34,423 bases of DNA from an uncultured Anaerolinea sp. Its GTDB lineage: Bacteria > Chloroflexota > Anaerolineae > Anaerolineales > Anaerolineaceae. This document shows, piece after piece, positions 1 through 34,423 of the stretch. Numbering within the stretch: position 1 is the first letter of the stretch; the number at the start of each line of letters is the position of its first letter. The DNA lies in contig CAZSGL010000002.1 in assembly GCA_964606265.1 (NCBI GenBank), positions 1 to 34,423 of the forward strand, written 5' to 3'. The notes under the pieces are model-generated. The model did no database searches. It saw only the letters and a program-made list of their open reading frames with translations, and was not told the origin of the DNA. The position numbers and the translations under genes are program-made.

Positions 1-86
1 CCTCTGCAATCCCCAACCCTTCCTTACCTTTATAGATCGAGATCATAAGCACTCCCAGACCATTAGATAATTAAATCGTAAATCAA

Positions 87-115
87 ATTAAATAATATCA
101 TTAACCAAGTATAAT
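87..115 (+). promoter_or_regulatory. Possible ssrA promoter: perfect TATAAT at 110-115 with a weak -35
   Basis: TATAAT at 110-115 ends 9 nt upstream of the mature tmRNA 5' end (125). The -35 position (about 87-92, ATTAAA) matches TTGACA poorly. Confidence 0.35.
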
Positions 116-124
116 ATTTTTACC

Positions 125-516
125 GGGGATGACAGGCTTCGACGGGCGAGGCTGGTCCCGGACGGCAAGCCGAGAGGTACCGAACTCGTAAAATCCGTAC
201 AAAAAACAAGTGCCAAAAACACTTCTTACGTAGCTCTTCCACTCGCTGCATAGCGTGTGATCGAGCTCCCTGACGCCCTAAGAAGCGTCACGTCTTCCTG
301 CTCCGCTCTTCAACCGGTAGCAGAGCGGACGCCACAAAGTTGAAGTGCCGTACATCCTGCCGCGAGGTGTATGAAAGAGGGCTTTCGGGTCCAAGCGACT
401 GGCTGCCTTTTGCTTTTGTTCATTTTACGAAAGGCGGCGAAACAGAAAATGAGCTAAGCTTGTAGAGGTTCGTGGGTCTATTCGTTCGGACGCGGGTTCA
501 ATTCCCGCCATCTCCA
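125..516 (+). ncRNA. ssrA: tmRNA (transfer-messenger RNA, SsrA)
   Basis: The 5' end is GGGGATGACAGGCTTCGACGGG. The 3' end is GGACGCGGGTTCAATTCCCGCCATCTCCA (T-arm plus acceptor strand). The acceptor helix pairs 125-131 with 509-515 and includes a G3:U70 alanine identity pair. The internal tag frame GCC AAA AAC ACT TCT TAC GTA GCT CTT CCA CTC GCT GCA TAG (212-253) reads AKNTSYVALPLAA*. The terminal CCA is not encoded (A516 is followed by CTG). Confidence 0.93.
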
Positions 517-520
517 CTGT

Positions 521-550
521 AAAAACACACTTTGAGTGTGTTTTTATTTT
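521..550. terminator. Bidirectional rho-independent terminator between ssrA (+) and the rlmI-like gene (-)
   Basis: An 11-bp perfect stem AAAAACACACT (521-531) / AGTGTGTTTTT (535-545) with loop TTG, flanked by an A-run and a T-run. It overlaps the stop codon of the minus-strand ORF ending at 544. Confidence 0.7.
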
Positions 551-1740
551 ATACAGACCAGACCCTTCAAATACATGCTTTCCGGGAAACTCATTAATAC
601 CGGATGATCGCCAGCTTGTGATAGCACATCAATCATTTGAATATCAACCCCGGCATCAAGCGCAGCCCCGGAAACGATTTTTTGAAACAGGTCACGTGAA
701 ACTCCACCTGAACAGGAAAAAGTAAAAAGAACTCCACCAGGTCTGAGGAGTTTGAACGCAAGCAAATTTATATCCTTATACCCACGCGCTGCTTTTTCTG
801 CCTTAGAGATAGTCGGCGCAAATTTTGGGGGATCCAAAATGATCACATCAAAGGACTCGGCTTTATCCCGCATGAGTCTGAGTTCCTTGAAGACATCACC
901 GCAAATTGAGGAGCTTTTTCCGCCAATAAAACCATTCTTATTGATATTGATATCCATCTGGTCAATCGCTGGTTGGGAAGAATCAATTGAAGTGACTTTT
1001 TTCGCACCGCCTTTTAATGCATTAAGCGAAAATCCTCCTGTATAGGAAAAGCAGTTCAACACCTCCCTATCCCGGCAGTATTGGCTTAGTTTATGCCTGT
1101 TTTCCCTCTGATCAAGATAGAAACCTGTCTTTTGACCATTTTCAATATCCAAAAAATAATTGATTCCATATTCCTGGATCCAATTCGGTTTTGGCAGTTC
1201 GTCGCCGTGGACTAGACCCGTTCGAGGTGTTAAGCCTTCAAGCAATCTCACATCAACATCAGAACGTTCGTAGATCCGGTTTCCATGGAAAAATGTCTTA
1301 AGAATTTCGCATATTAGTTCTTTGCGCTGTTCAATCCCCACGGAGAGGATCTGGATGACCAGGGTGTCTTTATATTGATCAACTATCAACCCCGGAATGC
1401 CGTCGGATTCACCAAAGACCAGGCGGTAAGAATCCGCATCATCGGATATTATCAATTTTTTCCTTTTTTCAATAGAGGAATGAATTTTGTTAATCAAGTA
1501 TTGTTCATCAATTTTTTCCTCCGCATTCCAGGACCACATACGTGCCCTTATTTGGCTAACTCCTGAATATGCAGCAGTCCCAAGCGCTTCCCCGGTACTT
1601 GACCTTACCAGTATCGTGTCGCCGTCTGATGGGTTACCCTTGATCTCATCAATCGCAGATGCAAATATCCAGGGATGCTTTAATCGCACAGATCTATCCC
1701 TGCCTACACGCAGAATACAACTGGCTAATCTCTCAGTCAC
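544..1740 (-). CDS. rlmI: Class I SAM-dependent rRNA (cytosine-C5) methyltransferase with N-terminal PUA-like domain (RlmI/COG1092 family)
   Basis: 398-aa ORF. Family-typical motifs are present: LDQRENR, VLNCFSYTGGFSL (SAM motif I region) and VIILDPPKFA (DPPxF catalytic motif), with an N-terminal RLKHPWIF PUA-type start. It overlaps the ligA stop by 8 nt, which suggests an operon. Confidence 0.82.
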   Translation of the reverse strand: MTERLASCILRVGRDRSVRLKHPWIFASAIDEIKGNPSDGDTILVRSSTGEALGTAAYSGVSQIRARMWSWNAEEKIDEQYLINKIHSSIEKRKKLIISDDADSYRLVFGESDGIPGLIVDQYKDTLVIQILSVGIEQRKELICEILKTFFHGNRIYERSDVDVRLLEGLTPRTGLVHGDELPKPNWIQEYGINYFLDIENGQKTGFYLDQRENRHKLSQYCRDREVLNCFSYTGGFSLNALKGGAKKVTSIDSSQPAIDQMDININKNGFIGGKSSSICGDVFKELRLMRDKAESFDVIILDPPKFAPTISKAEKAARGYKDINLLAFKLLRPGGVLFTFSCSGGVSRDLFQKIVSGAALDAGVDIQMIDVLSQAGDHPVLMSFPESMYLKGLVCIK

Positions 1741-3757
1741 CCTGGTTCCTCAGTTTCTCCAAAAATGCGCGTTCGTCTAACAAGGAAATTCCCAACAACC
1801 GGGCTTTTTCAAGTTTTGACCCTGCGTTTTCACCTATTACCAAATAATTCGTATTCTTGCTGACAGTATCTGTCACTTTACCGCCAGCATTCTCAATAAG
1901 CTCTTTGGCTTGCTCCCTGGATAAGGTTGGCAATGTTCCGGTTATTACGAAAATTACTCCATTCAAAGGTTTGTTACTAAGATCTATTGTTTCAGTTTTG
2001 TAAGTTGGCCAAACGTCATACATCTTTAATTTAGTGATCAGTCGAGCATTTGGCCCCTGTGAAAACCAGTCGATGATTGCCTGCGCAGTATTAGGTCCCA
2101 CGCCGTCAATCGAAACAAGCTCATCAAAATTTGTTTCTTTTAACCGATCGAGGCTGGTAAATGCCTTTGCAAGTGCAAGTGCTGATACTTCACCAATGCC
2201 ATGAATTCCCAAACCGGTTATTAACTTGGGTAGCGATTGACTTTTGGAAGTGTTAATGGAATTGATAATATTTTCAGCTTTTTTTTGCCCAAATCCTTCC
2301 ATTCCGATTAAATCTGAGGTTTTTAGAATGAAAAGGTCAGCTATGTCCTTAATTTTGCCTTCGTTAATGAGTATTTCAACCATTTTTTCACCCAAACCCA
2401 CAATATCCATAGCCCCTCGCGAAACAAAATGTTCGATATTTCGCACGAGTTGTGCTGGGCAGGTGGTATTAACGCAGTACCAGGCTACTTCATCCGGCAG
2501 GTGTTCAACATCCTGCCCGCAGGAGGGGCATGCAGATGGCGGAGAATAGGGTTGTAAGTCATTACTCCGCGCGCTTATCATGGGACCAATCACATACGGG
2601 ATCACATCTCCGGCTCTTTTGATCAAAACGCGATCCCCGACACGTATATCTTTTTCAGCAATATAGTCAAAATTGTGCAGGGTGGCCTGTTTAACGGTCA
2701 CCCCTCCGATTTCGACAGGCTCAAGTACTGCATACGGTGTCAACACACCGGTTCGCCCTACGTTTACTCGAATTTCCTGGAGTGTAGTGGAAACTTCACG
2801 TGCCGGAAATTTTAATGCAATGGCTCCCCTGGGGTCCTTACCCACAAAACCCAGGTCATCGGCTAACTGCAAATCATTAATTTTTACAACCACTCCATCC
2901 ACTTCATATTGGATGGTATCTCGAATGTCCTTCCATGAATCAATTGAAGTAATCACTTCGGTAAAGCTGTTTTTCAAAACAGCCAATTCCGAGGTTGGGA
3001 ATCCCAGTTCAGCCAGATACTGCAAAAGGCCCCATTGTGTTCTGGGTGGTTCGTCTGAACATTCAATAATCGCATATGTCAACAAAGTTAGAGGTCTGTT
3101 CCTCGTAATGTTTGGATCAAGCTGGCGCAACGACCCTGATGCCGTGTTTCTGGGATTTTGGTAAGTTTTTTCACCATTTTCCTGTAAAATCTCATTCAAC
3201 CGGACAAAATCATCTTTTTTAATAAACACTTCACCGCGTACGATGAGAGTTTCGGGGGGTTTAATTGGCTTGTTGAGAACCGGGATTCGCAGCGGGACAG
3301 ATTTTATCGTTCGAATATTTTCAGTAACATCCTCACCCTGGAGTCCGTCACCTCTGGTAGCCCCTTGAGCCAAAACACCATTTTCGTATCTTAATACCAC
3401 GGTCAAACCATCAATCTTTGGTTCCAGAACGAATCCGGTTGACGTGACTCGACTATCCAACTTTCCAATGCGTTGATACCAATTTTCCAAATCCTTTGTA
3501 TCGAACGCATTCCCTAAAGAAAGTATTGGTGCAGTGTGTTCAACCTTTCTGAACCTGTCCAACGGCTTGCCAAATCCGCGTTGTGTTGGTGAGCTGGAAA
3601 TAATAGCCTCCGGGTGGATCTCTTCCAGCTCCCGCAACCTTCTAAGCTTTATATCGTATTCATAATCGCTGATGGTTGGTTCGTCCAACACATGGTAGCG
3701 ATAATTGTGCTCGCTCAACTCTTTTTGAAGATTTTTAATCTCCTGAAATTCATCCAT
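1733..3757 (-). CDS. ligA: NAD+-dependent DNA ligase
   Basis: 674 aa. It has the adenylation motif EPKIDGL (KxDG), an OB fold, a Cys4 zinc finger (CPSCGQ...YCVNTTCPAQ), HhH repeats (GIHGIGEV, IDGVGPNTA) and a C-terminal BRCT (VITGTLPTLSREQAKELIENAGGKV). Confidence 0.97.
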   Translation of the reverse strand: MDEFQEIKNLQKELSEHNYRYHVLDEPTISDYEYDIKLRRLRELEEIHPEAIISSSPTQRGFGKPLDRFRKVEHTAPILSLGNAFDTKDLENWYQRIGKLDSRVTSTGFVLEPKIDGLTVVLRYENGVLAQGATRGDGLQGEDVTENIRTIKSVPLRIPVLNKPIKPPETLIVRGEVFIKKDDFVRLNEILQENGEKTYQNPRNTASGSLRQLDPNITRNRPLTLLTYAIIECSDEPPRTQWGLLQYLAELGFPTSELAVLKNSFTEVITSIDSWKDIRDTIQYEVDGVVVKINDLQLADDLGFVGKDPRGAIALKFPAREVSTTLQEIRVNVGRTGVLTPYAVLEPVEIGGVTVKQATLHNFDYIAEKDIRVGDRVLIKRAGDVIPYVIGPMISARSNDLQPYSPPSACPSCGQDVEHLPDEVAWYCVNTTCPAQLVRNIEHFVSRGAMDIVGLGEKMVEILINEGKIKDIADLFILKTSDLIGMEGFGQKKAENIINSINTSKSQSLPKLITGLGIHGIGEVSALALAKAFTSLDRLKETNFDELVSIDGVGPNTAQAIIDWFSQGPNARLITKLKMYDVWPTYKTETIDLSNKPLNGVIFVITGTLPTLSREQAKELIENAGGKVTDTVSKNTNYLVIGENAGSKLEKARLLGISLLDERAFLEKLRNQGD

Positions 3758-3858
3758 GTTTATGCCTTTTTATAAAATGCGCGAAATAAATTAATTCATC
3801 ATATAATTATAAAGTCTTGCAACCAATATTTATACAAGAAACTTAATGAGGTGAAATA

Positions 3859-4212
3859 ATGAAAATTATCGCATTCATCGGATCTGGGATACTCGTGCTC
3901 TTTGGCGCATTAATGGTTTTAGGATCAGTTGACCGCACCGGAAATATTATCTGGTTACCAATTGGCCTCGTCCTGATTGGCATCGGACTGGCGATCATCT
4001 TTATTGCTGCCAAGAAAAAACCTATTGCTGACGTTACCAATGTCACATACAATGTAGACCTACCTGGCAACATGAAAGTTGACGAAATCAAGTGCAAATC
4101 CTGCGGAGGGACATTAAGCGCCAAGGATATTACACTGGTTAATGGTGCTCCGATGGTCACATGTCCATTTTGCCATACTGTTTACCAATTCACTGAAGAA
4201 CCAAAGTGGTGA
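3859..4212 (+). CDS. Small two-TM membrane protein with a cytoplasmic C-terminal zinc ribbon (CxxC...CxxC)
   Basis: 117 aa. There are two hydrophobic helices, then AAKKKP (positive-inside), then CKSCGG-x20-CPFCH. SD GAGGTG lies 6 nt upstream of ATG 3859. It is the first gene of the plus-strand cassette. The antisense ORF 3843-4160 is judged a shadow. Confidence 0.72.
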   Translation: MKIIAFIGSGILVLFGALMVLGSVDRTGNIIWLPIGLVLIGIGLAIIFIAAKKKPIADVTNVTYNVDLPGNMKVDEIKCKSCGGTLSAKDITLVNGAPMVTCPFCHTVYQFTEEPKW

Positions 4213-4241
4213 TAGAAGCACTTAATCTTGGGAGGGTAACA

Positions 4242-5951
4242 ATGAGAGTCTACCGCTATATTTGCCTGTTCCTGATTTTTGTTTTACTGGCAGGGAGCAC
4301 TAGCCCCGTTTCTGCCCAGGATTATCGTTTTCAGGTACCTGAACAGGCAGTTGTGGTCACAATCAACTCTGATGGCTCCATCGCAATTGATTACACCATG
4401 AAATTTCTCAATGACTCTGGAGCACACGCCATTGATATCGTAGATATTGGTCTTCCTAATTATGATTACGACCTCAAAACAATTACTGCTGATATTAATG
4501 GCACACCCATCACAAGGATCACAGATTCAGATATTGTCTCTCCCGGAATTTCACTTTATTTACAAAAGAATGAAATCCCGGCAGGTGGATCAGGAATTGT
4601 TCACGCCAATATTGCTGCCGTAAAAAATGTGATCTATCCTGCTACGCAAAATGAATCTGAGGAATACGCCAGCCTAGTTTTTTCTCCCAATTGGTATGAC
4701 AGCCAATATACTCACGGCAATACCACCTACCAGATGACCTTTTTGCTTCCTTCAGGCATGACAGATGCAGAATCACGCTATTTCGTTCCGGAGGGATGGC
4801 CAGGCGCACAAGAACCTGAAAGCAGGATCATGTCGGATGGTCGAATTTTCTATACCTGGGTATCCGATCAGGCGAATAATTATACCCAATACACATTTGG
4901 CGCGAGTTTTCCTTCCCGCTACCTGGCTGAAGGGGTTATTGTTACCGAACCATATGTCCCACCAACCAAACCAACACCATCCTTCGATCTCAGTTCAATT
5001 TGTCCATTCATCTTCTGCCTTGGGTTTGCCGGATTTTTTGTTCTCATCATTTATTCTGCCACATTGGGCGCAAAGAAAAGGAAACTTCAGTACCTACCTC
5101 CCAAGATTTCCATTGAAGGTCACGGGATAAAACGAGGCCTCACCGCCGTAGAAGTAGCGGTTCTCATGGAACAACCCATGGATAAGATATTTACCATGAT
5201 CCTTTTTGGTGTTCTTAAAAAAGAAGCAGCTCAGGTGGTGACGAAAGACCCGTTGGATATCAATCCCACCAGTCCACTCCCTGAAGGGTTGAATGGGTAC
5301 GAGACTGATTTCCTGGCTGGTTTTGCTGAAAAAAATACGGCTGCCAGGCGTAAGCTGCTTCAAGTGGTTATGGTGAATCTGATCCGCGTTGTTGGCGAAA
5401 AAATGAAGGGATTCAGTAAAAAGGAAACCCTCACCTATTATGAATCGATCATGAAGAATGCCTGGACGCAGGTTGAGACCGCCGGAACCCCTGAAGTCAA
5501 AGCACAAGCCTATGAAGAGGTCATGGATTGGACAATGCTGGATAAAAAATACCAGGAACGTACACAGGATACCTTTAGTGGTCCGGTGTTTATTCCAACC
5601 CCGTCCTGGTGGTGGCGCTACGACCCGACCAGTGCGCGTCCAGCCTCAACCAGAGTAACGACAGCCATGCCGCCTGCCATTGGTGGAAAAAGCGTTTCCT
5701 TGCCCTCAATGCCCACCATGCCCGGCTCTACATTTGCTGCGTCGGTGGTTAATAGCGTTTCCACTTTCTCCTCAAGTGTTTTGGGTGGATTAACCGGGTT
5801 TACAAGTGGAGTTACCAACGTCACCAATCCGCCTCCGCCTCCTTCAACATATAGGAGTTCTGGCGGTGGTTCCAGCGGTGGAGGACGATCGTGTGCATGT
5901 GCCTGTGCCTGTGCTGGCTGTGCTTGTGCTTGTGCTGGTGGCGGACGATAA
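4242..5951 (+). CDS. Signal-peptide/one-TM membrane protein, DUF2207-like, with a Gly-rich and alternating Cys-Ala C-terminal tail
   Basis: The preferred start is ATG 4242 (SD GGAGGG at 4231-4236) rather than the track's GTG 4206. The signal peptide is MRVYRYICLFLIFVLLAGSTSPVSA|QDY. It is followed by a beta-rich ectodomain and then a TM helix (ICPFIFCLGFAGFFVLIIYSATLGA) followed by KKRK. The cytoplasmic segment PPKISIEGHGIKRGLTAVEVAVLMEQ... resembles the DUF2207 pattern by eye. The P/S/T/G-rich tail ends PPPPPSTYRSSGGGSSGGGRSCACACACAGCACACAGGGR. Confidence 0.85.
   Translation: MRVYRYICLFLIFVLLAGSTSPVSAQDYRFQVPEQAVVVTINSDGSIAIDYTMKFLNDSGAHAIDIVDIGLPNYDYDLKTITADINGTPITRITDSDIVSPGISLYLQKNEIPAGGSGIVHANIAAVKNVIYPATQNESEEYASLVFSPNWYDSQYTHGNTTYQMTFLLPSGMTDAESRYFVPEGWPGAQEPESRIMSDGRIFYTWVSDQANNYTQYTFGASFPSRYLAEGVIVTEPYVPPTKPTPSFDLSSICPFIFCLGFAGFFVLIIYSATLGAKKRKLQYLPPKISIEGHGIKRGLTAVEVAVLMEQPMDKIFTMILFGVLKKEAAQVVTKDPLDINPTSPLPEGLNGYETDFLAGFAEKNTAARRKLLQVVMVNLIRVVGEKMKGFSKKETLTYYESIMKNAWTQVETAGTPEVKAQAYEEVMDWTMLDKKYQERTQDTFSGPVFIPTPSWWWRYDPTSARPASTRVTTAMPPAIGGKSVSLPSMPTMPGSTFAASVVNSVSTFSSSVLGGLTGFTSGVTNVTNPPPPPSTYRSSGGGSSGGGRSCACACACAGCACACAGGGR
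5892..5936 (+). repeat. Imperfect in-frame hexanucleotide array (TGY-GCN)x7 encoding CACACACAGCACACA
   Basis: The codons are TGT GCA TGT GCC TGT GCC TGT GCT GGC TGT GCT TGT GCT TGT GCT. I translated them codon by codon back from the TAA stop at 5949-5951. Confidence 0.92.
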
Positions 5952-5961
5952 ATTCTGTAAA

Positions 5962-7290
5962 ATGAGCCTTCAATCCAGTTTGCGCACGTTTTTTAAGACT
6001 CCACCTGCAGTGGGTTTACCTTCTACAGGTGTATACCATTTTGTTCATGAATCTGGTGAGGATAAATCGCGCATTCACCTGCGGATTGATGGTGATGGTT
6101 CAGGTGTGATGATCATTAACGCCAACCAGATCTACCATCTGAACCCTACAGCAGCCACCATGTCCTATTTCCACTTGAACCATCTGCCAGTGGAAACCTC
6201 TATTAAGGCATTGAAAACTGCTTTCGATGTGAGTGACGTGGATGCATTAGCAGACTACCAATCTGCCGGCAAGATGATCGATCAACTGATTGATACAAAT
6301 GCCTGCCCGATTTGCGACCTGGACCTCGAAATCAATGCTCCATTTTCTTCTACTCCTACGGCACCATACCGTATGGATCTGGCGATTACTTACCGCTGCA
6401 ACAATGCGTGTGCCCATTGTTATAACGGACGGCCTCGTAACTATCCAGAACTTACTACCAATTCATGGTTCGGGATCCTGGATAAATTATGGGAGATAGG
6501 TATTCCTCACGTGGTATTTACTGGTGGGGAGCCAACATCTCGGGATGATCTTGCATTATTGATTAGACACGCTGAGGAAAAGGGTCAAATAACCGGACTT
6601 AATACAAATGGACGAAAATTAAGCGATGAGACTTATGTGAAATCACTGGTTGATTCGGGATTGGACCATTTACAAATTACTTTTGAATCCGATGTCCCGT
6701 CCATCCATGATGAAATGGTTTGCCACCCGGGTGCGTGGTCACAAACGGTGGCAGGGTTGAAAAATGCGATAAAAAACCATAAATATGTGATGACCAATAC
6801 CACAATGCTTTCGACCAACAAACATACGATACCTGACACATTACGTTTTCTTGGTGACCTGGGGGTTCGAACAGTAGGTTTGAATGCGTTGATCTATTCA
6901 GGTAAAGGCAAAACTGTGGGAACTGGATTGTCAGAAAACGAATTACAAGAACTTTTATCAACAGCCAGGGAAATTATAGAATCGTATGATCAAAGGTTGA
7001 TCTGGTATACCCCGACACAATATTGTAATTTCGATCCAGTAATTAATGACCTGGGGGTTAAGGGTTGTACCGCGGCACTTTACAATATGTGTATCGAACC
7101 TAACGGTGATGTCATTCCGTGTCAATCCTATTACTCTTCGGTCGGCAATTTTCTTTCATCTGATTGGGAAAAGATTTGGAATCACTCTCTTTGTACTTCA
7201 CTTCGAGAACGCAGATATTTGGCTGAAAAATGCAAAGGATGCCTTTTAGTATCAGAGTGCGGTGGTGGTTGCCCTTTGATAGTTGAGTAA
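5962..7290 (+). CDS. Radical SAM/SPASM-domain maturase with an N-terminal PqqD-like RiPP-recognition element (RRE)
   Basis: The start ATG 5962 is supported by collinear alignment with the downstream paralogue (MSLQSSLRTFFK vs MKARIRTFIDN). PqqD-like segment: residues 37-110 (VMIINANQIYHLNPTAATMSYFHL...ADYQSAGKMIDQLI). rSAM cluster motif: YRCNNACAHCYN (CX3CX2C, 6397-6420). GGE motif: VVFTGGEPT. C-terminal SPASM cysteines: CNF...GC...C...C...CKGCLLVSECGGGC (CX2CX5CX3C). Confidence 0.9.
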   Translation: MSLQSSLRTFFKTPPAVGLPSTGVYHFVHESGEDKSRIHLRIDGDGSGVMIINANQIYHLNPTAATMSYFHLNHLPVETSIKALKTAFDVSDVDALADYQSAGKMIDQLIDTNACPICDLDLEINAPFSSTPTAPYRMDLAITYRCNNACAHCYNGRPRNYPELTTNSWFGILDKLWEIGIPHVVFTGGEPTSRDDLALLIRHAEEKGQITGLNTNGRKLSDETYVKSLVDSGLDHLQITFESDVPSIHDEMVCHPGAWSQTVAGLKNAIKNHKYVMTNTTMLSTNKHTIPDTLRFLGDLGVRTVGLNALIYSGKGKTVGTGLSENELQELLSTAREIIESYDQRLIWYTPTQYCNFDPVINDLGVKGCTAALYNMCIEPNGDVIPCQSYYSSVGNFLSSDWEKIWNHSLCTSLRERRYLAEKCKGCLLVSECGGGCPLIVE

Positions 7291-7316
7291 TAATTGGTTC
7301 ATTTCCTGGAGGGAAC

Positions 7317-8495
7317 ATGAAAGCACGAATTCGAACTTTTATTGACAATATTCTCTTTACTCCTAAACCGCTAACTGAGAACAGCTATCAAGGGTTTTTT
7401 CCCCTTCCCGATGGAACAAATTGCAGGTTGCATCTTCGGGTAAACAACGAGGGCGAAGGGATTTTAATCTTAAACGCCAGTACGATTCTCCATTTGAATC
7501 CGAGTGCGACTGAATTTGCCTATCATCTCATCCAGCGCACAGATGAAGATATAATCGTAAAAGAACTGGTTAAGAGATATCAAATATCCGCCTCAGCTGT
7601 AAAATCTGATTATGAGGTTTTTATTGGCAGGTTGGAGTCATTATTAACATCGCCAGACCTTGATCCAGAAAATTTTCTGGATATTGAGCGCATTGATCTC
7701 CACAAAGAACGCTTCTCATCTCCTTTACGCTTAGATTGCGCACTGACATATCAAACCAGTGATGATTCCTCTCCTGCGCTTACACCCGTTGAAAGAGTAA
7801 AAAGGACGCTGGACACCCAGGAATGGAAAAATATTCTACAAAAAGCATGGGATAAAGGCATCCCGCATGTGGTTTTCACCGGCGGCGAGCCAACATTACG
7901 TCCTGATCTTGTGGAACTGATAACATTTTCTGAAGAGATTGGTTTGGTAACGGGATTGCTCACGGATGGCGCACGCCTAACCGATACTGATTACCTCCAT
8001 AGTCTCTTAGCATCAGGTCTCGATCATATAATGATTGTGCTTTACCCAGGAAACCCCGTCTCCTGGGAAGCAATAAAAGATGTGATTAACGAGGACATAT
8101 CGCTCACCGTTCATATTACTGTATCCAGTAACCATACAGTGAATTACCCGAACCTGTTCGAAAAATTGCAGGAATTACAAATAAAAAAGATTTCACTGAG
8201 TGCTGATTCGCTTGATTCCAGTAAGATATTGCCTGAATTGTCACGTAAAGCGCTGGATTATGGTTTATCAATAGTATGGGACCTGCCGGTTCCCTATTCC
8301 GATATCAATCCTATCGCCATGGAGCTTGTTCAAGTTGAAAATTCTCTCAAGGGGGCTGCCCGTTCATGGCTTTACGTGGAACCGGATGGTGATGTTCTGC
8401 CTGGTCAAGGGATTATCTCAGTTCTGGGCAACATTTTGACAGATCCCTGGGAAACTATTTGGTCAGCCGCCAAGTTATGGCAGCATGACTCCTGA
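7317..8495 (+). CDS. Pseudo-radical-SAM paralogue: it keeps the RRE and GGE motifs but lacks the CX3CX2C and all SPASM cysteines
   Basis: 392 aa. SD GGAGGG lies upstream of ATG 7317. It aligns with the upstream rSAM along its whole length (RRE at residues 37-110; GIPHVVFTGGEPT is identical). The cluster-binding site reads LDCALTYQTSDDSS and the C-terminal region has no Cys. There are only 2 Cys in the whole protein. Confidence 0.85.
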   Translation: MKARIRTFIDNILFTPKPLTENSYQGFFPLPDGTNCRLHLRVNNEGEGILILNASTILHLNPSATEFAYHLIQRTDEDIIVKELVKRYQISASAVKSDYEVFIGRLESLLTSPDLDPENFLDIERIDLHKERFSSPLRLDCALTYQTSDDSSPALTPVERVKRTLDTQEWKNILQKAWDKGIPHVVFTGGEPTLRPDLVELITFSEEIGLVTGLLTDGARLTDTDYLHSLLASGLDHIMIVLYPGNPVSWEAIKDVINEDISLTVHITVSSNHTVNYPNLFEKLQELQIKKISLSADSLDSSKILPELSRKALDYGLSIVWDLPVPYSDINPIAMELVQVENSLKGAARSWLYVEPDGDVLPGQGIISVLGNILTDPWETIWSAAKLWQHDS

Positions 8496-9246
8496 ACAAT
8501 CCAATCCTAATTGGAATCAAAGGTTTTCTATTCAAGCAGAATGGACAAAACCACTTCGTCAATTTCTAATTGAACAAACAGGCATGAGCAGTTCTTCCAG
8601 CGTTCTGGAGGTCGGAAGTGGAACAGGTGTAATCCTTCGAGATACGATTGACATGGCTGGCAATCAACCCATTGGAATCGATTTTGATCTCGGGCGGTTG
8701 TCTGAAAATAAGGCAATAAACCCAGATCAAGTTGTTGCCAGCGCTAATGTCTATTTTCTTCCTTTTCCTGTAAATACATTTGATTTCGTCATTTCTCATT
8801 ACTTTTACCTTTGGTTGAAAGATCCTATTCAAGCATTAACCGAAGTAAAAAGGGTTTTGAAACCAGGCGGGCGTGCCATCGCATTTGCTGAGCCTGATTA
8901 CGCTGCAAGGATCGAATACCCTGAATATTTTCAAACATTAGCGGATGCTCAAACCAAATCTCTATTTGTTCAGGGTATCAACCCAAAAACTGGACGTTTA
9001 CTCCCTTCTTTTTTTTCTGGTAGCGGTTTTACCGATATCCAATTTGGAATCTCAGGTTTTCAAATTCCTGTTCAAGAGTTGAGCAAGGATTGGGAGTCAG
9101 AATGGAAAATGCTCGAACACGATTTATCTGGAAATGGTTCGGGCATACAATTAGCTCAATACAAATTAAATGATAAAAAATCCCGTCTTTCTGGCTCAAG
9201 AGTATCCTGGATCCCTACTTTTTATACAATTGGCAAGAAGAATTAA
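8485..9246 (+). CDS. Class I SAM-dependent methyltransferase
   Basis: 253 aa. Motif I is VLEVGSGTGVILRD and the post-I/II region is VLKPGGRAIAFAEPD. The start overlaps the previous gene by 11 nt (ATGACTCCTGA), which suggests translational coupling. Confidence 0.88.
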   Translation: MTPEQSNPNWNQRFSIQAEWTKPLRQFLIEQTGMSSSSSVLEVGSGTGVILRDTIDMAGNQPIGIDFDLGRLSENKAINPDQVVASANVYFLPFPVNTFDFVISHYFYLWLKDPIQALTEVKRVLKPGGRAIAFAEPDYAARIEYPEYFQTLADAQTKSLFVQGINPKTGRLLPSFFSGSGFTDIQFGISGFQIPVQELSKDWESEWKMLEHDLSGNGSGIQLAQYKLNDKKSRLSGSRVSWIPTFYTIGKKN

Positions 9247-9294
9247 GACAAAAATAACTTTTTTTCTAAATTAAGTCACTGTAAAATTTTTCTT

Positions 9295-9345
9295 GATCAG
9301 GCTTTCTTCACCATTTCGTCACCGCCATAAGCCTGATCTTTTTTA
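9295..9345 (+). terminator. Possible rho-independent terminator after the methyltransferase
   Basis: A 10-bp stem GATCAGGCTT (9295-9304) / AAGCCTGATC (9329-9338) followed by TTTTTT. The 24-nt loop is unusually large, so confidence is moderate. Confidence 0.45.
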
Positions 9346-9366
9346 TTCCCATTTCCGGAGGGTCAA

Positions 9367-10710
9367 ATGAAAGGTACACATAAGAAATCAGGCAGGACCC
9401 TGGTTGCTCTTGGTTTTGGCTACCTGGTTGACCAGGGTGAAGGTCAGGCAATGGGTGTATTGTCACCAATCCTCCAGGCAGTCTGGGGAATCAGTTACGG
9501 TGCTATTGGATTGATGGAAACCCTCAGAAACATTGCCCAAACCATTAGCGCTCCGTTGTGGGGTTACGTTGCGGATCGATGGTCTCGAAAGAAAGTACTC
9601 ATCTTTGGAACTGGGGTTTGGGGACTATGGACAATTGCAGTCGGACTCATGCCAAACATTGGTAGTATGACGATTATCCGCGCAATTTCTGGCCTGGGAC
9701 TGGGTTGCCTCATGCCTGCCACCTTTTCATTGCTTGGCGATCATTATCCACAGGAAAAACGCGGGCGTGCTCTAGGCGTGATTGGAGCAGTCGGCGCAAT
9801 TGGGATCGTACTTGGCGTCCTGGCGTTAGGGTTTGTTGCCACACCCGAGCTTTGGCGTTGGGGTTTCATCGGTTTGGGAATCGCCAGCGTTTTAACTGGT
9901 GTGATTATTTGGCTTCTGGTGGAAGAACCTCCACGGGGATCTGCTGAACCTGAACTTGCCGGCCTCGTAACTCGGGAAAACGAAAAAAGATACATGATCA
10001 ACTGGAAGGATGTATTCAGCACGCTACGGATCCCGACGATCTGGGCAGCAATCCTCCAGGGAGTTACTGGTTCCATGCCCTGGGTCGTAATGAGCATTTA
10101 CCTGATCAACTGGTTGGTTAAAGACCTTGGTTTTTCGAACACCATCACATTTTCGCATGTTCGCGGCAGCGCTCCACTGGTTTTTGCCCTGATCGTTATT
10201 GGGACAGCAATCAGCAACTATGTGGGCGGGGTTATTGGTGATTTTGCTGAAAAGAAAAGCCCAAAATATGGCAGGACCATCATCGGTCAATTCTCGGTTC
10301 TGGTGGGAATCCCGTTGACCTATCTACTCTTCACGCAGGGAAAGAATATGACATTCCCTCAAATTCTCGGACTTGCATTTTGCACCGCCCTGCTCATCAG
10401 CTGGCCAGGTCGGGGTGCCAAGGAACCGATGATGCAGGCGATAGTAACACCTGAAATGCGTTCTAGCGCATATTCAGTGGTCAGTCTCATCGAAGGTGGG
10501 CTATCTGCCTTTTCCGGGCTAATCGCTGGTGCCTTGGCCGATAAAATTGGCTTGACCAACGCACTTCTTTGGACAGTTCCCTTTCCCTGGATTCTCTGTG
10601 GTGTGGGCTTTACATTGTTCTACTTCACCTACCCAAAAGACTCTGCTCGCGTTCGTCAGAAATTGGCAGAACGGCGCATTGAATTACTCGATGAACAGGC
10701 AAGCAAGTAG
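9367..10710 (+). CDS. MFS transporter (12-TM type)
   Basis: 447 aa and highly hydrophobic. MFS motif A between TM2 and TM3 is GYVADRWSRKKVL. SD GGAGGG lies upstream of ATG 9367. Confidence 0.92.
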   Translation: MKGTHKKSGRTLVALGFGYLVDQGEGQAMGVLSPILQAVWGISYGAIGLMETLRNIAQTISAPLWGYVADRWSRKKVLIFGTGVWGLWTIAVGLMPNIGSMTIIRAISGLGLGCLMPATFSLLGDHYPQEKRGRALGVIGAVGAIGIVLGVLALGFVATPELWRWGFIGLGIASVLTGVIIWLLVEEPPRGSAEPELAGLVTRENEKRYMINWKDVFSTLRIPTIWAAILQGVTGSMPWVVMSIYLINWLVKDLGFSNTITFSHVRGSAPLVFALIVIGTAISNYVGGVIGDFAEKKSPKYGRTIIGQFSVLVGIPLTYLLFTQGKNMTFPQILGLAFCTALLISWPGRGAKEPMMQAIVTPEMRSSAYSVVSLIEGGLSAFSGLIAGALADKIGLTNALLWTVPFPWILCGVGFTLFYFTYPKDSARVRQKLAERRIELLDEQASK

Positions 10711-10720
10711 GACATTGCTA

Positions 10721-10749
10721 TTGCAGAATTAATTATTTCAGACTATAAT
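10721..10749 (+). promoter_or_regulatory. Sigma-70-type promoter for tRNA-Pro
   Basis: TTGCAG (10721-10726), a 17-nt spacer, then TATAAT (10744-10749). The -10 ends 13 nt upstream of the tRNA 5' end. Confidence 0.55.
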
Positions 10750-10762
10750 TCTGCTCGTTGTT

Positions 10763-10839
<77 letters not shown>

Positions 10840-10843
10840 AACC

Positions 10844-10877
10844 AAAAGACGGTGAATTTATTTCACCGTCTTTTTTA
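10844..10877. terminator. Bidirectional rho-independent terminator between tRNA-Pro (+) and gltX (-)
   Basis: Stem GACGGTGAA (10848-10856) / TTCACCGTC (10862-10870) with loop TTTAT. It is flanked by AAAA upstream and TTTTTT downstream. Confidence 0.75.
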
Positions 10878-10889
10878 TTTTGTTCTTAT

Positions 10890-12377
10890 TTATCCTGCAA
10901 GCAGTTTAATTCCGTTATTAATCCTATTGAGTACTTTTTCATAACCGATAATTTCCATTGATTCAAATAATGGTGGACTTACCCGTTGCCCCGTTACTGC
11001 TACACGCAATGTACCAAAAACCTGCCCAGCCGATAGACCTTTTTCCTCAGCATAAGTACGGAGATCTGGTTCCAAATCCTTTTTAAATATTGAATTCTTG
11101 CTTAGGATGATTTCCCTCGTCTTTTCTAATACATTTAGGCAGTCCTTACTGTTCATCTCCTTTTGGAGAAGATCCTCTTTAGAATATTCGATTTCATCTT
11201 TGAAAAAGAATCCAGCCATCGGGATAGCTTCATCAAGAGTTGGCAGGCGATCTCGCAATATTGGGGCAATTTTTTCGAGTGTTCCGATATTTGCTTTAAT
11301 CCCTGCTTTTTCGAAAAATGGAATTAATCGGGCTGCCAATTCGCCATTGGACAGATTGCGGATATGTAATCCATTAAAATAATCCAATTTGCTAAAATTT
11401 ATTGCTGCCGGCGAAGGGTTTAATTTCTCCAGGCTAAATTTTTCTACCAAATCATTCATCGTGAAAAACTCAGTTTTGTCGTCGTAACTCCACCCCATTA
11501 ATGCAATCCAGTTGATCACGCCTTCCGGGGTATATCCTAACTCCTTGAAATCTTTTACAAAAATAGAATGACCTTCATTAATTGCATCAGCATCTTCACG
11601 TTTGCTCATCTTCCCTTTACCGCTCGGTTTTAGGAATATCGAGAGGTGAATCCATTCCGGCTCTGGCCATCCAAAAGATCGACAAATCAAGGCATGTAAC
11701 GGTATTGAGGGAATCCATTCGGAACCTCGTATAACGTGGGTGATTTTCATTAGAAAATCATCCACCATGGCAGCAAAATGATATAGTGCCCATCCGTCTG
11801 ATTTCACTAAAATAGAGTCGTCGATAGTGCTGTTTTGGACAGTGATTTCACCCCTGATCAAATCCCGGACAGTGGTTACTCCATCTTGGGGGGACTTGAT
11901 TCTTATGACGTGTTTTTCGCCTTTATCTACCCGGTCGCGCGCATCCTCAAGAGGAATGTTTCTGCACGTTCCATCATAATGAATGGGAAGTTTATTCTTC
12001 ATCTGAGTGTTTCTGACCTCGGATAATCGGTCAGGTGTACAAAAGCAATAAAAAGCGTTACCAGAATCTACCATTTTTCTAGCATATTCCTGGTATATTT
12101 CTTTCCGCTCGGATTGTCGGTATGGTCCGTATGGTCCGCCAACATCCGGACCTTCGTCATATTGAATGTCTAGCCACCTTAGGCCGTCCATCAATTCTTG
12201 TTCGGCTTCAGGCACATACCTTTTTGTATCCGTGTCTTCAATACGTAAAATGAACTGACCCCCTGACTGTTTGGCTACCAGGTAATCATAAAGAGCGGTT
12301 CGTGCACTGCCCAGGTGCATATGTCCTGTAGGTGATGGTGCAAAACGTACTCGAGCAGGTTTAGTGAGTTTATCCAT
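10890..12377 (-). CDS. gltX: Glutamate--tRNA ligase
   Basis: 495 aa. The class I HIGH region is PSPTGHMHLGSARTALY and the KMSKS motif is GKMSKRE. The overall order is GltX-typical (RIEDTD, WLDIQYDEGP). Confidence 0.96.
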   Translation of the reverse strand: MDKLTKPARVRFAPSPTGHMHLGSARTALYDYLVAKQSGGQFILRIEDTDTKRYVPEAEQELMDGLRWLDIQYDEGPDVGGPYGPYRQSERKEIYQEYARKMVDSGNAFYCFCTPDRLSEVRNTQMKNKLPIHYDGTCRNIPLEDARDRVDKGEKHVIRIKSPQDGVTTVRDLIRGEITVQNSTIDDSILVKSDGWALYHFAAMVDDFLMKITHVIRGSEWIPSIPLHALICRSFGWPEPEWIHLSIFLKPSGKGKMSKREDADAINEGHSIFVKDFKELGYTPEGVINWIALMGWSYDDKTEFFTMNDLVEKFSLEKLNPSPAAINFSKLDYFNGLHIRNLSNGELAARLIPFFEKAGIKANIGTLEKIAPILRDRLPTLDEAIPMAGFFFKDEIEYSKEDLLQKEMNSKDCLNVLEKTREIILSKNSIFKKDLEPDLRTYAEEKGLSAGQVFGTLRVAVTGQRVSPPLFESMEIIGYEKVLNRINNGIKLLAG

Positions 12378-12389
12378 GGCTCTCCAATT

Positions 12390-13481
12390 TTATTTTTTCT
12401 GGTGCATTAATACGCTTTCGATCAATCCGATTCCAAGCATTAATGATAACAAAGAACTTCCACCATAACTGATGAACGGCAAAGTTTGCCCCGTTACAGG
12501 GATAACTCGAAGGTTCACTCCGATATTTACCGCTGTTTGGAAAAAGATCAGTGTCGCAAAGCCATATGCAATCATAGCGCCAAAATTATCACCCGCCAAT
12601 CTGGCAGCCCTGATACATCGAATGATGACGAAAACCAACAATGCGATAACTACAGTTGTCCCTACAAACCCAAATTCTTCAGCCATAGCCGAAAAAATGA
12701 AATCTGTATGTCTCACTTTCAGAAATCGCAGCTGTACCTGGGTACCGTGACCGTATCCCTGACCTAACCAACCACCATTTCCTATAGTGATTAAGGCTTG
12801 TTCCACATTATAGGTATTCCCGTGACGTGCCTCAGGATCTGGATTTATAAATGTTAGGATTCGGTCCTGTTGGTATTGTTCTAAGAATGGAAACGCACTA
12901 ACCGCAATCACAAGTGTGGCAATTATTAAAATAACCAGGAACTTATTGGGTAATCCGCTAATCCATAGCATTGAAAACCAGATAACAAATAAAAGGATAG
13001 AAGAGCTGAGATTTGGTTGTAACAAAATTTGTACAACAATCCCTGCAACAAGGAGAAAACTAATCACTACCCAACGAACGTTCTTTTCTCGATATACATT
13101 TTTTGAGAAGTAGTCTGCGAGCACCAAAATTAAAACGATTTTGGCAATTTCAGCTGGTTGAATATTTACTATTCCGACTTCCAACCATCTTTGAGCACCA
13201 AAACTGATTGTTCCCGCTATCAATATTACAGCGAGCAATAAGACGGTGATTGAATAAAACAGTTTTGAGAAGTTTTTCCAGTAGTGGTAATCCACCAGGG
13301 CAGCAATGATTAAAACGCCAAGACCTACCGCAACATATGTGGATTGCCTATTATCAAATCCGGCCAGTTCTGTATTGCCAGCAATAGCTGAGCGGATCAT
13401 TAGCACGCCAAAAAGGCTGAGGAATACTACAGCTCCAAACAGCCAGAAATCAAAATGCTTCCAAAGATCTTTATTAAACAT
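12390..13481 (-). CDS. rodA: SEDS-family peptidoglycan polymerase RodA
   Basis: 363 aa and polytopic. FtsW/RodA signatures are present: HTDFIFSAMAEEFGF, PVTGQTLPFISYGGSS and GNGGWLGQGYGHGTQ. It lies directly downstream of mrdA in the mre cluster. Confidence 0.93.
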   Translation of the reverse strand: MFNKDLWKHFDFWLFGAVVFLSLFGVLMIRSAIAGNTELAGFDNRQSTYVAVGLGVLIIAALVDYHYWKNFSKLFYSITVLLLAVILIAGTISFGAQRWLEVGIVNIQPAEIAKIVLILVLADYFSKNVYREKNVRWVVISFLLVAGIVVQILLQPNLSSSILLFVIWFSMLWISGLPNKFLVILIIATLVIAVSAFPFLEQYQQDRILTFINPDPEARHGNTYNVEQALITIGNGGWLGQGYGHGTQVQLRFLKVRHTDFIFSAMAEEFGFVGTTVVIALLVFVIIRCIRAARLAGDNFGAMIAYGFATLIFFQTAVNIGVNLRVIPVTGQTLPFISYGGSSLLSLMLGIGLIESVLMHQKK

Positions 13482-13499
13482 AATTATTCGATCGTCTGC

Positions 13500-15620
13500 T
13501 TATTGAATGATTTCCTCGCCACCAACTGCGTTAGCAATGTCAATCGCCTTGAGTTCAAAGTAGGCTTGCATCACCTTTCCAACAATTGGAGCTGCCACCG
13601 CGGATCCCTCGGTCCCATTGTACACAAAGGCAATTACAACAATTTCAGGGTCATCATAAGGTGCATAACCCACATACCAAGCGTGAGAAGGCCAGGCTTC
13701 AGGCACACACAAGTTCTTTTCATCGGCAACGTCATCACAATACTCGGCACTTCCCGTTTTTCCAGCAGATGGAACATCAAAATAGACCAGATTGGCAGTC
13801 GCGGTCCCATTGACTACGACTTCACGCATTCCCCTCTGTGCCCATTCGATTACCCACGGTTCAACTACTTTTTTCTCCCCTGTCGGTTTGTTGTTTTCAT
13901 CCAGGATATCAATCAAAGGATCTTTAGTAATATCCCAGACCAACTTTGGCCCCTGCTGATAGATTACATTACCTTTATCATCTTTAATTTCAGGAACAAC
14001 ATTTCCATTTGAATCCACAACTTCTTTTACCAGTGTCGGCTGCATGTAAATGCCATCATTTGCTAAAATCGCAAATGACTGCAAAACCTGCAGCGGAGTT
14101 GCCAACACATATCCTTGCCCAATCGTAGTAATGTACGTGTCACCGGTTGCCCAGTTTTCTGCCCGGTAAATTCTTTTCCATGTGGGATCAGGTATCAATC
14201 CCTCTACTTCATAGGGCAGTTCAATGCCAGACAACCGCCCATAACCCAAAGCTTCTGCATACTCCTTGGCTCTCCAGGGTCCTAATCCTCCATCTGGAAT
14301 TTCATCTTCGAAACCACCGCCAATTTTGTAAAAATAAATATCATCTGATAAACCAACTCCTTTTACAAAATTACACATACCGTGACCACCACGATCATAT
14401 CCAACATATTCTCGCGGAATACCCGGCTCATTTGCGCTGTATTTCTGGATGATGGAGATGGTTCCAGGGCACTCGATCTGTCGTTCCGGTGTGATGACCC
14501 CTTCATTCAAAGCACCTATGGCGGCTACCATCTTATACACTGATCCAGGGGGATGCATTGCGGAGACTGCATGATTTAACATAGGATGAAGTGGATCCTC
14601 AGAAAGTTGATAATAATAATACGCAGGGATAATCCTCTCCAACCGATTATTTTCATACGTCGGTTCAGATACCATGGCTAATATCTCGCCATTTTTTGGA
14701 TTCATTACGATAACTACCCCATTCTGCGATTTAATCGTTCCTAACCAGTTATTCCAAAATTTTATTTCGTCCTGGAGAATGGTTTTTGCAGCCTTTTGTA
14801 AACGTGAATCTATCGTAAGTTTGACTGTATAACCAGGGATTGATTCAATTGGCGCCTCAACATCCTTGATTTCTTTCCCTGCGTTATCAACTTCGACAAC
14901 TCTCGAGCCATTCTCTCCTATAAGGAGATCGTCCAATGAGTATTCAATACCTGCAAAACCTACCTTATCTCTTCCAGGTACAAAACCTTTTTCAACGTAA
15001 TAGCTCTGGTTTTCAACAGTAATCGGTCCAAGGAACCCGATTATCTCTGATGTCAATGAACCAGTTGGGTATTGTCGCACAGATTCTACTTCAATTGAGA
15101 CTCCTGGCCAGTCGTTCTGTTTTTCTCTTATTACTCGAGCCAGCAAATCATCAATATTACATTTAATTTTTACAGGTTGGAATGGCGCGTTAGTATCACC
15201 AATAATCACGATTTCTTTAATTCCAAAATCTGTTTCACAAGGAGTAAAAGTTGTTGCAGATTCGTCATTTAGAGCTCCGTTGGTCACAGGAATATCAATC
15301 AACTCCGAGAGTTCGCGGAAGATTGTTTCTGTTGTTCCAATATCTACAGGCAAATTAGCTGGCGTGATGGAGACATCAAATGAAGGCGCATTTTGAGCAA
15401 GGATAAACCCATTCCGGTCCAGGATTTTTCCACGTGTAGTTTGAACACTAATATTCTTTAGTCGGTTCTCTTCAGCTTGTGATGTATAAAGTGAACTATT
15501 TACAATTTGTAACGAAAAAAGACGAAAAATGTAAAAAATAAAGACGGCACCTACAATAGCGTAGATAACCTTAAACCTCCATTTTTCAAATCCATTAGTC
15601 ACATCCTGGTTTTTAATCAT
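13500..15620 (-). CDS. mrdA: Penicillin-binding protein 2 (elongasome transpeptidase)
   Basis: 706 aa with an N-terminal TM anchor. The transpeptidase motifs are SVYK (SxxK), SDD (the SxD variant typical of PBP2) and KTGSAE (KTG). It lies between mreD and rodA. Confidence 0.94.
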   Translation of the reverse strand: MIKNQDVTNGFEKWRFKVIYAIVGAVFIFYIFRLFSLQIVNSSLYTSQAEENRLKNISVQTTRGKILDRNGFILAQNAPSFDVSITPANLPVDIGTTETIFRELSELIDIPVTNGALNDESATTFTPCETDFGIKEIVIIGDTNAPFQPVKIKCNIDDLLARVIREKQNDWPGVSIEVESVRQYPTGSLTSEIIGFLGPITVENQSYYVEKGFVPGRDKVGFAGIEYSLDDLLIGENGSRVVEVDNAGKEIKDVEAPIESIPGYTVKLTIDSRLQKAAKTILQDEIKFWNNWLGTIKSQNGVVIVMNPKNGEILAMVSEPTYENNRLERIIPAYYYYQLSEDPLHPMLNHAVSAMHPPGSVYKMVAAIGALNEGVITPERQIECPGTISIIQKYSANEPGIPREYVGYDRGGHGMCNFVKGVGLSDDIYFYKIGGGFEDEIPDGGLGPWRAKEYAEALGYGRLSGIELPYEVEGLIPDPTWKRIYRAENWATGDTYITTIGQGYVLATPLQVLQSFAILANDGIYMQPTLVKEVVDSNGNVVPEIKDDKGNVIYQQGPKLVWDITKDPLIDILDENNKPTGEKKVVEPWVIEWAQRGMREVVVNGTATANLVYFDVPSAGKTGSAEYCDDVADEKNLCVPEAWPSHAWYVGYAPYDDPEIVVIAFVYNGTEGSAVAAPIVGKVMQAYFELKAIDIANAVGGEEIIQ

Positions 15621-16113
15621 TTTCTATCTCCGTATAAACCATGGAACTTAAATCTTTGGCGATTAGGTAAATCGGAAATGCGATCACCAGATTTAGGATC
15701 GTTGAGGGAATGATAATACGTTGTACTGCATCAACCCACGACGTATTAATACCGATTATTTTTAGAGCGGCAAAGTGAATTAGATAATTACTGGCACTAC
15801 CAAGGATCAGTACAACAAAGAATGAAAGCAGTGGTGATTGCCACAACCTTTTTTTCATAAAATATCCAAATAGAAATATTACAGAATAACCAATTAAGAT
15901 CGCATACCAGGGTACAGCGGAAATGAAAGCAGTCATGATTATTGCAAGTACAAACCATATCCAGCTTTTTTTAACACGTGATTGGATTACCCAGGCTGTT
16001 AGCCATACCAGGATAAAGTCAGCGAATCCATCCAGTAGTAAAAACTTGCTGCTAATTGTTATTTGAATACTTAATAAGATTAAGAGTATTGGGATTGCTA
16101 ATAAGTGAATCAT
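15613..16113 (-). CDS. mreD: Rod shape-determining protein MreD
   Basis: 166-aa polytopic hydrophobic protein between mreC and mrdA. Its stop overlaps the mrdA start by 8 nt. The call rests mainly on position and hydropathy. Confidence 0.82.
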   Translation of the reverse strand: MIHLLAIPILLILLSIQITISSKFLLLDGFADFILVWLTAWVIQSRVKKSWIWFVLAIIMTAFISAVPWYAILIGYSVIFLFGYFMKKRLWQSPLLSFFVVLILGSASNYLIHFAALKIIGINTSWVDAVQRIIIPSTILNLVIAFPIYLIAKDLSSMVYTEIEND

Positions 16114-16115
16114 TT

Positions 16116-16958
16116 TTACTCATTATCTTGCGTGAGGGGAGTGTAATCAACAGGTTTAAAATTCGTAATAATTAACACTGCCCGAAGTTTAGAGAAATCG
16201 ACAACAGGTTGCACAGACGCGCTTTGAAACAAGGAATCGCGTCCAAGTCCCGGAGTTAATACCTGACCAACCAATATATCAGCAGGATAAGATCCACCAA
16301 GTCCTGAGGTAAGTACAAGATCACCCTGTTCCAGTTTGACATCAAGATTTACCATTTCAAGAGTTAGATCACCAGAGACTGATCCGGAAATTTGTGCTTC
16401 TGAGTCGGCGTTTTCAAGCCTGATGTTAACAACTGAATCAGGGTCTGTAATCAATTGCACTCTTGCCGCGGTAGCAGTAACAGCATCGATATGACCTACC
16501 AAACCTTGCTGTGTTACCACTGGCATCCCTTTCAGGACTCCATCATCAGAACCATGGTCAATAATAATATAGTTGAGAAACGGGCTCGGGTCCCTGCCAA
16601 TAACCGACCCAGCGATGTATTTATTTTCAGGCCTTGTCCTGGCAAAATCCAACAATGCATAGAGAATGTCTGTTTCAGATACTTGTTGTTTTAATATTAA
16701 TATTTCTGATTGAAGTTCAGATATCTCGTTTCGTAAATCTGCATTTTCTTGCTGCAAGCTTGTAACGTCACGGGGAAGCGTGAGAAACTCTTCAAATGCC
16801 TGGACACGTATTGCCAGCCAGGATTGGGTATCAACTAGCGGAGAAATTGTCTTCCCGATGATCTTGCCTAATAATCCGCTAAGCGCTAAAAATAAAATCC
16901 CGATTACCACTAAGCCCAAGACAATTGGCTGCCAGTTTTTAATCCTGACTTTTTTCAT
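16116..16958 (-). CDS. mreC: Rod shape-determining protein MreC
   Basis: 280 aa. It has an N-terminal TM helix, a coiled coil (LQQENADLRNEISELQSEILILKQQ) and a beta-barrel region (GMPVVTQQGLVGHIDAVTATAARVQLITDPDS). Confidence 0.92.
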   Translation of the reverse strand: MKKVRIKNWQPIVLGLVVIGILFLALSGLLGKIIGKTISPLVDTQSWLAIRVQAFEEFLTLPRDVTSLQQENADLRNEISELQSEILILKQQVSETDILYALLDFARTRPENKYIAGSVIGRDPSPFLNYIIIDHGSDDGVLKGMPVVTQQGLVGHIDAVTATAARVQLITDPDSVVNIRLENADSEAQISGSVSGDLTLEMVNLDVKLEQGDLVLTSGLGGSYPADILVGQVLTPGLGRDSLFQSASVQPVVDFSKLRAVLIITNFKPVDYTPLTQDNE

Positions 16959-16974
16959 TCATCCTAATTTCAAT

Positions 16975-18036
16975 TTATCCACTCACGCGCCGATCCAGGC
17001 TGACCAGAAATTTTTCATGCTCAGCAAGGTTTTCGAGGACCAATCCAGCTCCTCTAGCAACGCAAGTCATAGGATCTTCTGCAATCCAAACACGCAGGTT
17101 TAATTCATCTTTAAGCCTTGGCACCAATCCCAATATTTGTGCCCCTCCACCAGCGAGACAAATGCCGGAATCCAGTAAATCCGAAATTAATTCAGGCGGA
17201 ACTTCATCTAGTGCGTCTTTGATCGTGTCAATGATTACCTGGATCGAAGTTGAGAGTGCTTCTCTGATTTCTACCGAGGAAACTTCCATCGAACTTGGTA
17301 GACCTGTAATCAGGTTTCTTCCTCGCACCGTGTAGGTCAACTCGGTTTGCAAAGGATACGCAGAACCGATATTTATCTTTACTTGTTCAGCAAGTCTTTC
17401 ACCAATAAGCAAGTTGTATTTCTTTCGAATGTACTGAAGAATATCCTCATCCAATTCGTCGCCGGCTACGCGCAATGACCGTGATATTACAACTCCTCCC
17501 ATCGATATAACAGCAACCTCCGTCGTGCCTCCGCCAATATCGACGATCATTGTTCCTTTAACTTCGTTTACCGGTAGACCCGCTCCAAGCGCTGCTGCTC
17601 TGGGTTCTTCAATTAGATACGTTTCTCTGGCACCAGCAGCCATAGAGGCGTCATAGACAGCGCGCTTCTCAACTTCTGTAGCTCCCGATGGAATACCAAT
17701 AGCCACTCTCGGGCGAGGCATTGGGACAATTGTTTGTTGGTGAACTTTACCAATAAAATATTCAAGCATGGATTTTGTTATTTCAAATTCAGAGATTACA
17801 CCGTCACGTAGTGGACGGATAGCCACGTAATTAGCTGGAGTCCGCCCCACCATCTCTTTGGCGGAGGCTCCAACTGCAATAGTCTCTCTTGTTCTCTTGT
17901 TAACGACTACCCAGGATGGCTCATTTATTACGATGCCTTTACCTTTGACGTTAACTAGAGTATTTGCGGTCCCAAGGTCAATTCCAATATCTAATGAAAA
18001 AAAACCCATCAACCAACTTAATAGATTGGCTGCCAA
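16975..18036 (-). CDS. mreB: Actin-like rod shape-determining protein MreB
   Basis: 353 aa. Actin-fold phosphate motifs are present: DIGIDLGTANT and VDIGGGTTEVAV. The start is TTG at 18036, preceded by AGGAG with a 6-nt spacer on the minus strand. An internal ATG at 18009 is a possible but less supported alternative. Confidence 0.96.
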   Translation of the reverse strand: MAANLLSWLMGFFSLDIGIDLGTANTLVNVKGKGIVINEPSWVVVNKRTRETIAVGASAKEMVGRTPANYVAIRPLRDGVISEFEITKSMLEYFIGKVHQQTIVPMPRPRVAIGIPSGATEVEKRAVYDASMAAGARETYLIEEPRAAALGAGLPVNEVKGTMIVDIGGGTTEVAVISMGGVVISRSLRVAGDELDEDILQYIRKKYNLLIGERLAEQVKINIGSAYPLQTELTYTVRGRNLITGLPSSMEVSSVEIREALSTSIQVIIDTIKDALDEVPPELISDLLDSGICLAGGGAQILGLVPRLKDELNLRVWIAEDPMTCVARGAGLVLENLAEHEKFLVSLDRRVSG

Positions 18037-18160
18037 CAGTTGCTCCTATGATTGAATTCAGAAACCAAAAAAAATTATACCATAAGGGTTTTGTCAATAT
18101 TTTTATGGAACCCCTTCGTATGTTTTGATTCCTTTTTTAGCCGACTAAATCAAAACAGGA

Positions 18161-18189
18161 TTGACAAAACACTTTTAAGTCTATAAAAT
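18161..18189 (+). promoter_or_regulatory. Sigma-70-type promoter for tRNA-Gly
   Basis: TTGACA (18161-18166), a 17-nt spacer, then TAAAAT (18184-18189). The -10 ends 14 nt upstream of the tRNA 5' end. Confidence 0.55.
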
Positions 18190-18203
18190 ACCACTACCGT
18201 TCA

Positions 18204-18276
18204 GCGGGTGTCGCCAAGTGGTAAGGCAGTACCTTCCCAAGGTACCATTCCGTGGGTTCGAATCCCATCACCCGCT
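18204..18276 (+). tRNA. tRNA-Gly (anticodon CCC)
   Basis: The acceptor is GCGGGTG/CACCCGC, the anticodon stem GTACC/GGTAC with loop U-U-CCC-A-A, and the T arm GTGGG-TTCGAAT-CCCAT. The discriminator is U. CCA is not encoded. Confidence 0.9.
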
Positions 18277-18380
18277 CTTTCTTTCCCATTAGTTCGCATA
18301 ATACTTGCAATTAGTCATTGAGTACCAAGCAGTATTGCTTGGGACTTTGCATAACGGTAAGTAGTTTCCTGATGAATTAA

Positions 18381-18389
18381 TGCTAAAAT
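18381..18389 (+). promoter_or_regulatory. Possible extended -10 promoter (TGcTAAAAT) for the signalling operon
   Basis: TGCTAAAAT at 18381-18389 is followed by SD GAGG (18401-18404) and ATG 18410. No good -35 element is present. Confidence 0.35.
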
Positions 18390-18409
18390 TTTTGTACCTC
18401 GAGGTATTT

Positions 18410-18802
18410 ATGAATAATAGAAAAGTCATTCTTCATGTCGAAGATAATATTGATAACCGTGTATTAGTCAAAAGGCTACTGGAGTCTTCTTCATTCCATG
18501 TTGTTGAAGCCGTTAATGCCTTTGAGGCAATCACCTGCCTACGCAGATACCGGCCTGATCTTATCCTCATGGATATCAATATTCCTGATGTTGACGGATA
18601 TACCTTAACTTCAAAGTTAAAAACTGTTCCTGGAGTTCGTAATATTCCAATTATAGCCATTACAGCGAATGCCATGCGGGGAGATCGAGAAAAGACCCTT
18701 CGCGCAGGCTGTGATGGTTATGTCGAAAAACCAATTGACATCGACAATTTTCTGTCGCAAATCCACCAATTTCTCGGAAATCACAATAACCAGGGATTCT
18801 GA
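18410..18802 (+). CDS. Single-domain CheY-like response regulator receiver
   Basis: The preferred start is ATG 18410 (SD GAGG 5 nt upstream), not the track's 18380. Receiver motifs are VEDN, the phospho-acceptor context LILMDINIPDVDG, AITAN and GYVEKPI. No output domain is present. Confidence 0.9.
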   Translation: MNNRKVILHVEDNIDNRVLVKRLLESSSFHVVEAVNAFEAITCLRRYRPDLILMDINIPDVDGYTLTSKLKTVPGVRNIPIIAITANAMRGDREKTLRAGCDGYVEKPIDIDNFLSQIHQFLGNHNNQGF

Positions 18803-19248
18803 TGACAAACGAAAACCTCCCTGTCGCGCCTTACGAAGAAATATACGCAAATTTACAAAATAAAACTGTTCTCGTAGTTGAAGATAACATTGGAAATTTC
18901 ATGTTGATTGCCAGAATGTTAACTAATTACGGGGTCCATTGCGAATGGAAAACTTCAGGTTTTGAAGTCGTGGAATTTGCCGCTACGCTCTCAAGCCTAG
19001 ATCTTGTATTAATGGATATACGCTTGCCCTATGAAGATGGTTATGGCGCTATGCGAAAGATCAGGAAATCAGGTGAGTTCGAAAACATTCCAATTGTTGC
19101 GGTAACTGCCAATACTGGATTGGAGCAAATGCGTAGTGCTCAGATGGCAGGTTTTGATGGTTTTATTGGTAAACCATTAAATCCCGATCGTTTTCCGGAC
19201 CAGATTAACAGGATCCTCACAGGAAAACCTGTTTGGGAATGCAACTAA
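18802..19248 (+). CDS. Single-domain CheY-like response regulator receiver (second copy)
   Basis: 148 aa. Receiver motifs are VVEDN, LVLMDIRLPYEDG, AVTAN and GFIGKPL. The start overlaps the previous stop (TGATG). Confidence 0.9.
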   Translation: MTNENLPVAPYEEIYANLQNKTVLVVEDNIGNFMLIARMLTNYGVHCEWKTSGFEVVEFAATLSSLDLVLMDIRLPYEDGYGAMRKIRKSGEFENIPIVAVTANTGLEQMRSAQMAGFDGFIGKPLNPDRFPDQINRILTGKPVWECN

Positions 19249-19257
19249 GGAGTTTTT

Positions 19258-22200
19258 ATGTCTGAACAATTTGCCAGTACACCCATCCAGGAGAAGCAAC
19301 CGGTCTTTCGCAAAAACCTTGTTCAACGGGTTTTGATTGGTCTACTTTTAATTGCTCTTATACCAATTCTAATTATAAGTACAGTGACATTTATTCGTAC
19401 TCGTAATACAGTCCAATCTCAAGCCCTGGGTCAGTTAGCGTCTTTAGCTGATTCCTATTCTTTTCAAATTGAGCAATTTGTTGCAACCCGGCGCCAGGCG
19501 CTTGATCAGATCAACCAATCTGCCGGTTTTGACTCTAATGTTGCGGTACTATTCCAGGGAAGAACCGCCTCAACCTACTTCTTTGCACTTTCTTCGCTCA
19601 CAAACTACATTAATCAATATATTGAAACACCAACAGAAAAAATATTCGACCAAGTCTCCATTGTAGATATCGATGGCACTGTTCTAGTTTCATCAAACCC
19701 AGACCTCACAGGAACCATTCTTTCAGATAGTTACATCATCAGGTCAATGTATCAGCTTAATAAATCAGTATTAGCTTATGACCCGGGTGGTTTATTCCCT
19801 GGACAGGTGGTTCTAATTACTAGCAAGATATACATAAATCCAGAAGGTGCACCTGGACTTACTTTGGTAGGTTTTTCTGCATCGCCAGTCCCTCTTTCCC
19901 AATTAAATACCTCCCAATCATTCTTTGAATCCAGTGCGGGTTTTATCCTTGCCACCGATAATAACTTGATCACAACTGACCAAAAAACAATTTCTCCAAT
20001 TATCGTTCCACAAACCAGTGATGAGTTAGGCGCAATCCAGTCTCGCTTAACCTCTGGTGGATTGGGAACCCAATATCAGTATATCGACAAAAGCGGAGCT
20101 CAGGTTTTTGGTTACTATAAGAATTTACCCGCAGTATCTTCTAATTTAATAATTGAAGTTCCCCAATCCGTTGTTCTTGGTCAGCTTCAAGATCTCCTTC
20201 CATTTACCCTCATCCTATTAACTGCACTGATGTTGATCTCTGCAATAATTGTGTACATTTCGTCAAGGAGAATTGTAAAACCATTAGTTGACCTGGCAAA
20301 CGATGCCCAAACATTTTCGGCTGGAGACTGGTCTTATCGAGCTAAAGTTGAAAGAGACGATGAAATTGGATTGTTAGCTTACTCCTTCAATAATATGGTT
20401 GATCAGTTGACCGGTTATTATTATTCTCTTGAAGAAAAAGTTGAGTCACGAACCCAGCAGCTCCGACTTGCTGCAGAAATTGCTCAAGAAGCCAGTAAGG
20501 GACTCACCCAGGGGGATATACTCCATCAGGTTTCAGTTGCCATTTCTGAAAAACTGGAAATCCCATACCATGCGGTTTATTTGATTGACAATGTTTCGAG
20601 AACTGCTTCTCTACTAGAACAGAACTCAACCCTCTCCGATACCTTACCAGAGAAAAATTCGATAATCCCAATTAATAATGAATCCATGGTTGGTTGGTCA
20701 GCTGTCAATAAGCAACCGCGAACATCAGGAAACATCCGGGCAGAGAATGATTTCACCAATACTCAGGGAATTTTAGATTCTACATCAAGTCAAATTACTC
20801 TACCTGTTATTGTTGACGAAGAGGTTGTAGCGGTATTGGATTTCCAGAGTGACAGACCTAATGTGTTTGACAATGAATCGCTGACTGTTTTTTCCACCTT
20901 GTCTGACCAATTGGCCACCGGTCTTCGCAATATCCAGGTGGTTGAAACTGCTACTGTAGGTCTGCGTGAAACTAACGCCTTGTATAGCACCAGCCGACAA
21001 GTGACTGTCGCCCATTCTATCGAGGAGGTGACGGAACACCTGGCCTTCTTATTCAACCAGACTCAATATGTTAGTTTCTTTTTCAGTGTTCTTGGTGATC
21101 AGATTCACCTCATTAATGTTACTGATCCCAAAGGGACTAGGTTGGACCAATCATTGAAGGGTTTTAATATTCCCTTGGGAAAAGGTCTCACAAGGCTAAC
21201 AAATAATCCTATGCTAATTTTGGATGACCTGAAGACAGAATCTGACTTCAGCAACCTGAGTGTCTATTTTGAACGTAGAGGCTGCACTTCTATTGCGCTT
21301 CTACCCATTAGCATTACAAATGATCTTGGCTACCTCCTGGTAATGGGTTCTCGTGAACATGAACCTTTTTCAATTCTGCAGATTCAACCGTACATCAATT
21401 TAACAGAAGTAGTTGGGGCAACACTGGAACGTGTTACTCTCCTTTCAACATTAAATCAACGCGTAAAAGAGCTTGATACTTTGTCTTCAATCAGTCAATC
21501 TGCAACAACTGCCACTAATATTGAAGACCTTTTTGAAAGGGTCCATCAAGAGCTGATTCAAACTTTGGGCTCCAACCTTGGTTTCTCGGTCATACTAAAT
21601 AACATTGATCAAGCATCTCTTTCCATCGCATACTACAAAGATGACGAAAAACTGATCATTCCTGCCTATCCTTACACTGATGATCTTTTTTCTTTACTGG
21701 TCACAAAAGGCGAACCTATATTGCACAGAGATGCTTCTGTCCTTGGTTTGAGAACCGTTGACTTTGATCAGTTCACACTTTCTGCTAAATCCTGGTTAGG
21801 CATTCCTTTGATCCTGGGTGACCGCGTCCTGGGTGGTTTGGTTCTCTTTGATTCAAAAACATCCAATCGGTTTTCCACCGCAGATAGTGAGCTCATAAGC
21901 ACATTAGCTCCTCAAATTGCAGCCTCAATACAGAACACCGAATTAATCGCTTCCCAGGAAAGAGCCCTCAATGCATTTGAAGAAGAGAGATTCTTGTTGA
22001 ACTCACTTCTTAAGAATATTCCAGACGAAATTATCTTCAAAAACTCAAAAGGTGAATTTATCCGAATGTCTGATTCGGCATCCCTGTCCCTTGGAGCTGA
22101 GAATCCGGATTCTCTGGTTGGGAAACTGGATTCTGTTGACGAAATAACAGAGACTGAAACAGGTTTTGAATTGGAAGTTGATTCTGATCTTTCTGTTATT

Positions 22201-23574
22201 TCTCGTGCGACTCCACTCCTTGGAAAAATCGAACAGGTCGACAGCATTGGTGGAAATAAAGGCTGGGCTCTTACCAGTAAGATTCCATTATTGGATGAAT
22301 CTGGCAGTGTGTCAGCACTACTGAAAATTTCCCGTGATGTAACTGAGCTGGTTAATACTCAAAATATTGCGCGCCGCCGTGCAGATCAGTTATTGACCAC
22401 CAGCGAAATTGCCCGGGAAGCTACTACCGGTAACCTGGACATTGATGAAACTTTAAAACGTCTTGTGGACCTTGTTAAGAATCGTTTTGGTTTTTACCAC
22501 TCCTCGATCTTCCTGCTCGATGTGCTTGGTCAATTTGCTGTTCTCAGGGAATCTACTGGAGAAGCAGGGGCACAATTGAAAGAAAAAGGGCACAAACTCG
22601 CTGTGGGCTCTACATCAATTATCGGACAAACCACAGCAAGAGGCGAACCTGTTGTTGTTGGCGATGTGACAAAAGAATTGAATTATTATCCCAACCCATT
22701 GCTGCCAAATACTCGTTCAGAAATGGGTATCCCTTTGAAAATTGGCGATAAAGTATATGGAGCTCTTGATGTTCAGTCGGAAGAAGTGGATGCATTTACA
22801 TCGGAGGACATTAATATTTTGCGCGTTCTGGCTGACCAGTTAACAGTAACTATTCAAAATGCAAATCTCTATACCAAAACACAACAGACTCTAGAAAGAC
22901 ACAGATTATTGCAGCAATTAACGTCTTCTGCGGGTCAAAATATTACCATTGAAGATGCAACCAGAAATGCAGTTCAAGCGCTTCAACGAATTTTCCCACT
23001 TGAAAAAGTTACATATATGATATCAAGCTCTCCTGTCCATCTCAAAGTGAATTCCTACGCTGGTTATTCACCTGATTCTCTGTTATTCGATGAAATTACT
23101 AAAGGGCAAGGCATAATCGGCAAAGCTGGATCAGAAATTAAAGCACAACTTTCCATAGATATACCATCTTCTGATGAGGGTAACGCCTTATGCAAAGGCA
23201 CAAGATCGGTCCTTGCAGTGCCTGTTGCTTACGGTAACCGGTTAATGGGTGTTTTTGTGACAGAAAGTACAGAACCTGGGAAGTTTGATGAAAACGATCA
23301 GGAAATTGTGGCAACATTATCCAGCAATATGGCATCCTTAATTGCCAATATTGAACTTGTTGAGCAAATCAGGCTGCAGGTAGATCGGCAACGACAACTT
23401 TACGACATCACCAGTAAGATTCGCCGCTCTACCGACGTGGAGACAATCATGAAAACCTCGCTAGCTGAAATTTGTACAGCCCTCAATATTCGTAAAGCTT
23501 CAATTGAGCTGCTTCAGGACCAATCTGAGATTGAACCTGTTAGCGATTTAATGAATTTACAGAAGGGTAAATAA
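19258..23574 (+). CDS. Membrane sensor protein: TM, Cache-like ectodomain, TM, HAMP, multiple GAF, PAS-like, GAF x2, then a C-terminal GAF stub; no recognisable output domain
   Basis: 1438 aa. SD AAGGAG lies upstream of ATG 19258. The TM helices are LIGLLLIALIPILIISTVTFI and FTLILLTALMLISAIIVYI. The HAMP is RRIVKPLVDLA...DEIGLLAYSFNNMVDQL. There are several GAF-like modules, including the conserved subtype at about 22371-22875 (FGFYHSSIFLLD...NPLLPNTRSEMGIPLKIGDKVYGALDVQS). No H-box, GGDEF, EAL or HTH motif is visible by eye. Confidence 0.9.
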   Translation: MSEQFASTPIQEKQPVFRKNLVQRVLIGLLLIALIPILIISTVTFIRTRNTVQSQALGQLASLADSYSFQIEQFVATRRQALDQINQSAGFDSNVAVLFQGRTASTYFFALSSLTNYINQYIETPTEKIFDQVSIVDIDGTVLVSSNPDLTGTILSDSYIIRSMYQLNKSVLAYDPGGLFPGQVVLITSKIYINPEGAPGLTLVGFSASPVPLSQLNTSQSFFESSAGFILATDNNLITTDQKTISPIIVPQTSDELGAIQSRLTSGGLGTQYQYIDKSGAQVFGYYKNLPAVSSNLIIEVPQSVVLGQLQDLLPFTLILLTALMLISAIIVYISSRRIVKPLVDLANDAQTFSAGDWSYRAKVERDDEIGLLAYSFNNMVDQLTGYYYSLEEKVESRTQQLRLAAEIAQEASKGLTQGDILHQVSVAISEKLEIPYHAVYLIDNVSRTASLLEQNSTLSDTLPEKNSIIPINNESMVGWSAVNKQPRTSGNIRAENDFTNTQGILDSTSSQITLPVIVDEEVVAVLDFQSDRPNVFDNESLTVFSTLSDQLATGLRNIQVVETATVGLRETNALYSTSRQVTVAHSIEEVTEHLAFLFNQTQYVSFFFSVLGDQIHLINVTDPKGTRLDQSLKGFNIPLGKGLTRLTNNPMLILDDLKTESDFSNLSVYFERRGCTSIALLPISITNDLGYLLVMGSREHEPFSILQIQPYINLTEVVGATLERVTLLSTLNQRVKELDTLSSISQSATTATNIEDLFERVHQELIQTLGSNLGFSVILNNIDQASLSIAYYKDDEKLIIPAYPYTDDLFSLLVTKGEPILHRDASVLGLRTVDFDQFTLSAKSWLGIPLILGDRVLGGLVLFDSKTSNRFSTADSELISTLAPQIAASIQNTELIASQERALNAFEEERFLLNSLLKNIPDEIIFKNSKGEFIRMSDSASLSLGAENPDSLVGKLDSVDEITETETGFELEVDSDLSVISRATPLLGKIEQVDSIGGNKGWALTSKIPLLDESGSVSALLKISRDVTELVNTQNIARRRADQLLTTSEIAREATTGNLDIDETLKRLVDLVKNRFGFYHSSIFLLDVLGQFAVLRESTGEAGAQLKEKGHKLAVGSTSIIGQTTARGEPVVVGDVTKELNYYPNPLLPNTRSEMGIPLKIGDKVYGALDVQSEEVDAFTSEDINILRVLADQLTVTIQNANLYTKTQQTLERHRLLQQLTSSAGQNITIEDATRNAVQALQRIFPLEKVTYMISSSPVHLKVNSYAGYSPDSLLFDEITKGQGIIGKAGSEIKAQLSIDIPSSDEGNALCKGTRSVLAVPVAYGNRLMGVFVTESTEPGKFDENDQEIVATLSSNMASLIANIELVEQIRLQVDRQRQLYDITSKIRRSTDVETIMKTSLAEICTALNIRKASIELLQDQSEIEPVSDLMNLQKGK

Positions 23575-23575
23575 T

Positions 23576-25237
23576 ATGAACTATTTCCGTTCATTACTCC
23601 CCTCATACTCTCCACCTAATATTGACCCAAAGGATGAATTACGTGTCTGGCAGGAACGGTCACTGCAATACCTGCTGATCGGATTCGCCATAATCAGTGT
23701 AAGTGTCGCATTATTAATGATTCAATCCTCGAGTTTCACCGGAAATTGGACTTTATTCTTTAGTTTTGCTTTTCTTGCTCTAGCTTCTTTGGCACTTTTT
23801 CTCCTCAGGAATGTCTCTTATTGGATCCGGTCAATTTCCGCTCTGGTTGCTTTTTACATTGTAGCTACGGTTGTTTTTATCCGTAGCGGTTGGGGTGGTG
23901 TTGCTCTCCTCATGCTCATTTCTTTTTCCTTTCTCGCAACTATTTTTCTTTACAATAAACCATCAAGGATAGGCTTAGGTTTGAGTATTGGTACGCTCTT
24001 ATTCTGGGCAGTCCTCCGCAGCACTGCACTAGTTCCGGGAATTGTTGAATCATCCAACATACTCACCCTGATCATCGACGTTGTATTGGTCTTATTTATT
24101 GGAGTCGTGGGTAATTTTGCCATTTCAACATTGAAAAAGAAATTCCTTGATGAGCATAATAAGTTAACGAGTTCTGAATTAGCTAGAGAAGAACTGCATA
24201 GACAATTAGAGCTTCAGAAAACAGACCTTGAAAAGAGAGTTTTCCAATTACGTACCGCTTCAGAGATCACCCAAACAGCCTCAACGATTTTCGAAGCCCA
24301 GGCTTTGTTACAGAAAGTGGCAGAACTGGTTCGGGAGCGATTCGACCTCTATTACATCGGGATTTTTCTGCTTGATGAAGCAAAAGAGTATGCCGTTTTG
24401 CGCTATGGCACAGGTGATGCTGGCCGAAGAATGATGGCAGCAAAGCACAAGCTGGCAGTTGGTGGCTATTCAATGATTGGATGGGCTACCCAAACCAGGA
24501 AATCAAGAATTGCACTGGATGTCGGAGAAGAAGCAGTGCATTTTGATAATCCGTTACTTCCAGAAACACGGTCTGAACTAGCATTGCCCATCATCGGTGC
24601 AAATGTTGTTTACGGTGCTATGACGGTCCAATCGACATTGGTTAACGCATTTGATGAAAATGACGTATTAATTCTTCAAAGTGTTGCCGATAGTCTTGCC
24701 GTCGCCCTCGAAAACGCTTCCTCATTCCAAAAATCACAGAAAGCCATGGATGATATCCGTGTTTTGAATCGTGCCTATATTAAACAAGCTTGGTGGGATA
24801 CGCTCGATTTGAACCGCGAAATGAAATTTGACTTTGAAAACCCAGAATCCATTGAAATGCCGGAGAATCCAAACACCATTGAGGTCCCACTGGTTTTACG
24901 TGATGAGGTGATTGGTAAAATCAACCTTGAATTTGATGGTTCTGAAGTTTCAAAGGAGATGCAAGAATTTTTGGATACGATATCCTCCCAAACAACAGTT
25001 GCGCTTGAAAACGCCAGGTTGATTGAGGAAACGCAGCTCGCAGCTTTACAGGAGCAACAATTAAATGCCCTTACAGCCCAGTTTTCGAGAGCAGTTACTA
25101 TTGAAGAAATTCTAAAGACAGCGGTTATGGAATTTGGCAAACTTCCTTCTGTAAGTGAGGCGTCAATCGCACTTATCCCACCTGAAGAGAATGAAAGCCG
25201 CGAACTAAGACCTTTCACCAGTAAGGAGGTGAAATGA
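23576..25237 (+). CDS. Polytopic membrane protein (about 6 TM), coiled coil, GAF, half-GAF module, then a GAF stub; no output domain
   Basis: 553 aa. It starts 1 nt after the previous stop. The GAF is FDLYYIGIFLLDE...NPLLPETRSELALPI. The protein then continues YIKQAWWDTL...VPLVLRDEVIGKINLEF...ALENARLIEE and ends with ...ILKTAVMEFGKLPSVSEASIALI. Confidence 0.88.
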   Translation: MNYFRSLLPSYSPPNIDPKDELRVWQERSLQYLLIGFAIISVSVALLMIQSSSFTGNWTLFFSFAFLALASLALFLLRNVSYWIRSISALVAFYIVATVVFIRSGWGGVALLMLISFSFLATIFLYNKPSRIGLGLSIGTLLFWAVLRSTALVPGIVESSNILTLIIDVVLVLFIGVVGNFAISTLKKKFLDEHNKLTSSELAREELHRQLELQKTDLEKRVFQLRTASEITQTASTIFEAQALLQKVAELVRERFDLYYIGIFLLDEAKEYAVLRYGTGDAGRRMMAAKHKLAVGGYSMIGWATQTRKSRIALDVGEEAVHFDNPLLPETRSELALPIIGANVVYGAMTVQSTLVNAFDENDVLILQSVADSLAVALENASSFQKSQKAMDDIRVLNRAYIKQAWWDTLDLNREMKFDFENPESIEMPENPNTIEVPLVLRDEVIGKINLEFDGSEVSKEMQEFLDTISSQTTVALENARLIEETQLAALQEQQLNALTAQFSRAVTIEEILKTAVMEFGKLPSVSEASIALIPPEENESRELRPFTSKEVK

Positions 25238-26967
25238 TTAGCCCTACACCACCATCCAACGAAACCAAATTTTCCCGGTCAGAGGTATCACACCACTCGA
25301 TTGATGAATTAAAGACCATACTTCTGCAAAATTATCTTAGTGGATCGATCATTCTTGGGACAGTCGTATTTTTTATCAGCCTTTTCGTCTCAATTCAAAA
25401 GCAGGATTATGTAACCGCAATACTCGTGACAATAATTTTCCTGGTTTTATTCATCATCACGTTCGTTCGCAGCATCAATACAAATATCCGTACGGTGACA
25501 TTGGCTTTTCTTTATATTGCCACAGGCGTGTTGAGTATTCTGTCTTCCGGTATTAATTCCAACGCAATCTTGTACTTTTTCACTTCAATATTGTTATTGG
25601 GAATTATGTTGCGTGGTTTATGGTGGGTAGCCGGGTTGATATTTGAAGGAATTCTCATTTCAGTCATGGGATTGTTGATCCAATTTAATTTGATTCAATT
25701 GGATACAATTTTTCGCTCAGAGAATTCTATCGTCAACTGGTTCACAACGATCACAATGACTCTTTTCATGGCGTTTGTTGTTGTCTCTCCTCTTGCACAA
25801 TATATTTCTGCCTTGAGATCCCAAAAGACTAATTTGGAAGCAGAAAAAGAAGTCCAGGACTTCAACAACTCGCGCCTTAATGAAAGAATTTCCGCTTTAG
25901 AGACAGAAGTCGATAAAAGAAGATCGAAAATGCTCGCAGCCAGGCAGATTTCGCGAGAAATTACACAACAGAGTGGATTACAGGAAATGTTAAATGAGTC
26001 TGTTGATTTGGTGTGTACACAATTTGAATTCTATTATGCAGCCATATTCCTATCTGATGAAAGGAATGAGTTTGCTGTTTTACGAGCTGCCAGTGGCGAA
26101 TCAGGTAAACAACTTCTCTCACAAGGTCATAAATTGAGGATTAGAGAAGAGGGTATTGTTGGATACGTTGTTGCCCGCGGAGAAACCAGGTTAGCTCTTG
26201 ATGTTGGTGAAGATTCAGTTCATTTTAAGAACCCTCTTTTACCTGACACTAGATCTGAGATCGGAATTCCATTAAAAATCGGACCCAAAGTTATCGGAGC
26301 ATTGGATGTTCAATCAGATAAAGAGACTGCTTTTTCTGAGGAGGATATTGATATCCTGCAGTCAATTGCTGATCAACTTGCTTCGGCTATTGATAAGTCA
26401 ATCTATATCGGCGACTTAGAGTCTCAGGTAAAGGAACTTATTATTGGTTCTGGAGAATCCACACGTGGTGTGTGGCGGTCACATCTCTATGGTTCAAAGC
26501 GGAATCTTTCCTATATTTACCGGGACGATCAATTGACCAGCGCAGTAGCCACCCCATTATTGAGTGATTTTTCCGAGACAACTATAGAAGGATATGCTTC
26601 TGATACTGAGGAAGGTGAAACAAACTCACCAGTTACAGTTTATTCACTTCCAATTAAATTAAGGGATCAAGTTCTTGGGTTGATTAAAGTCCGGTATAGC
26701 GGCAAAAAAATGCCTGTTAGGATGGTCAACCTGGTAAATACAGCCACCAGTCGTCTTGCAATTGCTTTGGAAAACGCTCGATTACTTGAAAACATCCAGG
26801 AACGCGCAGAACGTGAACATACAGTGGGGGAAATTTCAACAAAGGTTCGCGCATCCCAAACCATTGAAGCAATTATGCAAACAGCAGTCTCCGAACTCGG
26901 AAAGACACTTGGCGTCAATGAGGTAAGTATCCAATTAAAAACAACTGACAACACTGATCAAGAATAG
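25234..26967 (+). CDS. Polytopic membrane protein (about 6 TM), coiled coil, GAF, half-GAF module, then a GAF stub; no output domain
   Basis: 577 aa. SD AAGGAGGTG is present and the start forms an ATGA overlap with the previous stop. The GAF is FEFYYAAIFLSDE...NPLLPDTRSEIGIPLKIGPKVIGALDVQS. The half-GAF module is LPIKLRDQVLGLIKV...ALENARLLEN. The stub is ...IMQTAVSELGKTLGVNEVSIQL. Confidence 0.88.
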   Translation: MISPTPPSNETKFSRSEVSHHSIDELKTILLQNYLSGSIILGTVVFFISLFVSIQKQDYVTAILVTIIFLVLFIITFVRSINTNIRTVTLAFLYIATGVLSILSSGINSNAILYFFTSILLLGIMLRGLWWVAGLIFEGILISVMGLLIQFNLIQLDTIFRSENSIVNWFTTITMTLFMAFVVVSPLAQYISALRSQKTNLEAEKEVQDFNNSRLNERISALETEVDKRRSKMLAARQISREITQQSGLQEMLNESVDLVCTQFEFYYAAIFLSDERNEFAVLRAASGESGKQLLSQGHKLRIREEGIVGYVVARGETRLALDVGEDSVHFKNPLLPDTRSEIGIPLKIGPKVIGALDVQSDKETAFSEEDIDILQSIADQLASAIDKSIYIGDLESQVKELIIGSGESTRGVWRSHLYGSKRNLSYIYRDDQLTSAVATPLLSDFSETTIEGYASDTEEGETNSPVTVYSLPIKLRDQVLGLIKVRYSGKKMPVRMVNLVNTATSRLAIALENARLLENIQERAEREHTVGEISTKVRASQTIEAIMQTAVSELGKTLGVNEVSIQLKTTDNTDQE

Positions 26968-26981
26968 TCAGTGGAGGAAAG

Positions 26982-29918
26982 ATGATAAATACTCAAAAAG
27001 AAGCGCTGAGCAATTCTCGACCGGATAGAAAACCGATTGCCATTAATCCAAGGTTGTTCATTCTAAGCCTTGTCATCCTTTCGGGAATTCTCTCGATTGC
27101 TTTCATTTTCATTTCAATCTATACAGGGATCTCATCCTTCTTCCTTCTCGCTGCAGGGTTCACGCTAACCACGCTTCTCGGTTTATTGGCTATAACCAAG
27201 TACTGGCTGGCTCAAGAGTCCGTAAAATTATTAATTTTTGCATTGTTATTTGAACTATCCATAATCCTATCATCAACGATATTACCGTCGTATTCAGGAT
27301 TTCCCTACTCGATAATTGCACTAACAACTGCATTTCTCATTACAACATCATTCGCCACATCAGCAAACACCGACTGGGTCATTTGGACAGGTCTCCTGGG
27401 GGCAATCGGCTCAATCTTGTTTAGTATTTTGGCTCCGTTGCCTCAAATAATTAACTCAAACATCCAACTTGCTGTGGTCATCCTGGCAGGTTTCTTCCTG
27501 ATGATTTTGGTTTTCTTACTCTTCTTTGGAAATCTTCGGATAAACCTGCGTGTTAAATTGATTTTAGGAGCGCTCGCTCTTTCTCTAATCCCTATTACAG
27601 CTCTCGCGTTGATCAATAACCAATACCTTATGACATCCATTCAGCAACAAGCTAACGATTCTCTTAACGTTGCGGCAGCTCAAACATCATCTGAAATTGA
27701 CGGTTTCTTACTTGAAAACCTCGAATCGGTGGCGAGTGAAGCCAGTTTACCGGCATTGGTCGATTATCTGGCTCTTGATCCTCAAGTTAGGCAAGGGTCA
27801 TCTGAGGAACAGGAGGTTTTGGTAACAATTCGTTCATTGCAGACAAAACAAAAGGTCTATCTTCCTTCTTATGCTATTCTAAATTTCGTCGGCGCGAATG
27901 TAATCGACACATCGGAAATAAACATTGGCACTTCCGAGAGGACGACTTCATACTTTAGGCAATCAGCGATAACCGGTGCTGCTTTTATTTCACCTGTTGA
28001 ATTTATCCCTGGAACGCGTGAAGCATACATCAATTTTATTTCGCCAATTGTGAATCCCTCGAGACAAGTGATTGGTTACTTGCGCATTCGGTACGATGCG
28101 CGAATACTGCAATCCCTAATTGAAGATAATGTTGGTTTGATTGGAACAAGGTCCTATCCAGTTTTGTTGGATGAAAATGGAATGCGACTTGCGGATGGAT
28201 CTGCGCCAAACCTGGTATTCAGAACGATTAGCCAATTACCGACTGAGACTTTCAATAATTTAACCAGGGCGAACCGAATTCCTTCTTACCTGCCCCAATC
28301 ACTTCTCCATAACGTGCAGGAAGATATCGCCCGAGTGGCACTAACTGACAGAACATCAGATTACTTTACGACATCAACTTCAGCGGGTGGAACCACGCTC
28401 TCGCAGTTAGGAATCATCAAGACTCTCCAGTATCAATCCTGGAACGTTGTGTACTTACAAGACCAATCCTCATTGTTAGTGGCTATTATTAATCAGAACC
28501 GCCTGTCTGCAATTATCTCGACACTGATCGCAGCCCTTGTTGCTGTTTTTATTACAATCGTTGCTAATTCATTTTCAAGACCAATTATTCAATTGACAAA
28601 CGCGGCTGAAAAAATCTCTAAAGGTGATTTAGATGTACAGGCACCTGTTACATCAAAAGATGAGATTGGTTTATTGAGTACCTCTTTCAATTCGATGACA
28701 CGCCAGTTAAAGGAATTCATTGATACACTGGAAAACCGCGTTCGCGAACGTACTCAACAGCTGGCTCAACAGTACGAAACACTCCAATTTCGTTCGAGAC
28801 AGCTTCAAACCGTTTCTGATGTAGCCCGTGGCGTTGTTTCTTCTCGTGAAATTGAGTCCCTTCTGAATTCAGTTACGACATTAATTAGTGAGCGTTTCAA
28901 TTTCTACCATGTAGGTATTTTCCTGGTAGATGAAAAAAATGAAAATGCAATTTTGCGCGCAGCTAACTCCGTTGGTGGTAGGAAAATGTTAGCCCGTCAA
29001 CATAAGCTACAAGTTGGTCAAACCGGTATTGTCGGTTTTGTTACCGGAACTGGTTCACCTCGTATTGCTACTGATGTTGGTCAGGATGCAGTATTCTTTA
29101 ACAATCCGGATTTACCCGATACAAAATCTGAAATGGCACTCCCATTAAAAGTTGGCGATAGAACAATCGGCGCATTGGACGTTCAATCCGTTGAATCCAA
29201 TGCCTTTTCCAGCGAGGATATCGAACTCTTCTCAACACTGGCGGACCAGGTGGCGATCGCGATTAACAACAACCAGTTGTTCGAGGATACTGCCAAAGCC
29301 CTAGCGGAATCAGAGAGAGTCCACAGGCAATACCTCAACCAGGAATGGACAAGGCAATCGACTGAAGCTACTGCAAACAGTTACAAATACACACCAGATG
29401 GCTTAGTTCCATTTACTGAAGATCTTCCAGAAGTAAGAATGGTGTTGGAATCCGCAAGACCAGTATTCAAATCTCAAAAAGGCAATGAGAGTGAAAGTCA
29501 ATACAGCTCTTCATTGACAGTACCTATCCTGCTGCGTGGTGAGTCTATTGGCGTAATCCACCTGCAGGAAACAGATGACAAACCATTTACCTGGAGTCAG
29601 AACGATCTTCTCACTGTCCAAGAAGTAGCCAATCAAGTTTCACAATCTCTTGAAAATGCCCGATTATTCGAAGATACGATTCGCCGTGCTGATCGTGAGA
29701 GAAAAGTGCTTGAAATTACCAGTAAGATCAGGTCCACAAATGATCCTCAGCAGATGCTTCAGATTACTTTGGAAGAACTTAAAAAGAATCTTGGCGCAAG
29801 CAAAGCTCAAATAGTGTTTAATGTTGGTGAAATCCATGAAAATCAATCCCATTTAGACCAGCAAGATGATCCAGAAGAAACACATACTATTAATGAATCT
29901 GGAACTACCGAGGCGTAA
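26982..29918 (+). CDS. Polytopic membrane protein: Cache-like ectodomain, TM, HAMP, GAF, half-GAF module, then a GAF stub; no output domain
   Basis: 978 aa. SD GGAGG is present. The HAMP is SRPIIQLTNAAEKISKGDLDV...DEIGLLSTSFNSMTRQLKEF. The GAF is FNFYHVGIFLVDE...NPDLPDTKSEMALPLKVGDRTIGALDVQS. The half-GAF module is VPILLRGESIGVIHLQE...SLENARLFED. The stub is ...MLQITLEELKKNLGASKAQIVF. Confidence 0.9.
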   Translation: MINTQKEALSNSRPDRKPIAINPRLFILSLVILSGILSIAFIFISIYTGISSFFLLAAGFTLTTLLGLLAITKYWLAQESVKLLIFALLFELSIILSSTILPSYSGFPYSIIALTTAFLITTSFATSANTDWVIWTGLLGAIGSILFSILAPLPQIINSNIQLAVVILAGFFLMILVFLLFFGNLRINLRVKLILGALALSLIPITALALINNQYLMTSIQQQANDSLNVAAAQTSSEIDGFLLENLESVASEASLPALVDYLALDPQVRQGSSEEQEVLVTIRSLQTKQKVYLPSYAILNFVGANVIDTSEINIGTSERTTSYFRQSAITGAAFISPVEFIPGTREAYINFISPIVNPSRQVIGYLRIRYDARILQSLIEDNVGLIGTRSYPVLLDENGMRLADGSAPNLVFRTISQLPTETFNNLTRANRIPSYLPQSLLHNVQEDIARVALTDRTSDYFTTSTSAGGTTLSQLGIIKTLQYQSWNVVYLQDQSSLLVAIINQNRLSAIISTLIAALVAVFITIVANSFSRPIIQLTNAAEKISKGDLDVQAPVTSKDEIGLLSTSFNSMTRQLKEFIDTLENRVRERTQQLAQQYETLQFRSRQLQTVSDVARGVVSSREIESLLNSVTTLISERFNFYHVGIFLVDEKNENAILRAANSVGGRKMLARQHKLQVGQTGIVGFVTGTGSPRIATDVGQDAVFFNNPDLPDTKSEMALPLKVGDRTIGALDVQSVESNAFSSEDIELFSTLADQVAIAINNNQLFEDTAKALAESERVHRQYLNQEWTRQSTEATANSYKYTPDGLVPFTEDLPEVRMVLESARPVFKSQKGNESESQYSSSLTVPILLRGESIGVIHLQETDDKPFTWSQNDLLTVQEVANQVSQSLENARLFEDTIRRADRERKVLEITSKIRSTNDPQQMLQITLEELKKNLGASKAQIVFNVGEIHENQSHLDQQDDPEETHTINESGTTEA

Positions 29919-30682
29919 TGACCTATATTATTTCTATTGCGAACGAAAAAGGTGGCGTGGCAAAAACCACTACCACACTATCCCTTGGTGGTGCATTTGC
30001 TGAAATGGGTAAGCGTGTATTACTAGTGGATTTGGATCCACAATCAAACCTATCGCTATCTTTGGGAATTGAACCTGAGCAAAAGGTCTCCTCTATCATC
30101 AACCTCATTCTTGATAATGGAAATGTCCTGGATTGCGTTAAACCAACCAGGGTTGAGAACCTTTCCTTGCTCCCTTCAAACGCCGATATCAGGATGGCTG
30201 AACGAGTATTGCCAACAAAATCTGATTATCACTTGCTTTTACGAAACCTTTTGGCACCGTTAAGTGATCAATATGATTTTATCCTGATGGATTGTCCGCC
30301 GTTTTTAGGCGCGATCACATTAAATGCCCTCATTGCGGCGAATATACTTATCATCCCAACACAAGCTGAGTATTATTCCGTATTTGCCTTGCGAAATATG
30401 ATGGCCCTCATACGCCAAGTCAGAAGTTTGGGAAATCCCAATCTTCGTTATCGGCTGTTACTGACCATGTTTGATAAACGCAACGGTATCCATCGCAGCC
30501 TTGCAGAACATCTTCGAAATTCATTTTCAAGTGGTGTTCTTGATACTGTGATCGAAATTGATACGCGCTTAAGGGAGAGCCCCCTTGTTGGGCTTCCGGT
30601 AGTCTTCCACGCAACCAAGAGTCGATCTGCACTTCAATATCGGTTCCTGGCACAGGAGATCCTGAATTATGTCAAAAAATGA
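29918..30682 (+). CDS. ParA/MinD-family P-loop ATPase
   Basis: 254 aa. The deviant Walker A is NEKGGVAKTTTT, followed by VLLVDLDPQSN and Walker B FILMDCPPF. The start overlaps the previous stop (TAATG). Its last 14 nt overlap the next gene's start. Confidence 0.93.
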   Translation: MTYIISIANEKGGVAKTTTTLSLGGAFAEMGKRVLLVDLDPQSNLSLSLGIEPEQKVSSIINLILDNGNVLDCVKPTRVENLSLLPSNADIRMAERVLPTKSDYHLLLRNLLAPLSDQYDFILMDCPPFLGAITLNALIAANILIIPTQAEYYSVFALRNMMALIRQVRSLGNPNLRYRLLLTMFDKRNGIHRSLAEHLRNSFSSGVLDTVIEIDTRLRESPLVGLPVVFHATKSRSALQYRFLAQEILNYVKK

Positions 30683-33600
30683 AATTAACAACCGAATCAA
30701 TAAATTGTTTACTGGCATCCAAGACGGTGATGAATCAATTATTTCCGCATTGAGTGTTCAGAAATCAGATCAATTTTCATGGGAAAGTGATGCCAATGGA
30801 TTGTACACTCAGTGCAGTCAGGAGGTTACTCAAGTCCTTGGGTATTTACCGGAAGAAGTTATTGGTAATCCATTACTTTCCATAGGATTATCTTTTTCTG
30901 AGCAAAGCAAATTACGCAACGCATTGCAATCTGAATTGTTTCCCTGTGATGTTGAGCTTGTATTTCAAACAAAAAATGGACAATTTGTTACAACCCGATG
31001 TAATCTTTTTCAAAAGAGTAATTCAGAAGGAAAGCTTATTGGGTACCAGGGGATAGTTCTTCAACTTGATACTCAAATTGAGCATCTAGTTACCCCCGAT
31101 ATTCCTACCAGAGAATTAAATACCAATGATGCAGAAACTTCAGATGCAGATCCAGTAGATTCACATTTGTCTCTGCTCTCTGCAGGGATCCAAACGGGAA
31201 AATTACCTGAAATTGATGACAGTGTTACATATTCTCCAGAACCAATTTCGCCATCTGTTAAACCAACAAAAAAACGCCGTGAAGTAAAACCTAAAGAAAT
31301 CACACACCCACAAAAGTCCTCTTCTCAGTCCAGGGTAATTCAGACAGCGCCTCTCCCACCCATTTTTTCCGCGATTCCTCCTACTCCCATTGTGGATATT
31401 CCCTCGCTCGCTGATTCATTTACCGGTATTACCCTGCAGGAAAATGATTTTAAATCTGCGGAATCAACCTGGTCAAAACAAGCTGAATCTAGCCTGGTCC
31501 ACAATGAAACAATCTCTCAAAACGGAGATATTAATAATCCAGCGGTTATTGTTACACCTTTAAAATTACGTGACCGCCAAACAGCAGTAATCGAAGTATT
31601 AGATAGCGCTCCAGAGAGAAAGTGGACGCAAGCCGATCGCCTTCTAGTGCAAGAAATATCAACACAATTAGGTCTTGCTTTGGAAAATGCTCAACTTTAT
31701 TCAACAATTCAAAAAGAGTTGCGTGAAAGAGTAAAGGCTGAAGAAGAAACATTGAGACGTAATAGAGATCTTGCCACGTTGAACCAGATCGGTCAACGCT
31801 TAAGTCGCCTTGTTGGGCAGGAAGAGATCTTTGAAATAATCACAAGTATGTCTCAAGATATTTTAAACCAGAACAATATACTCGTATCAATATTTGATCC
31901 TGAGAAGAAACAACTTGCGTTTCCGGTTTGCCTTGTTGATGGAGAGAAACAGACCATTATTCCACGTAAATTATTGAATGGTTATCAGGAAACAATTCTG
32001 AAAAATAAAACTTCATTATTGGTTAACTCCGACCTTGTCCAGGTAATCTCTGAACCAACCTTTGATCACCCCAGGAACAAACCTCTTTCCCTTCTCGCCG
32101 TTCCATTATTGACAGCAGATAAAGCTATTGGCATCATCTCAGTTTACGATTTTGATAAGGAAAATGCGTTTTCCCAGGTACAAGCAGAATTACTTTCAAC
32201 CATCGCTTCTCAGGCAGCTACCGCTCTTGAGAATACCAACCTCTTCACAGAAATCCGCGATGCTCTCGCAATTATTGAAGTGAGGGAACTTTACCAATCT
32301 AATGTTACCAATGCTGTAGCTCGATTAAGCGAAAAAGGCTCGTCAGAAACTGATTTTCTACTCGAATCACTCTCCAAAGCCTCTTCCAGTGAACGTGTTT
32401 TTTACGCTCAGTCCGATGACGATCCAAAAATTGGAAAAGCCTGGTTCCCCAGGTCAATATATTGCCAACCGGGTTTTGAATTAAACATTAACCCCATGCC
32501 ATTTGAGAATTTTCCTAATTGGGTCGAGATGCTTGAAAACAAACCTTGGTTCAGCTATACGCAAAGCAATTGTCCTGAGCCAGAAAAACAATTCTTAATT
32601 GATAACGCGATTCAATCAGTACTAATGTTTTCAATCCGACTGGAAGATCAACCAGTAGGATGCATCGGTCTTTTGAATATTGCTTCTCCGATGGAGTGGA
32701 AATCTGAGCAAATTGACATTCTTACAATTGCTACAGATTCATTCAACAATACCCTTATCCGGGAAAGCTTGTTGAACAGGGTACAAGGTTCTTTGTCAGA
32801 AACCGAGAGTTTGTATTCTGCCTCCCACCAATTGGCATTAGCGGATGATATGCAAAAGATGCTTGAAGCTGTTATTGAAGGCACCAACGTCCAGGCGATC
32901 AACCGTGGTGTTCTGGTATTGTTTGATTATGATCCTAACAATCAAATCAGCCGGATGGCTGTTGAAGCCAACTATTACTCGGGCATTGGGACTCCTCCTC
33001 CAGTTCGGGGAACAGAATACCTGGTTTCACTGTATAAATCAATATTTATAACACAAAACCCGGTATTTTATGATGATCTATTAGAGATCCAACTGGAAAA
33101 ATCACTTCAAGACATCTTAACACGGCAAAATATACGGTCTATGGCTGTATTACCCCTCTGGTCCGCCAACAAGCAACTAGGTGTAATGCTTTTACAAACT
33201 CCACAAAAGCATACATTTTCACCTCAAGAGTTGAGAACCTATCCTCCCCTCTCAGACCAATTGTCAACCTCCATTCAAAACCTCCGCTTGTTCGAGGAAA
33301 CACAGGAAGCGTTGTCGGAGACCGAATTGCTTTATAAAATATCGAGTGGTATTGCGAAATCACATACTATGGAAGAACTTGTTCGGCTTGTCGGAGAAAA
33401 CGTTCTGCCCCAAAATGCTGACACGTTATGGTTATGCACGAGCACCTATAATACCCAGTCTAAATCGAATGACATTGAAGTGATAGGTTCATATTCATCA
33501 ACAGGTCAGTATTCAGTTTCCGGAATTAAATTGGATCCGGGAGTATTGTCCTTTATTGACTTTTCAAAAGCTGAACCGGAAGTCTTTTCAGATATTTCCA

Positions 33601-34423
33601 AGTCTGAACTTCCAGCCAATACACAGGGGATTTTTAGAAATCTATCCATAAACGCGGGTGCAATTTTCCCGCTTCAAACTAGTGGTAATCCCGTTGGGTT
33701 GTTGATCGCCAGTTCGAAGCGTGTTCAAGAATTTGACCCGAATGACATTCACACCATGCAAATCGTTTCCAATAGTATTGCGGTGGCACTCGAAAGGCAG
33801 AAACTACTCTTCGAAGCCCAAAGGCGTGCAATTGAACTTCAAACCGCTGCAGAAATCGCCAGAGATACTACCAGTACGCTATCACTCGAAATTCTGCTTA
33901 ATCGAATCGTCAACCTACTTAAGGATAGATTTGAGCTTTACCATGTATCCATTTTCCTGCTGGATGATACAAATACCTACGCACTTATCCAGGAATCCAC
34001 CGGAACTGCGGGCCAAGAATTAAAACGACGCAATTATCGGTTGGCTGTTGGTTCCAAATCAGTTATTGGTACTTGCACGGGTACTGGTGAGACGGTTGTT
34101 GTTAATGATACAACTCACAGTTCCATCTACTATCCCAATCCGCTTTTGCCAGATACACAATCCGAACTCGGACTCCCTTTGAAAATCAGCGGCAAGGTCA
34201 TTGGTGCCATTGACCTCCAATCGACTGAAATAAACGCATTCCCGCAAGAAGCGACTGCAATCCTCCAGATTCTCTCTGATCAGATTTCGGTAGCTATTGA
34301 TAACGCGAAAGCTTACGCCATTTCGCAGGAAGCCGTAGAAGAAATGCGCGAACTTGATCGTGTAAAAAGTCAATTCCTCGCGAACATGAGTCATGAATTA
34401 CGCACGCCTCTAAATTCAGTCAT
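30669..34423 (+). CDS. Large PAS/multi-GAF sensor histidine kinase, 3'-truncated by the window end
   Basis: This ORF is not in the supplied track because it has no stop codon in the window. ATG 30669 is preceded by AGGAG. I translated the frame (codon starts divisible by 3) at the start, near 31500, and at the end. The N-terminus reads MSKNEINNRINKLF... followed by a PAS-like segment (FSWESDANGLYTQCSQEVTQVLGYLPEEVIGNPLLS). Further on come VTPLKLRDRQTAVIEVLD...LALENAQLY, several GAF-like modules and the conserved GAF subtype (FELYHVSIFLLDD...NPLLPDTQSELGLPLKISGKVIGAIDLQS). The window ends in a HisKA H-box, RELDRVKSQFLANMSHELRTPLNSV. I did not translate every codon, but no competing long ORF exists in 30.7-34.4 kb. 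Confidence 0.88.
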   Translation, partial: MSKNEINNRINKLFTGIQDGDESIISALSVQKSDQFSWESDANGLYTQCSQEVTQVLGYLPEEVIGNPLLSIGLSFSEQSKLRNALQSELFPCDVELVFQTKNGQFVTTRCNLFQKSNSEGKLIGYQGIVLQLDTQIEHLVTPDIPTRELNTNDAETSDADPVDSHLSLLSAGIQTGKLPEIDDSVTYSPEPISPSVKPTKKRREVKPKEITHPQKSSSQSRVIQTAPLPPIFSAIPPTPIVDIPSLADSFTGITLQENDFKSAESTWSKQAESSLVHNETISQNGDINNPAVIVTPLKLRDRQTAVIEVLDSAPERKWTQADRLLVQEISTQLGLALENAQLYSTIQKELRERVKAEEETLRRNRDLATLNQIGQRLSRLVGQEEIFEIITSMSQDILNQNNILVSIFDPEKKQLAFPVCLVDGEKQTIIPRKLLNGYQETILKNKTSLLVNSDLVQVISEPTFDHPRNKPLSLLAVPLLTADKAIGIISVYDFDKENAFSQVQAELLSTIASQAATALENTNLFTEIRDALAIIEVRELYQSNVTNAVARLSEKGSSETDFLLESLSKASSSERVFYAQSDDDPKIGKAWFPRSIYCQPGFELNINPMPFENFPNWVEMLENKPWFSYTQSNCPEPEKQFLIDNAIQSVLMFSIRLEDQPVGCIGLLNIASPMEWKSEQIDILTIATDSFNNTLIRESLLNRVQGSLSETESLYSASHQLALADDMQKMLEAVIEGTNVQAINRGVLVLFDYDPNNQISRMAVEANYYSGIGTPPPVRGTEYLVSLYKSIFITQNPVFYDDLLEIQLEKSLQDILTRQNIRSMAVLPLWSANKQLGVMLLQTPQKHTFSPQELRTYPPLSDQLSTSIQNLRLFEETQEALSETELLYKISSGIAKSHTMEELVRLVGENVLPQNADTLWLCTSTYNTQSKSNDIEVIGSYSSTGQYSVSGIKLDPGVLSFIDFSKAEPEVFSDISKSELPANTQGIFRNLSINAGAIFPLQTSGNPVGLLIASSKRVQEFDPNDIHTMQIVSNSIAVALERQKLLFEAQRRAIELQTAAEIARDTTSTLSLEILLNRIVNLLKDRFELYHVSIFLLDDTNTYALIQESTGTAGQELKRRNYRLAVGSKSVIGTCTGTGETVVVNDTTHSSIYYPNPLLPDTQSELGLPLKISGKVIGAIDLQSTEINAFPQEATAILQILSDQISVAIDNAKAYAISQEAVEEMRELDRVKSQFLANMSHELRTPLNSV

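Follow-up and report, generated by a model that had tools for sequence, protein, structure and literature searches.

Which protein does a radical SAM (rSAM) enzyme of the peptide-maturase type act upon when no small precursor is encoded at its side? The question is raised by a cassette in the window, the whole stretch of 34,423 nucleotides analysed here from contig CAZSGL010000002.1 of an uncultured Anaerolinea sp. Five co-directional genes, all present as the first-pass annotation had described them, occupy positions 3859-9246 of the forward strand in the order ZnR, TailP, RRE-rSAM-SPASM enzyme, cluster-less paralogue and methyltransferase. They are flanked by housekeeping genes, with LigA on one side and an MFS transporter, a tRNA and GltX on the other. 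The intergenic gaps of the cassette (29, 10, 26 and 120 nt) contain no small Cys-rich ORF, in agreement with that annotation, which had turned instead to the Cys-Ala tail of TailP. Past the last gene, a terminator-like hairpin (9295-9344, forward strand) combines a 10-bp stem GAUCAGGCUU/AAGCCUGAUC, a 24-nt loop and a U6 run. With an RNA folding energy of -14.5 kcal/mol (z = -5.8; equally stable shuffles, 0 of 200), it is likely the 3' end of the operon, ahead of the MFS gene; a consensus terminator scanner missed it because of its long loop.

TailP (4242-5951, 569 aa), read from its ORF and translation, starts at an ATG with a GGGAGGG Shine-Dalgarno sequence just 5' and ends in ...GGRSCACACACAGCACACAGGGR before the stop. 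Hydropathy and the AF2 model predict a type-I membrane protein with a signal peptide and one TM helix (~250-284). In the model, residues 30-224 fold into an extracytoplasmic beta-sandwich, residues 300-445 form a helical domain in the cytoplasm, and a disordered Gly/Ser linker leads to the tail, to which no structure is assigned. Four K/R residues follow the TM helix and one precedes it. Hydropathy, flanking charge and the AF2 model agree and are consistent with a tail predicted to lie in the cytoplasm, together with the Zn ribbon of ZnR and the cassette's enzymes, in which hydropathy found no hydrophobic segments; this is the topology first proposed.

The signal peptide and single TM helix of the initial description stood, but its "DUF2207-like" label needs correction, as TailP falls in no Pfam or NCBIfam family and DUF2207 is absent even at E<=1. 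A search with TailP gave 829 cluster representatives at E<=1e-3. Among relatives, matches to TIGR04222 (E=0.005) and to the DUF2207 N-domain (E=0.38) stay sub-threshold, and one archaeal homologue carries the NCBI name DUF2207. By its sequence, "DUF2207-like" denotes at most a sub-threshold resemblance. TailP does share the DUF2207/TIGR04222 layout, in which a TM helix joins a beta-rich N-domain outside the cytoplasm to a cytoplasmic helical domain of LTxxEAxxL type, with a low-complexity tail at the end. The window's protein matches neither model, however, and the tails of those families are Gly/Cys-rich and variable, whereas the tail of TailP is one exact motif that does not vary and that has an rSAM enzyme linked to it. 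To our knowledge, DUF2207 and TIGR04222 genes have no such linkage.

The tail core, CACACACAGCACACAGGGR, comprises the last 19 residues of TailP (551-569; 5892-5948), with the stop codon (5949-5951) directly after it. The predicted C-terminal tryptic peptide, SCACACACAGCACACAGGGR, carries seven thiols if unmodified. This is the best-conserved stretch of a protein that elsewhere diverges to ~30% identity: the exact 19-mer recurs in 74 of 76 loci found by seeding with the enzyme, and at all 120 loci seeded with the motif a TailP homologue ends in it, a stop codon coming next. The tail DNA exists in 195 distinct versions that use every synonymous codon, and 185 of them encode the same 19 residues. 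A peptide that stays invariant over ~200 independent loci while synonymous sites are saturated points to selection at the peptide level. The terminal GGGR and the small residues between the cysteines are fixed too, and the conservation pattern is far beyond chance. Most sequences have an Arg or His-Ser junction just before the core. The alternating-Cys blocks follow 4+3, 3+4, 5 or 3+4+3 patterns, Bathyarchaeia having a three-block (Cys-Ala/Val) tail.

A neighbourhood check, set beforehand by the first-pass annotation, linked tail and enzyme from both directions. The same gene order was found in 80 Anaerolineae-type genomes seeded with the enzyme, and the Cys-Ala tail lies within 2 kb upstream of it in 71 of the 72 testable loci; in the 72nd (L011) a base within the tail is ambiguous. 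Candidate carriers in culture are Ornatilinea apprima P3M-1 (L033) and Bellilinea caldifistulae GOMI-1 (L069). Conversely, a degenerate DNA scan of metagenomes for the tail motif only gave the 120 motif-seeded loci, and the enzyme occurs no more than 2.5 kb downstream in 57 of 60 that could be tested (median gap 54 nt), an adjacent active enzyme being absent at L122, L188 and L149. One locus (L205) carries all five genes in another order, and another (L206) tandem TailP genes, then the enzyme. In Bathyarchaeia, ZnR-TailP-rSAM is found in differing genomic contexts. The paralogue and the methyltransferase, also expected as consistent neighbours, are missing there and in some bacterial lineages. 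LigA and GltX synteny and the adjacent MFS transporter are confined to close relatives, neighbours not being conserved beyond. The tail-enzyme linkage thus outlasts gene rearrangement and spans Bacteria and Archaea, and what is conserved as a unit comprises three of the five genes: ZnR, TailP and rSAM.

The enzyme itself (5962-7290, 442 aa) starts 10 nt past the TailP stop codon. Its annotated Radical_SAM and SPASM domains were recovered in Pfam (1.7e-23 and 1e-8), while the RRE (residues ~20-111; 6019-6294) is below Pfam reporting in the window and is seen in the predicted fold and, as a PqqD match, in 24 of 51 orthologues. A CPxC (115-118) precedes the CX3CX2C motif (146-153; 6397-6420), which is kept in 80/80 orthologues, and the SPASM region contains eight invariant Cys (355-437; 7024-7272). 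With the AF2 model (pTM 0.80), the best Foldseek matches are SkfB and SuiB (TM 0.61-0.69), and a profile search of the PDB retrieves SkfB at 1.7e-21. No curated family fits, and none of the HMMs assigns the enzyme to a cofactor family, an assignment that would have spoken against the proposal; the best NCBIfam match is PqqE, scoring 118 bits where the cut-off is 381, and MftC scores 75 against 265. By its RRE, its CX3CX2C and eight SPASM cysteines, and SkfB and SuiB as nearest solved structures, the enzyme is of the peptide-binding maturase type.

The third core component, ZnR (3859-4212, 117 aa), is encoded by the gene that immediately precedes TailP, at archaeal loci as well as bacterial ones. 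Its two hydrophobic segments, followed by KCxxCGG...CPxC, bear out the two-TM protein annotated; Zn-ribbon matches in Pfam and NCBIfam are weak, and hydropathy and flanking charge are consistent with a cytoplasmic zinc ribbon (CxxC...CxxC). The sequence KCxxCGG...CPxCxTxYQxTE[ED]PKW is kept in 76/76 orthologues, archaeal ones included, and the protein ends in an invariant TE[E/D]PKW-COOH, which could be the true RRE ligand or substrate in place of the tail.

The two remaining genes are accessory. The pseudo-rSAM paralogue (7317-8495, 392 aa; Pfam PqqD and a Radical_SAM fragment) is indeed related to the enzyme, with 31% identity over 380 aa. It retains an RRE (PqqD match, residues 51-108) and FTGGEPT in a degenerate barrel from which CX3CX2C and the entire CX2CX5CX3C block have disappeared. 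"Cluster-less" describes it better than the original "cysteine-less": two cysteines persist (residues 36 and 141), every cluster-binding one is gone, and none of its 73 orthologues has CX3CX2C. Found in 11 of 16 long motif-seeded loci and absent at the Bathyarchaeia loci and L206, it is a lineage-restricted accessory. Like the haloarchaeal pseudo-SAM/SPASM family TIGR04347, it is an rSAM-SPASM paralogue without the cysteines of the SAM cluster, and its gene neighbours that of an active enzyme, but it scores 42 bits against that family's cut-off of 525 and differs in keeping the RRE and GGEPT and in lacking the whole CX2CX5CX3C block. The class I SAM-dependent methyltransferase (8485-9246, 253 aa; Methyltransf_11, 5e-16) overlaps the paralogue by 11 nt, as annotated, and reaches no NCBIfam equivalog. 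It comes after the paralogue in most bacterial loci, occurs in 11 of the 16 long motif-seeded loci and at none of the archaeal (Bathyarchaeia) ones, and is a frequent accessory in bacteria.

An invariant tail, the same in hundreds of species and almost always beside a peptide-modifying rSAM enzyme and ZnR in both domains, suggests that a full-length membrane protein is modified in an undescribed way. We found no description of a ZnR-TailP-rSAM system in the literature, and the first-pass annotation had likewise recognised no named system. The region would be a conserved protein-maturation module with ZnR, TailP and the RRE-rSAM-SPASM enzyme as its core, and the tail is probably the substrate of the adjacent enzyme, a reading that came through the neighbourhood and family checks. 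TailP would insert with its beta-sandwich outside, leaving a C-terminal part of ~290 residues, flexible tail included, in the cytoplasm. The soluble enzyme may then dock by its N-terminal RRE on a conserved stretch ahead of the tail (residues ~491-532; 5712-5837; LPxxPG..FA..V...F....TNP). This candidate leader-like recognition sequence has predicted helices (495-528, AF2 model) and ten residues invariant in 60 sequences (P494, G495, F498, A499, F509, G515, F520, T528, N529 and P532), and its LPG..FA..V portion is also present in archaeal members. With three [4Fe-4S] clusters and SAM, the enzyme would work repeatedly along the (Cys-small residue)n tail, CACACACA-G-CACACA-GGGR. Its most likely product would be thioether cross-links from Cys-S to a carbon of neighbouring Ala or Gly (sactionine- or ranthionine-type), giving a rigid polycyclic C-terminal knot still attached to the membrane protein. 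That the chemistry is specifically thioether is a tentative proposal: the acceptors in the tail are only Ala, Gly, Val and Ser, so it may differ (e.g. epimerisation or Cys oxidation). We infer that ZnR is the membrane partner of TailP and that in Anaerolineae the catalytically dead paralogue, with its RRE retained, serves as a non-catalytic partner or scaffold, while the methyltransferase would add a methyl group.

Known systems offer partial precedents. SkfB, SuiB, AlbA and CteB-type maturases share the domain order (N-terminal RRE, CX3CX2C barrel, C-terminal auxiliary-cluster domain) and a gene adjoining that of a Cys-rich substrate, here a putative one. SkfB, which forms thioethers, and SuiB give the best profile and fold matches, but at only 17-19% identity and with no curated family threshold reached by the window's enzyme. 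Where those maturases act on leader-core peptides of 30-60 aa, the substrate here would be the tail of an integral membrane protein of 569 aa. Protease, exporter and immunity genes are missing from the conserved core, and the module is kept throughout the class and also in archaea, as a housekeeping trait would be. SCIFF and ScfB/CteB/Tte1186 likewise pair a nearly invariant Cys-rich sequence with one rSAM-SPASM enzyme (see also PMC10114670), spread over a whole class without export genes. SCIFF, however, is a free peptide of 45 residues from Clostridia, its six cysteines spaced among varied residues, whereas in the present core Cys and Ala alternate strictly, the core is part of a membrane protein, and a third conserved partner, ZnR, goes with it. 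rSAM-SPASM enzymes also form Cys thioethers inside a protein subunit, as QhpD does in QhpC (the quinohemoprotein amine dehydrogenase gamma subunit), and AnSME works on whole proteins, the sulfatases; in both cases Cys is modified in a protein that stays functional, with no peptide released (PMC10114670). Their substrates are soluble or periplasmic and of unrelated sequence context, the C/S-x-P/A-x-R motif required by AnSME is absent from the tail, neither enzyme has an N-terminal RRE and a pseudo-enzyme partner, and neither family is matched here.

Genomic linkage by itself does not identify an enzyme's substrate, and a CxCxCxC run has equally the look of a metal- or Fe-S-binding tail, which would count against modification. 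The tail might work unmodified as a metal, Fe-S or redox module, with CxCxC runs like those of metallothioneins, while the rSAM enzyme acts elsewhere, on the ZnR TE[ED]PKW or a non-peptide; as a variant, the tail could serve the enzyme, for instance by delivering clusters or electrons. The block patterns described above are typical of thiolate-cluster binders, the enzyme needs three Fe-S clusters, the ZnR C-terminus is as invariant as the tail, and three loci carry a tail without an adjacent active enzyme. We nevertheless consider this unlikely. Metal binding alone would not require fixed small residues and a terminal GGGR, the enzyme has an RRE and resembles peptide maturases, it is the tail and not the ZnR end that abuts its gene at nearly all loci, and no tail-less TailP relatives were found beside an rSAM enzyme, on contigs that were short.

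TailP could also be the huge leader or scaffold of a disguised RiPP or peptide-cofactor pathway, in which the 19-residue tail is cleaved to yield a cofactor, chalkophore or signal. PQQ and mycofactocin come from the C-terminal parts of their precursors, and the systems share PqqD-type RRE recognition (PqqE/PqqD, MftC/MftB) and modification, here a proposed one, near that C-terminus. The far sub-threshold PqqE match and the MftC-like ones, the junction ahead of the core in most sequences and the MFS transporter adjoining the cassette in the closest relatives fit such a pathway, but we regard it as quite improbable. The conserved core includes no protease or exporter and archaeal loci have neither, while the MFS gene is not conserved beyond close relatives and is separated from the cassette by the hairpin. 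Neither PqqA/B/C nor Mft neighbours occur here, the tail core has no Glu/Tyr or Val-Tyr, and 550 upstream residues, extracytoplasmic domain included, conserved with the tail in two domains of life would make an extravagant leader. A chance low-complexity or DNA-level tail (TGYGCN microsatellite) in incidental synteny, suggested by the short-period repeat of the window's tail DNA and by LigA/GltX synteny in close relatives, is effectively refuted by an invariant peptide at saturated synonymous positions and by linkage kept with wholly different flanks, after reordering and in archaea.

Maturation of the TailP tail by its neighbouring rSAM enzyme, if true, would be a modification of a full-length membrane protein of a kind not yet described.

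Five open reading frames lie in one direction between ligA (1733-3757, minus strand), the upstream neighbour of the cassette, and an MFS gene, a tRNA and gltX. The first (3859-4212, plus strand) encodes ZnR, a zinc-ribbon membrane protein of 117 residues whose CxxC...CxxC ribbon comes after two hydrophobic segments. The second (4242-5951, plus strand) carries GGGAGGG before its ATG and encodes TailP, a Cys-Ala-tailed membrane protein of 569 residues ending in ...GGRSCACACACAGCACACAGGGR immediately before the stop codon; its last 19 residues are called the tail here. The radical SAM enzyme with RRE and SPASM regions (5962-7290, plus strand, 442 residues) starts 10 nt past the TailP stop and matches Pfam Radical_SAM at 1.7e-23 and SPASM at 1e-8. 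It is followed by a paralogue 31% identical to it (7317-8495, plus strand, 392 residues) and by a class I methyltransferase (8485-9246, plus strand, 253 residues), whose gene overlaps that of the paralogue by 11 nt. The first-pass annotation had thus correctly described five co-directional genes between housekeeping genes, the last two overlapping. It had also seen no small precursor in what it examined of the intergenic gaps, and a search of the gaps in and after the cassette (29, 10, 26 and 120 nt) for a hidden Cys-rich precursor ORF likewise found none. At every locus examined, the sole Cys-rich sequence is the C-terminus of TailP, and the short precursor with a cleavable leader typical of sactipeptides and ranthipeptides is absent.

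Downstream of the methyltransferase gene, a hairpin spotted by eye and confirmed by folding (9295-9344, plus strand; 10-bp stem, 24-nt loop, then U6; z = -5.8) is terminator-like and probably ends the operon ahead of the MFS gene; the consensus scanner missed it on account of its long loop. Consensus promoter and terminator scanning of 3600-9500 gave counts at or below shuffled expectation and so carried no information, and an Rfam scan detected no riboswitch or RNA element within the cassette. The housekeeping surroundings (125-519, 10763-10837, 12390-18036 and 18204-18276) comprise a tmRNA, two tRNAs and a cell-shape cluster, rodA-PBP2-(166-aa ORF)-mreC-mreB, on the minus strand. Further along, at 19258-29918, stand four successive large sensor-type proteins of 1438, 553, 577 and 978 residues (dCache/HAMP/PAS/GAF and MASE11/GAF), in which no output domain was found at E<=1e-5.

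The tail and the enzyme are linked whichever of the two is used as a seed. Scanning one genome per species with the enzyme gave at least 575 stretches encoding relatives. The best 80, which were used here, come nearly all from Anaerolineae-type Chloroflexota, and two of them belong to cultured strains, Ornatilinea apprima P3M-1 (L033) and Bellilinea caldifistulae GOMI-1 (L069). As judged by tblastn with the window's proteins, essentially all these loci share the gene order ZnR-TailP-rSAM-paralogue-methyltransferase, and synteny with LigA, MFS and GltX is limited to the closest relatives. Whole TailP is only 43-76% identical across the enzyme-seeded loci, and 74 of the 76 in which the TailP end lies on the contig have the 19-mer CACACACAGCACACAGGGR unaltered; one of the other two has an ambiguous base and the second has one Cys-Ala unit fewer. 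In the other direction, a degenerate DNA pattern for CACAGCACACAGGG recovered at least 120 loci from metagenome contigs. In all of those listed, Arg and a stop codon come after the motif, which forms the end of a TailP homologue (29-72% identity). Where at least 2.5 kb of downstream sequence was available, the enzyme was present in 57 of 60 motif-seeded loci, at a median gap of 54 nt. The exceptions are L149, in which the next gene after the tail is the paralogue, and two loci of one divergent lineage, L122 and L188, with no rSAM gene within 2.7-5 kb. In this lineage TailP (L122:1484-3325; L188:9145-10974) has 30% identity and keeps the canonical tail; the genes around it encode a 959-aa membrane protein, a secreted CxxC protein of 208 residues and 2-oxoacid:ferredoxin oxidoreductase.

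An exhaustive HMMER search with TailP extended the family to 829 cluster representatives. Among the best 150 of these, 74 have the canonical tail and 42 have variants of the same rule, the remainder being mostly fragments. Among the variants are tails with the blocks in 3+4 order (CACACAG-CACACACA-GGGR), tails of one block only (CACACACACAGGGR), tails in which S, VS or DS replaces G as separator, and tails of three blocks (CVCACAS-CACACACAS-CACACAS-GGAG). The clade with three blocks is Bathyarchaeia. There, ZnR (113-120 aa), TailP (543-550 aa) and the rSAM-SPASM enzyme (446-452 aa) are tightly packed, with a 7-nt overlap and gaps of 3-25 nt, in otherwise unrelated neighbourhoods devoid of paralogue and methyltransferase. 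The archaeal enzymes are 41-47% identical to that of the window, and the archaeal ZnRs are 30-32% identical to its ZnR and have the same EEPKW end. Rearranged loci exist as well. On a 72% GC contig (L205:3134-8580) all five genes occur in the order ZnR-rSAM-paralogue-TailP-methyltransferase, with a tail of the swapped 3+4 order, CACACAG-CACACACA-GGGR, and locus L206 combines ZnR, a tandem pair of TailP genes that both end in a tail, and the enzyme with a methyltransferase encoded on the other strand. Such tandem TailP duplicates, each with its own Cys-Ala tail, upstream of a single rSAM gene were seen in L156, L179 and L206, and a partial tandem arrangement in L109, L133 and L158.

Since the archaeal and rearranged loci keep ZnR, TailP and the rSAM enzyme while the other two genes vary, the conserved core consists of these three. 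Among the 16 motif-seeded loci that extend 6 kb or more downstream, the paralogue occurs in 11 and the methyltransferase likewise in 11; the methyltransferase is a common accessory in bacteria, and the paralogue is an accessory confined to certain lineages. Of the neighbourhood expected around the enzyme's orthologues, the adjoining tail was borne out; a universal paralogue and methyltransferase were not, both being absent in Bathyarchaeia. The first reading of the cassette survives the tests run, with the unit refined to a three-gene core.

Some clades carry insertions between the rSAM, paralogue and methyltransferase genes (L036, L040, L043, L044, L048, L051, L072 and others). In one clade they encode a 113-aa PAS-like protein, a 334-aa protein of unknown nature (MEICYLIAFPD...), a Zn-peptidase-like lipoprotein and a DSP-type phosphatase, the last directly upstream of the methyltransferase. 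Another clade has CDP-alcohol phosphatidyltransferase, LpxL-like acyltransferase and PAP2 genes. Lipid-synthesis genes figure among the clade insertions, as do those for an ATP-grasp protein and a SpoU methylase. Being clade-specific and outside the conserved set, the inserted genes were rejected as partners of the module. A tail-less relative (L207:5650-7431) has the TM helix and cytoplasmic domain and ends in acidic GGHD/SGYD repeats with no Cys-Ala; its beta-sandwich domain is on a separate downstream gene, and no rSAM gene was found in 5.6 kb upstream.

The enzyme has the architecture of a peptide maturase. The CX3CX2C motif of its partial TIM barrel is found in 80 of 80 loci, and C146, C150 and C153 are invariant in an alignment of 51 sequences. 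The SPASM signature for auxiliary [4Fe-4S] clusters reads CX9-15GX4C ... CX2CX5CX3C. The alignment shows C369-X12-G-X4-C387 and C424X2C427X5C433X3C437, with C355, C369, C377, C387, C424, C427, C433 and C437 all invariant. An N-terminal PqqD-like RRE (PF05402) was matched in 24 of 51 orthologues, at best with 5.7e-8; in the window's own enzyme its score lies below Pfam reporting. The AlphaFold2 model (pTM 0.80) has strands at 23-60 and three helices at 62-111, followed by the barrel and the SPASM region. Structurally the model comes closest to two full-length RiPP maturases, SkfB (TM 0.61/0.69) and SuiB, and SkfB is also the best sequence-profile match (1.7e-21). An extra CPxC at residues 115-118 (6304-6315), between RRE and barrel, does not vary among the bacterial orthologues examined; in the archaeal enzymes it has shrunk to a single Cys-Pro, and extra C-terminal cysteines follow the SPASM motif. 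The paralogue has a PqqD/RRE match above the Pfam gathering cut-off and keeps FTGGEPT; it lacks both CX3CX2C and the CX2CX5CX3C block. It had been called cysteine-less, and since two cysteines are present in all, cluster-less fits it better.

Scans of all five proteins with Pfam, NCBIfam and PADLOC reached no curated family threshold, and NCBIfam release 20 holds no model for any of them. None of the 25 best-scoring of the enzyme's 59 NCBIfam matches comes near its cut-off. A cofactor-biosynthesis assignment, which the first-pass annotation had named as a refutation, did not materialise: PqqE (TIGR02109), the best match, scores 118 bits against a cut-off of 381, and the window has no pqq genes. 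MftC (TIGR03962) scores 75 bits against 265, and the tail ends in GGGR, not Val-Tyr. For the paralogue, the Pseudo-SAM/SPASM model TIGR04347 gives 42 bits against 525. PADLOC returned merely generic viperin and methyltransferase superfamily similarity, so the cassette is not a known defence system.

TailP belongs to no Pfam or NCBIfam family. In the AlphaFold2 model a signal helix leads into a confidently predicted beta-sandwich (30-224), after which come the TM helix (250-284), a helical domain on the cytoplasmic side (300-445), two further helices (495-528) and the disordered tail. Four K/R residues after the TM helix against one before it place the C-terminal half in the cytoplasm, as originally proposed. 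The label DUF2207-like fared less well. The layout of the model (extracytoplasmic beta domain, TM, cytoplasmic helices, low-complexity tail) may recall that of DUF2207/TIGR04222 proteins; its fold matches are generic. TailP missed the thresholds of DUF2207 (PF09972) and TIGR04222, with no match at E<=1 (Pfam) or E<=10 (NCBIfam), and its relatives match only below threshold (TIGR04222, 16 bits against 43; DUF2207, 11 against 24), so the resemblance is remote at best. Foldseek and PDB profile searches returned only generic beta-sandwiches (ribophorin I, M1 aminopeptidase N-domain) for TailP and no match for its cytoplasmic domain.

The partner protein is conserved in its own way. The ZnR signature KCxxCGG...CPxCxTxYQxTE[E/D]PKW-COOH is kept in 76 of 76 sequences, Bathyarchaeia included. 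Its TE[E/D]PKW terminus (4192-4209, plus strand), found also across loci L001-L080 and L201-L206 (as EEAPLW in L205), is a second invariant cytoplasmic C-terminus besides the tail. In the archaeal loci the end of the ZnR gene, stop codon included, shares 7 nt with the start of TailP; the two genes do not overlap in the window, and gene overlap alone therefore cannot explain the conservation of TE[E/D]PKW, which might serve for docking or be another substrate.

When 134 family members from bacteria and archaea are aligned, no other stretch of TailP is as well conserved as the tail. The strict alternation in the tail, its fixed small residues and its varying number of blocks suggest a repeating unit that is acted on repeatedly. 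We propose that the soluble enzyme would dock on TailP through its RRE, the likely site being a conserved LPG..FA..V...F...TNP segment (residues about 491-532) that a Gly/Ser linker separates from the core, 20-60 residues further on, so that a leader-linker-core layout would be embedded in the membrane protein. Once bound, the enzyme would modify the (Cys-small)n tail, the cluster-less paralogue, with its RRE kept, could serve as a non-catalytic partner, and the methyltransferase might perform a later step. The tail is probably, by a modest degree of confidence, the enzyme's substrate. Cys-rich substrates of RRE-rSAM-SPASM enzymes are typically thioether cross-linked, and SkfB, the nearest structure, forms such cross-links. 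QhpD forms thioethers inside a protein subunit (PMC10114670). By analogy with these precedents, thioether cross-links would be the favoured chemistry, a tentative assignment that is possible rather than probable. The complete scheme is a previously unrecognised cross-domain maturation in Anaerolineae and Bathyarchaeia, whereby the rSAM enzyme would turn the cytoplasmic end of full-length TailP into a (Cys-Ala)n structure that is polycyclic or otherwise heavily modified, and this structure would work with ZnR and its equally invariant TEEPKW; it has in our view an even chance of being right.

What connects the enzyme to modification of the tail on the record here is genomic linkage, and the tail could instead be an unmodified metal, Fe-S or redox module, with the enzyme acting elsewhere, for example on the TEEPKW end of ZnR; we consider this unlikely. 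A disguised cofactor or RiPP pathway in which the tail is cleaved off is more doubtful still. No leader protease or exporter is conserved with the maturase in the ZnR-TailP-rSAM core, the MFS gene being retained solely among close relatives and the archaeal loci having unrelated neighbours, and the whole 550-residue TailP body is conserved along with the tail. A chance or DNA-level repeat, such as a microsatellite artefact, is refuted to the point of being negligible by the linkage in archaeal and motif-seeded loci and by saturated codon use, as 185 of the 195 distinct DNA versions of the 19 tail codons collected across all loci encode the same peptide, and both Cys, all four Ala and Gly, all six Arg and all three stop codons are in use. 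This codon usage points to selection on the tail at the peptide and not the DNA level.

Modification of the tail by the enzyme would find partial parallels among known systems. By its sequence architecture, the module falls within the RRE-rSAM-SPASM maturation class. SCIFF resembles it in pairing an invariant Cys-rich sequence with one maturase class-wide, and QhpD/QhpC and the anaerobic sulfatase-maturating enzyme (AnSME) in having proteins, not peptides, as substrates. A SCIFF, sactipeptide or ranthipeptide cluster was rejected for lack of a short precursor and of a conserved leader protease or exporter. AnSME was rejected too: the tail has no C/S-x-P/A-x-R (AGGGR follows the last Cys), the cassette has no sulfatase gene, and AnSME ranks 19th or lower among the enzyme's fold matches. 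The literature searched contained no description of the system, in keeping with the initial view that the combination has no name. The enzyme class is familiar; what is new is the proposed kind of substrate, the tail at the C-terminus of an intact single-pass membrane protein, together with the three-gene core with its zinc-ribbon partner and the occurrence in both Bacteria and Archaea.

The known targets of radical SAM-SPASM maturases are small secreted peptides, two cofactors and a handful of soluble proteins. If the proposal is true, the tail of a large integral membrane protein as substrate would widen the reach of RiPP-type chemistry, and leader-and-core RiPP logic would for the first time be seen inside an integral membrane protein, yielding a permanent protein-borne prosthetic structure. 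RiPP genome-mining tools restricted to short precursor ORFs would overlook such systems. The invariant 19-residue core offers a clean experimental handle, as trypsin should free a single peptide, SCACACACAGCACACAGGGR, for a mass-spectrometry read-out, and the cassette is present in two cultured strains. Hundreds of Anaerolineae species, and Bathyarchaeia as well, have kept the module with no genes for export or proteolysis. These carriers are among the most abundant anaerobic lineages of sediments and are poorly cultured, and the proposed maturation, if true, would point to a hitherto unrecognised, probably important cell-envelope or signalling function in them.

Follow-up and report, generated by a model that had tools for sequence, protein, structure and literature searches.

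An invariant cysteine-alanine C-terminus in a membrane-protein family of Anaerolineae and other phyla, and its linkage to a radical-SAM/SPASM enzyme

The window analyzed here, a stretch of 34,423 nucleotides from an uncultured Anaerolinea sp. (contig CAZSGL010000002.1), encodes a membrane protein with an alternating cysteine-alanine tail, CACACACAGCACACAGGGR. Such a sequence raises the question of whether it is an accident of a short DNA repeat or a functional C-terminus and, in the latter case, what it serves. The open reading frame, which begins at GTG 4206 or ATG 4242, ends in PPPPPSTYRSSGGGSSGGGR-S-CACACACAGCACACA-GGGR-stop (alternatively rendered as S-CACACACAG-CACACA-GGGR-stop). Translation confirmed the original prediction of a C-terminal Cys-Ala array in a 569-aa protein and fixed the exact limits of the block (Table 1), which can also be read as (CA)3-C-x-x-C-(AC)2-A. 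At the DNA level, TRF detected a 6-nt array (5892-5940; 8.7 copies with 86% matches) as well as a 21-nt period repeated twice. A degenerate DNA pattern of the tail occurs once in the window and, with two mismatches allowed, in none of 100 dinucleotide-preserving shuffles. As had been noted before, the repeat produces a spurious reading in another frame, by which the next open reading frame extends to GTG 5806 via VPVPVLAVLVLVLV. The real start of that gene is most likely ATG 5962 (MSLQSS...), consistent with its homologues.

Table 1. Features of the tail-protein locus (window coordinates; domain boundaries and topology are predicted)
Feature	Position	Strand	Description
Small membrane protein, 117 aa	3859..4212	+	two TM helices, CxxC...CxxC zinc ribbon, end EEPKW
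Cys-Ala-tail gene	4242..5951	+	569 aa from ATG 4242; alternative GTG 4206
N-terminal signal peptide or membrane anchor	4242..4319	+	residues 1-26; hydropathy, AF2 helix 2-18
Extracytoplasmic beta-sandwich domain	4320..4946	+	residues 27-235; AF2 pLDDT above 90
Single transmembrane helix, then KKRK	4989..5090	+	~residues 250-283; hydropathy, AF2 helix 253-283
Cytosolic helical domain	5091..5636	+	residues 284-465; begins with helix-helix-beta-hairpin unit
Conserved pre-tail segment	5721..5837	+	residues 494-532; LPGSxFAAS..V..FS..V.G...FT..VT..TNPxP
Ser/Gly/Arg-rich linker	5838..5891	+	residues 533-550; variable length and sequence, disordered in AF2
Cys-Ala block CACACAC-AG-CACACA	5892..5936	+	residues 551-565; 7 Cys in 15 residues
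GGGR and stop, invariant extreme C-terminus	5937..5951	+	GGGR 5937..5948, stop 5949..5951
Radical-SAM/SPASM enzyme, 442 aa	5962..7290	+	PqqD-like N-terminus, CNNACAHC (CxxxCxxC), SPASM Cys set CKGCLLVSECGGGCP
Radical-SAM paralogue, 392 aa	7317..8495	+	31% identity to the radical-SAM enzyme; PqqD (RiPP-recognition) domain
Class I SAM-dependent methyltransferase, 253 aa	8485..9246	+	Pfam Methyltransf_11 5e-16; 11-nt overlap with paralogue

One account of the Cys-Ala block is that it is a lineage-specific, low-complexity slippage product of TGY-GCN hexamers, devoid of function and variable in copy number. The imperfect 6-nt tandem repeat in the window is in keeping with this account, as are the different unit numbers of deep subfamilies. 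Against it, the comparison of orthologue C-termini proposed in the original prediction gave an identical 19-residue ending in 120 out of 120 sequences, the best 120 of the 3878 homologues detected at E<=1e-3 (49-92% identity). Column identity reaches 100% in the tail, compared with a mean of 65% for the protein and 24% for the disordered residues that precede the tail. Moreover, a genome scan whose pattern did not require GGGR recovered 123 copies of the tail with 123 different DNA sequences, in which every synonymous codon is used and the peptide is fixed; GGGR-stop follows the block in all 123. Since these copies all differ and their synonymous sites are saturated, the DNA repeat itself is not conserved. 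The earlier suggestion that in-frame slippage would alter the number of units was not borne out, the number being fixed in the 120 homologues and in the 123 DNA-distinct copies, unchanged among relatives at >=90% identity, and different only between deep subfamilies. The motif also spans several bacterial phyla as well as Asgard archaea. With a peptide invariant over DNA-distinct copies, slippage was rejected, and the probability left to it is negligible.

The same picture emerged from a search blind to the tail, in which a query lacking it yielded 779 clusters at 50% identity. Among the best 150 of these 779 clusters, 101 have a terminal (Cys-X)n-GGGR tail containing 3-10 Cys, GGGR being the very end in 98 of the 101, and the remaining 49 are almost all fragments of <500 aa. 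In the variant tails change is limited to the central AG pair (DS, AS or VS) or to the unit number, and the shortest tail, with 3 Cys (P0156), lies on a contig too short to include neighboring genes. The Ala positions of the block vary hardly more than the Cys positions, which would not be expected for a plain thiolate metal site. The Cys-Ala tail is a selected, functional C-terminus of a membrane-protein family.

This family is widespread and so far unannotated. The protein has no Pfam or NCBIfam family match, precomputed Pfam annotation is empty for all 120 closest homologues, and a search by sequence profile found no relatives among solved structures. It had been taken for a DUF2207-type protein, and the DUF2207 layout is presumably alike, with an N-terminal extracytoplasmic beta-rich domain, a membrane span and a Gly-rich C-terminal tail. 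However, hmmscan of the whole protein and of residues 1-236 and 270-486 gave no match to DUF2207 (PF09972) even at E<=10, and because neither Pfam nor NCBIfam matches were obtained the protein is not a recognized member of that family. The N-terminal segment contains a possible cleavage-like site, ...SPVSA-QD. Foldseek matches of the ectodomain (ribophorin I/Ost1 and the N-terminal domain of M1 aminopeptidases, E ~1e-7 to 1e-6) correspond to generic beta-sandwiches, and no specific fold relative was retained.

The presence of KKRK after the transmembrane helix suggests, by the positive-inside rule, that the C-terminal half of the protein is cytoplasmic. Residues 284-530 were modeled by AF2 with a pTM of 0.75; the cytosolic domain, with a column identity of 70%, had zero Foldseek matches with E<1 against the PDB. 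The pre-tail segment, which spans LPGS...FTSGVTNVTNPPPPPS, comprises two predicted amphipathic helices (AF2 495-513 and 517-528) and is kept across bacterial phyla in 112 aligned tails, with F520, T525, T528, N529, and P532 invariant. In the AF2 model the tail itself has a pLDDT of ~30 and no structure. The succession of a conserved segment, a variable linker and an invariant core amounts to a leader-like layout, and the pre-tail segment may be a leader-like recognition element.

The tail gene is part of a cassette of five genes in the order Zn-ribbon protein, tail protein, radical-SAM (rSAM)/SPASM enzyme, Cys-less rSAM paralogue and methyltransferase, which occupies a core-genome location next to ligA; its flanks contain housekeeping genes that vary between loci. 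The first gene overlaps the GTG 4206 reading of the tail frame, and its product showed weak zinc-ribbon profile matches and tblastn homologues. Of the 91 loci with sufficient DNA, 89 have a homologous Zn-ribbon frame upstream of the tail gene, and this frame ends exactly in EEPKW in 74 of the 89. EEPKW is a second invariant C-terminus in the operon and a possible alternative rSAM target, absent from the original prediction.

The rSAM enzyme matched Pfam Radical_SAM (1.7e-23) and SPASM (1e-08, 35.8 bits vs a cut-off of 21.5), and in the alignment C146, C150, and C153 are invariant together with the SPASM residues C355, C369, C387, C424, C427, C433, and C437. Its best NCBIfam matches (PqqE, NirJ2, and GeoRSP) all score far below cut-off, and the nearest solved structures are PqqE, BlsE, SkfB, SuiB, and CteB. 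In alignment its N-terminus corresponds to the PqqD region of the paralogue and, taken alone, falls below the PqqD HMM. The paralogue matched PqqD with 28.9 bits (Pfam cut-off 23.4). As the BLASTP alignment revealed that it has lost the CxxxCxxC motif and the SPASM cysteines, with two Cys in total, it is presumed to be an inactive partner. In the 64 loci with >=3.5 kb downstream, the paralogue is present in 50 and the methyltransferase in 45, the latter also in loci of Asgard archaea, Zixibacteria and Coatesbacteria.

With regard to RiPP-type rSAM/SPASM systems, the CxxxCxxC core, the SPASM domain and a PqqD-like recognition element were found. A leader peptidase or exporter was found neither in the cassette nor in its conserved flanks, and a short dedicated precursor peptide is absent, the sole Cys-rich candidate being the C-terminus of the 569-aa membrane protein and the other small frame of the cassette being the 117-aa membrane Zn-ribbon protein.

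Tabulation of rSAM adjacency, also suggested previously, linked the tail and the enzyme in both directions. In 99 of 109 motif-selected loci, a set biased by construction toward the canonical tail, the tail gene is followed on the same strand by an rSAM-like frame that starts within 450 nt. In one of the 10 exceptions (L076) a second tail gene lies between the tail gene and the rSAM gene, and about nine of the 109 loci have no rSAM in the flank examined (including L007, L021, L023, L036, and L115). Conversely, among loci chosen by rSAM homology alone the tail is found upstream in 65 of 66, directly in 61 and within 0.7-1.6 kb in four. Linkage is kept in subfamilies with variant tails and changed gene order: rSAM, Cys-poor paralogue and tail protein (L123 and L126), two tandem tail paralogues followed by rSAM (L124), or a 10-Cys tail followed by rSAM (L125), with overlapping start and stop codons in L123-L126. 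It spans Chloroflexota, Acidobacteriota/Aminicenantes, Fermentibacteria, Zixibacteria, Coatesbacteria and Promethearchaeota, with the proviso that some MAG taxon labels may be mis-binned; the carriers are anaerobic sediment and digester lineages and Asgard archaea. Because the tail occurs in all close orthologues and an rSAM gene adjoins it as a rule, neither absence of the block from close relatives nor its spread away from rSAM genes, the two outcomes on which the proposal was to fall, was observed. Altogether, the association of tail and rSAM points to an undescribed protein-modification system. A full-text search of the literature retrieved nothing relevant to the Cys-Ala tail or the cassette, the matches to ‘CACACA’ being PCR primers.

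Based on sequence comparisons, we lean slightly toward the role listed first in the original prediction, with the Cys-Ala tail serving as substrate (‘core peptide’) for the rSAM/SPASM enzyme encoded directly downstream. Besides selection on the peptide, the two-way linkage and the leader-like layout, this hypothesis is supported by the CxxxCxxC motif, the SPASM domain and the PqqD-like N-terminus, and by the fact that the nearest solved relatives of the enzyme are the peptide-modifying PqqE, SkfB, SuiB, and CteB. Members of this rSAM clade make Cys thioethers in peptides and, in the case of QhpD/QhpC, in a protein subunit (PMC10114670). It can be envisaged that the membrane protein exposes its beta-sandwich outside and keeps its C-terminal half in the cytoplasm, where the amphipathic ...FT..VT..TNPxP stretch, located 20-40 residues before the tail, would be bound in the manner of a RiPP leader by a PqqD-type domain of the rSAM enzyme and/or of the Cys-less paralogue. 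The flexible Ser/Gly/Arg linker would allow the tail to reach the active site, and the enzyme would alter its cysteines by radical chemistry, for example through thioether cross-links from Cys-S to a neighboring carbon, the most frequent result in this enzyme clade, with possible further modification by the methyltransferase. What results would be a covalently modified Cys array tethered to the membrane, which might act as a metal-binding or redox-active site. The choice of the tail over the EEPKW end as substrate is an inference, and so are the topology, the chemistry and the part given to the pre-tail segment; the motif with its invariance, the cassette with its two-way conservation and the domain content of the enzymes were directly observed.

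Several observations count against the tail as substrate. The candidate forms the C-terminus of a membrane protein of 569 aa, where a short precursor would be usual, and no peptidase or exporter accompanies it. About nine of the 109 loci have no rSAM in the flank examined, and AF2 assigns the tail no structure. The rSAM might instead act on EEPKW, since Lys-Trp cross-linking belongs to the known SPASM chemistry, exemplified by SuiB.

Some of these features would also suit a tail that is an unmodified metal or Fe-S module, with the rSAM pair acting elsewhere, for instance on the EEPKW end or on a small molecule. Seven thiolates would then line up, as in metallothioneins, along a single face of an extended strand or a C-x-x-C hairpin, with the tail protein serving as partner, scaffold or sensor. 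Metal ligands are classically arranged in Cys-X-Cys runs and in C-x-x-C pairs such as the central one here, the confinement of variation to two central residues (AG, DS, AS, and VS) is what a turn would show, and a Cys number that ranges from 3 to 10 between subfamilies would be tolerable for a simple chelating array. The second invariant C-terminus of the cassette (EEPKW) and the loci without an adjacent rSAM fit as well. On the other hand, X is Ala with few exceptions in hundreds of sequences from several phyla, while metal arrays would normally be permissive at this position, GGGR-stop is invariant, and the tight, bidirectional and rearrangement-proof linkage to a PqqD-bearing, peptide-modifying rSAM is left unexplained. 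An unmodified metal module is therefore considered unlikely. Metal binding and modification are compatible, since a modified tail may itself bind metal.

Metallothioneins and C-terminal Cys-X-Cys sites such as that of CopY share with the tail a dense Cys-X-Cys spacing in a short unstructured segment, but there X is variable and no dedicated rSAM is involved, whereas here X is nearly always Ala, the end is GGGR-COOH and the tail is tied to an rSAM. A passage in PMC12648655 gives CxCxxxxCxC as the metal-site pattern of CopY.

Returning to the tail as an rSAM substrate, the system that comes closest, as a case of Cys modified by an rSAM within a working protein, is QhpD/QhpC, which matures the gamma-subunit of quinohemoprotein amine dehydrogenase. 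There an rSAM/SPASM enzyme installs several Cys thioethers in a protein subunit and not in an exported peptide (PMC10114670). QhpC differs in that it is a small soluble subunit with Cys linked to Asp/Glu carbons, while the candidate examined here is the disordered C-terminal tail of a large membrane protein, with Ala or Gly between its Cys; no QhpD-level NCBIfam match and no amine dehydrogenase genes nearby were found. Sacti- and ranthipeptide systems (AlbA/SboA, SkfB, ThnB, CteB with SCIFF, and PapB) are alike in combining a SPASM/Twitch rSAM with a PqqD-type domain and a Cys-rich core located C-terminal to a recognition sequence (chemistry in PMC10114670). Their precursors, however, are ~40-60 aa long and undergo cleavage and export; neighboring Cys are 2-4 residues from each other, and the acceptor residues are distinct from them. 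The present cassette stands apart by its strictly alternating Cys and Ala, by the additional, presumably inactive rSAM paralogue and by its core-genome site next to ligA.

In the case of PqqE/PqqD/PqqA the likeness lies in PqqE being the best NCBIfam and PDB sequence match and in the presence of a PqqD domain, and in that of mycofactocin (MftC/MftB/MftA) in a modification that would fall at a conserved extreme C-terminus. Membership was rejected for both, the rSAM scoring 118.3 vs a cut-off of 381.35 for PqqE (TIGR02109) and 75.4 vs 265 for MftC (TIGR03962). The cassette also differs in lacking PqqA- or MftA-like peptides and PqqB/C or MftD/E genes, and its target would be Cys instead of Glu/Tyr or Val/Tyr. 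The ACGX system (TIGR04340/TIGR04341), which we take to pair an rSAM/SPASM enzyme with a target of short Ala-Cys-Gly-containing repeats, differs in repeat unit and in carrier, a small peptide there and a large membrane protein here; membership was discarded at 56.6 bits vs a cut-off of 400 (TIGR04340). Anaerobic sulfatase-maturing enzymes recognize the motif (C/S)-x-(P/A)-x-R. This system was rejected, as no tail Cys is followed by x-(P/A)-x-R (the end being C-A-C-A-G-G-G-R) and the protein has no sulfatase domain. For heme d1 or alternative heme synthesis (NirJ, AhbC/D), GeoRSP, SynChlorMet and HxsC, NCBIfam scores were far below the curated cut-offs. A search for known anti-phage defense with PADLOC gave a weak match for the methyltransferase and a resemblance to viperins limited to the generic rSAM core, with no match for the tail protein or the small protein, and this assignment was likewise dropped.

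A further alternative is that a membrane lipid or another small molecule is the target of the rSAM pair and the methyltransferase, as tetraether lipids are for the rSAM enzymes Tes and Gms, the tail protein being a co-regulated membrane partner. That carriers of the cassette include Asgard archaea and lineages from anaerobic sediments and digesters would agree with this, and so would the weak match of the paralogue to the N-terminal part of Tes (NCBIfam), that of the rSAM enzyme to the solved GDGT-MAS enzyme (PDB) and the fact that the non-enzyme proteins of the cassette are all membrane proteins. Yet the Tes match, confined to the paralogue, reaches 27.9 bits against a cut-off of 450, and the most conserved part of the protein, the tail, is left without explanation. 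Gms has an N-terminal six-helix domain and has been reported from archaea only (PMC11186832), unlike the PqqD-like, peptide-binding N-terminus present here. Given the mismatch in scores and domain architecture, identification as a tetraether-lipid rSAM (Tes/Gms) was rejected, and action on a lipid or small molecule is regarded as very unlikely.

As for the product, it is conceivable, if rather doubtful, that the rSAM/pseudo-rSAM pair and the methyltransferase turn the tail into a new protein-tethered, cytoplasmic-face structure on a receptor-like protein. This might take the form of a thioether ladder across the C-x-x-C hairpin or of a modified poly-thiol metal or redox cofactor. Such a structure would amount to a new class of protein-embedded radical-SAM modification, core-genome in Anaerolineae and shared with several other bacterial phyla and with Asgard archaea. 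No known rSAM target corresponds to the (Cys-Ala)n core. Should the tail prove to be the substrate, RiPP-type machinery would act on a full-length membrane protein and not on an exported peptide, which would represent a new substrate class with probably new chemistry or a new protein-derived metal/redox site. It would likewise define a large uncharted family that comprises, at 50% identity, no fewer than 779 clusters and extends over several bacterial phyla and Asgard archaea.

Anaerolineae are abundant in anaerobic digesters and sediments, and the proposed modification, if true, would offer an initial point of access to the function of a core-genome cassette conserved in this group. The substrate prediction is directly testable, as the cassette comprises five genes, the tail corresponds to a short, invariant tryptic peptide, SCACACACAGCACACAGGGR, and cultured carriers are available in Ornatilinea apprima P3M-1 and Leptolinea sp. 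HRD-7.

Translation of the forward strand gave a tail protein ending in ...NPPPPPSTYRSSGGGSSGGGR-S-CACACACAGCACACA-GGGR, the same C-terminus that had been read in the original prediction (see table). The Cys-Ala block is encoded within a 6-nt array (5892-5940, 8.7 copies), for which Tandem Repeats Finder also reported a 21-nt period present twice, and its degenerate DNA pattern occurs once in the window and in 0/100 dinucleotide-preserving shuffles, even with two mismatches. The listed ORF of the next gene (5806..7290, from a GTG) is too long at its 5' end because the Cys-Ala repeat reads VPVPVLAVLVLVLV in another frame, as had been suspected, and homologues indicate that ATG 5962 is probably the real start of this radical-SAM (rSAM) gene. 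The same 5' artefact (MRLRRLRLRLRGR...) was seen in several related loci and could mislead gene callers.

Genes of the cassette, elements of the tail and modelled segments of the tail protein
Feature	Position	Strand	Details
117-aa small protein	3859..4212	+	two TM helices and zinc ribbon
Tail protein, 569 aa	ATG 4242 to stop 5949-5951	+	in-frame GTG at 4206
Cys-Ala block	5892..5936	+	ORF translation
GGGR	5937..5948	+	ORF translation
Radical-SAM/SPASM enzyme	5962..7290	+	CNNACAHC, full SPASM Cys set, N-terminal extension
rSAM paralogue with PqqD domain	7317..8495	+	31% identity over 380 aa
Class I methyltransferase	8485..9246	+	
Beta-sandwich, confident	residues 30-224		AlphaFold2
Long TM helix, then KKRK	residues 253-283		AlphaFold2
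Helical domain	residues 302-460		AlphaFold2
Two helices after disordered stretch	residues 495-528		AlphaFold2
Disordered tail, pLDDT about 30	C-terminal end		AlphaFold2

A protein search retrieved 3878 tail-protein homologues (E<=1e-3). The best 120 of these, mostly from Anaerolineae MAGs and named, if at all, 'hypothetical protein', share an identical CACACACAGCACACAGGGR ending in 120/120 cases (49-92% identity), evidencing that the tail is kept in close orthologues. Aligning 40 sequences showed 100% identity throughout the final 19 columns, compared to a mean of 65% for the protein and 24% for the disordered stretch preceding the conserved pre-tail segment (residues 494-532). When the block was back-translated and run against a single genome of each GTDB species, at least 119 loci, chosen by the canonical motif, were obtained and examined over 8 kb each; the motif always stands at the extreme C-terminus, and wherever the upstream DNA sufficed its carrier proved homologous to the window protein (26-97% identity). 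Together with the window and two loci fetched separately, the set came to 123 copies. All of these differ in DNA sequence, with each synonymous codon for Cys, Ala and Gly in use at every position, and in 123/123 the block is followed by GGGR and a stop, neither being demanded by the scan. Since the DNA copies are all different and the peptide is the same, the target of selection is the peptide, not the DNA repeat. The proposal that in-frame slippage changes the number of units found no support at any short evolutionary distance among the 120 homologues and 123 DNA-distinct copies; slippage or a low-complexity accident is excluded by the identical endings together with the distinct DNA copies.

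Since the motif had been the selection criterion of the genome scan, a second search was performed with the tail omitted (residues 1-519 against 1.84 billion cluster representatives, E<=1e-3), resulting in 779 clusters. A (Cys-X)n ... GGGR ending was present in 101 of the best 150, and nearly all of the 49 tailless ones are fragments of less than 500 aa, so that the tail is the hallmark of the whole family; one tailless representative (P0268, 549 aa) may be a true exception. Among these 101 tailed clusters, the 4+3 form of the window accounted for 52, followed by 5+3 (9), 3+3 (8), 3+4 (7), five uninterrupted units (6) and 2+4 (5), the remaining ones being singleton types with 3 to 10 Cys. At canonical length only the central pair varies (AG to DS, AS or VS), and therefore the block can be written as (CA)3-C-x-x-C-(AC)2-A; the most constant part is CACACAGGGR-COOH. 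In some genomes two tandem tail paralogues precede a single rSAM gene (locus L124, 273..1949 and 1946..3571, with (CA)6 and (CA)5); tandem paralogues also occur at L076, and L066 contains two motif matches.

The five cassette genes lie on one strand, and neighbouring genes overlap or are separated by no more than 27 nt. The expected adjacency of an rSAM gene was borne out, as a same-strand rSAM-like ORF starts within 450 nt downstream in 99 of the 109 motif-selected loci that extend 700 nt or more past the tail gene, and in one more a second tail paralogue lies in between. Where at least 3.5 kb downstream was available (64 motif-selected loci), 50 loci contained two rSAM-like genes and 45 a methyltransferase. 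One rSAM plus methyltransferase was found in Fermentibacteria, Zixibacteria, Coatesbacteria, an Acidobacteriota MAG and Promethearchaeota, and a single rSAM alone, within the flank examined, in Aminicenantes; distant phyla have the active enzyme only, without the pseudo-enzyme. No rSAM was detected within the flank examined at L004, L007, L021, L023, L036, L094, L096, L115 and L117; of these, L007, L023 and L036 (high-GC unclassified bacteria), L021 (Planctomycetota) and L115 have the canonical tail protein, and at L021 and L115 the small protein is missing as well. In the reverse test, 80 metagenome loci were chosen solely by rSAM homology, and the tail was directly upstream in 61 of the 66 with at least 260 nt upstream and within 0.7-1.6 kb in 4 more, the depth of this test being limited since the loci are fairly close orthologues (54-64% identity). 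Variant tails keep the rSAM link under different gene orders: rSAM, Cys-poor paralogue and tail protein (L123, L126); two tandem tail paralogues and rSAM, the methyltransferase being encoded on the other strand (L124); and small protein, 10-Cys tail protein and rSAM (L125).

The nearest solved relatives of the rSAM enzyme are PqqE, BlsE, SkfB, SuiB and CteB, and its best NCBIfam matches (PqqE, NirJ2, GeoRSP, AhbD, MftC, StsB, SkfB, ACGX) all score far below the curated cut-offs. These comparisons therefore place the enzyme in the peptide-modifying SPASM/Twitch clade, outside every named family. A lipid or small-molecule role like that of Tes or Gms is very improbable, fitting neither the family scores nor the PqqD N-terminus. 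The PqqD domain of the paralogue scores above the Pfam cut-off; the window paralogue has only two Cys, retains the GGEP SAM-binding stretch and is presumed to be an inactive partner because CxxxCxxC and all SPASM cysteines are lost. The equivalent pseudo-enzyme at L123 (2668..3951) and L126 (4649..6004) retains part of the SPASM Cys set.

The best-supported reading, in which we have modest confidence, makes the tail the substrate on which the neighbouring rSAM/SPASM enzyme acts; we infer both the identity of this substrate and the chemistry. The inactive PqqD-bearing paralogue would help as a scaffold or in recognition, and a further step would fall to the methyltransferase. Members of the rSAM/SPASM clade form Cys-S to carbon thioethers in sactipeptides, ranthipeptides and the protein subunit QhpC, and the same clade oxidizes Cys to formylglycine in sulfatases (PMC10114670). 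Such maturases with a Cys-rich target are of the same kind, whereas here carrier and core sequence are unprecedented and a pseudo-enzyme is added. It is rather unlikely that the tail stays unmodified and serves as a metal or Fe-S site, with the rSAM acting on another target: the near-invariant Ala positions would agree better with a role as enzyme substrate than with a simple metal site of thiolates. A concrete alternative target would be the small protein, which precedes the tail gene in 89 of the 91 loci where the DNA sufficed and ends exactly in EEPKW in 74 of the 89 (DKVKW or DNVNW in Asgard loci), Lys-Trp cross-linking being a known SPASM chemistry; its C-terminus is a candidate second substrate or partner for the rSAM pair. 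Both readings can be combined in a modified tail that binds metal. The small-protein C-terminus is near-invariant, ...Y-x-[ILV]-x-E-E-P-K-W-stop (e.g. L009, L012, L040, L051, L058, L074).

Hydropathy revealed only two hydrophobic segments in the tail protein, residues 1-26 and about 250-278, and the positive-inside rule predicts a cytoplasmic location for the C-terminal half, tail included; the cytoplasm is where radical-SAM enzymes work. In the AlphaFold2 model (mean pLDDT 75) the beta-sandwich matched ribophorin I/Ost1 and the N-terminal domain of M1 aminopeptidases (Foldseek). Residues 284-530 modelled alone reached a pTM of 0.75 with no Foldseek match in the PDB at E<1, and the modelled cytosolic domain (5091..5636, +) may represent a new fold; it opens with a helix-helix-beta-hairpin unit (GIKRGLTAVEAAILMEQPMDKI...). 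Across 112 aligned C-terminal regions a conserved segment (lpG..fAas.v.gv..fs..v.g...Ft..vT..TNP.P) is followed by a Ser/Gly/Arg linker variable in length and sequence and by the invariant block, the leader, spacer and core order of RiPP precursors, but here on the end of a large protein. The pre-tail segment may serve as a leader-like element and would be bound by the PqqD domains. The tail protein had been likened to DUF2207-type proteins; with no match to any Pfam or NCBIfam model at a threshold as loose as E<=10, it is no recognised member of that family.

Neither the tail protein nor the small protein is covered by a Pfam, NCBIfam (release 20) or PADLOC model, and the full-text literature search found nothing on motif or system. 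By record title, Chloroflexota/Anaerolineae make up most of the carriers, among them the cultured Ornatilinea apprima P3M-1 and Leptolinea sp. HRD-7. Some labels may reflect mis-binning; the other carriers comprise Acidobacteriota/Aminicenantes, Ca. Sabulitectum/Hyd24-12, Planctomycetota, Zixibacteria, Coatesbacteria, Edwardsbacteria, a deltaproteobacterial MAG, Clostridia/Syntrophothermus MAGs and two Promethearchaeota MAGs. A genuine archaeal origin fits the Asgard tail-protein copies, as these are only 26-27% identical and lysine-rich.

Outside the cassette, the window consists of core chromosome, with ligA, an RlmI-like methyltransferase, an MFS transporter, gltX, rodA, PBP2, mreC, mreB, response regulators, GAF/HAMP/Cache sensors and a ParA-like ATPase. 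Two relatives likewise have ligA beside the cassette and differ in the flank on the other side. Four large sensor-type proteins in a row (19258..29918, +) contain Cache/HAMP/GAF/PAS or MASE11/GAF domains and no recognisable output domain (Pfam, E<=1e-5); two single-domain response regulators precede this run and a ParA/MinD-like ATPase follows it.

Follow-up and report, generated by a model that had tools for sequence, protein, structure and literature searches.

Why would a gene cassette that encodes an active-type radical SAM maturase retain, immediately downstream, a second copy without any cluster ligand? The question is raised by a locus in a window of 34,423 nucleotides (the whole stretch of DNA that was analysed) from an uncultured Anaerolinea sp. 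The two proteins are called A and B below; the cassette also encodes S, P and M. All features described are on the + strand, and coordinates are those of the window.

The S-P-A-B-M cassette

The five genes occupy positions 3859-9246. S (3859..4212) is a small membrane protein of 117 aa with two transmembrane (TM) helices and a C-terminal CxxC...CxxC zinc ribbon, for which the Pfam and NCBIfam Zn-ribbon matches are weak. Its gene opens the cassette, shares 7 nt with P, and precedes P in 76 of 83 loci. P (4206..5951) is a membrane protein of 581 aa, composed of a signal/TM segment, an outer domain, a second TM segment, a cytoplasmic domain, a Gly/Ser-rich spacer and a Cys-Ala tail. It is conserved in all related loci, has no match in Pfam or NCBIfam, and is presumed to be the substrate of the system.

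The core of the tail, CACACACAGCACACAGGGR (5892..5948), forms the extreme C-terminus of P and consists of 19 residues, in which seven Cys alternate with seven Ala. It is identical in 71 of 73 species and in three divergent loci (L084-L086), and the cassette with the identical tail is also present in lineages whose B is only 30-39% identical. A degenerate DNA pattern detects the tail in at least 120 metagenome contigs. With its seven Cys and seven Ala, this tail lets one imagine thioether cross-links, but this is speculation. Upstream of the tail, P has two conserved segments, LPGxxFAASxV and FTxxVTNxTNPPP.

A (5962..7290, 442 aa) is an active-type maturase with an RRE, a radical SAM domain and a SPASM domain; it has a CX3CX2C motif (C146/C150/C153) and the full set of SPASM cysteines. 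B (7317..8495, 392 aa) is its cluster-less paralogue, composed of an RRE, a degenerate radical SAM barrel and a truncated SPASM remnant, and is preceded by a ribosome-binding site (GGAGGGA) 5 nt 5' of the ATG. M (8485..9246, 253 aa) is a class I SAM-dependent methyltransferase (Pfam Methyltransf_11/25) without a recognition domain of its own, and the first 11 nt of its gene are shared with the end of B. The MFS transporter that follows (9367..10710, Pfam MFS_1) is an accessory neighbour in a minority of loci and does not belong to the core of the cassette.

A genome scan with an alignment of A finds relatives of this maturase in the genomes of 315 species. The best 80 loci all belong to Anaerolineales or Chloroflexota and include those of Bellilinea caldifistulae GOMI-1, Leptolinea, Villigracilis and Anaerolinea MAGs. 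The order S-P-A-B-M is found in at least 70 genome loci and in divergent metagenome loci, in the Anaerolineales and beyond. No NCBIfam model reaches its cut-off with any of the five proteins, and full-text literature searches found no paper on the B family, the tail, the cassette or pseudo-radical-SAM partners; one review of radical SAM/SPASM proteins was likewise without a match. The cassette thus appears to be an undescribed protein-tail modification system of Anaerolineae. A link to defence systems was considered and dropped, as PADLOC gives only a generic viperin/radical SAM similarity and nothing specific.

Loss of cluster ligands and SAM-binding motifs in B

BLASTP aligns A and B end to end with an identity of 31% (380 columns, E 4e-55); the alignment begins in the RRE and reaches the SPASM hairpin, which bears out the collinearity claimed in the preliminary description. 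The same description called B a full-length paralogue. This is right in that B aligns along its length, but a family-level alignment of 82 A and 70 B sequences shows two internal deletions and a C-terminus that is about 50 aa short of that of A. The first deletion (about 10 aa) takes out the ES..IHD segment of A, a putative ribose-binding motif, and the second (about 14 aa) takes out the LIYSGKGKTVGTGL loop.

B contains exactly two cysteines (C36 and C141), and none past residue 141, versus 15 in A, including C146/C150/C153. The CX3CX2C motif is missing: at the position of the cluster loop (residues 138-156, 7728..7784) B has RLDCALTYQTSDDSSPALT where A has RMDLAITYRCNNACAHCYN, and in the family-level alignment three out of three Cys ligands are replaced. 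The last part of B (residues 301-392, 8217..8492) is a remnant of the bridging region followed by the first half of SPASM. It includes DLPVPYS..NP, WLYVEPDGDVLPGQG and LGN..D.W..IW, has no cysteine, and stops before the CX2CX5CX3C half of SPASM, which is missing; each of the auxiliary-cluster cysteines of A is replaced. The absence of every Fe-S ligand, including the SPASM cysteines, had been noted in the preliminary description and stands at the level of the family.

Of the five classical SAM-binding elements, B also seems to have lost four, and the motifs after the ES..IHD deletion are not recognisable. Only GGE is kept (FTGGEPT). It lies in the GIPHVVFTGGEPT block (7857..7895), whose 13 residues are identical in the two proteins (at A180 and B181) while nine of the 13 codons differ synonymously, exactly as described before. 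Judged from its sequence, B is no longer able to bind any of the three [4Fe-4S] clusters. With the cluster ligands and most SAM-binding motifs lost, it is incapable of radical chemistry.

Domains and predicted fold of B

The Radical_SAM profile of Pfam (PF04055) matches A with 84 bits and B with 52.3 bits (cut-off 29.5), in B over residues 158-240 only, which correspond to profile positions 21-107. The SPASM profile (PF13186) matches A with 36 bits, while the score of B, 15 bits, is below the cut-off of 21.5. The PqqD profile (PF05402) recognises residues 51-108 of B (26.8 bits, cut-off 23.4).

The PqqD-like RRE of B (residues 22-111, 7380..7649) is predicted to consist of four beta-strands followed by three helices, with an AlphaFold pLDDT of 79-92. 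PqqD matches B in 75 of 79 orthologues and A in 24 of 34, and there are therefore two genuine RREs in the system, although the A of the window itself has no Pfam PqqD match at E<=0.1. This last result qualifies the preliminary description, which placed the RRE at the same residues in both proteins. As A has an RRE of its own, a second one is not obviously needed, a point against the docking role discussed below.

The AlphaFold model of B, built from 79 sequences, has a pLDDT of 80 and a pTM of 0.80. The strands of the RRE (22-60) and its helices (62-111) come first, residues 138-296 then form a beta/alpha barrel, and a hairpin lies at the C-terminus. Foldseek finds PqqE, SkfB and SuiB as the best matches of the model in the PDB (E 1e-10 to 1e-9), then BlsE, AbmM, EpeE and MoaA, and a profile search of the PDB sequences agrees with these matches. 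According to both AlphaFold and Foldseek, the partial (beta/alpha)6 TIM-barrel fold is present. From the model and these matches, B would be a folded, cofactor-less relative of the RRE-radical SAM-SPASM peptide maturases.

Origin of B

Cluster-less B-like proteins reach far past the Anaerolineales type, as shown by a profile search of 1.8 billion representative proteins. In the most divergent ones, GGE is lost in some cases (FFGGDPT, FCGTEPT, FLDVPEE) and the EPDGDV hairpin is lost too. The B-like proteins without GGE keep the core of the RRE, YRLHLRVEPDGxGxLIxNAS.VLHLN.TA.E.A.

Not all cassettes have B. In a substrate-centred sample, composed of metagenome contigs that were picked by the tail DNA pattern and carry a full A with at least 1.5 kb after it, B is present in 33 loci and absent from nine. 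Compact P-A-M operons without B are seen in L100, which is one of the nine, and in L110 and L153, two shorter contigs. A neighbour-joining tree of A, which is rough and based on distances only, places the B-less operons at its base; an intermediate clade shows both states, and a large crown clade almost always has B. The preliminary description had regarded orthologous clusters without the second copy as an argument against its reading of B. The objection applies in part, as such clusters do exist in the form of the basal P-A-M operons. Of the roughly 76 Anaerolineales loci whose flanks are long enough, 73 have B downstream of A.

The B forms of two loci of the intermediate clade, L107 and L171, lack the Cys triad, the SPASM cysteines and the C-terminus, and keep the beta4 segment of A. 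They are 42% (L107) and 39% (L171) identical to the A of L107, compared with 31-34% for other active relatives, while the B of the window is at a near-equal distance (about 31% identity) from several active families. The basal position of the P-A-M operons and the proximity of the intermediate B forms to A therefore indicate that B is a duplicate of A that arose within an older cassette. From these forms, B would have lost its clusters first and then degenerated stepwise. An ancestor with two active twins was also considered, and rejected: the next active relative, P0153, is in an unrelated, apparently archaeal context.

The basal B-less operons also imply that B is an accessory add-on and that the radical chemistry does not require it. 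In such operons A and M can work without B, which likewise speaks against a hub.

The domains of B have not diverged at the same rate. When compared with the A of the basal B-less lineages, the RRE is 38% identical in crown B and 35% in crown A. For the N-terminal half of the barrel, the values are 46% in crown B and 61% in crown A, and for the C-terminal part, 28% and 47%, respectively. Thus, the RRE of B diverges no faster than that of a working maturase, while the catalytic parts do.

Gene spacing, rate covariation and the proposed role of B

In 65 of 83 loci A has B as its direct neighbour, in most loci at a distance of 23-64 bp, and B and M adjoin each other in 66 of 76 loci, mostly with an overlap of 7-21 nt. 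In about 15 genome loci, A and B are kept apart by 1.1-3.6 kb of unrelated genes. In five loci (L035, L037, L058, L061 and L069), A and B are split while B and M remain together; the reverse arrangement was never seen in the loci examined. In three others (L053, L073 and L080), neither B nor M is found within 4-6 kb downstream. The inserted genes encode a PAS-like protein and other ORFs in L039, and an M20 peptidase, lipid-synthesis proteins and PAP2 in L069. Such insertions on either side of B (towards A or towards M) were rejected as added components of the system, because they are unrelated and vary by lineage. A fusion of B with M was also discarded, since its sole example (P0160) is a garbled, frameshifted sequence.

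Mirror-tree partial correlations of evolutionary distances were calculated for 55 species with a species bootstrap; these values are indirect and sensitive to shared rate variation. The highest is that of S with P (0.64), P being the strongest partner of S. B correlates with A (0.48), with M (0.45) and with P (0.33, CI 0.19-0.46), and A correlates with M (0.29). The correlations of P with A (0.08) and with M (-0.09) are close to zero. Among the enzyme-like components, only B covaries with the substrate, and it also links A to M.

Taken together, we consider it probable that B is a non-catalytic substrate-docking hub in the maturation of the tail. Selection would keep the PqqD-like RRE and the folded, cofactor-less barrel. 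The RRE would bind a conserved segment just before the CACACACAGCACACAGGGR tail of P, a role to which the P-B covariation and the limited divergence of this RRE lend indirect support, and the dead barrel would serve as a docking platform. In this way B could hold the tail and couple it both to A, for the radical modification of the Cys/Ala repeat, and to the co-translated M; as an accessory, it would improve or organise maturation rather than be required for it. The preliminary description had suggested, with caution, a non-catalytic chaperone, scaffold or partner, and we infer that this remains the best explanation.

The two conserved segments of P upstream of the tail occur in loci with and without B, and a comparison of these loci gave no motif that could be assigned specifically to B. 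The idea that two RREs serve two pre-tail motifs is therefore unsupported.

A broader reading is tentative, and on the whole rather unlikely: the cassette would be a lineage-wide housekeeping machine, and not a natural-product pathway. It would mature the cytoplasmic tail of a membrane protein, for instance by seven Cys-seven Ala cross-links, and B, with its dead radical SAM barrel, would have evolved for this purpose into a substrate clamp or processivity subunit that hands the tail from A to M. If this is true, the cluster-less relatives P0180, P0183, P0184, P0192, P0200 and P0202 would make dead radical SAM adaptors a recurrent and overlooked class.

B could instead be an obligate structural subunit, the A-B heterodimer being the only active maturase of the crown lineages, in which A would have come to depend on B (e.g., on its ancestral-type RRE). 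The A-B covariation, exceeded only by that of S with P, and the usual proximity of the two genes are consistent with this idea, and so are the derivation of B from A and the fact that the RRE of B is slightly nearer to the basal type than that of crown A. We nevertheless regard it as unlikely: P-A-M operons do without B, unrelated genes separate A from B in some genomes, and A keeps a conserved RRE of its own. To our knowledge, the solved RRE-radical SAM-SPASM maturases are described as monomers. Moreover, gene overlap and covariation tie B to M and P at least as much as to A, so that a model with only an A-B heterodimer may be too narrow. A docking hub that contacts P, A and M would account for these ties.

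Conservation and selection on B

The homologues of B listed in a database search number at least 120. They are 52-100% identical and nearly all have a length of 376-401 aa. The CX3CX2C motif is present in none of the 120 homologues listed and in none of 73 genome orthologues. The motif R[LIM]DCA[LIV]TY is common to 72 of these 73 orthologues, and all of them end right after WLYVEPDGDVLPxQG...LGN..D.W..IW.

The dN/dS ratio of B in close species pairs is 0.03-0.115, which is level with the values of A (0.03-0.12) and ligA (0.03-0.09); that of M is 0.13-0.20. These are Nei-Gojobori ratios, and pairs with a high dN and an apparently low dS were left out as saturated. B is old and maintained by purifying selection, and it is not decaying. 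The preliminary description had reached this conclusion from the codons of the shared block, and the ratios confirm it and argue against neutral decay.

Within Anaerolineales, the barrel of B and the RRE are conserved to about the same degree (54% versus 49%), and many polar residues are invariant (D140, C141, Y145, H184, E191, D236, H237, D260, H266, S293 and S295). This leaves room for a lineage-specific ligand or activity. One may ask whether the pocket of B that formerly held SAM and the cluster has gained a new, non-radical function, either catalysis or the binding of a ligand, so that B acts for example on the modified tail, or as a SAM/SAH sensor. The retained GGE motif and a dN/dS as low as that of a true enzyme fit this idea. 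However, most of these polar residues vary in divergent B-like proteins that belong to the same cassette and have the same tail. In a set of 19 diverse B-like proteins, Gly, Pro and Leu make up most of the invariant positions, and R41 and H237 are the only polar ones. P0135, P0136 and the L107 form lack C141, which was therefore rejected as a family-wide catalytic residue. This near-absence of invariant polar residues, together with the lack of a universal C141, argues against a new active site common to the family; GGE itself is lost in several members, and the other four SAM-binding elements seem to be missing. A new activity is for these reasons quite unlikely.

Competition with an active paralogue is a common role of pseudoenzymes, and the RRE of B is homologous to that of A. 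B could thus be a regulator or a decoy, which competes with A for the recognition sequence and thereby times or limits the modification, or protects the unmodified tail. Against this, B is co-transcribed and translationally coupled in the maturation operon, which implies a fixed stoichiometry and not a regulated expression, and a pure competitor of A would hardly be expected to covary with M. We hold this role to be quite improbable. The missing motifs of B, and nothing else, might suggest a duplicate in decay, an artefact of sequencing or of a frameshift, or an ORF called in error; this is refuted by the intact ORFs of almost all homologues and orthologues, the low dN/dS and the good ribosome-binding site.

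Comparison with known systems

No dedicated family model was found for B. The nearest named precedent is TIGR04347, the 'pseudo-SAM/SPASM protein' of halophilic archaea in NCBIfam, which we take to be a curated family of radical SAM/SPASM homologues named for their missing cluster-binding chemistry, and hence a precedent for a maintained pseudo-radical-SAM protein. B resembles it in being a maintained cluster-less homologue, but it scores 42.1 bits against a cut-off of 525, over residues 158-240 only. The radical SAM core of the TIGR04347 profile starts from about position 44, which therefore leaves no room for an N-terminal RRE such as that of B. In addition, the SPASM region of B is truncated, and B adjoins an active twin in a bacterial cassette.

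PqqE (with PqqD), SkfB and SuiB are the best matches of B in both sequence and structure. They have the same domain order and fold: a PqqD-like RRE, a partial TIM barrel and a SPASM-type C-terminus. Unlike these SAM-cleaving enzymes, which carry two or three Fe-S clusters, B has no cluster ligand at all. With the PqqE model TIGR02109 (equivalog cut-off 381 bits), B scores 70.5 and A 117.9 bits.

Non-catalytic partners that carry an RRE, some of them dead paralogues, are known from RiPP biosynthesis. Examples are the E1-like 'C protein' or Ocin-ThiF-like proteins that act with YcaO cyclodehydratases, and the stand-alone PqqD, MftB and lasso B1 proteins; the RRE binds the precursor, which is presented to the enzyme or enzymes. 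By analogy, B may work like such partners in the role proposed here. It belongs to another superfamily, the adaptor being in this case a degenerate copy of the radical SAM enzyme itself. Two further differences are that the catalytic A also retains an RRE, and that a membrane protein of about 580 aa, with its tail, takes the place of a short precursor peptide as the substrate.

The HXS system has an adjacent pair of radical SAM proteins, HxsB and HxsC, a small accessory protein and a larger effector with short repeats that is matured in the cytoplasm; both HxsB and HxsC require their cluster cysteines (PMC13128918). The cassette is superficially similar in having two adjacent genes of the radical SAM family, a small accessory protein and a larger repeat-bearing protein. 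It differs in the repeats, which are His-Xaa-Ser in HXS and Cys-Ala here, and in that both radical SAM proteins of HXS are catalytic. A reaches 65.5 of the 268 bits that the HxsC model demands, and the 25 best NCBIfam matches of B do not include HxsC.

Significance of a retained cluster-less paralogue

Automated annotation labels the homologues of B as 'radical SAM protein' or 'PqqD family chaperone', and pseudo-radical-SAM proteins therefore escape notice when enzymes are counted or genomes are mined. The cassette points to a tail-modification system that is present in hundreds of Anaerolineae species, with an invariant target of 19 residues. Within one operon, and with one invariant substrate, it offers a dated stepwise series that leads from an active enzyme to a cluster-less A-like form, then to a truncated form and to an RRE-only-like form. 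It is thus a clean system for asking why a dead radical SAM barrel is retained. The operons without B are natural controls that are already at hand, and a cultured host is available in Bellilinea caldifistulae GOMI-1, which carries the cassette at locus L051.

The Cys-Ala tail and the RRE-barrel linker

The presumed substrate of the cassette is P, a 581-aa membrane protein (4206-5951) which ends in a 19-residue tail, CACACACAGCACACAGGGR (5892-5948), with 7 Cys and 7 Ala among its residues. The remainder of the protein is much less conserved than this tail, which is unchanged in 71 of 73 species and is found in at least 120 metagenome contigs. Neither P nor S, the small Zn-ribbon membrane protein encoded before it, has a family in Pfam or NCBIfam.

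The active-type maturase A and its cluster-less paralogue B differ in the linker between the PqqD-like recognition domain (RRE) and the barrel. In A it reads CPICDL (residues 115-120, 6304-6321) and Cys115 is invariant, whereas in B a DLDP motif is invariant at the equivalent place (residues 113-117, 7653-7667).

Loci without B and variant forms of B

B is absent from the versions of the system found in metagenome loci L100, L110, L153, L106/L130 and L160, where the methyltransferase gene (M) directly follows A, or where B and M are both missing from the vicinity. These loci form basal branches in a rough neighbour-joining tree of A, and their A proteins have a linker of mixed form, D[VI]CP. 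In another locus, L156, the order is rearranged: P is directly followed by B, then by an A-like gene on the opposite strand, and then by M.

Intermediate forms of B are encoded in L107, where the gene lies at roughly +1376..+2599 counted from the tail, and in L171. Both have a truncated C-terminus and a beta4 region that is still A-like; they are 42% and 39% identical to L107 A, respectively, and L107 B contains no cysteine. A 510-aa homologue, P0053 (55% identity to B), has an additional N-terminal segment of about 120 aa which resembles several transmembrane helices. This could mean that P0053 is a variant anchored in the membrane, or that its start was mis-called.

The CX3CX2C triad has been lost independently in further RRE-bearing radical-SAM-like proteins (P0180, P0183, P0184, P0192, P0200, P0202 and the product of L088 1786-3108), some of which still have SPASM cysteines. 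P0200 is encoded after a 566-aa membrane protein that has no Cys tail, and no active radical SAM gene adjoins it.

Genomic context

The cassette lies in a stable chromosomal neighbourhood of the housekeeping type, not in a mobile gene cluster. It is flanked by ligA (1733-3757, minus strand) on one side and by gltX-rodA/ftsW-PBP2-(mreD-like) genes (10890-16113, minus strand) on the other. ligA is the upstream neighbour in at least 39 related loci, and MreB is encoded nearby in L086.

Most related loci lack the MFS transporter gene that the window carries at 9367-10710. Its product is 98% identical to its L003 counterpart, compared to 77–87% for the neighbouring genes, which could reflect a recent exchange or an unusually strong constraint. 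The window also contains a tmRNA gene (125-519, 160 bits) and tRNA genes at 10763-10837 and 18204-18276.

Follow-up and report, generated by a model that had tools for sequence, protein, structure and literature searches.

At its 3' end, the stretch of DNA analysed here (the window, 34,423 nucleotides) carries the first part of a conserved signalling operon of the Anaerolineaceae (Chloroflexota) that apparently has not been described before. Four membrane GAF proteins of the operon have no recognisable output domain, and they are encoded together with two single-domain receivers, a ParA-type ATPase and a soluble histidine kinase. The initial annotation had not recognised it as a described system either, and no description of it was found in the literature. 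Our tentative reading is that of a lineage-specific multi-sensor two-component operon, in which the transmitter-less sensors would modulate one ParA-positioned kinase that controls how an amino-acid-like product is made and exported.

Gene organisation and conservation of the operon

A recount of the ORFs on the window reproduced the eight genes, their sizes and all seven junctions (-14 to +14 nt) as first described; in order, these are TGATG (the start of RR2 overlapping the stop of RR1), a 9-nt gap, a 1-nt gap, ATGA, a 14-nt gap, TAATG and a 14-nt overlap. The gene spacing suggests that the operon is co-transcribed. The probable start of RR1 is the ATG at 18410, given that its orthologues are 128-133 aa long. 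The tRNA-Gly(CCC) gene directly upstream is also found 5' of the operon in the loci L035, L009 and L037. In the promoter/terminator scan the best sigma-70-like match of the region (18161-18189) lay 5' of this tRNA, and the tRNA and the operon may be on a common transcript.

Table 1. Features of the operon in the window.
Feature	Position (nt)	Strand	Evidence or remark
tRNA-Gly(CCC)	18204-18277	+	ARAGORN, Rfam; directly 5' of the operon
RR1, stand-alone receiver, 140 aa	18380-18802	+	Pfam Response_reg 7e-26; receiver alignment
RR2, stand-alone receiver, 148 aa	18802-19248	+	Pfam Response_reg 3e-19; alignment
G1438, transmitter-less membrane sensor, 1438 aa	19258-23574	+	Pfam, TM scan, GAF-A HMM
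GAF-A of G1438 (aa 1044-1214)	22387-22899	+	self-built HMM, 270.6 bits
G553, output-less, 553 aa	23576-25237	+	Pfam; AlphaFold2; Foldseek
GAF-A of G553	24245-24754	+	self-built HMM
Tail of G553	25055-25180	+	
G577, paralogue of G553, 577 aa	25234-26967	+	Pfam; HMM; alignment
GAF-A of G577	25927-26436	+	self-built HMM
G978, output-less, 978 aa	26982-29918	+	Pfam; TM scan; HMM
GAF-A of G978	28800-29309	+	self-built HMM
Orphan Soj-type ParA/MinD-family ATPase, 254 aa	29918-30682	+	Pfam AAA_31 7e-52
Deviant Walker A (KGGVAKTT) of ParA	29939-29971	+	
Soluble hybrid histidine kinase, 5' part, 1251 of ~1722 codons	30669-34423	+	translation, Pfam
Kinase N-terminal peptide MSKNEINNRINKLFTGI	30669-30719	+	candidate ParA-contact peptide
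GAF-A of kinase	33834-34346	+	self-built HMM
Phospho-acceptor His1242 of the kinase H-box	34392-34394	+	

Conservation of the gene order beyond this genome, to which the initial annotation had tied its reading, was found in about 20 species-level Anaerolineaceae genomes, with the same tight or overlapping junctions and down to about 40% protein identity. Since the order is kept over this range, we regard the operon as a real functional unit; judged from these sequences, the clustering is far beyond chance. The number of paralogues and the stop/start overlaps are stable while the sequences diverge to 40%, and the sensor paralogues are old and kept as separate orthologous lines. The window holds only the first eight genes, and in relatives the operon continues past its end. 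Completed from close relatives (91% identity), the full unit comprises (tRNA-Gly), two single-domain response regulators, four sensors and ParA, followed by a hybrid kinase of about 1,720 aa, a PLP enzyme-receiver fusion and an EamA-family exporter.

Four membrane GAF proteins without an output domain

G1438 consists of a TM segment, a Cache-like ectodomain, a second TM segment, HAMP, GAF units with one PAS, and a conserved C-terminal tail. Pfam assigns it HAMP, four GAF stretches and PAS_4, whereas the self-built HMM together with our own count places GAF-like units at about six positions; its dCache_1 match (27 bits) is under the 45-bit cutoff. In G553, MASE11 (5-6 TM segments) is followed by a long signalling helix, GAF-A, a mini-GAF made of a beta-hairpin and a helix, and the tail, and G577 has the order MASE11, GAF-A, mini-GAF, tail. 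The Pfam scores of MASE11 are 32 bits in the 553-aa and 34.6 bits in the 577-aa protein (cutoff 27.3). G978 has a 5-TM bundle, a dCache_1 ectodomain (46.1 bits in Pfam), a further TM segment, HAMP, GAF-A, mini-GAF and tail. The common C-terminal module links the four sensors as paralogues. The TM scan gave 2-6 segments in each of them and 0 in the kinase; this division into membrane-bound GAF proteins and a soluble kinase speaks for sensors acting on the kinase.

At E < 0.01, none of the four proteins matched a Pfam or NCBIfam profile for a kinase, cyclase, phosphodiesterase or DNA-binding domain. The AlphaFold2 model of G553 (mean pLDDT 74) is made up only of a TM bundle, a helix, a GAF domain, a helix, a beta-hairpin and helices, its C-terminal region being of moderate confidence (pLDDT 57-76). 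When this model was compared with the PDB by Foldseek, only GAF matches were obtained, including cAMP-, substrate- and bilin-binding GAFs. Profile-profile comparison of the sensor C-terminal tail with the kinase DHp found no relation (probability 1.3%). The absence of a recognisable output domain, first noticed by eye with HMM scans advised as a check, is thus borne out by profiles, predicted structure and profile-profile comparison. Proteins of this kind are not confined to the operon: a search with the junction profile of output-less GAF arrays gave 78,007 representative proteins, and by this profile such arrays form a very large family.

The kinase, the receivers and the downstream genes

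The kinase ORF runs off the window end, its last residues being the H-box ...MSHELRTPLNSV. In the part contained in the window Pfam recognises PAS, four GAF stretches and the start of HisKA; the full order is N-terminal peptide, PAS, Pro/Ser-rich linker, mini-GAF, four GAFs, GAF-A and the HisKA H-box, so that GAF-A adjoins the phospho-acceptor helix in this operon. The full-length orthologue in L001 is a soluble hybrid of 1,722 aa with PAS, about five GAFs, HisKA, HATPase and two receivers, and the kinase DHp is almost invariant.

In the orthologous loci the next gene starts at most 8 nt after the kinase and encodes a ThrC-like PLP enzyme with a fused receiver; the EamA transporter comes after it. 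Wherever a long-variant locus extends far enough, both are found 3' of the kinase; in the short variants, L009 and L013, the enzyme fusion is missing. With the two receivers of the hybrid kinase and that of the enzyme fusion, the system therefore comprises five receivers, and its output is enzymatic. RR1 and RR2 consist of a receiver domain only; RR1 retains the acidic residue, the phospho-acceptor Asp and the Lys, and the alignment shows the phospho-acceptor Asp and the conserved Lys in all five receivers. No Hpt domain was found in the system.

The overall reading in the initial annotation holds only in part, since the operon is cut off at the window end. The conserved unit and the output-less sensors stand, while the claims on receivers and output had to be revised: RR1 and RR2 are not the only receivers, as the orthologous kinase has two and the PLP enzyme one, and HisKA appeared to be the only catalytic domain as an artefact of the window end. 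The statement that there is no transcription-factor output holds in so far as no transcription factor is encoded in the cluster, downstream genes included; it does not hold as a lack of downstream output.

In distant metagenome loci the GAF kinase is directly 5' of the enzyme-receiver fusion in 33 of 37 cases, with GAF-only ORFs further upstream in 31 of 37; EamA is present in 23 of the 30 loci whose downstream sequence is long enough, and ParA in only 4 of 37, the flank there being limited. The ThrC-like enzyme has a PALP fold with the PLP-lysine motif SFKDR, and it is matched best by threonine synthases in both PDB and NCBIfam, the NCBIfam score (218.8 bits) being under the 303-bit cutoff. 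It departs from the four solved ThrCs in three motifs that are invariant among them (STGNV in place of STGNT, G(S/A)RSIPC in place of NSVNPxR, and VSGALG in place of VGNAGN), and the substrate may therefore differ from that of threonine synthase.

ParA and the N-terminal peptide of its partner

The ParA-like protein (Pfam AAA_31/CbiA) aligns with Soj end to end and has no C-terminal extension past the Soj fold; Soj/ParA proteins are its best PDB matches in a sequence search. Its closest relatives outside Anaerolineae are in gidA-gidB-parA-parB loci, and no ParB partner is encoded in the operon. The gene is always flanked by those of the last GAF protein and of the giant soluble GAF protein, and in the orthologues, too, its stop codon overlaps with the start of the kinase gene. 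In the variant L038 the gene after ParA encodes a 10-GAF protein without a kinase. The peptide MSKxxINNRLDxLF is present in every protein encoded right after ParA, even where the remaining N-terminus is unrelated, and this pattern suggests that it contacts ParA.

A GAF subtype shared by sensors and kinase

Each of the five large proteins contains exactly one copy of GAF-A (about 270 bits with the self-built HMM, 37-51% pairwise identity), and single copies are also found in the orthologous loci. The GAF-A sequences group by orthology and are more conserved than the whole proteins, with the motif F-x-NPLLP-D/E-T-R/K-SE...P strictly kept in the five paralogues and in the orthologues; the cNMP-type NKFDE motif was not found in GAF-A on inspection. 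A subtype common to sensors and kinase fits sensors feeding one kinase, without proving it. In the variants L018, L019 and L038 there is at least one GAF-A per GAF protein, the L038 giant having three above the same threshold, and some proteins of more distant loci have 2-4 copies. In L038 the kinase GAF-A does not adjoin the DHp; because of this position and of the kinase-less protein after ParA, a gating of the DHp by GAF-A would not be universal.

Proposed mechanism and alternatives

We infer the protein-protein contacts, the direction of signal flow and the output chemistry as follows. The Cache, MASE11 and polytopic modules of the membrane proteins would sense external or membrane cues, and the signal would run down a continuous helical spine to the cytoplasmic GAF-A and the conserved tail. 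The four sensors, having no transmitter, would act on the single soluble kinase, most likely by GAF/coiled-coil hetero-association. ParA, translationally coupled to the kinase, probably contacts its basic N-terminal peptide and probably positions or partitions the kinase complex. Phosphoryl groups would be spread over the two receivers in cis, RR1 and RR2, and the receiver of the PLP enzyme, the two free regulators acting as modulators or sinks. The enzyme would make an amino-acid-like compound and EamA would export it. If the model is true, a ParA-positioned kinase governs both steps under four sensor inputs.

It is also conceivable, but unlikely, that the five GAF-A domains make no mutual contact and have one small cytoplasmic ligand in common, which might be what the ThrC-like enzyme makes or consumes and whose level EamA would set. 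In that case the cluster would form a metabolite-feedback circuit, in which the membrane proteins report the ligand to something else. The strictly conserved GAF-A motif agrees with this, as does the tight linkage of the GAF proteins to the PLP enzyme and EamA; GAFs generally bind small molecules, as the Foldseek matches illustrate, and CodY binds branched-chain amino acids by a GAF domain. However, this explanation offers the four membrane proteins no way to act on an output, GAF-A cannot be given a ligand and lacks NKFDE, and L009 and L013 have GAF-A proteins but no PLP enzyme. Another explanation, which we find distinctly unlikely, takes the four GAF proteins as products of tandem duplication, independent of the adjacent kinase, that would serve as scaffolds, as sinks for ligands or as partners of proteins from other loci; ParA would be a spare chromosome-partition paralogue, the adjacency reflecting ancestry and co-regulation with no shared complex. 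Their paralogy and common C-terminal module, the huge size of the family, the array in L039 with no ParA within reach, and the ordinary chromosomal ParA proteins as nearest outside relatives would all suit such a history. Yet order, overlaps and paralogue number are stable in about 20 genomes despite the divergence, the paralogues form old, distinct orthologous lines, the kinase DHp is almost invariant, and ParA, with no ParB, is always at the same place.

Since the operon is divergent to mreB-mreC-mreD-pbp2-rodA in the window and contains a ParA-type ATPase, it might instead control wall growth or septation along the filament and have no metabolic output. This is highly improbable: the mreB cluster is also upstream in L009, L035 and L036, but in L037 the same operon is preceded by unrelated genes (a methyltransferase and a mannosyltransferase), and the genes conserved downstream encode the PLP enzyme and EamA rather than wall enzymes.

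Comparison with known systems

The proposed convergence of sensors on one ParA-positioned kinase resembles chemosensory arrays (MCP-CheW-CheA-CheY), in which a single soluble kinase serves several TM receptors that have Cache/HAMP input but lack an enzymatic output themselves; these systems likewise include single-domain CheY-like receivers, and their signalling operon contains the gene of a ParA-family ATPase. Such arrays are positioned in Rhodobacter sphaeroides by the ParA-type PpfA with TlpT. In Vibrio and Pseudomonas, ParC/ParP have this role (PMC5706961). Unlike these, the present operon has no MCP signalling domain, CheW, CheA (Hpt/P5), CheR or CheB; its kinase is a HisKA-type hybrid, coupling would be by GAF domains, and the output is a PLP enzyme in place of a motor.

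In Caulobacter DivL-DivK-CckA, the hybrid kinase is governed by a kinase-like sensor that is not catalytic, together with a single-domain regulator; similarly, the non-phosphorylating sensors and stand-alone receivers described here may modulate a hybrid kinase via sensor-domain contacts. DivL, however, retains a degenerate DHp/CA module, of which the four proteins have none, and here there are four sensors, GAF instead of PAS contacts, and no Hpt/transcription-factor endpoint. In the RetS/GacS/LadS system of Pseudomonas several sensors also converge on one kinase by direct contact, but all partners there are histidine kinases in contact via the DHp, whereas the present ones lack it.

ParA-ParB, MinD-MinE and McdA-McdB share with our pair the deviant Walker A and a partner gene directly downstream. 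ParB and MinE carry N-terminal ATPase-stimulating peptides, and the short basic N-terminal peptide of the kinase appears to resemble these and that of McdB. McdAB is a cargo-positioning pair of the ParA/MinD type (PMC6328274). The partner gene here, however, encodes a giant GAF-array kinase and no adaptor that binds DNA or an organelle. The output enzyme, for its part, differs from ThrC in carrying a C-terminal receiver domain.

Organization of the operon and of the rest of the window

The eight operon genes, with every one of the close junctions described in the initial annotation, were reproduced from the ORF list and the translations. Their domain contents are collected in the table together with the other features of the window, whose source genome is that of an Anaerolineaceae. 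By hydropathy scan, the four membrane GAF proteins (G1438, G553, G577 and G978, named by their lengths in amino acids) have 2-6 transmembrane segments each, and the kinase encoded by the last gene has none. The region's best promoter-like site is found with the tRNA-Gly(CCC) that lies directly 5' of the operon. The same tRNA is located upstream of the operon in the loci L035, L009 and L037, in the last of these with one gene intervening, and it may share one promoter with the operon. The promoter and terminator scan gave nothing above chance, and no riboswitch or leader was detected by Rfam.

The stretch 3859-10710 (+) could be a RiPP-type biosynthetic cluster. The 166-aa ORF at the position of mreD, in the group of genes divergent to the operon, has no Pfam match.

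Features of the window and their domain contents
Feature	Position	Strand	Content
tmRNA	125-517		tag AKNTSYVALPLAA
Short ORF	3859-4212	+	could encode RiPP precursor
581-aa ORF	4206-5951	+	no Pfam match
Radical SAM/SPASM protein	5806-7290	+	
PqqD-radical SAM protein	7317-8495	+	
Methyltransferase	8485-9246	+	
MFS transporter	9367-10710	+	
tRNA-Pro(GGG)	10763-10838		
gltX, rodA, PBP2, 166-aa ORF, mreC, mreB	10890-18036	-	divergent to operon
tRNA-Gly(CCC) and promoter-like site	18161-18277		
RR1, stand-alone receiver	18380-18802		receiver only (Pfam)
RR2, stand-alone receiver	18802-19248		receiver only (Pfam)
G1438, 1438 aa			HAMP, four GAF stretches, PAS_4, sub-threshold dCache_1 (Pfam)
G553, 553 aa			MASE11 + GAF (Pfam)
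G577, 577 aa			MASE11 + GAF (Pfam)
G978, 978 aa			five-helix membrane bundle, then dCache_1, HAMP, GAF (Pfam)
ParA-like protein, 254 aa	29918-30682		AAA_31/CbiA (Pfam)
Last gene (kinase)	from 30669, off window end		PAS, four GAF stretches, first 20 residues of HisKA (Pfam)

Conservation of the operon and its continuation past the window

With the ParA protein as query and one genome per species, 21 Anaerolineae loci were obtained. The order G1438-G553-G577-G978-ParA-kinase was kept in all sufficiently long loci, the genes overlapping or nearly abutting, and the protein identity of the orthologues went down to about 40%; the gene order first seen in this genome is conserved well beyond it. The loci around the G553 orthologues displayed the complete 5' end, RR1-RR2. 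Since the upstream neighbours are different genes on one 3.1-Mb contig, the unit begins at RR1 and its adjacency to mreB is incidental. In two MAGs with isolate names beginning MFD (L020, L025) the operon genes are split into many short ORFs despite 65-96% identity, which probably reflects assembly frameshift errors rather than pseudogenes.

The continuation of the operon was read from L001, a relative locus that is 91% identical; the window's own genome may have it as well. The L001 kinase is a protein of 1,722 aa with PAS, GAFs, HisKA, HATPase and two receivers. Eight bases after its gene a 561-aa protein is encoded, in which a PLP-dependent (PALP) domain is fused to a C-terminal receiver (the protein P0124 is 95% identical to it), followed by an EamA transporter and then by hisS on the opposite strand. 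The fusion and EamA are present 3' of the kinase in every long-variant locus reaching that far, and their conservation (60-79%) is above that of the sensors. The short variants L009 and L013, composed of a response regulator, two GAF proteins, ParA and the kinase, have no fusion. In L009 two FGE-sulfatase-domain proteins (16208-20079 of that locus) stand between the kinase and hisS, in place of the fusion and EamA.

The initial annotation had regarded the two CheY-like proteins as the only receivers, with no transcription-factor output. For the complete operon neither the restriction to two receivers nor the lack of an output holds: the L001 continuation adds two receivers in the kinase and one on the PLP enzyme, and since the fusion and EamA follow the kinase beyond the window, both statements were artefacts of truncation.

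The kinase and its receivers

The H-box of the DHp domain with its phospho-acceptor His (...FLANMSHELRTPL) was found at the window end. Pfam matches HisKA in part within the window and in full in L001 (7e-19), and HATPase_c, which lies outside the window, was found in the L001 orthologue (3e-29) and in other loci. All five receivers, i.e. RR1, RR2, the two in the kinase and the one on the PLP enzyme, have retained D12, D55 and K107, and with them the acidic residue, the Asp that accepts the phosphoryl group and the Lys. No match to an Hpt domain was obtained in any operon protein or in the L001 continuation. The DHp is almost invariant across the loci, as expected if the kinase must serve several receivers.

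The four membrane GAF proteins and the family of output-less GAF arrays

The four sensors are without output as far as these tools show, which agrees with what had been seen by eye. Pfam and NCBIfam gave only sensor-type matches in G1438, G553, G577 and G978, the GAF fold being supported by Pfam GAF/GAF_2/GAF_3 matches of 1e-13 to 1e-52. MASE11 (PF20969; described in bioRxiv 10.1101/2021.11.05.467447) scored above the gathering cutoff of 27.3 bits in both G553 (32.0) and G577 (34.6). The AlphaFold2 model of G553, made from 32 sequences with a mean pLDDT of 74, begins with a bundle of membrane helices and a helix of 75 residues that leads to a GAF; another long helix, a beta-hairpin and two further helices come next, and the end is disordered. 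Comparison of this model with the PDB by Foldseek gave GAF domains only (TM-score 0.7-0.8, normalised to target) and no cryptic output fold. In case of the G978 ectodomain a sequence search of the PDB gave no match, and the amino-acid-binding dCache motif was not clearly present by eye.

A C-terminal module is common to all four sensors: a mini-GAF (hairpin and last helix) and then a tail of roughly 45 residues, which ranks among the best-conserved regions of the G553 orthologues. The probability that the profile of this module resembles the kinase DHp was 1.3%. A cryptic output in the four proteins was therefore rejected on the basis of this value and of the Foldseek matches to GAF domains only.

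That the 'half-GAF plus tail' might form a C-terminal domain of its own kind was likewise rejected. An exhaustive HMMER search with the profile of the module matched 78,007 representative proteins, and the best matches to this junction profile were giants, 1.1-3.9 kaa long, in which 7-21 stretches matched. Since the module is repeated in these tandem-GAF giants, it corresponds to the junction where one GAF passes into the next, and the tail represents a GAF that stops after its first helix and strand. Five giants ending in such a tail have GAFs (5-13 Pfam stretches) and at most MASE11 or dCache-HAMP besides, and are named in their sources just 'GAF domain-containing protein'; output-less GAF arrays therefore form a large, real family. 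Metagenomic proteins such as P0241 and P0248 reach 3,952 aa and up to 21 junction-profile matches; those scanned have no other domain and appear uncharacterised.

A GAF subtype shared by the sensors and the kinase

An HMM of one GAF subtype, GAF-A, was built from the best-conserved GAF of each of the five proteins. The four sensors and the kinase have exactly one strong copy each (about 270 bits), located in the kinase directly before HisKA, with pairwise identities of 37-51%. Orthologous loci keep this one-copy pattern. Every GAF protein of the divergent variants L018, L019 and L038 has at least one GAF-A above the same threshold, and the 10-GAF giant of L038 has three. The copies are better conserved than the whole proteins and, since they cluster by orthology, the paralogy is old. 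This shared subtype is the strongest indication at the sequence level that the five proteins work together.

The orphan ParA and its candidate partner peptide

The ParA protein has the deviant Walker A motif NEKGGVAKTT and a Pfam match to AAA_31 (7e-52), and residues 4-252 of its 254 could be aligned with Soj/ParA structures (E 3e-49 to 2e-36). It reached none of the NCBIfam equivalog cutoffs, and it has neither an extension past the Soj core nor the C-terminal membrane-targeting helix of the MinD type. No ParB domain was detected in the operon by Pfam. Since its nearest relatives outside Anaerolineae (35-40% identity) are encoded in canonical gidA-gidB-parA-parB loci, it is regarded as an orphan Soj-type ParA recruited into a ParB-less signalling operon. 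In a further homologue search the matches listed were orthologues of at least 62% identity, and the taxonomic range was unchanged.

In the orthologues the stop codon of ParA overlaps the start of the next gene, and the protein encoded there always opens with a basic peptide of the consensus MSKxxINNRLDxLFSxI (MSKNEINNRINKLFTGIQ in the kinase). L018, L019 and L038 keep the peptide too, although their sequence after it is unrelated. Comparable N-terminal peptides are carried by ParB, MinE and McdB. By analogy with such partners (for the McdAB pair, see PMC6328274) we infer that the kinase peptide may contact ParA, in which case the giant soluble GAF protein would be the ParA cargo.

Related clusters, located by way of the giant GAF proteins, follow the same scheme: ParA comes after several (d)Cache/HAMP-GAF proteins and precedes a giant soluble GAF array. 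The array after ParA in L038 has no kinase, and a separate Cache-GAF kinase, the fusion and EamA come after it. Another cluster, L039, opens with two receivers and has no ParA within reach. In this locus a GAF-only protein of 2,697 aa is separated from the next GAF sensor by a nucleotidyltransferase/HEPN toxin-antitoxin pair (18096-18843), and a 1,073-aa RAMP-domain protein is encoded upstream.

The ThrC-like enzyme-receiver fusion and EamA

The best matches of the fusion enzyme are threonine synthases, and all of 120 fusion orthologues have the PLP-lysine motif SFKDR. Its score against the NCBIfam threonine synthase equivalog was 218.8 bits, below the cutoff of 303, and three motifs that are invariant in four solved ThrCs are altered: STGNT to STGNV (119 of 120), NSVNPxR to G(S/A)RSIPC and VGNAGN to VSGALG, as scored in 119-120 of the 120 orthologues or in the aligned sequence. 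Because of the low score and the three changed motifs, which presumably include residues binding the substrate phosphate, the enzyme is called ThrC-like and not ThrC.

When metagenomes were scanned with the divergent L038 fusion as query, 80 loci were obtained, 37 of them with at least 7 kb upstream. The fusion is encoded in 36 of these 37, a GAF kinase is directly 5' of it in 33, at least one GAF-only ORF of at least 400 aa lies further upstream in 31, and ParA is within the flank in 4. EamA was found in 23 of the 30 loci with at least 3 kb downstream. In the distant metagenome clusters (L061, L063, L069, L074 and many others) the fusion is often succeeded by a second, small ORF that resembles a kinase (about 415-455 aa), and EamA mostly lies on the other strand. 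Literature searches found no description of a ThrC-like PLP enzyme with an exporter as a response-regulator output.

Proposed working of the operon and alternative explanations

In the model suggested here the four membrane proteins, as sensors without a transmitter, would modulate a single soluble hybrid kinase via the shared GAF-A and coiled-coil modules, and ParA, by way of the N-terminal peptide, would position the kinase complex. Five receivers would be fed by the kinase, the free regulators serving as modulators or sinks. The physiological output would be provided by the ThrC-like enzyme with the EamA exporter. As a whole this is a tentative proposal which, in our judgement, falls a little short of being probable. 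The shared GAF-A fits both direct GAF-GAF association and the binding of one ligand by all five proteins. A common-ligand or metabolite-feedback mechanism is an alternative that we consider unlikely. We consider it quite unlikely that the genes are a cluster of paralogues with no functional connection. A role in cell shape, to which the mreB neighbourhood would point, is weakened by the locus L037 and seems highly improbable.

A bolder version of the model, which we regard as very unlikely, would make the operon the GAF-based counterpart of a chemoreceptor array. Transmembrane receptors lacking a transmitter and the giant soluble GAF arrays would assemble by one dedicated GAF subtype into a cytoplasmic 'signalosome' spaced and partitioned by ParA along the filament, and its kinase would switch on the ThrC-like enzyme. 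The non-standard amino-acid product of this enzyme would leave the cell through EamA and be perceived by the Cache/MASE11 receptors, closing an autocrine, quorum-like loop in Chloroflexota.

If the proposed model is true, the operon is a clear genomic case of transmitter-less transmembrane sensors acting through a separately encoded soluble kinase, and it suggests that GAF domains may serve as the coupling element between them. A histidine kinase would then be a candidate new cargo among those positioned by ParA-type ATPases, and the unannotated 'GAF domain-containing proteins', which make up a very large class, would gain a function. The Anaerolineaceae, filamentous bacteria that abound in digesters and sediments, have been little studied, and this conserved 20-kb sensory operon is a concrete entry to how they sense, and perhaps exchange, metabolites.

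Comparison with known systems

The operon belongs to the two-component systems of the HisKA type, and its ATPase to the ParA/MinD family. Its proposed working is similar to that of chemoreceptor arrays with ParC- or PpfA-type positioning and to that of DivL-DivK-CckA. However, no operon protein matched the MCP signalling domain, CheW, CheA with Hpt and P5, or CheR/CheB, and since MCP, CheW, CheA and a degenerate DHp are all missing, the operon is outside both the Che pathway and DivL-DivK-CckA. Searches of the literature for MASE11, for a threonine synthase carrying a receiver, for GAF kinases of Anaerolineae, for an orphan ParA paired with a kinase, for GAF censuses and for PLP response-regulator outputs yielded no description of the operon, of the ThrC-like receiver fusion or of a ParA coupled to such a histidine kinase, in accordance with the first impression that this was not a described system. 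Each of the domains is already known; it is their combination and the logic it implies that are new.

Follow-up and report, generated by a model that had tools for sequence, protein, structure and literature searches.

Four sensor proteins without an output domain, encoded in one operon of an uncultured Anaerolinea sp. (p1 to p4 hereafter), end in a common stub that shares homology with the three opening elements, namely the junction helix (α0), helix α1 and strand β1, of a GAF domain of the phytochrome/cyanobacteriochrome class. This stub is the signature C-terminus of every sensor in a conserved operon of Anaerolineae and Thermoflexales, built of a pair of receivers, 3-12 sensors, in most cases a ParA-like ATPase, and a single hybrid kinase. 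Our explanation, plausible though tentative, is that the fragment corresponding to the opening of a GAF domain has been conserved as a self-contained unit that serves the sensors as a pairing or docking end-piece.

The window (the whole stretch of DNA that was analyzed, 34,423 nucleotides) carries the following genes of the operon:

18380..19248, + strand: two CheY-like receiver genes (18380-18802 and 18802-19248) at the operon start; Pfam Response_reg, E = 7e-26 and 3e-19
19258..23574, + strand: p1, a 'P1-type' sensor with dCache-HAMP, three GAFs, PAS, the main GAF, a further full GAF (aa 1206-1369) and the stub; Pfam and AlphaFold
23576..25237, + strand: p2, with MASE11, the main GAF, a Trp-module (aa 385-484, DNA 24728-25027) and the stub; Pfam and architecture map
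25234..26967, + strand: p3, with MASE11, the main GAF, a Trp-module (aa 388-519, DNA 26395-26790) and the stub; Pfam and AlphaFold model of aa 385-577
26982..29918, + strand: p4, with dCache-HAMP, the main GAF, a Trp-module (aa 768-897, DNA 29283-29672) and the stub; Pfam and architecture map
29918..30682, + strand: ParA/MinD-like ATPase, overlapping the p4 stop and the kinase start; Pfam AAA_31, CbiA, MipZ and ParA
30669..34423, + strand: p5, a GAF-rich histidine kinase that runs off the contig; Pfam PAS, GAF x4-5 and the start of HisKA

GAF domains were mapped by means of a main-GAF HMM and gap lengths, small hand-built half-GAF HMMs being too insensitive. Thirteen operons of the form RR-RR-(3-12 sensors)-(ParA)-kinase were mapped, and RR RR P1 S S S (ParA) HK is the gene order in most of 80 genome loci. 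The CheY-like receiver pair also precedes the sensors in related operons, and in 11 of the 13 operons charted in detail the sensor genes start with one for a P1-type protein, as they do in the majority of the 80 further loci covering the operon start. A ParA-like ATPase gene occupies the equivalent position in 10 of the 13. Some operons that keep all their stubs, such as L002, G015 and G031, are devoid of it. The gene order is different in operons such as L070 and L053/L054. A literature search on MASE11 and on GAF domains that are truncated, split, partial or circularly permuted found nothing relevant, and both the multi-sensor operon, which is widespread, and the sensor family are apparently undescribed.

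A previous reading made from the sequence only had proposed that four output-less proteins share a C-terminal segment. Indeed, the peptides it pointed to close the ORFs at 19258-23574, 23576-25237, 25234-26967 and 26982-29918, and Pfam recognized in all four proteins only dCache, MASE11, HAMP, PAS and GAF, and no output domain. The limits it gave had to be corrected: the frame of the p1 peptide begins at 23383, not 23384, and the unit spans 52 residues instead of about 44, its start lying some 6-8 residues ahead of those peptides, immediately behind the ENARL-type terminus of the helix that comes before. So delimited, the four stubs are:

23365..23520, + strand: p1 stub, aa 1370-1421; stub HMM 90 bits (match in the genome search at 23365-23517), followed by a 17-aa tail
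25028..25183, + strand: p2 stub, aa 485-536; stub HMM 85 bits, followed by a 17-aa tail
26791..26946, + strand: p3 stub, aa 520-571; stub HMM 91 bits, followed by a 6-aa tail
29673..29828, + strand: p4 stub, aa 898-949; stub HMM 89 bits, followed by a 29-aa acidic tail

These tails are variable. Counted from the end of the original, shorter peptides, they amount to 19, 19, 9 and 32 residues in p1, p2, p3 and p4, in keeping with the early claim that the chain stops shortly afterwards.

The assignment of the stub to the junction helix, α1 and β1 of a GAF domain is based on the matches of its profile to the N-termini of solved GAF domains and on its in-register alignment with the GAFs of the window. 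A profile derived from 37 stub sequences (A3) matched such N-termini with E = 1e-11 to 1e-3. The best match (E = 1e-11) was to residues 137-181 of 6OAP, which correspond to the start of an internal second GAF, and others were found in 8W26, 6BHN, 2LB5, 8K9O, 6UV8, 6OZA, 3OOV, 6XHG and 3W2Z, over the first ~45 residues of the GAF. The resemblance of the stub to the opening of the full GAFs in its own proteins was reproduced with hhalign, which paired stub columns 3-50 with columns 1-48 of the main GAFs (E = 1.1e-4, probability 57%). Thus, the possibility that the segment was a terminal helix with no GAF similarity did not materialize, as profile and profile-profile comparisons both show homology to GAF openings. 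In addition, the p3 C-terminus matched in phmmer every GAF-to-GAF junction of giant tandem-GAF proteins. The wider family is large, with 5,172 hits at E < 1e-10. With the GAF openings of the phytochrome/cyanobacteriochrome class (6OAP residues 137-181, 8W26, 2LB5, 6BHN, 3W2Z) the stub shares significant homology over ~45 residues, with the pattern ERE...I..KIR.S.D...IL.T.V.E....L....V.I, and the order helix-kink-helix-strand, and it retains the core-facing hydrophobic pattern of true GAF openings. However, contrary to solved GAFs, it halts after β1 at the extreme C-terminus and has no β2-β5, pocket, chromophore or ligand site. What is present is α0, α1 and a β1-like segment followed by a stop codon, not a complete α/β fold with a 5-6-stranded antiparallel sheet, and the β2-β3 / α2-α4 elements of a small-molecule or chromophore pocket are absent because p1-p4 end 9-32 residues past the peptides first noted, just beyond β1. 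Pfam searches with the isolated stubs yielded no GAF match but noise (ACT_4, DUF555, PspA), the stubs being too short to be flagged.

The conservation of the stub is equally clear. The claim that the four-fold likeness is not due to chance is borne out by an HMM built from the four stubs, which located 255 copies across 271 related proteins; of these copies, 196 are at most 60 residues from the C-terminus. In the sample as a whole, 633 of 720 copies lie within that distance, and all 100 sensors in the 13 operons end with the stub. The genome-wide search that had been suggested was run on the six-frame ORFs of the 65%-complete genome, where the four-stub HMM matched these four alone, with neither further stub copies nor significant GAF openings; a wider profile was required for the latter. 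Instead of being missing from orthologs, an outcome contemplated from the beginning, the stub was found in all orthologs and paralogs examined, and it always ends at the same structural position. In the p3 orthologs (n=38) it is the part of lowest entropy (0.85-0.97 bits, vs 1.51 for the main GAF), and the minimum also falls in the stub in p1 orthologs. The p1 stub is conserved as LQVERQRQLYDITSKIRRSxDxETIMxTSxxEICxALNIRK in 30 orthologs. The best-conserved 100 residues of the sensors are the block hairpin-α5-α0-α1-β1. Each paralog maintains its own version of the stub across operons with a mere 33-43% identity: the p2 orthologs in L001 and L002 retain the p2-specific 'LPSVxE', and the p4 orthologs retain 'RADRERKVLEITSKIRSxxDPQ'. 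Strong purifying selection thus maintains the stub. An origin as a pseudogene or split gene was considered and rejected because the next gene begins with a membrane domain and the stop position is conserved in orthologs. Carriers were found in Anaerolinea, Levilinea, Longilinea, Bellilinea, Thermanaerothrix and Thermoflexales.

The packing of the stub is judged solely from covariation and from the DSSP strings and pLDDT of two AlphaFold models. In that of p3 (aa 385-577), helices 111-155 and 160-175 are followed by an unpaired segment (pLDDT 77-89), and in that of p1 (aa 1205-1438) a complete GAF is followed by helices 141-186 and 190-204 and, again, by an unpaired segment; β1 of the stub is thus unpaired in both models, which were built on shallow alignments (29 and 23 sequences). 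The junction helix is predicted to run unbroken for 45 residues (pLDDT ~90), which leaves the stub ~50 Å away from the sheet of the module, although AlphaFold may be biased toward such a continuous helix because it has seen many tandem GAFs. Covariation was analyzed by mean-field DCA (593 blocks, Neff 387), which recovered the known β4-β5 and sheet-α5 contacts as a positive control. The couplings of the stub are internal to it: the top 104 pairs include 14 between α0 and α1, 8 between α1 and β1 and 7 between α0 and β1, and no β1-β5 coupling of the stub with the preceding module was found among those 104 pairs (593 sequences). Taken together, the models and the covariation support the notion that the stub prolongs the helix before it instead of folding back to complete the preceding mini-GAF, and that α0, α1 and β1 pack together into a small, self-contained unit, located where a continuous helix of ~45 residues reaches its far end. 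This geometry is provisional, because some α0-α1 and α0-β1 couplings misfit the register of a simple antiparallel hairpin; some of these contacts may be intermolecular. The notion that the "half-GAF" preceding the stub is an incomplete domain did not survive the modeling of p3, whose module comes with an N-terminal Trp helix of its own, a hairpin formed by β1 and β2, and a total of five strands. The p3 Trp-module is therefore predicted to be a complete, stripped mini-GAF, and those of p2 and p4 are assumed from their sequences to be alike. In P1-type proteins, p1 included, the stub sits after a complete GAF, and there is no Trp-module.

Known systems offer a framework for placing such a unit. 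At the GAF-GAF and GAF-PHY junctions of phytochrome photosensory cores and of GAF-A/B in PDE2A/5/6, α5 likewise continues as a long helix into the opening of the next domain. In Foldseek, the alignment of the p1 model with 8W26, a GAF-PHY structure, covered 218 columns, compared with ~155 for single GAFs, and the model superposes on tandems of this kind over 218-240 columns; the p3 model gave only weak matches to GAF/phytochrome junctions (E of at least 0.04). Unlike in tandem GAF/PHY modules, the second domain is here reduced to its first three elements. The stub also occupies a position at the end of the spine equivalent to that of the DHp hairpin of histidine kinases, and its helix-turn-helix could close the dimer into a four-helix bundle. 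In contrast with DHp, it has no HisKA match, conserved phospho-acceptor His or subsequent CA domain: Pfam identified no HisKA in p1-p4, and the alignment of 37 stubs contains no invariant His. The idea that the His of p3 'EREH' acts as a phospho-acceptor was rejected, since this residue is not conserved in the other paralogs, where it is R, Q or K.

In the reading that we favor, the stub would be an end-piece by which the sensors pair or dock, at the tip of their dimer, where kinases of the same family run on into the next GAF or DHp. The hydrophobic residues that face the core in a GAF, as well as the free β1 edge, would need to be buried, probably either by the second stub copy of the homodimer, closing the spine, or by binding to a partner encoded in the operon, and by either route many different input domains could be coupled to a single kinase. 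We consider a capping or dimer-closing role at least as likely as docking on another protein's incomplete GAF. A plain coiled-coil cap would make the strictly conserved β1 needless. Separately, the conserved stub-less half-module of the kinase hints at a more specific, split-domain mechanism.

The half-module of p5 is as follows:

31431..31709, + strand: stub-less half-module of p5, aa ~255-347, with a short Trp helix, the β-hairpin AVIVTPLKLRDRQTAVIEVLD and the helix RKWTQADRLLVQEISTQLGLALENAQLY; half-module HMM 92 bits

The stub HMM found no match in the p5 kinase. Near their N-terminus, canonical kinases carry a strongly conserved β-hairpin and a 'W[ST]xx[DE]..LL...QL.LALENA.L[FY]' helix with no stub after them, a weaker candidate for the receptor of the stub. 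In the GAF and PAS folds, the first strand adjoins the last one and α1 packs by α5; therefore, the two orphan pieces would be structurally contiguous, and the stub (α1 and β1) of each sensor might insert into this half-module, generating a composite mini-GAF that couples the sensor to the kinase. Each canonical operon encodes a single protein that has a stub but no module (P1) and a single one that has a module but no stub (the kinase), the core-facing hydrophobic residues of real GAF openings are retained in the stub, and a hint of the fusion type comes from other proteins (P0036, P0130 and P0138), in which hairpin(s) and α5, with no Trp helix, come after an internal stub in cis. A regex survey called the kinase module in 36 of 53 kinases, which is an undercount, as four P1-containing "negatives" inspected by eye all carried it, with ENAEL or ENAML variants. 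In some relatives the half-module consists of the hairpin and α5 alone, and in the kinases of G043, G019, G139, G067 and G055 it is preceded by low-complexity sequence only. However, there are 4-12 stubs per single kinase half-module, the N-terminal orphan is absent from the kinases of G015 and G031, which are of the membrane type and belong to operons with 3-12 stub sensors, and the stubs are conserved in paralog-specific versions with no convergence on one interface. Moreover, the kinase module is perhaps self-sufficient, like those of the sensors, because a short Trp helix precedes the hairpin in three of the four kinases inspected closely. On balance, split-GAF docking seems unlikely, though worth retaining. 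Donor-strand complementation in chaperone-usher pilins, where a fold left incomplete, with one strand or edge free, is completed in trans, provides an analogy and nothing else, the fold and the cellular context being unrelated.

Equally doubtful is that the stub docks on some other component of the operon, be it a receiver, the ParA-like ATPase, the downstream PALP-receiver protein or neighboring sensor dimers in a lattice. Receivers are constant companions of the sensors and ParA is a usual one, the free β1 edge could suit edge-strand addition, and paralog-specific stubs would suit distinct contacts, but nothing specific singles out any of these partners, and the operons missing ParA maintain their stubs.

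A further idea is that of a GAF circularly permuted in cis, with β2-β5 and α5 provided by the Trp-module and α1 and β1 by the stub, forming one domain within the chain or in a swapped homodimer. In p2-p4, the stub comes directly after a module perceived by Pfam as a partial GAF only, the best-conserved block runs from the hairpin and α5 into the stub, and a few weak body-to-stub couplings were detected (17-76, 25-82 and 9-98, z = 2.8-3.8). In contrast, the p3 module already possesses its own helix, hairpin and five strands, the unbroken, confidently predicted junction helix holds the stub far from the sheet, p1 and all P1-type proteins bear the stub after a complete GAF, and DCA yielded no β1-β5 ladder among the top 104 pairs while recovering the true hairpin and sheet-α5 contacts. 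This option was rejected as very improbable on the AlphaFold and covariation evidence. Less credible still is a serial chain, in which every stub fits into the Trp-module of the following gene's product and the last one into the kinase: the counts agree here (four stubs vs three sensor modules and one kinase module) and in every canonical operon (P1 stub-only, kinase module-only, one each in the other sensors), but the sensor module of p3 is complete in its model and the gene order differs in operons such as L070 and L053/L054. Finally, gene decay can yield truncated domains, but a functionless remnant of a GAF, or a mere terminal helix of the preceding domain, is effectively refuted by the conservation data: the stub is the best-conserved segment, β1 included, occurs in every ortholog and paralog examined at a constant structural end position, and has significant homology to GAF openings.

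How output-less sensors pass on the signal they perceive is a standing puzzle in bacterial signal transduction. Here, a large sensor family, with 3-12 paralogs per operon and hundreds of copies in our sample, has a single invariant feature, a truncated GAF opening, in the position of the output domain. The arrangement is reminiscent of chemoreceptor arrays, where many MCPs with a common signaling tip share one CheA, sometimes with ParA-like positioning: many paralogous membrane sensors with varied inputs have one common cytoplasmic end and are encoded together with one kinase, CheY-like receivers and a ParA-like ATPase. However, there is no MCP signaling domain, CheW or CheA, and the common end is GAF-derived. 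The pairing or docking end-piece that we favor would represent a natural case of a conserved domain fragment acting as a functional module, and it provides a defined target of ~50 residues for the coupling of sensors to a shared kinase, with dimer closure, docking and split-domain complementation as options. Two of the carriers are in culture, Thermanaerothrix daxensis GNS-1 and T. solaris, and its function could be tested there. If the split-GAF version were true, the assembly or geometry of a composite domain would carry the signal from many output-less membrane sensors to one kinase, a GAF-based, many-to-one form of receptor-kinase coupling distinct from that of chemoreceptor arrays.

The stub-bearing genes belong to one co-directional operon in the window, which is an entire contig of a 2.3-Mb, 65%-complete MAG. 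The names that its close homologues and related loci carry assign it to Anaerolineae, Chloroflexota. The operon is made up as follows (forward-strand positions):

18380-19248, two CheY-like receivers
19258-29918, p1-p4, four membrane sensors
29918-30682, a ParA/MinD-like ATPase
30669 to contig end, p5, a GAF-rich histidine kinase

By Pfam, p1-p4 contain only input and transmitter domain types (dCache, MASE11, HAMP, PAS and GAF) and no output domain. The ParA-like gene and the kinase gene overlap, the start codon of the latter lying within the 3' end of the former. Divergent from the operon, and directly upstream of it, lies the rod-shape cluster mreB-mreC-(mreD)-pbp2-rodA (12390-18036, minus strand), which is also found upstream of the signalling operon in the distantly related locus L002 (1-2683), and not in the relatives L001 or G043. 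Downstream of the kinase, relatives encode a ~550-aa PALP-receiver fusion (PALP, pyridoxal-phosphate enzyme) as well as an EamA transporter (L001 18824-21467; G043, G019, G139, G067, G055 and G112); the window contig stops before that point.

The sequence-only reading had proposed that p1-p4 all end in the α1-β1 opening of a GAF domain. The four peptides it quoted were located at these C-termini, followed by tails of 19, 19, 9 and 32 residues (its first DNA coordinate was wrong by one base), and a search of this genome for the stub, as it had suggested, found copies in p1-p4 only. The conserved unit spans 52 residues (junction helix α0, helix α1 and strand β1) and immediately follows the ENARL-type terminus of the helix before it. 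Four independent lines of evidence concur that it is a GAF opening. First, phmmer, run with the C-terminal 200 residues of p3 as query against 1.8 billion representatives, returned 15,632 matches. These include giant tandem-GAF proteins, each matched 7-15 times by query residues ~90-195 (β-hairpin, α5 and stub), at every one of their GAF-to-GAF junctions. Second, a stub-only profile built from 37 sequences matched solved GAFs, mostly of the cyanobacteriochrome or phytochrome class: 6OAP (E = 1e-11), 8W26, 6BHN, 2LB5, 8K9O, 6UV8, 6OZA, 3OOV, 6XHG, 5ZOH and 3W2Z. The match corresponds to the first ~45 residues of the GAF in all of them except 6OAP, where it covers residues 137-181, the start of an internal second GAF. 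Third, in a profile-profile comparison, stub columns 3-50 paired with columns 1-48 of the five "main" GAFs of the window (E = 1.1e-4), reproducing the alignment given by the sequence-only reading. Fourth, the AlphaFold model of the last GAF of p1 together with its stub can be superposed on GAF-PHY and GAF-GAF tandem structures for 218-240 columns, against only ~155 for single GAFs. Locally, this model shows the same pattern twice: helix 2-21, helix 27-41 and strand 46-52 at the genuine opening of the last GAF, and the end of helix 141-186, helix 190-204 and an extended stretch (205-216) in the stub.

Column entropy across 38 non-redundant p3 orthologues is lower in the stub (0.85-0.97 bits for α0, α1 and β1) than anywhere else in the protein (main GAF, 1.51; membrane domain, 2.16; tail, 2.3), and the same holds for p1 orthologues. 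These homology and conservation data exclude both outcomes named beforehand as contrary to the proposal, a lack of GAF similarity and the absence of the motif from orthologues. Each paralogue retains its own version of the stub across operons that are only 33-43% identical:

p1, EICxALNIRK
p2, LPSVxE
p3, EREHxVxxIS...EVxIQLK
p4, RADRERKVLEITSKIR..DPQ

The p1-type stub (23365-23520) carries a conserved cysteine within α1 (E-I/V-C-x-A-L-N), present in 23 of the 31 P1-type (p1-like first sensor) C-termini examined; those devoid of it are P0293-P0299, the most diverged orthologues among them. In the remaining paralogues, G or a different residue stands there.

As to its role, we tentatively regard the stub, at somewhat less than even confidence, as an end-piece through which the sensors of an undescribed multi-sensor system pair or dock. 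Of the more specific alternatives, the most interesting is that it docks on the kinase to form a split GAF, which we consider improbable. Canonical kinases begin with a conserved basic peptide, M[SP]KK..RL[DN].LF, often followed by a PAS domain and a low-complexity spacer, and then by a strongly conserved β-hairpin and helix, W[ST]..[DE]..LL...QL.LALENA.L[FY], with no stub behind it; in several genera, nothing but low-complexity sequence stands ahead of this hairpin. In the window, this half-module is the following:

31431-31709 (p5 aa ~255-347), β-hairpin plus W[ST]xx[DE]..LL...QL.LALENA.LY helix

Its conservation from genus to genus is stronger than that of the modules in the sensors themselves. 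The GAF and PAS folds place the first strand beside the last one and α1 beside α5, and on that basis the stub and the stub-less half-module would be complementary pieces. Moreover, in P0036, P0130 and P0138 the stub is followed in cis by a hairpin and α5, without the Trp helix. However, stubs outnumber the kinase by 4-12 to one, their versions differ by paralogue, and the G015 and G031 operons combine stub sensors with membrane-type kinases lacking the orphan half-module.

The N-terminal kinase peptide, M[SP]KK..(N/K)RL[DN].LF..I, is basic and amphipathic (30669-30728, p5 aa 1-20, MSKNEINNRINKLFTGIQDG) and occurs in L001, L002 and the kinases of G043, G019, G139, G067, G085, G103 and G055. It is readable in nine of the ten ParA-bearing operons among the 13 mapped, the start of the kinase ORF being ambiguous in G112, and is missing from both ParA-less membrane-type kinases (G015 and G031); L002 has the peptide and lacks ParA. 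By analogy with ParB or MinE, it may interact with ParA and stimulate its ATPase activity.

All sensors share one conserved "main" GAF, which in all but the first is followed by a module of 95-133 residues whose first elements are a helix with Trp (Y..Q.W) and a GY.Y hairpin. In canonical operons, the leading sensor (here p1) carries a second, complete GAF in place of this module, and the gap is always 165 residues long. The Trp-modules of the window are:

24728-25027, p2
26395-26790, p3
29283-29672, p4

As modelled by AlphaFold (pLDDT 79), the p3 module begins with a long helix, contains two hairpins and a weak fifth strand, ends in the C-terminal helix, and has disordered loops at the positions of the GAF pocket helices. 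These loops, at the would-be α2-α4, have pLDDT < 60, and their entropy is 2.8 bits, compared with 1.1-1.4 for the hairpin and α5. The Trp-modules of p2-p4 resemble GAFs lacking the pocket helices, and a ligand in the usual pocket is unlikely. At least in p3, the sole module modelled, the supposed "half-GAF" is predicted to be a topologically complete mini-GAF that would not need the stub.

In both the p3 and the p1 model, the final helix of the domain before the stub continues unbroken for ~45 residues (pLDDT ~90) and kinks at the R.S.D motif into a helix of 15-16 residues; the conserved β1-like segment (pLDDT 77-89 in p3, 57-77 in p1) is not assigned as a strand in either. Mean-field DCA on 593 unique terminal blocks (hairpin-α5-α0-α1-β1; Neff 387) recovered, as a positive control, the β4-β5 ladder and sheet-to-α5 contacts among the top pairs. 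Couplings of the stub were almost all internal: the top 104 pairs include 14 α0-α1, eight α1-β1 and seven α0-β1 pairs and no β1-β5 pair, and about five links, all weak, reach the preceding module. Together with the models, this covariation argues for a self-contained α0-α1-β1 unit and disfavours completion of the neighbouring module in cis, as a circularly permuted GAF, so that the idea of the stub completing the adjacent "half-GAF" is unsupported. Some α0-α1 and α0-β1 couplings cannot be reconciled with a single simple hairpin register; they may stem from a native GAF-like crossing geometry or from contacts between molecules.

The stub was found in 17 of the 151 genomes of the phylum searched, with copies concentrated in each genome at one locus, 3-14 in tandem. 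In 13 mapped operons, all 100 of the sensors encoded between receivers and kinase end in a stub, 2-36 residues from the C-terminus, and none of the kinases has one; across 1,334 ORFs and proteins, 633 of 720 copies lie ≤60 residues from the C-terminus (499 of them ≤20). The order receiver, receiver, P1-type sensor, sensors, optional ParA, kinase (RR RR P1 S S S (ParA) HK) recurs in most of 80 further genome loci, and carriers include Anaerolinea, Levilinea, Longilinea, Bellilinea, Thermoflexales, Thermanaerothrix daxensis and T. solaris. Source annotations call these proteins only "GAF domain-containing protein", and no description of the stub or the operon was found in the searchable literature. 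Stub-ended sensors form one unbroken row of 3 to 12 per operon (L003+L004, G043:C1:1840001-1880000; similarly in G019, G139, G067, G055 and G015), a pattern suggesting that the sensor gene was duplicated in tandem, as a whole and repeatedly, while its N-terminal input domain (MASE11, dCache-HAMP or CHASE4-HAMP) was exchanged. Since the canonical operon, ParA included, occurs in the cultured T. solaris 4228-RoL and T. daxensis GNS-1 (L062, L063), the system is present in organisms that can be grown.
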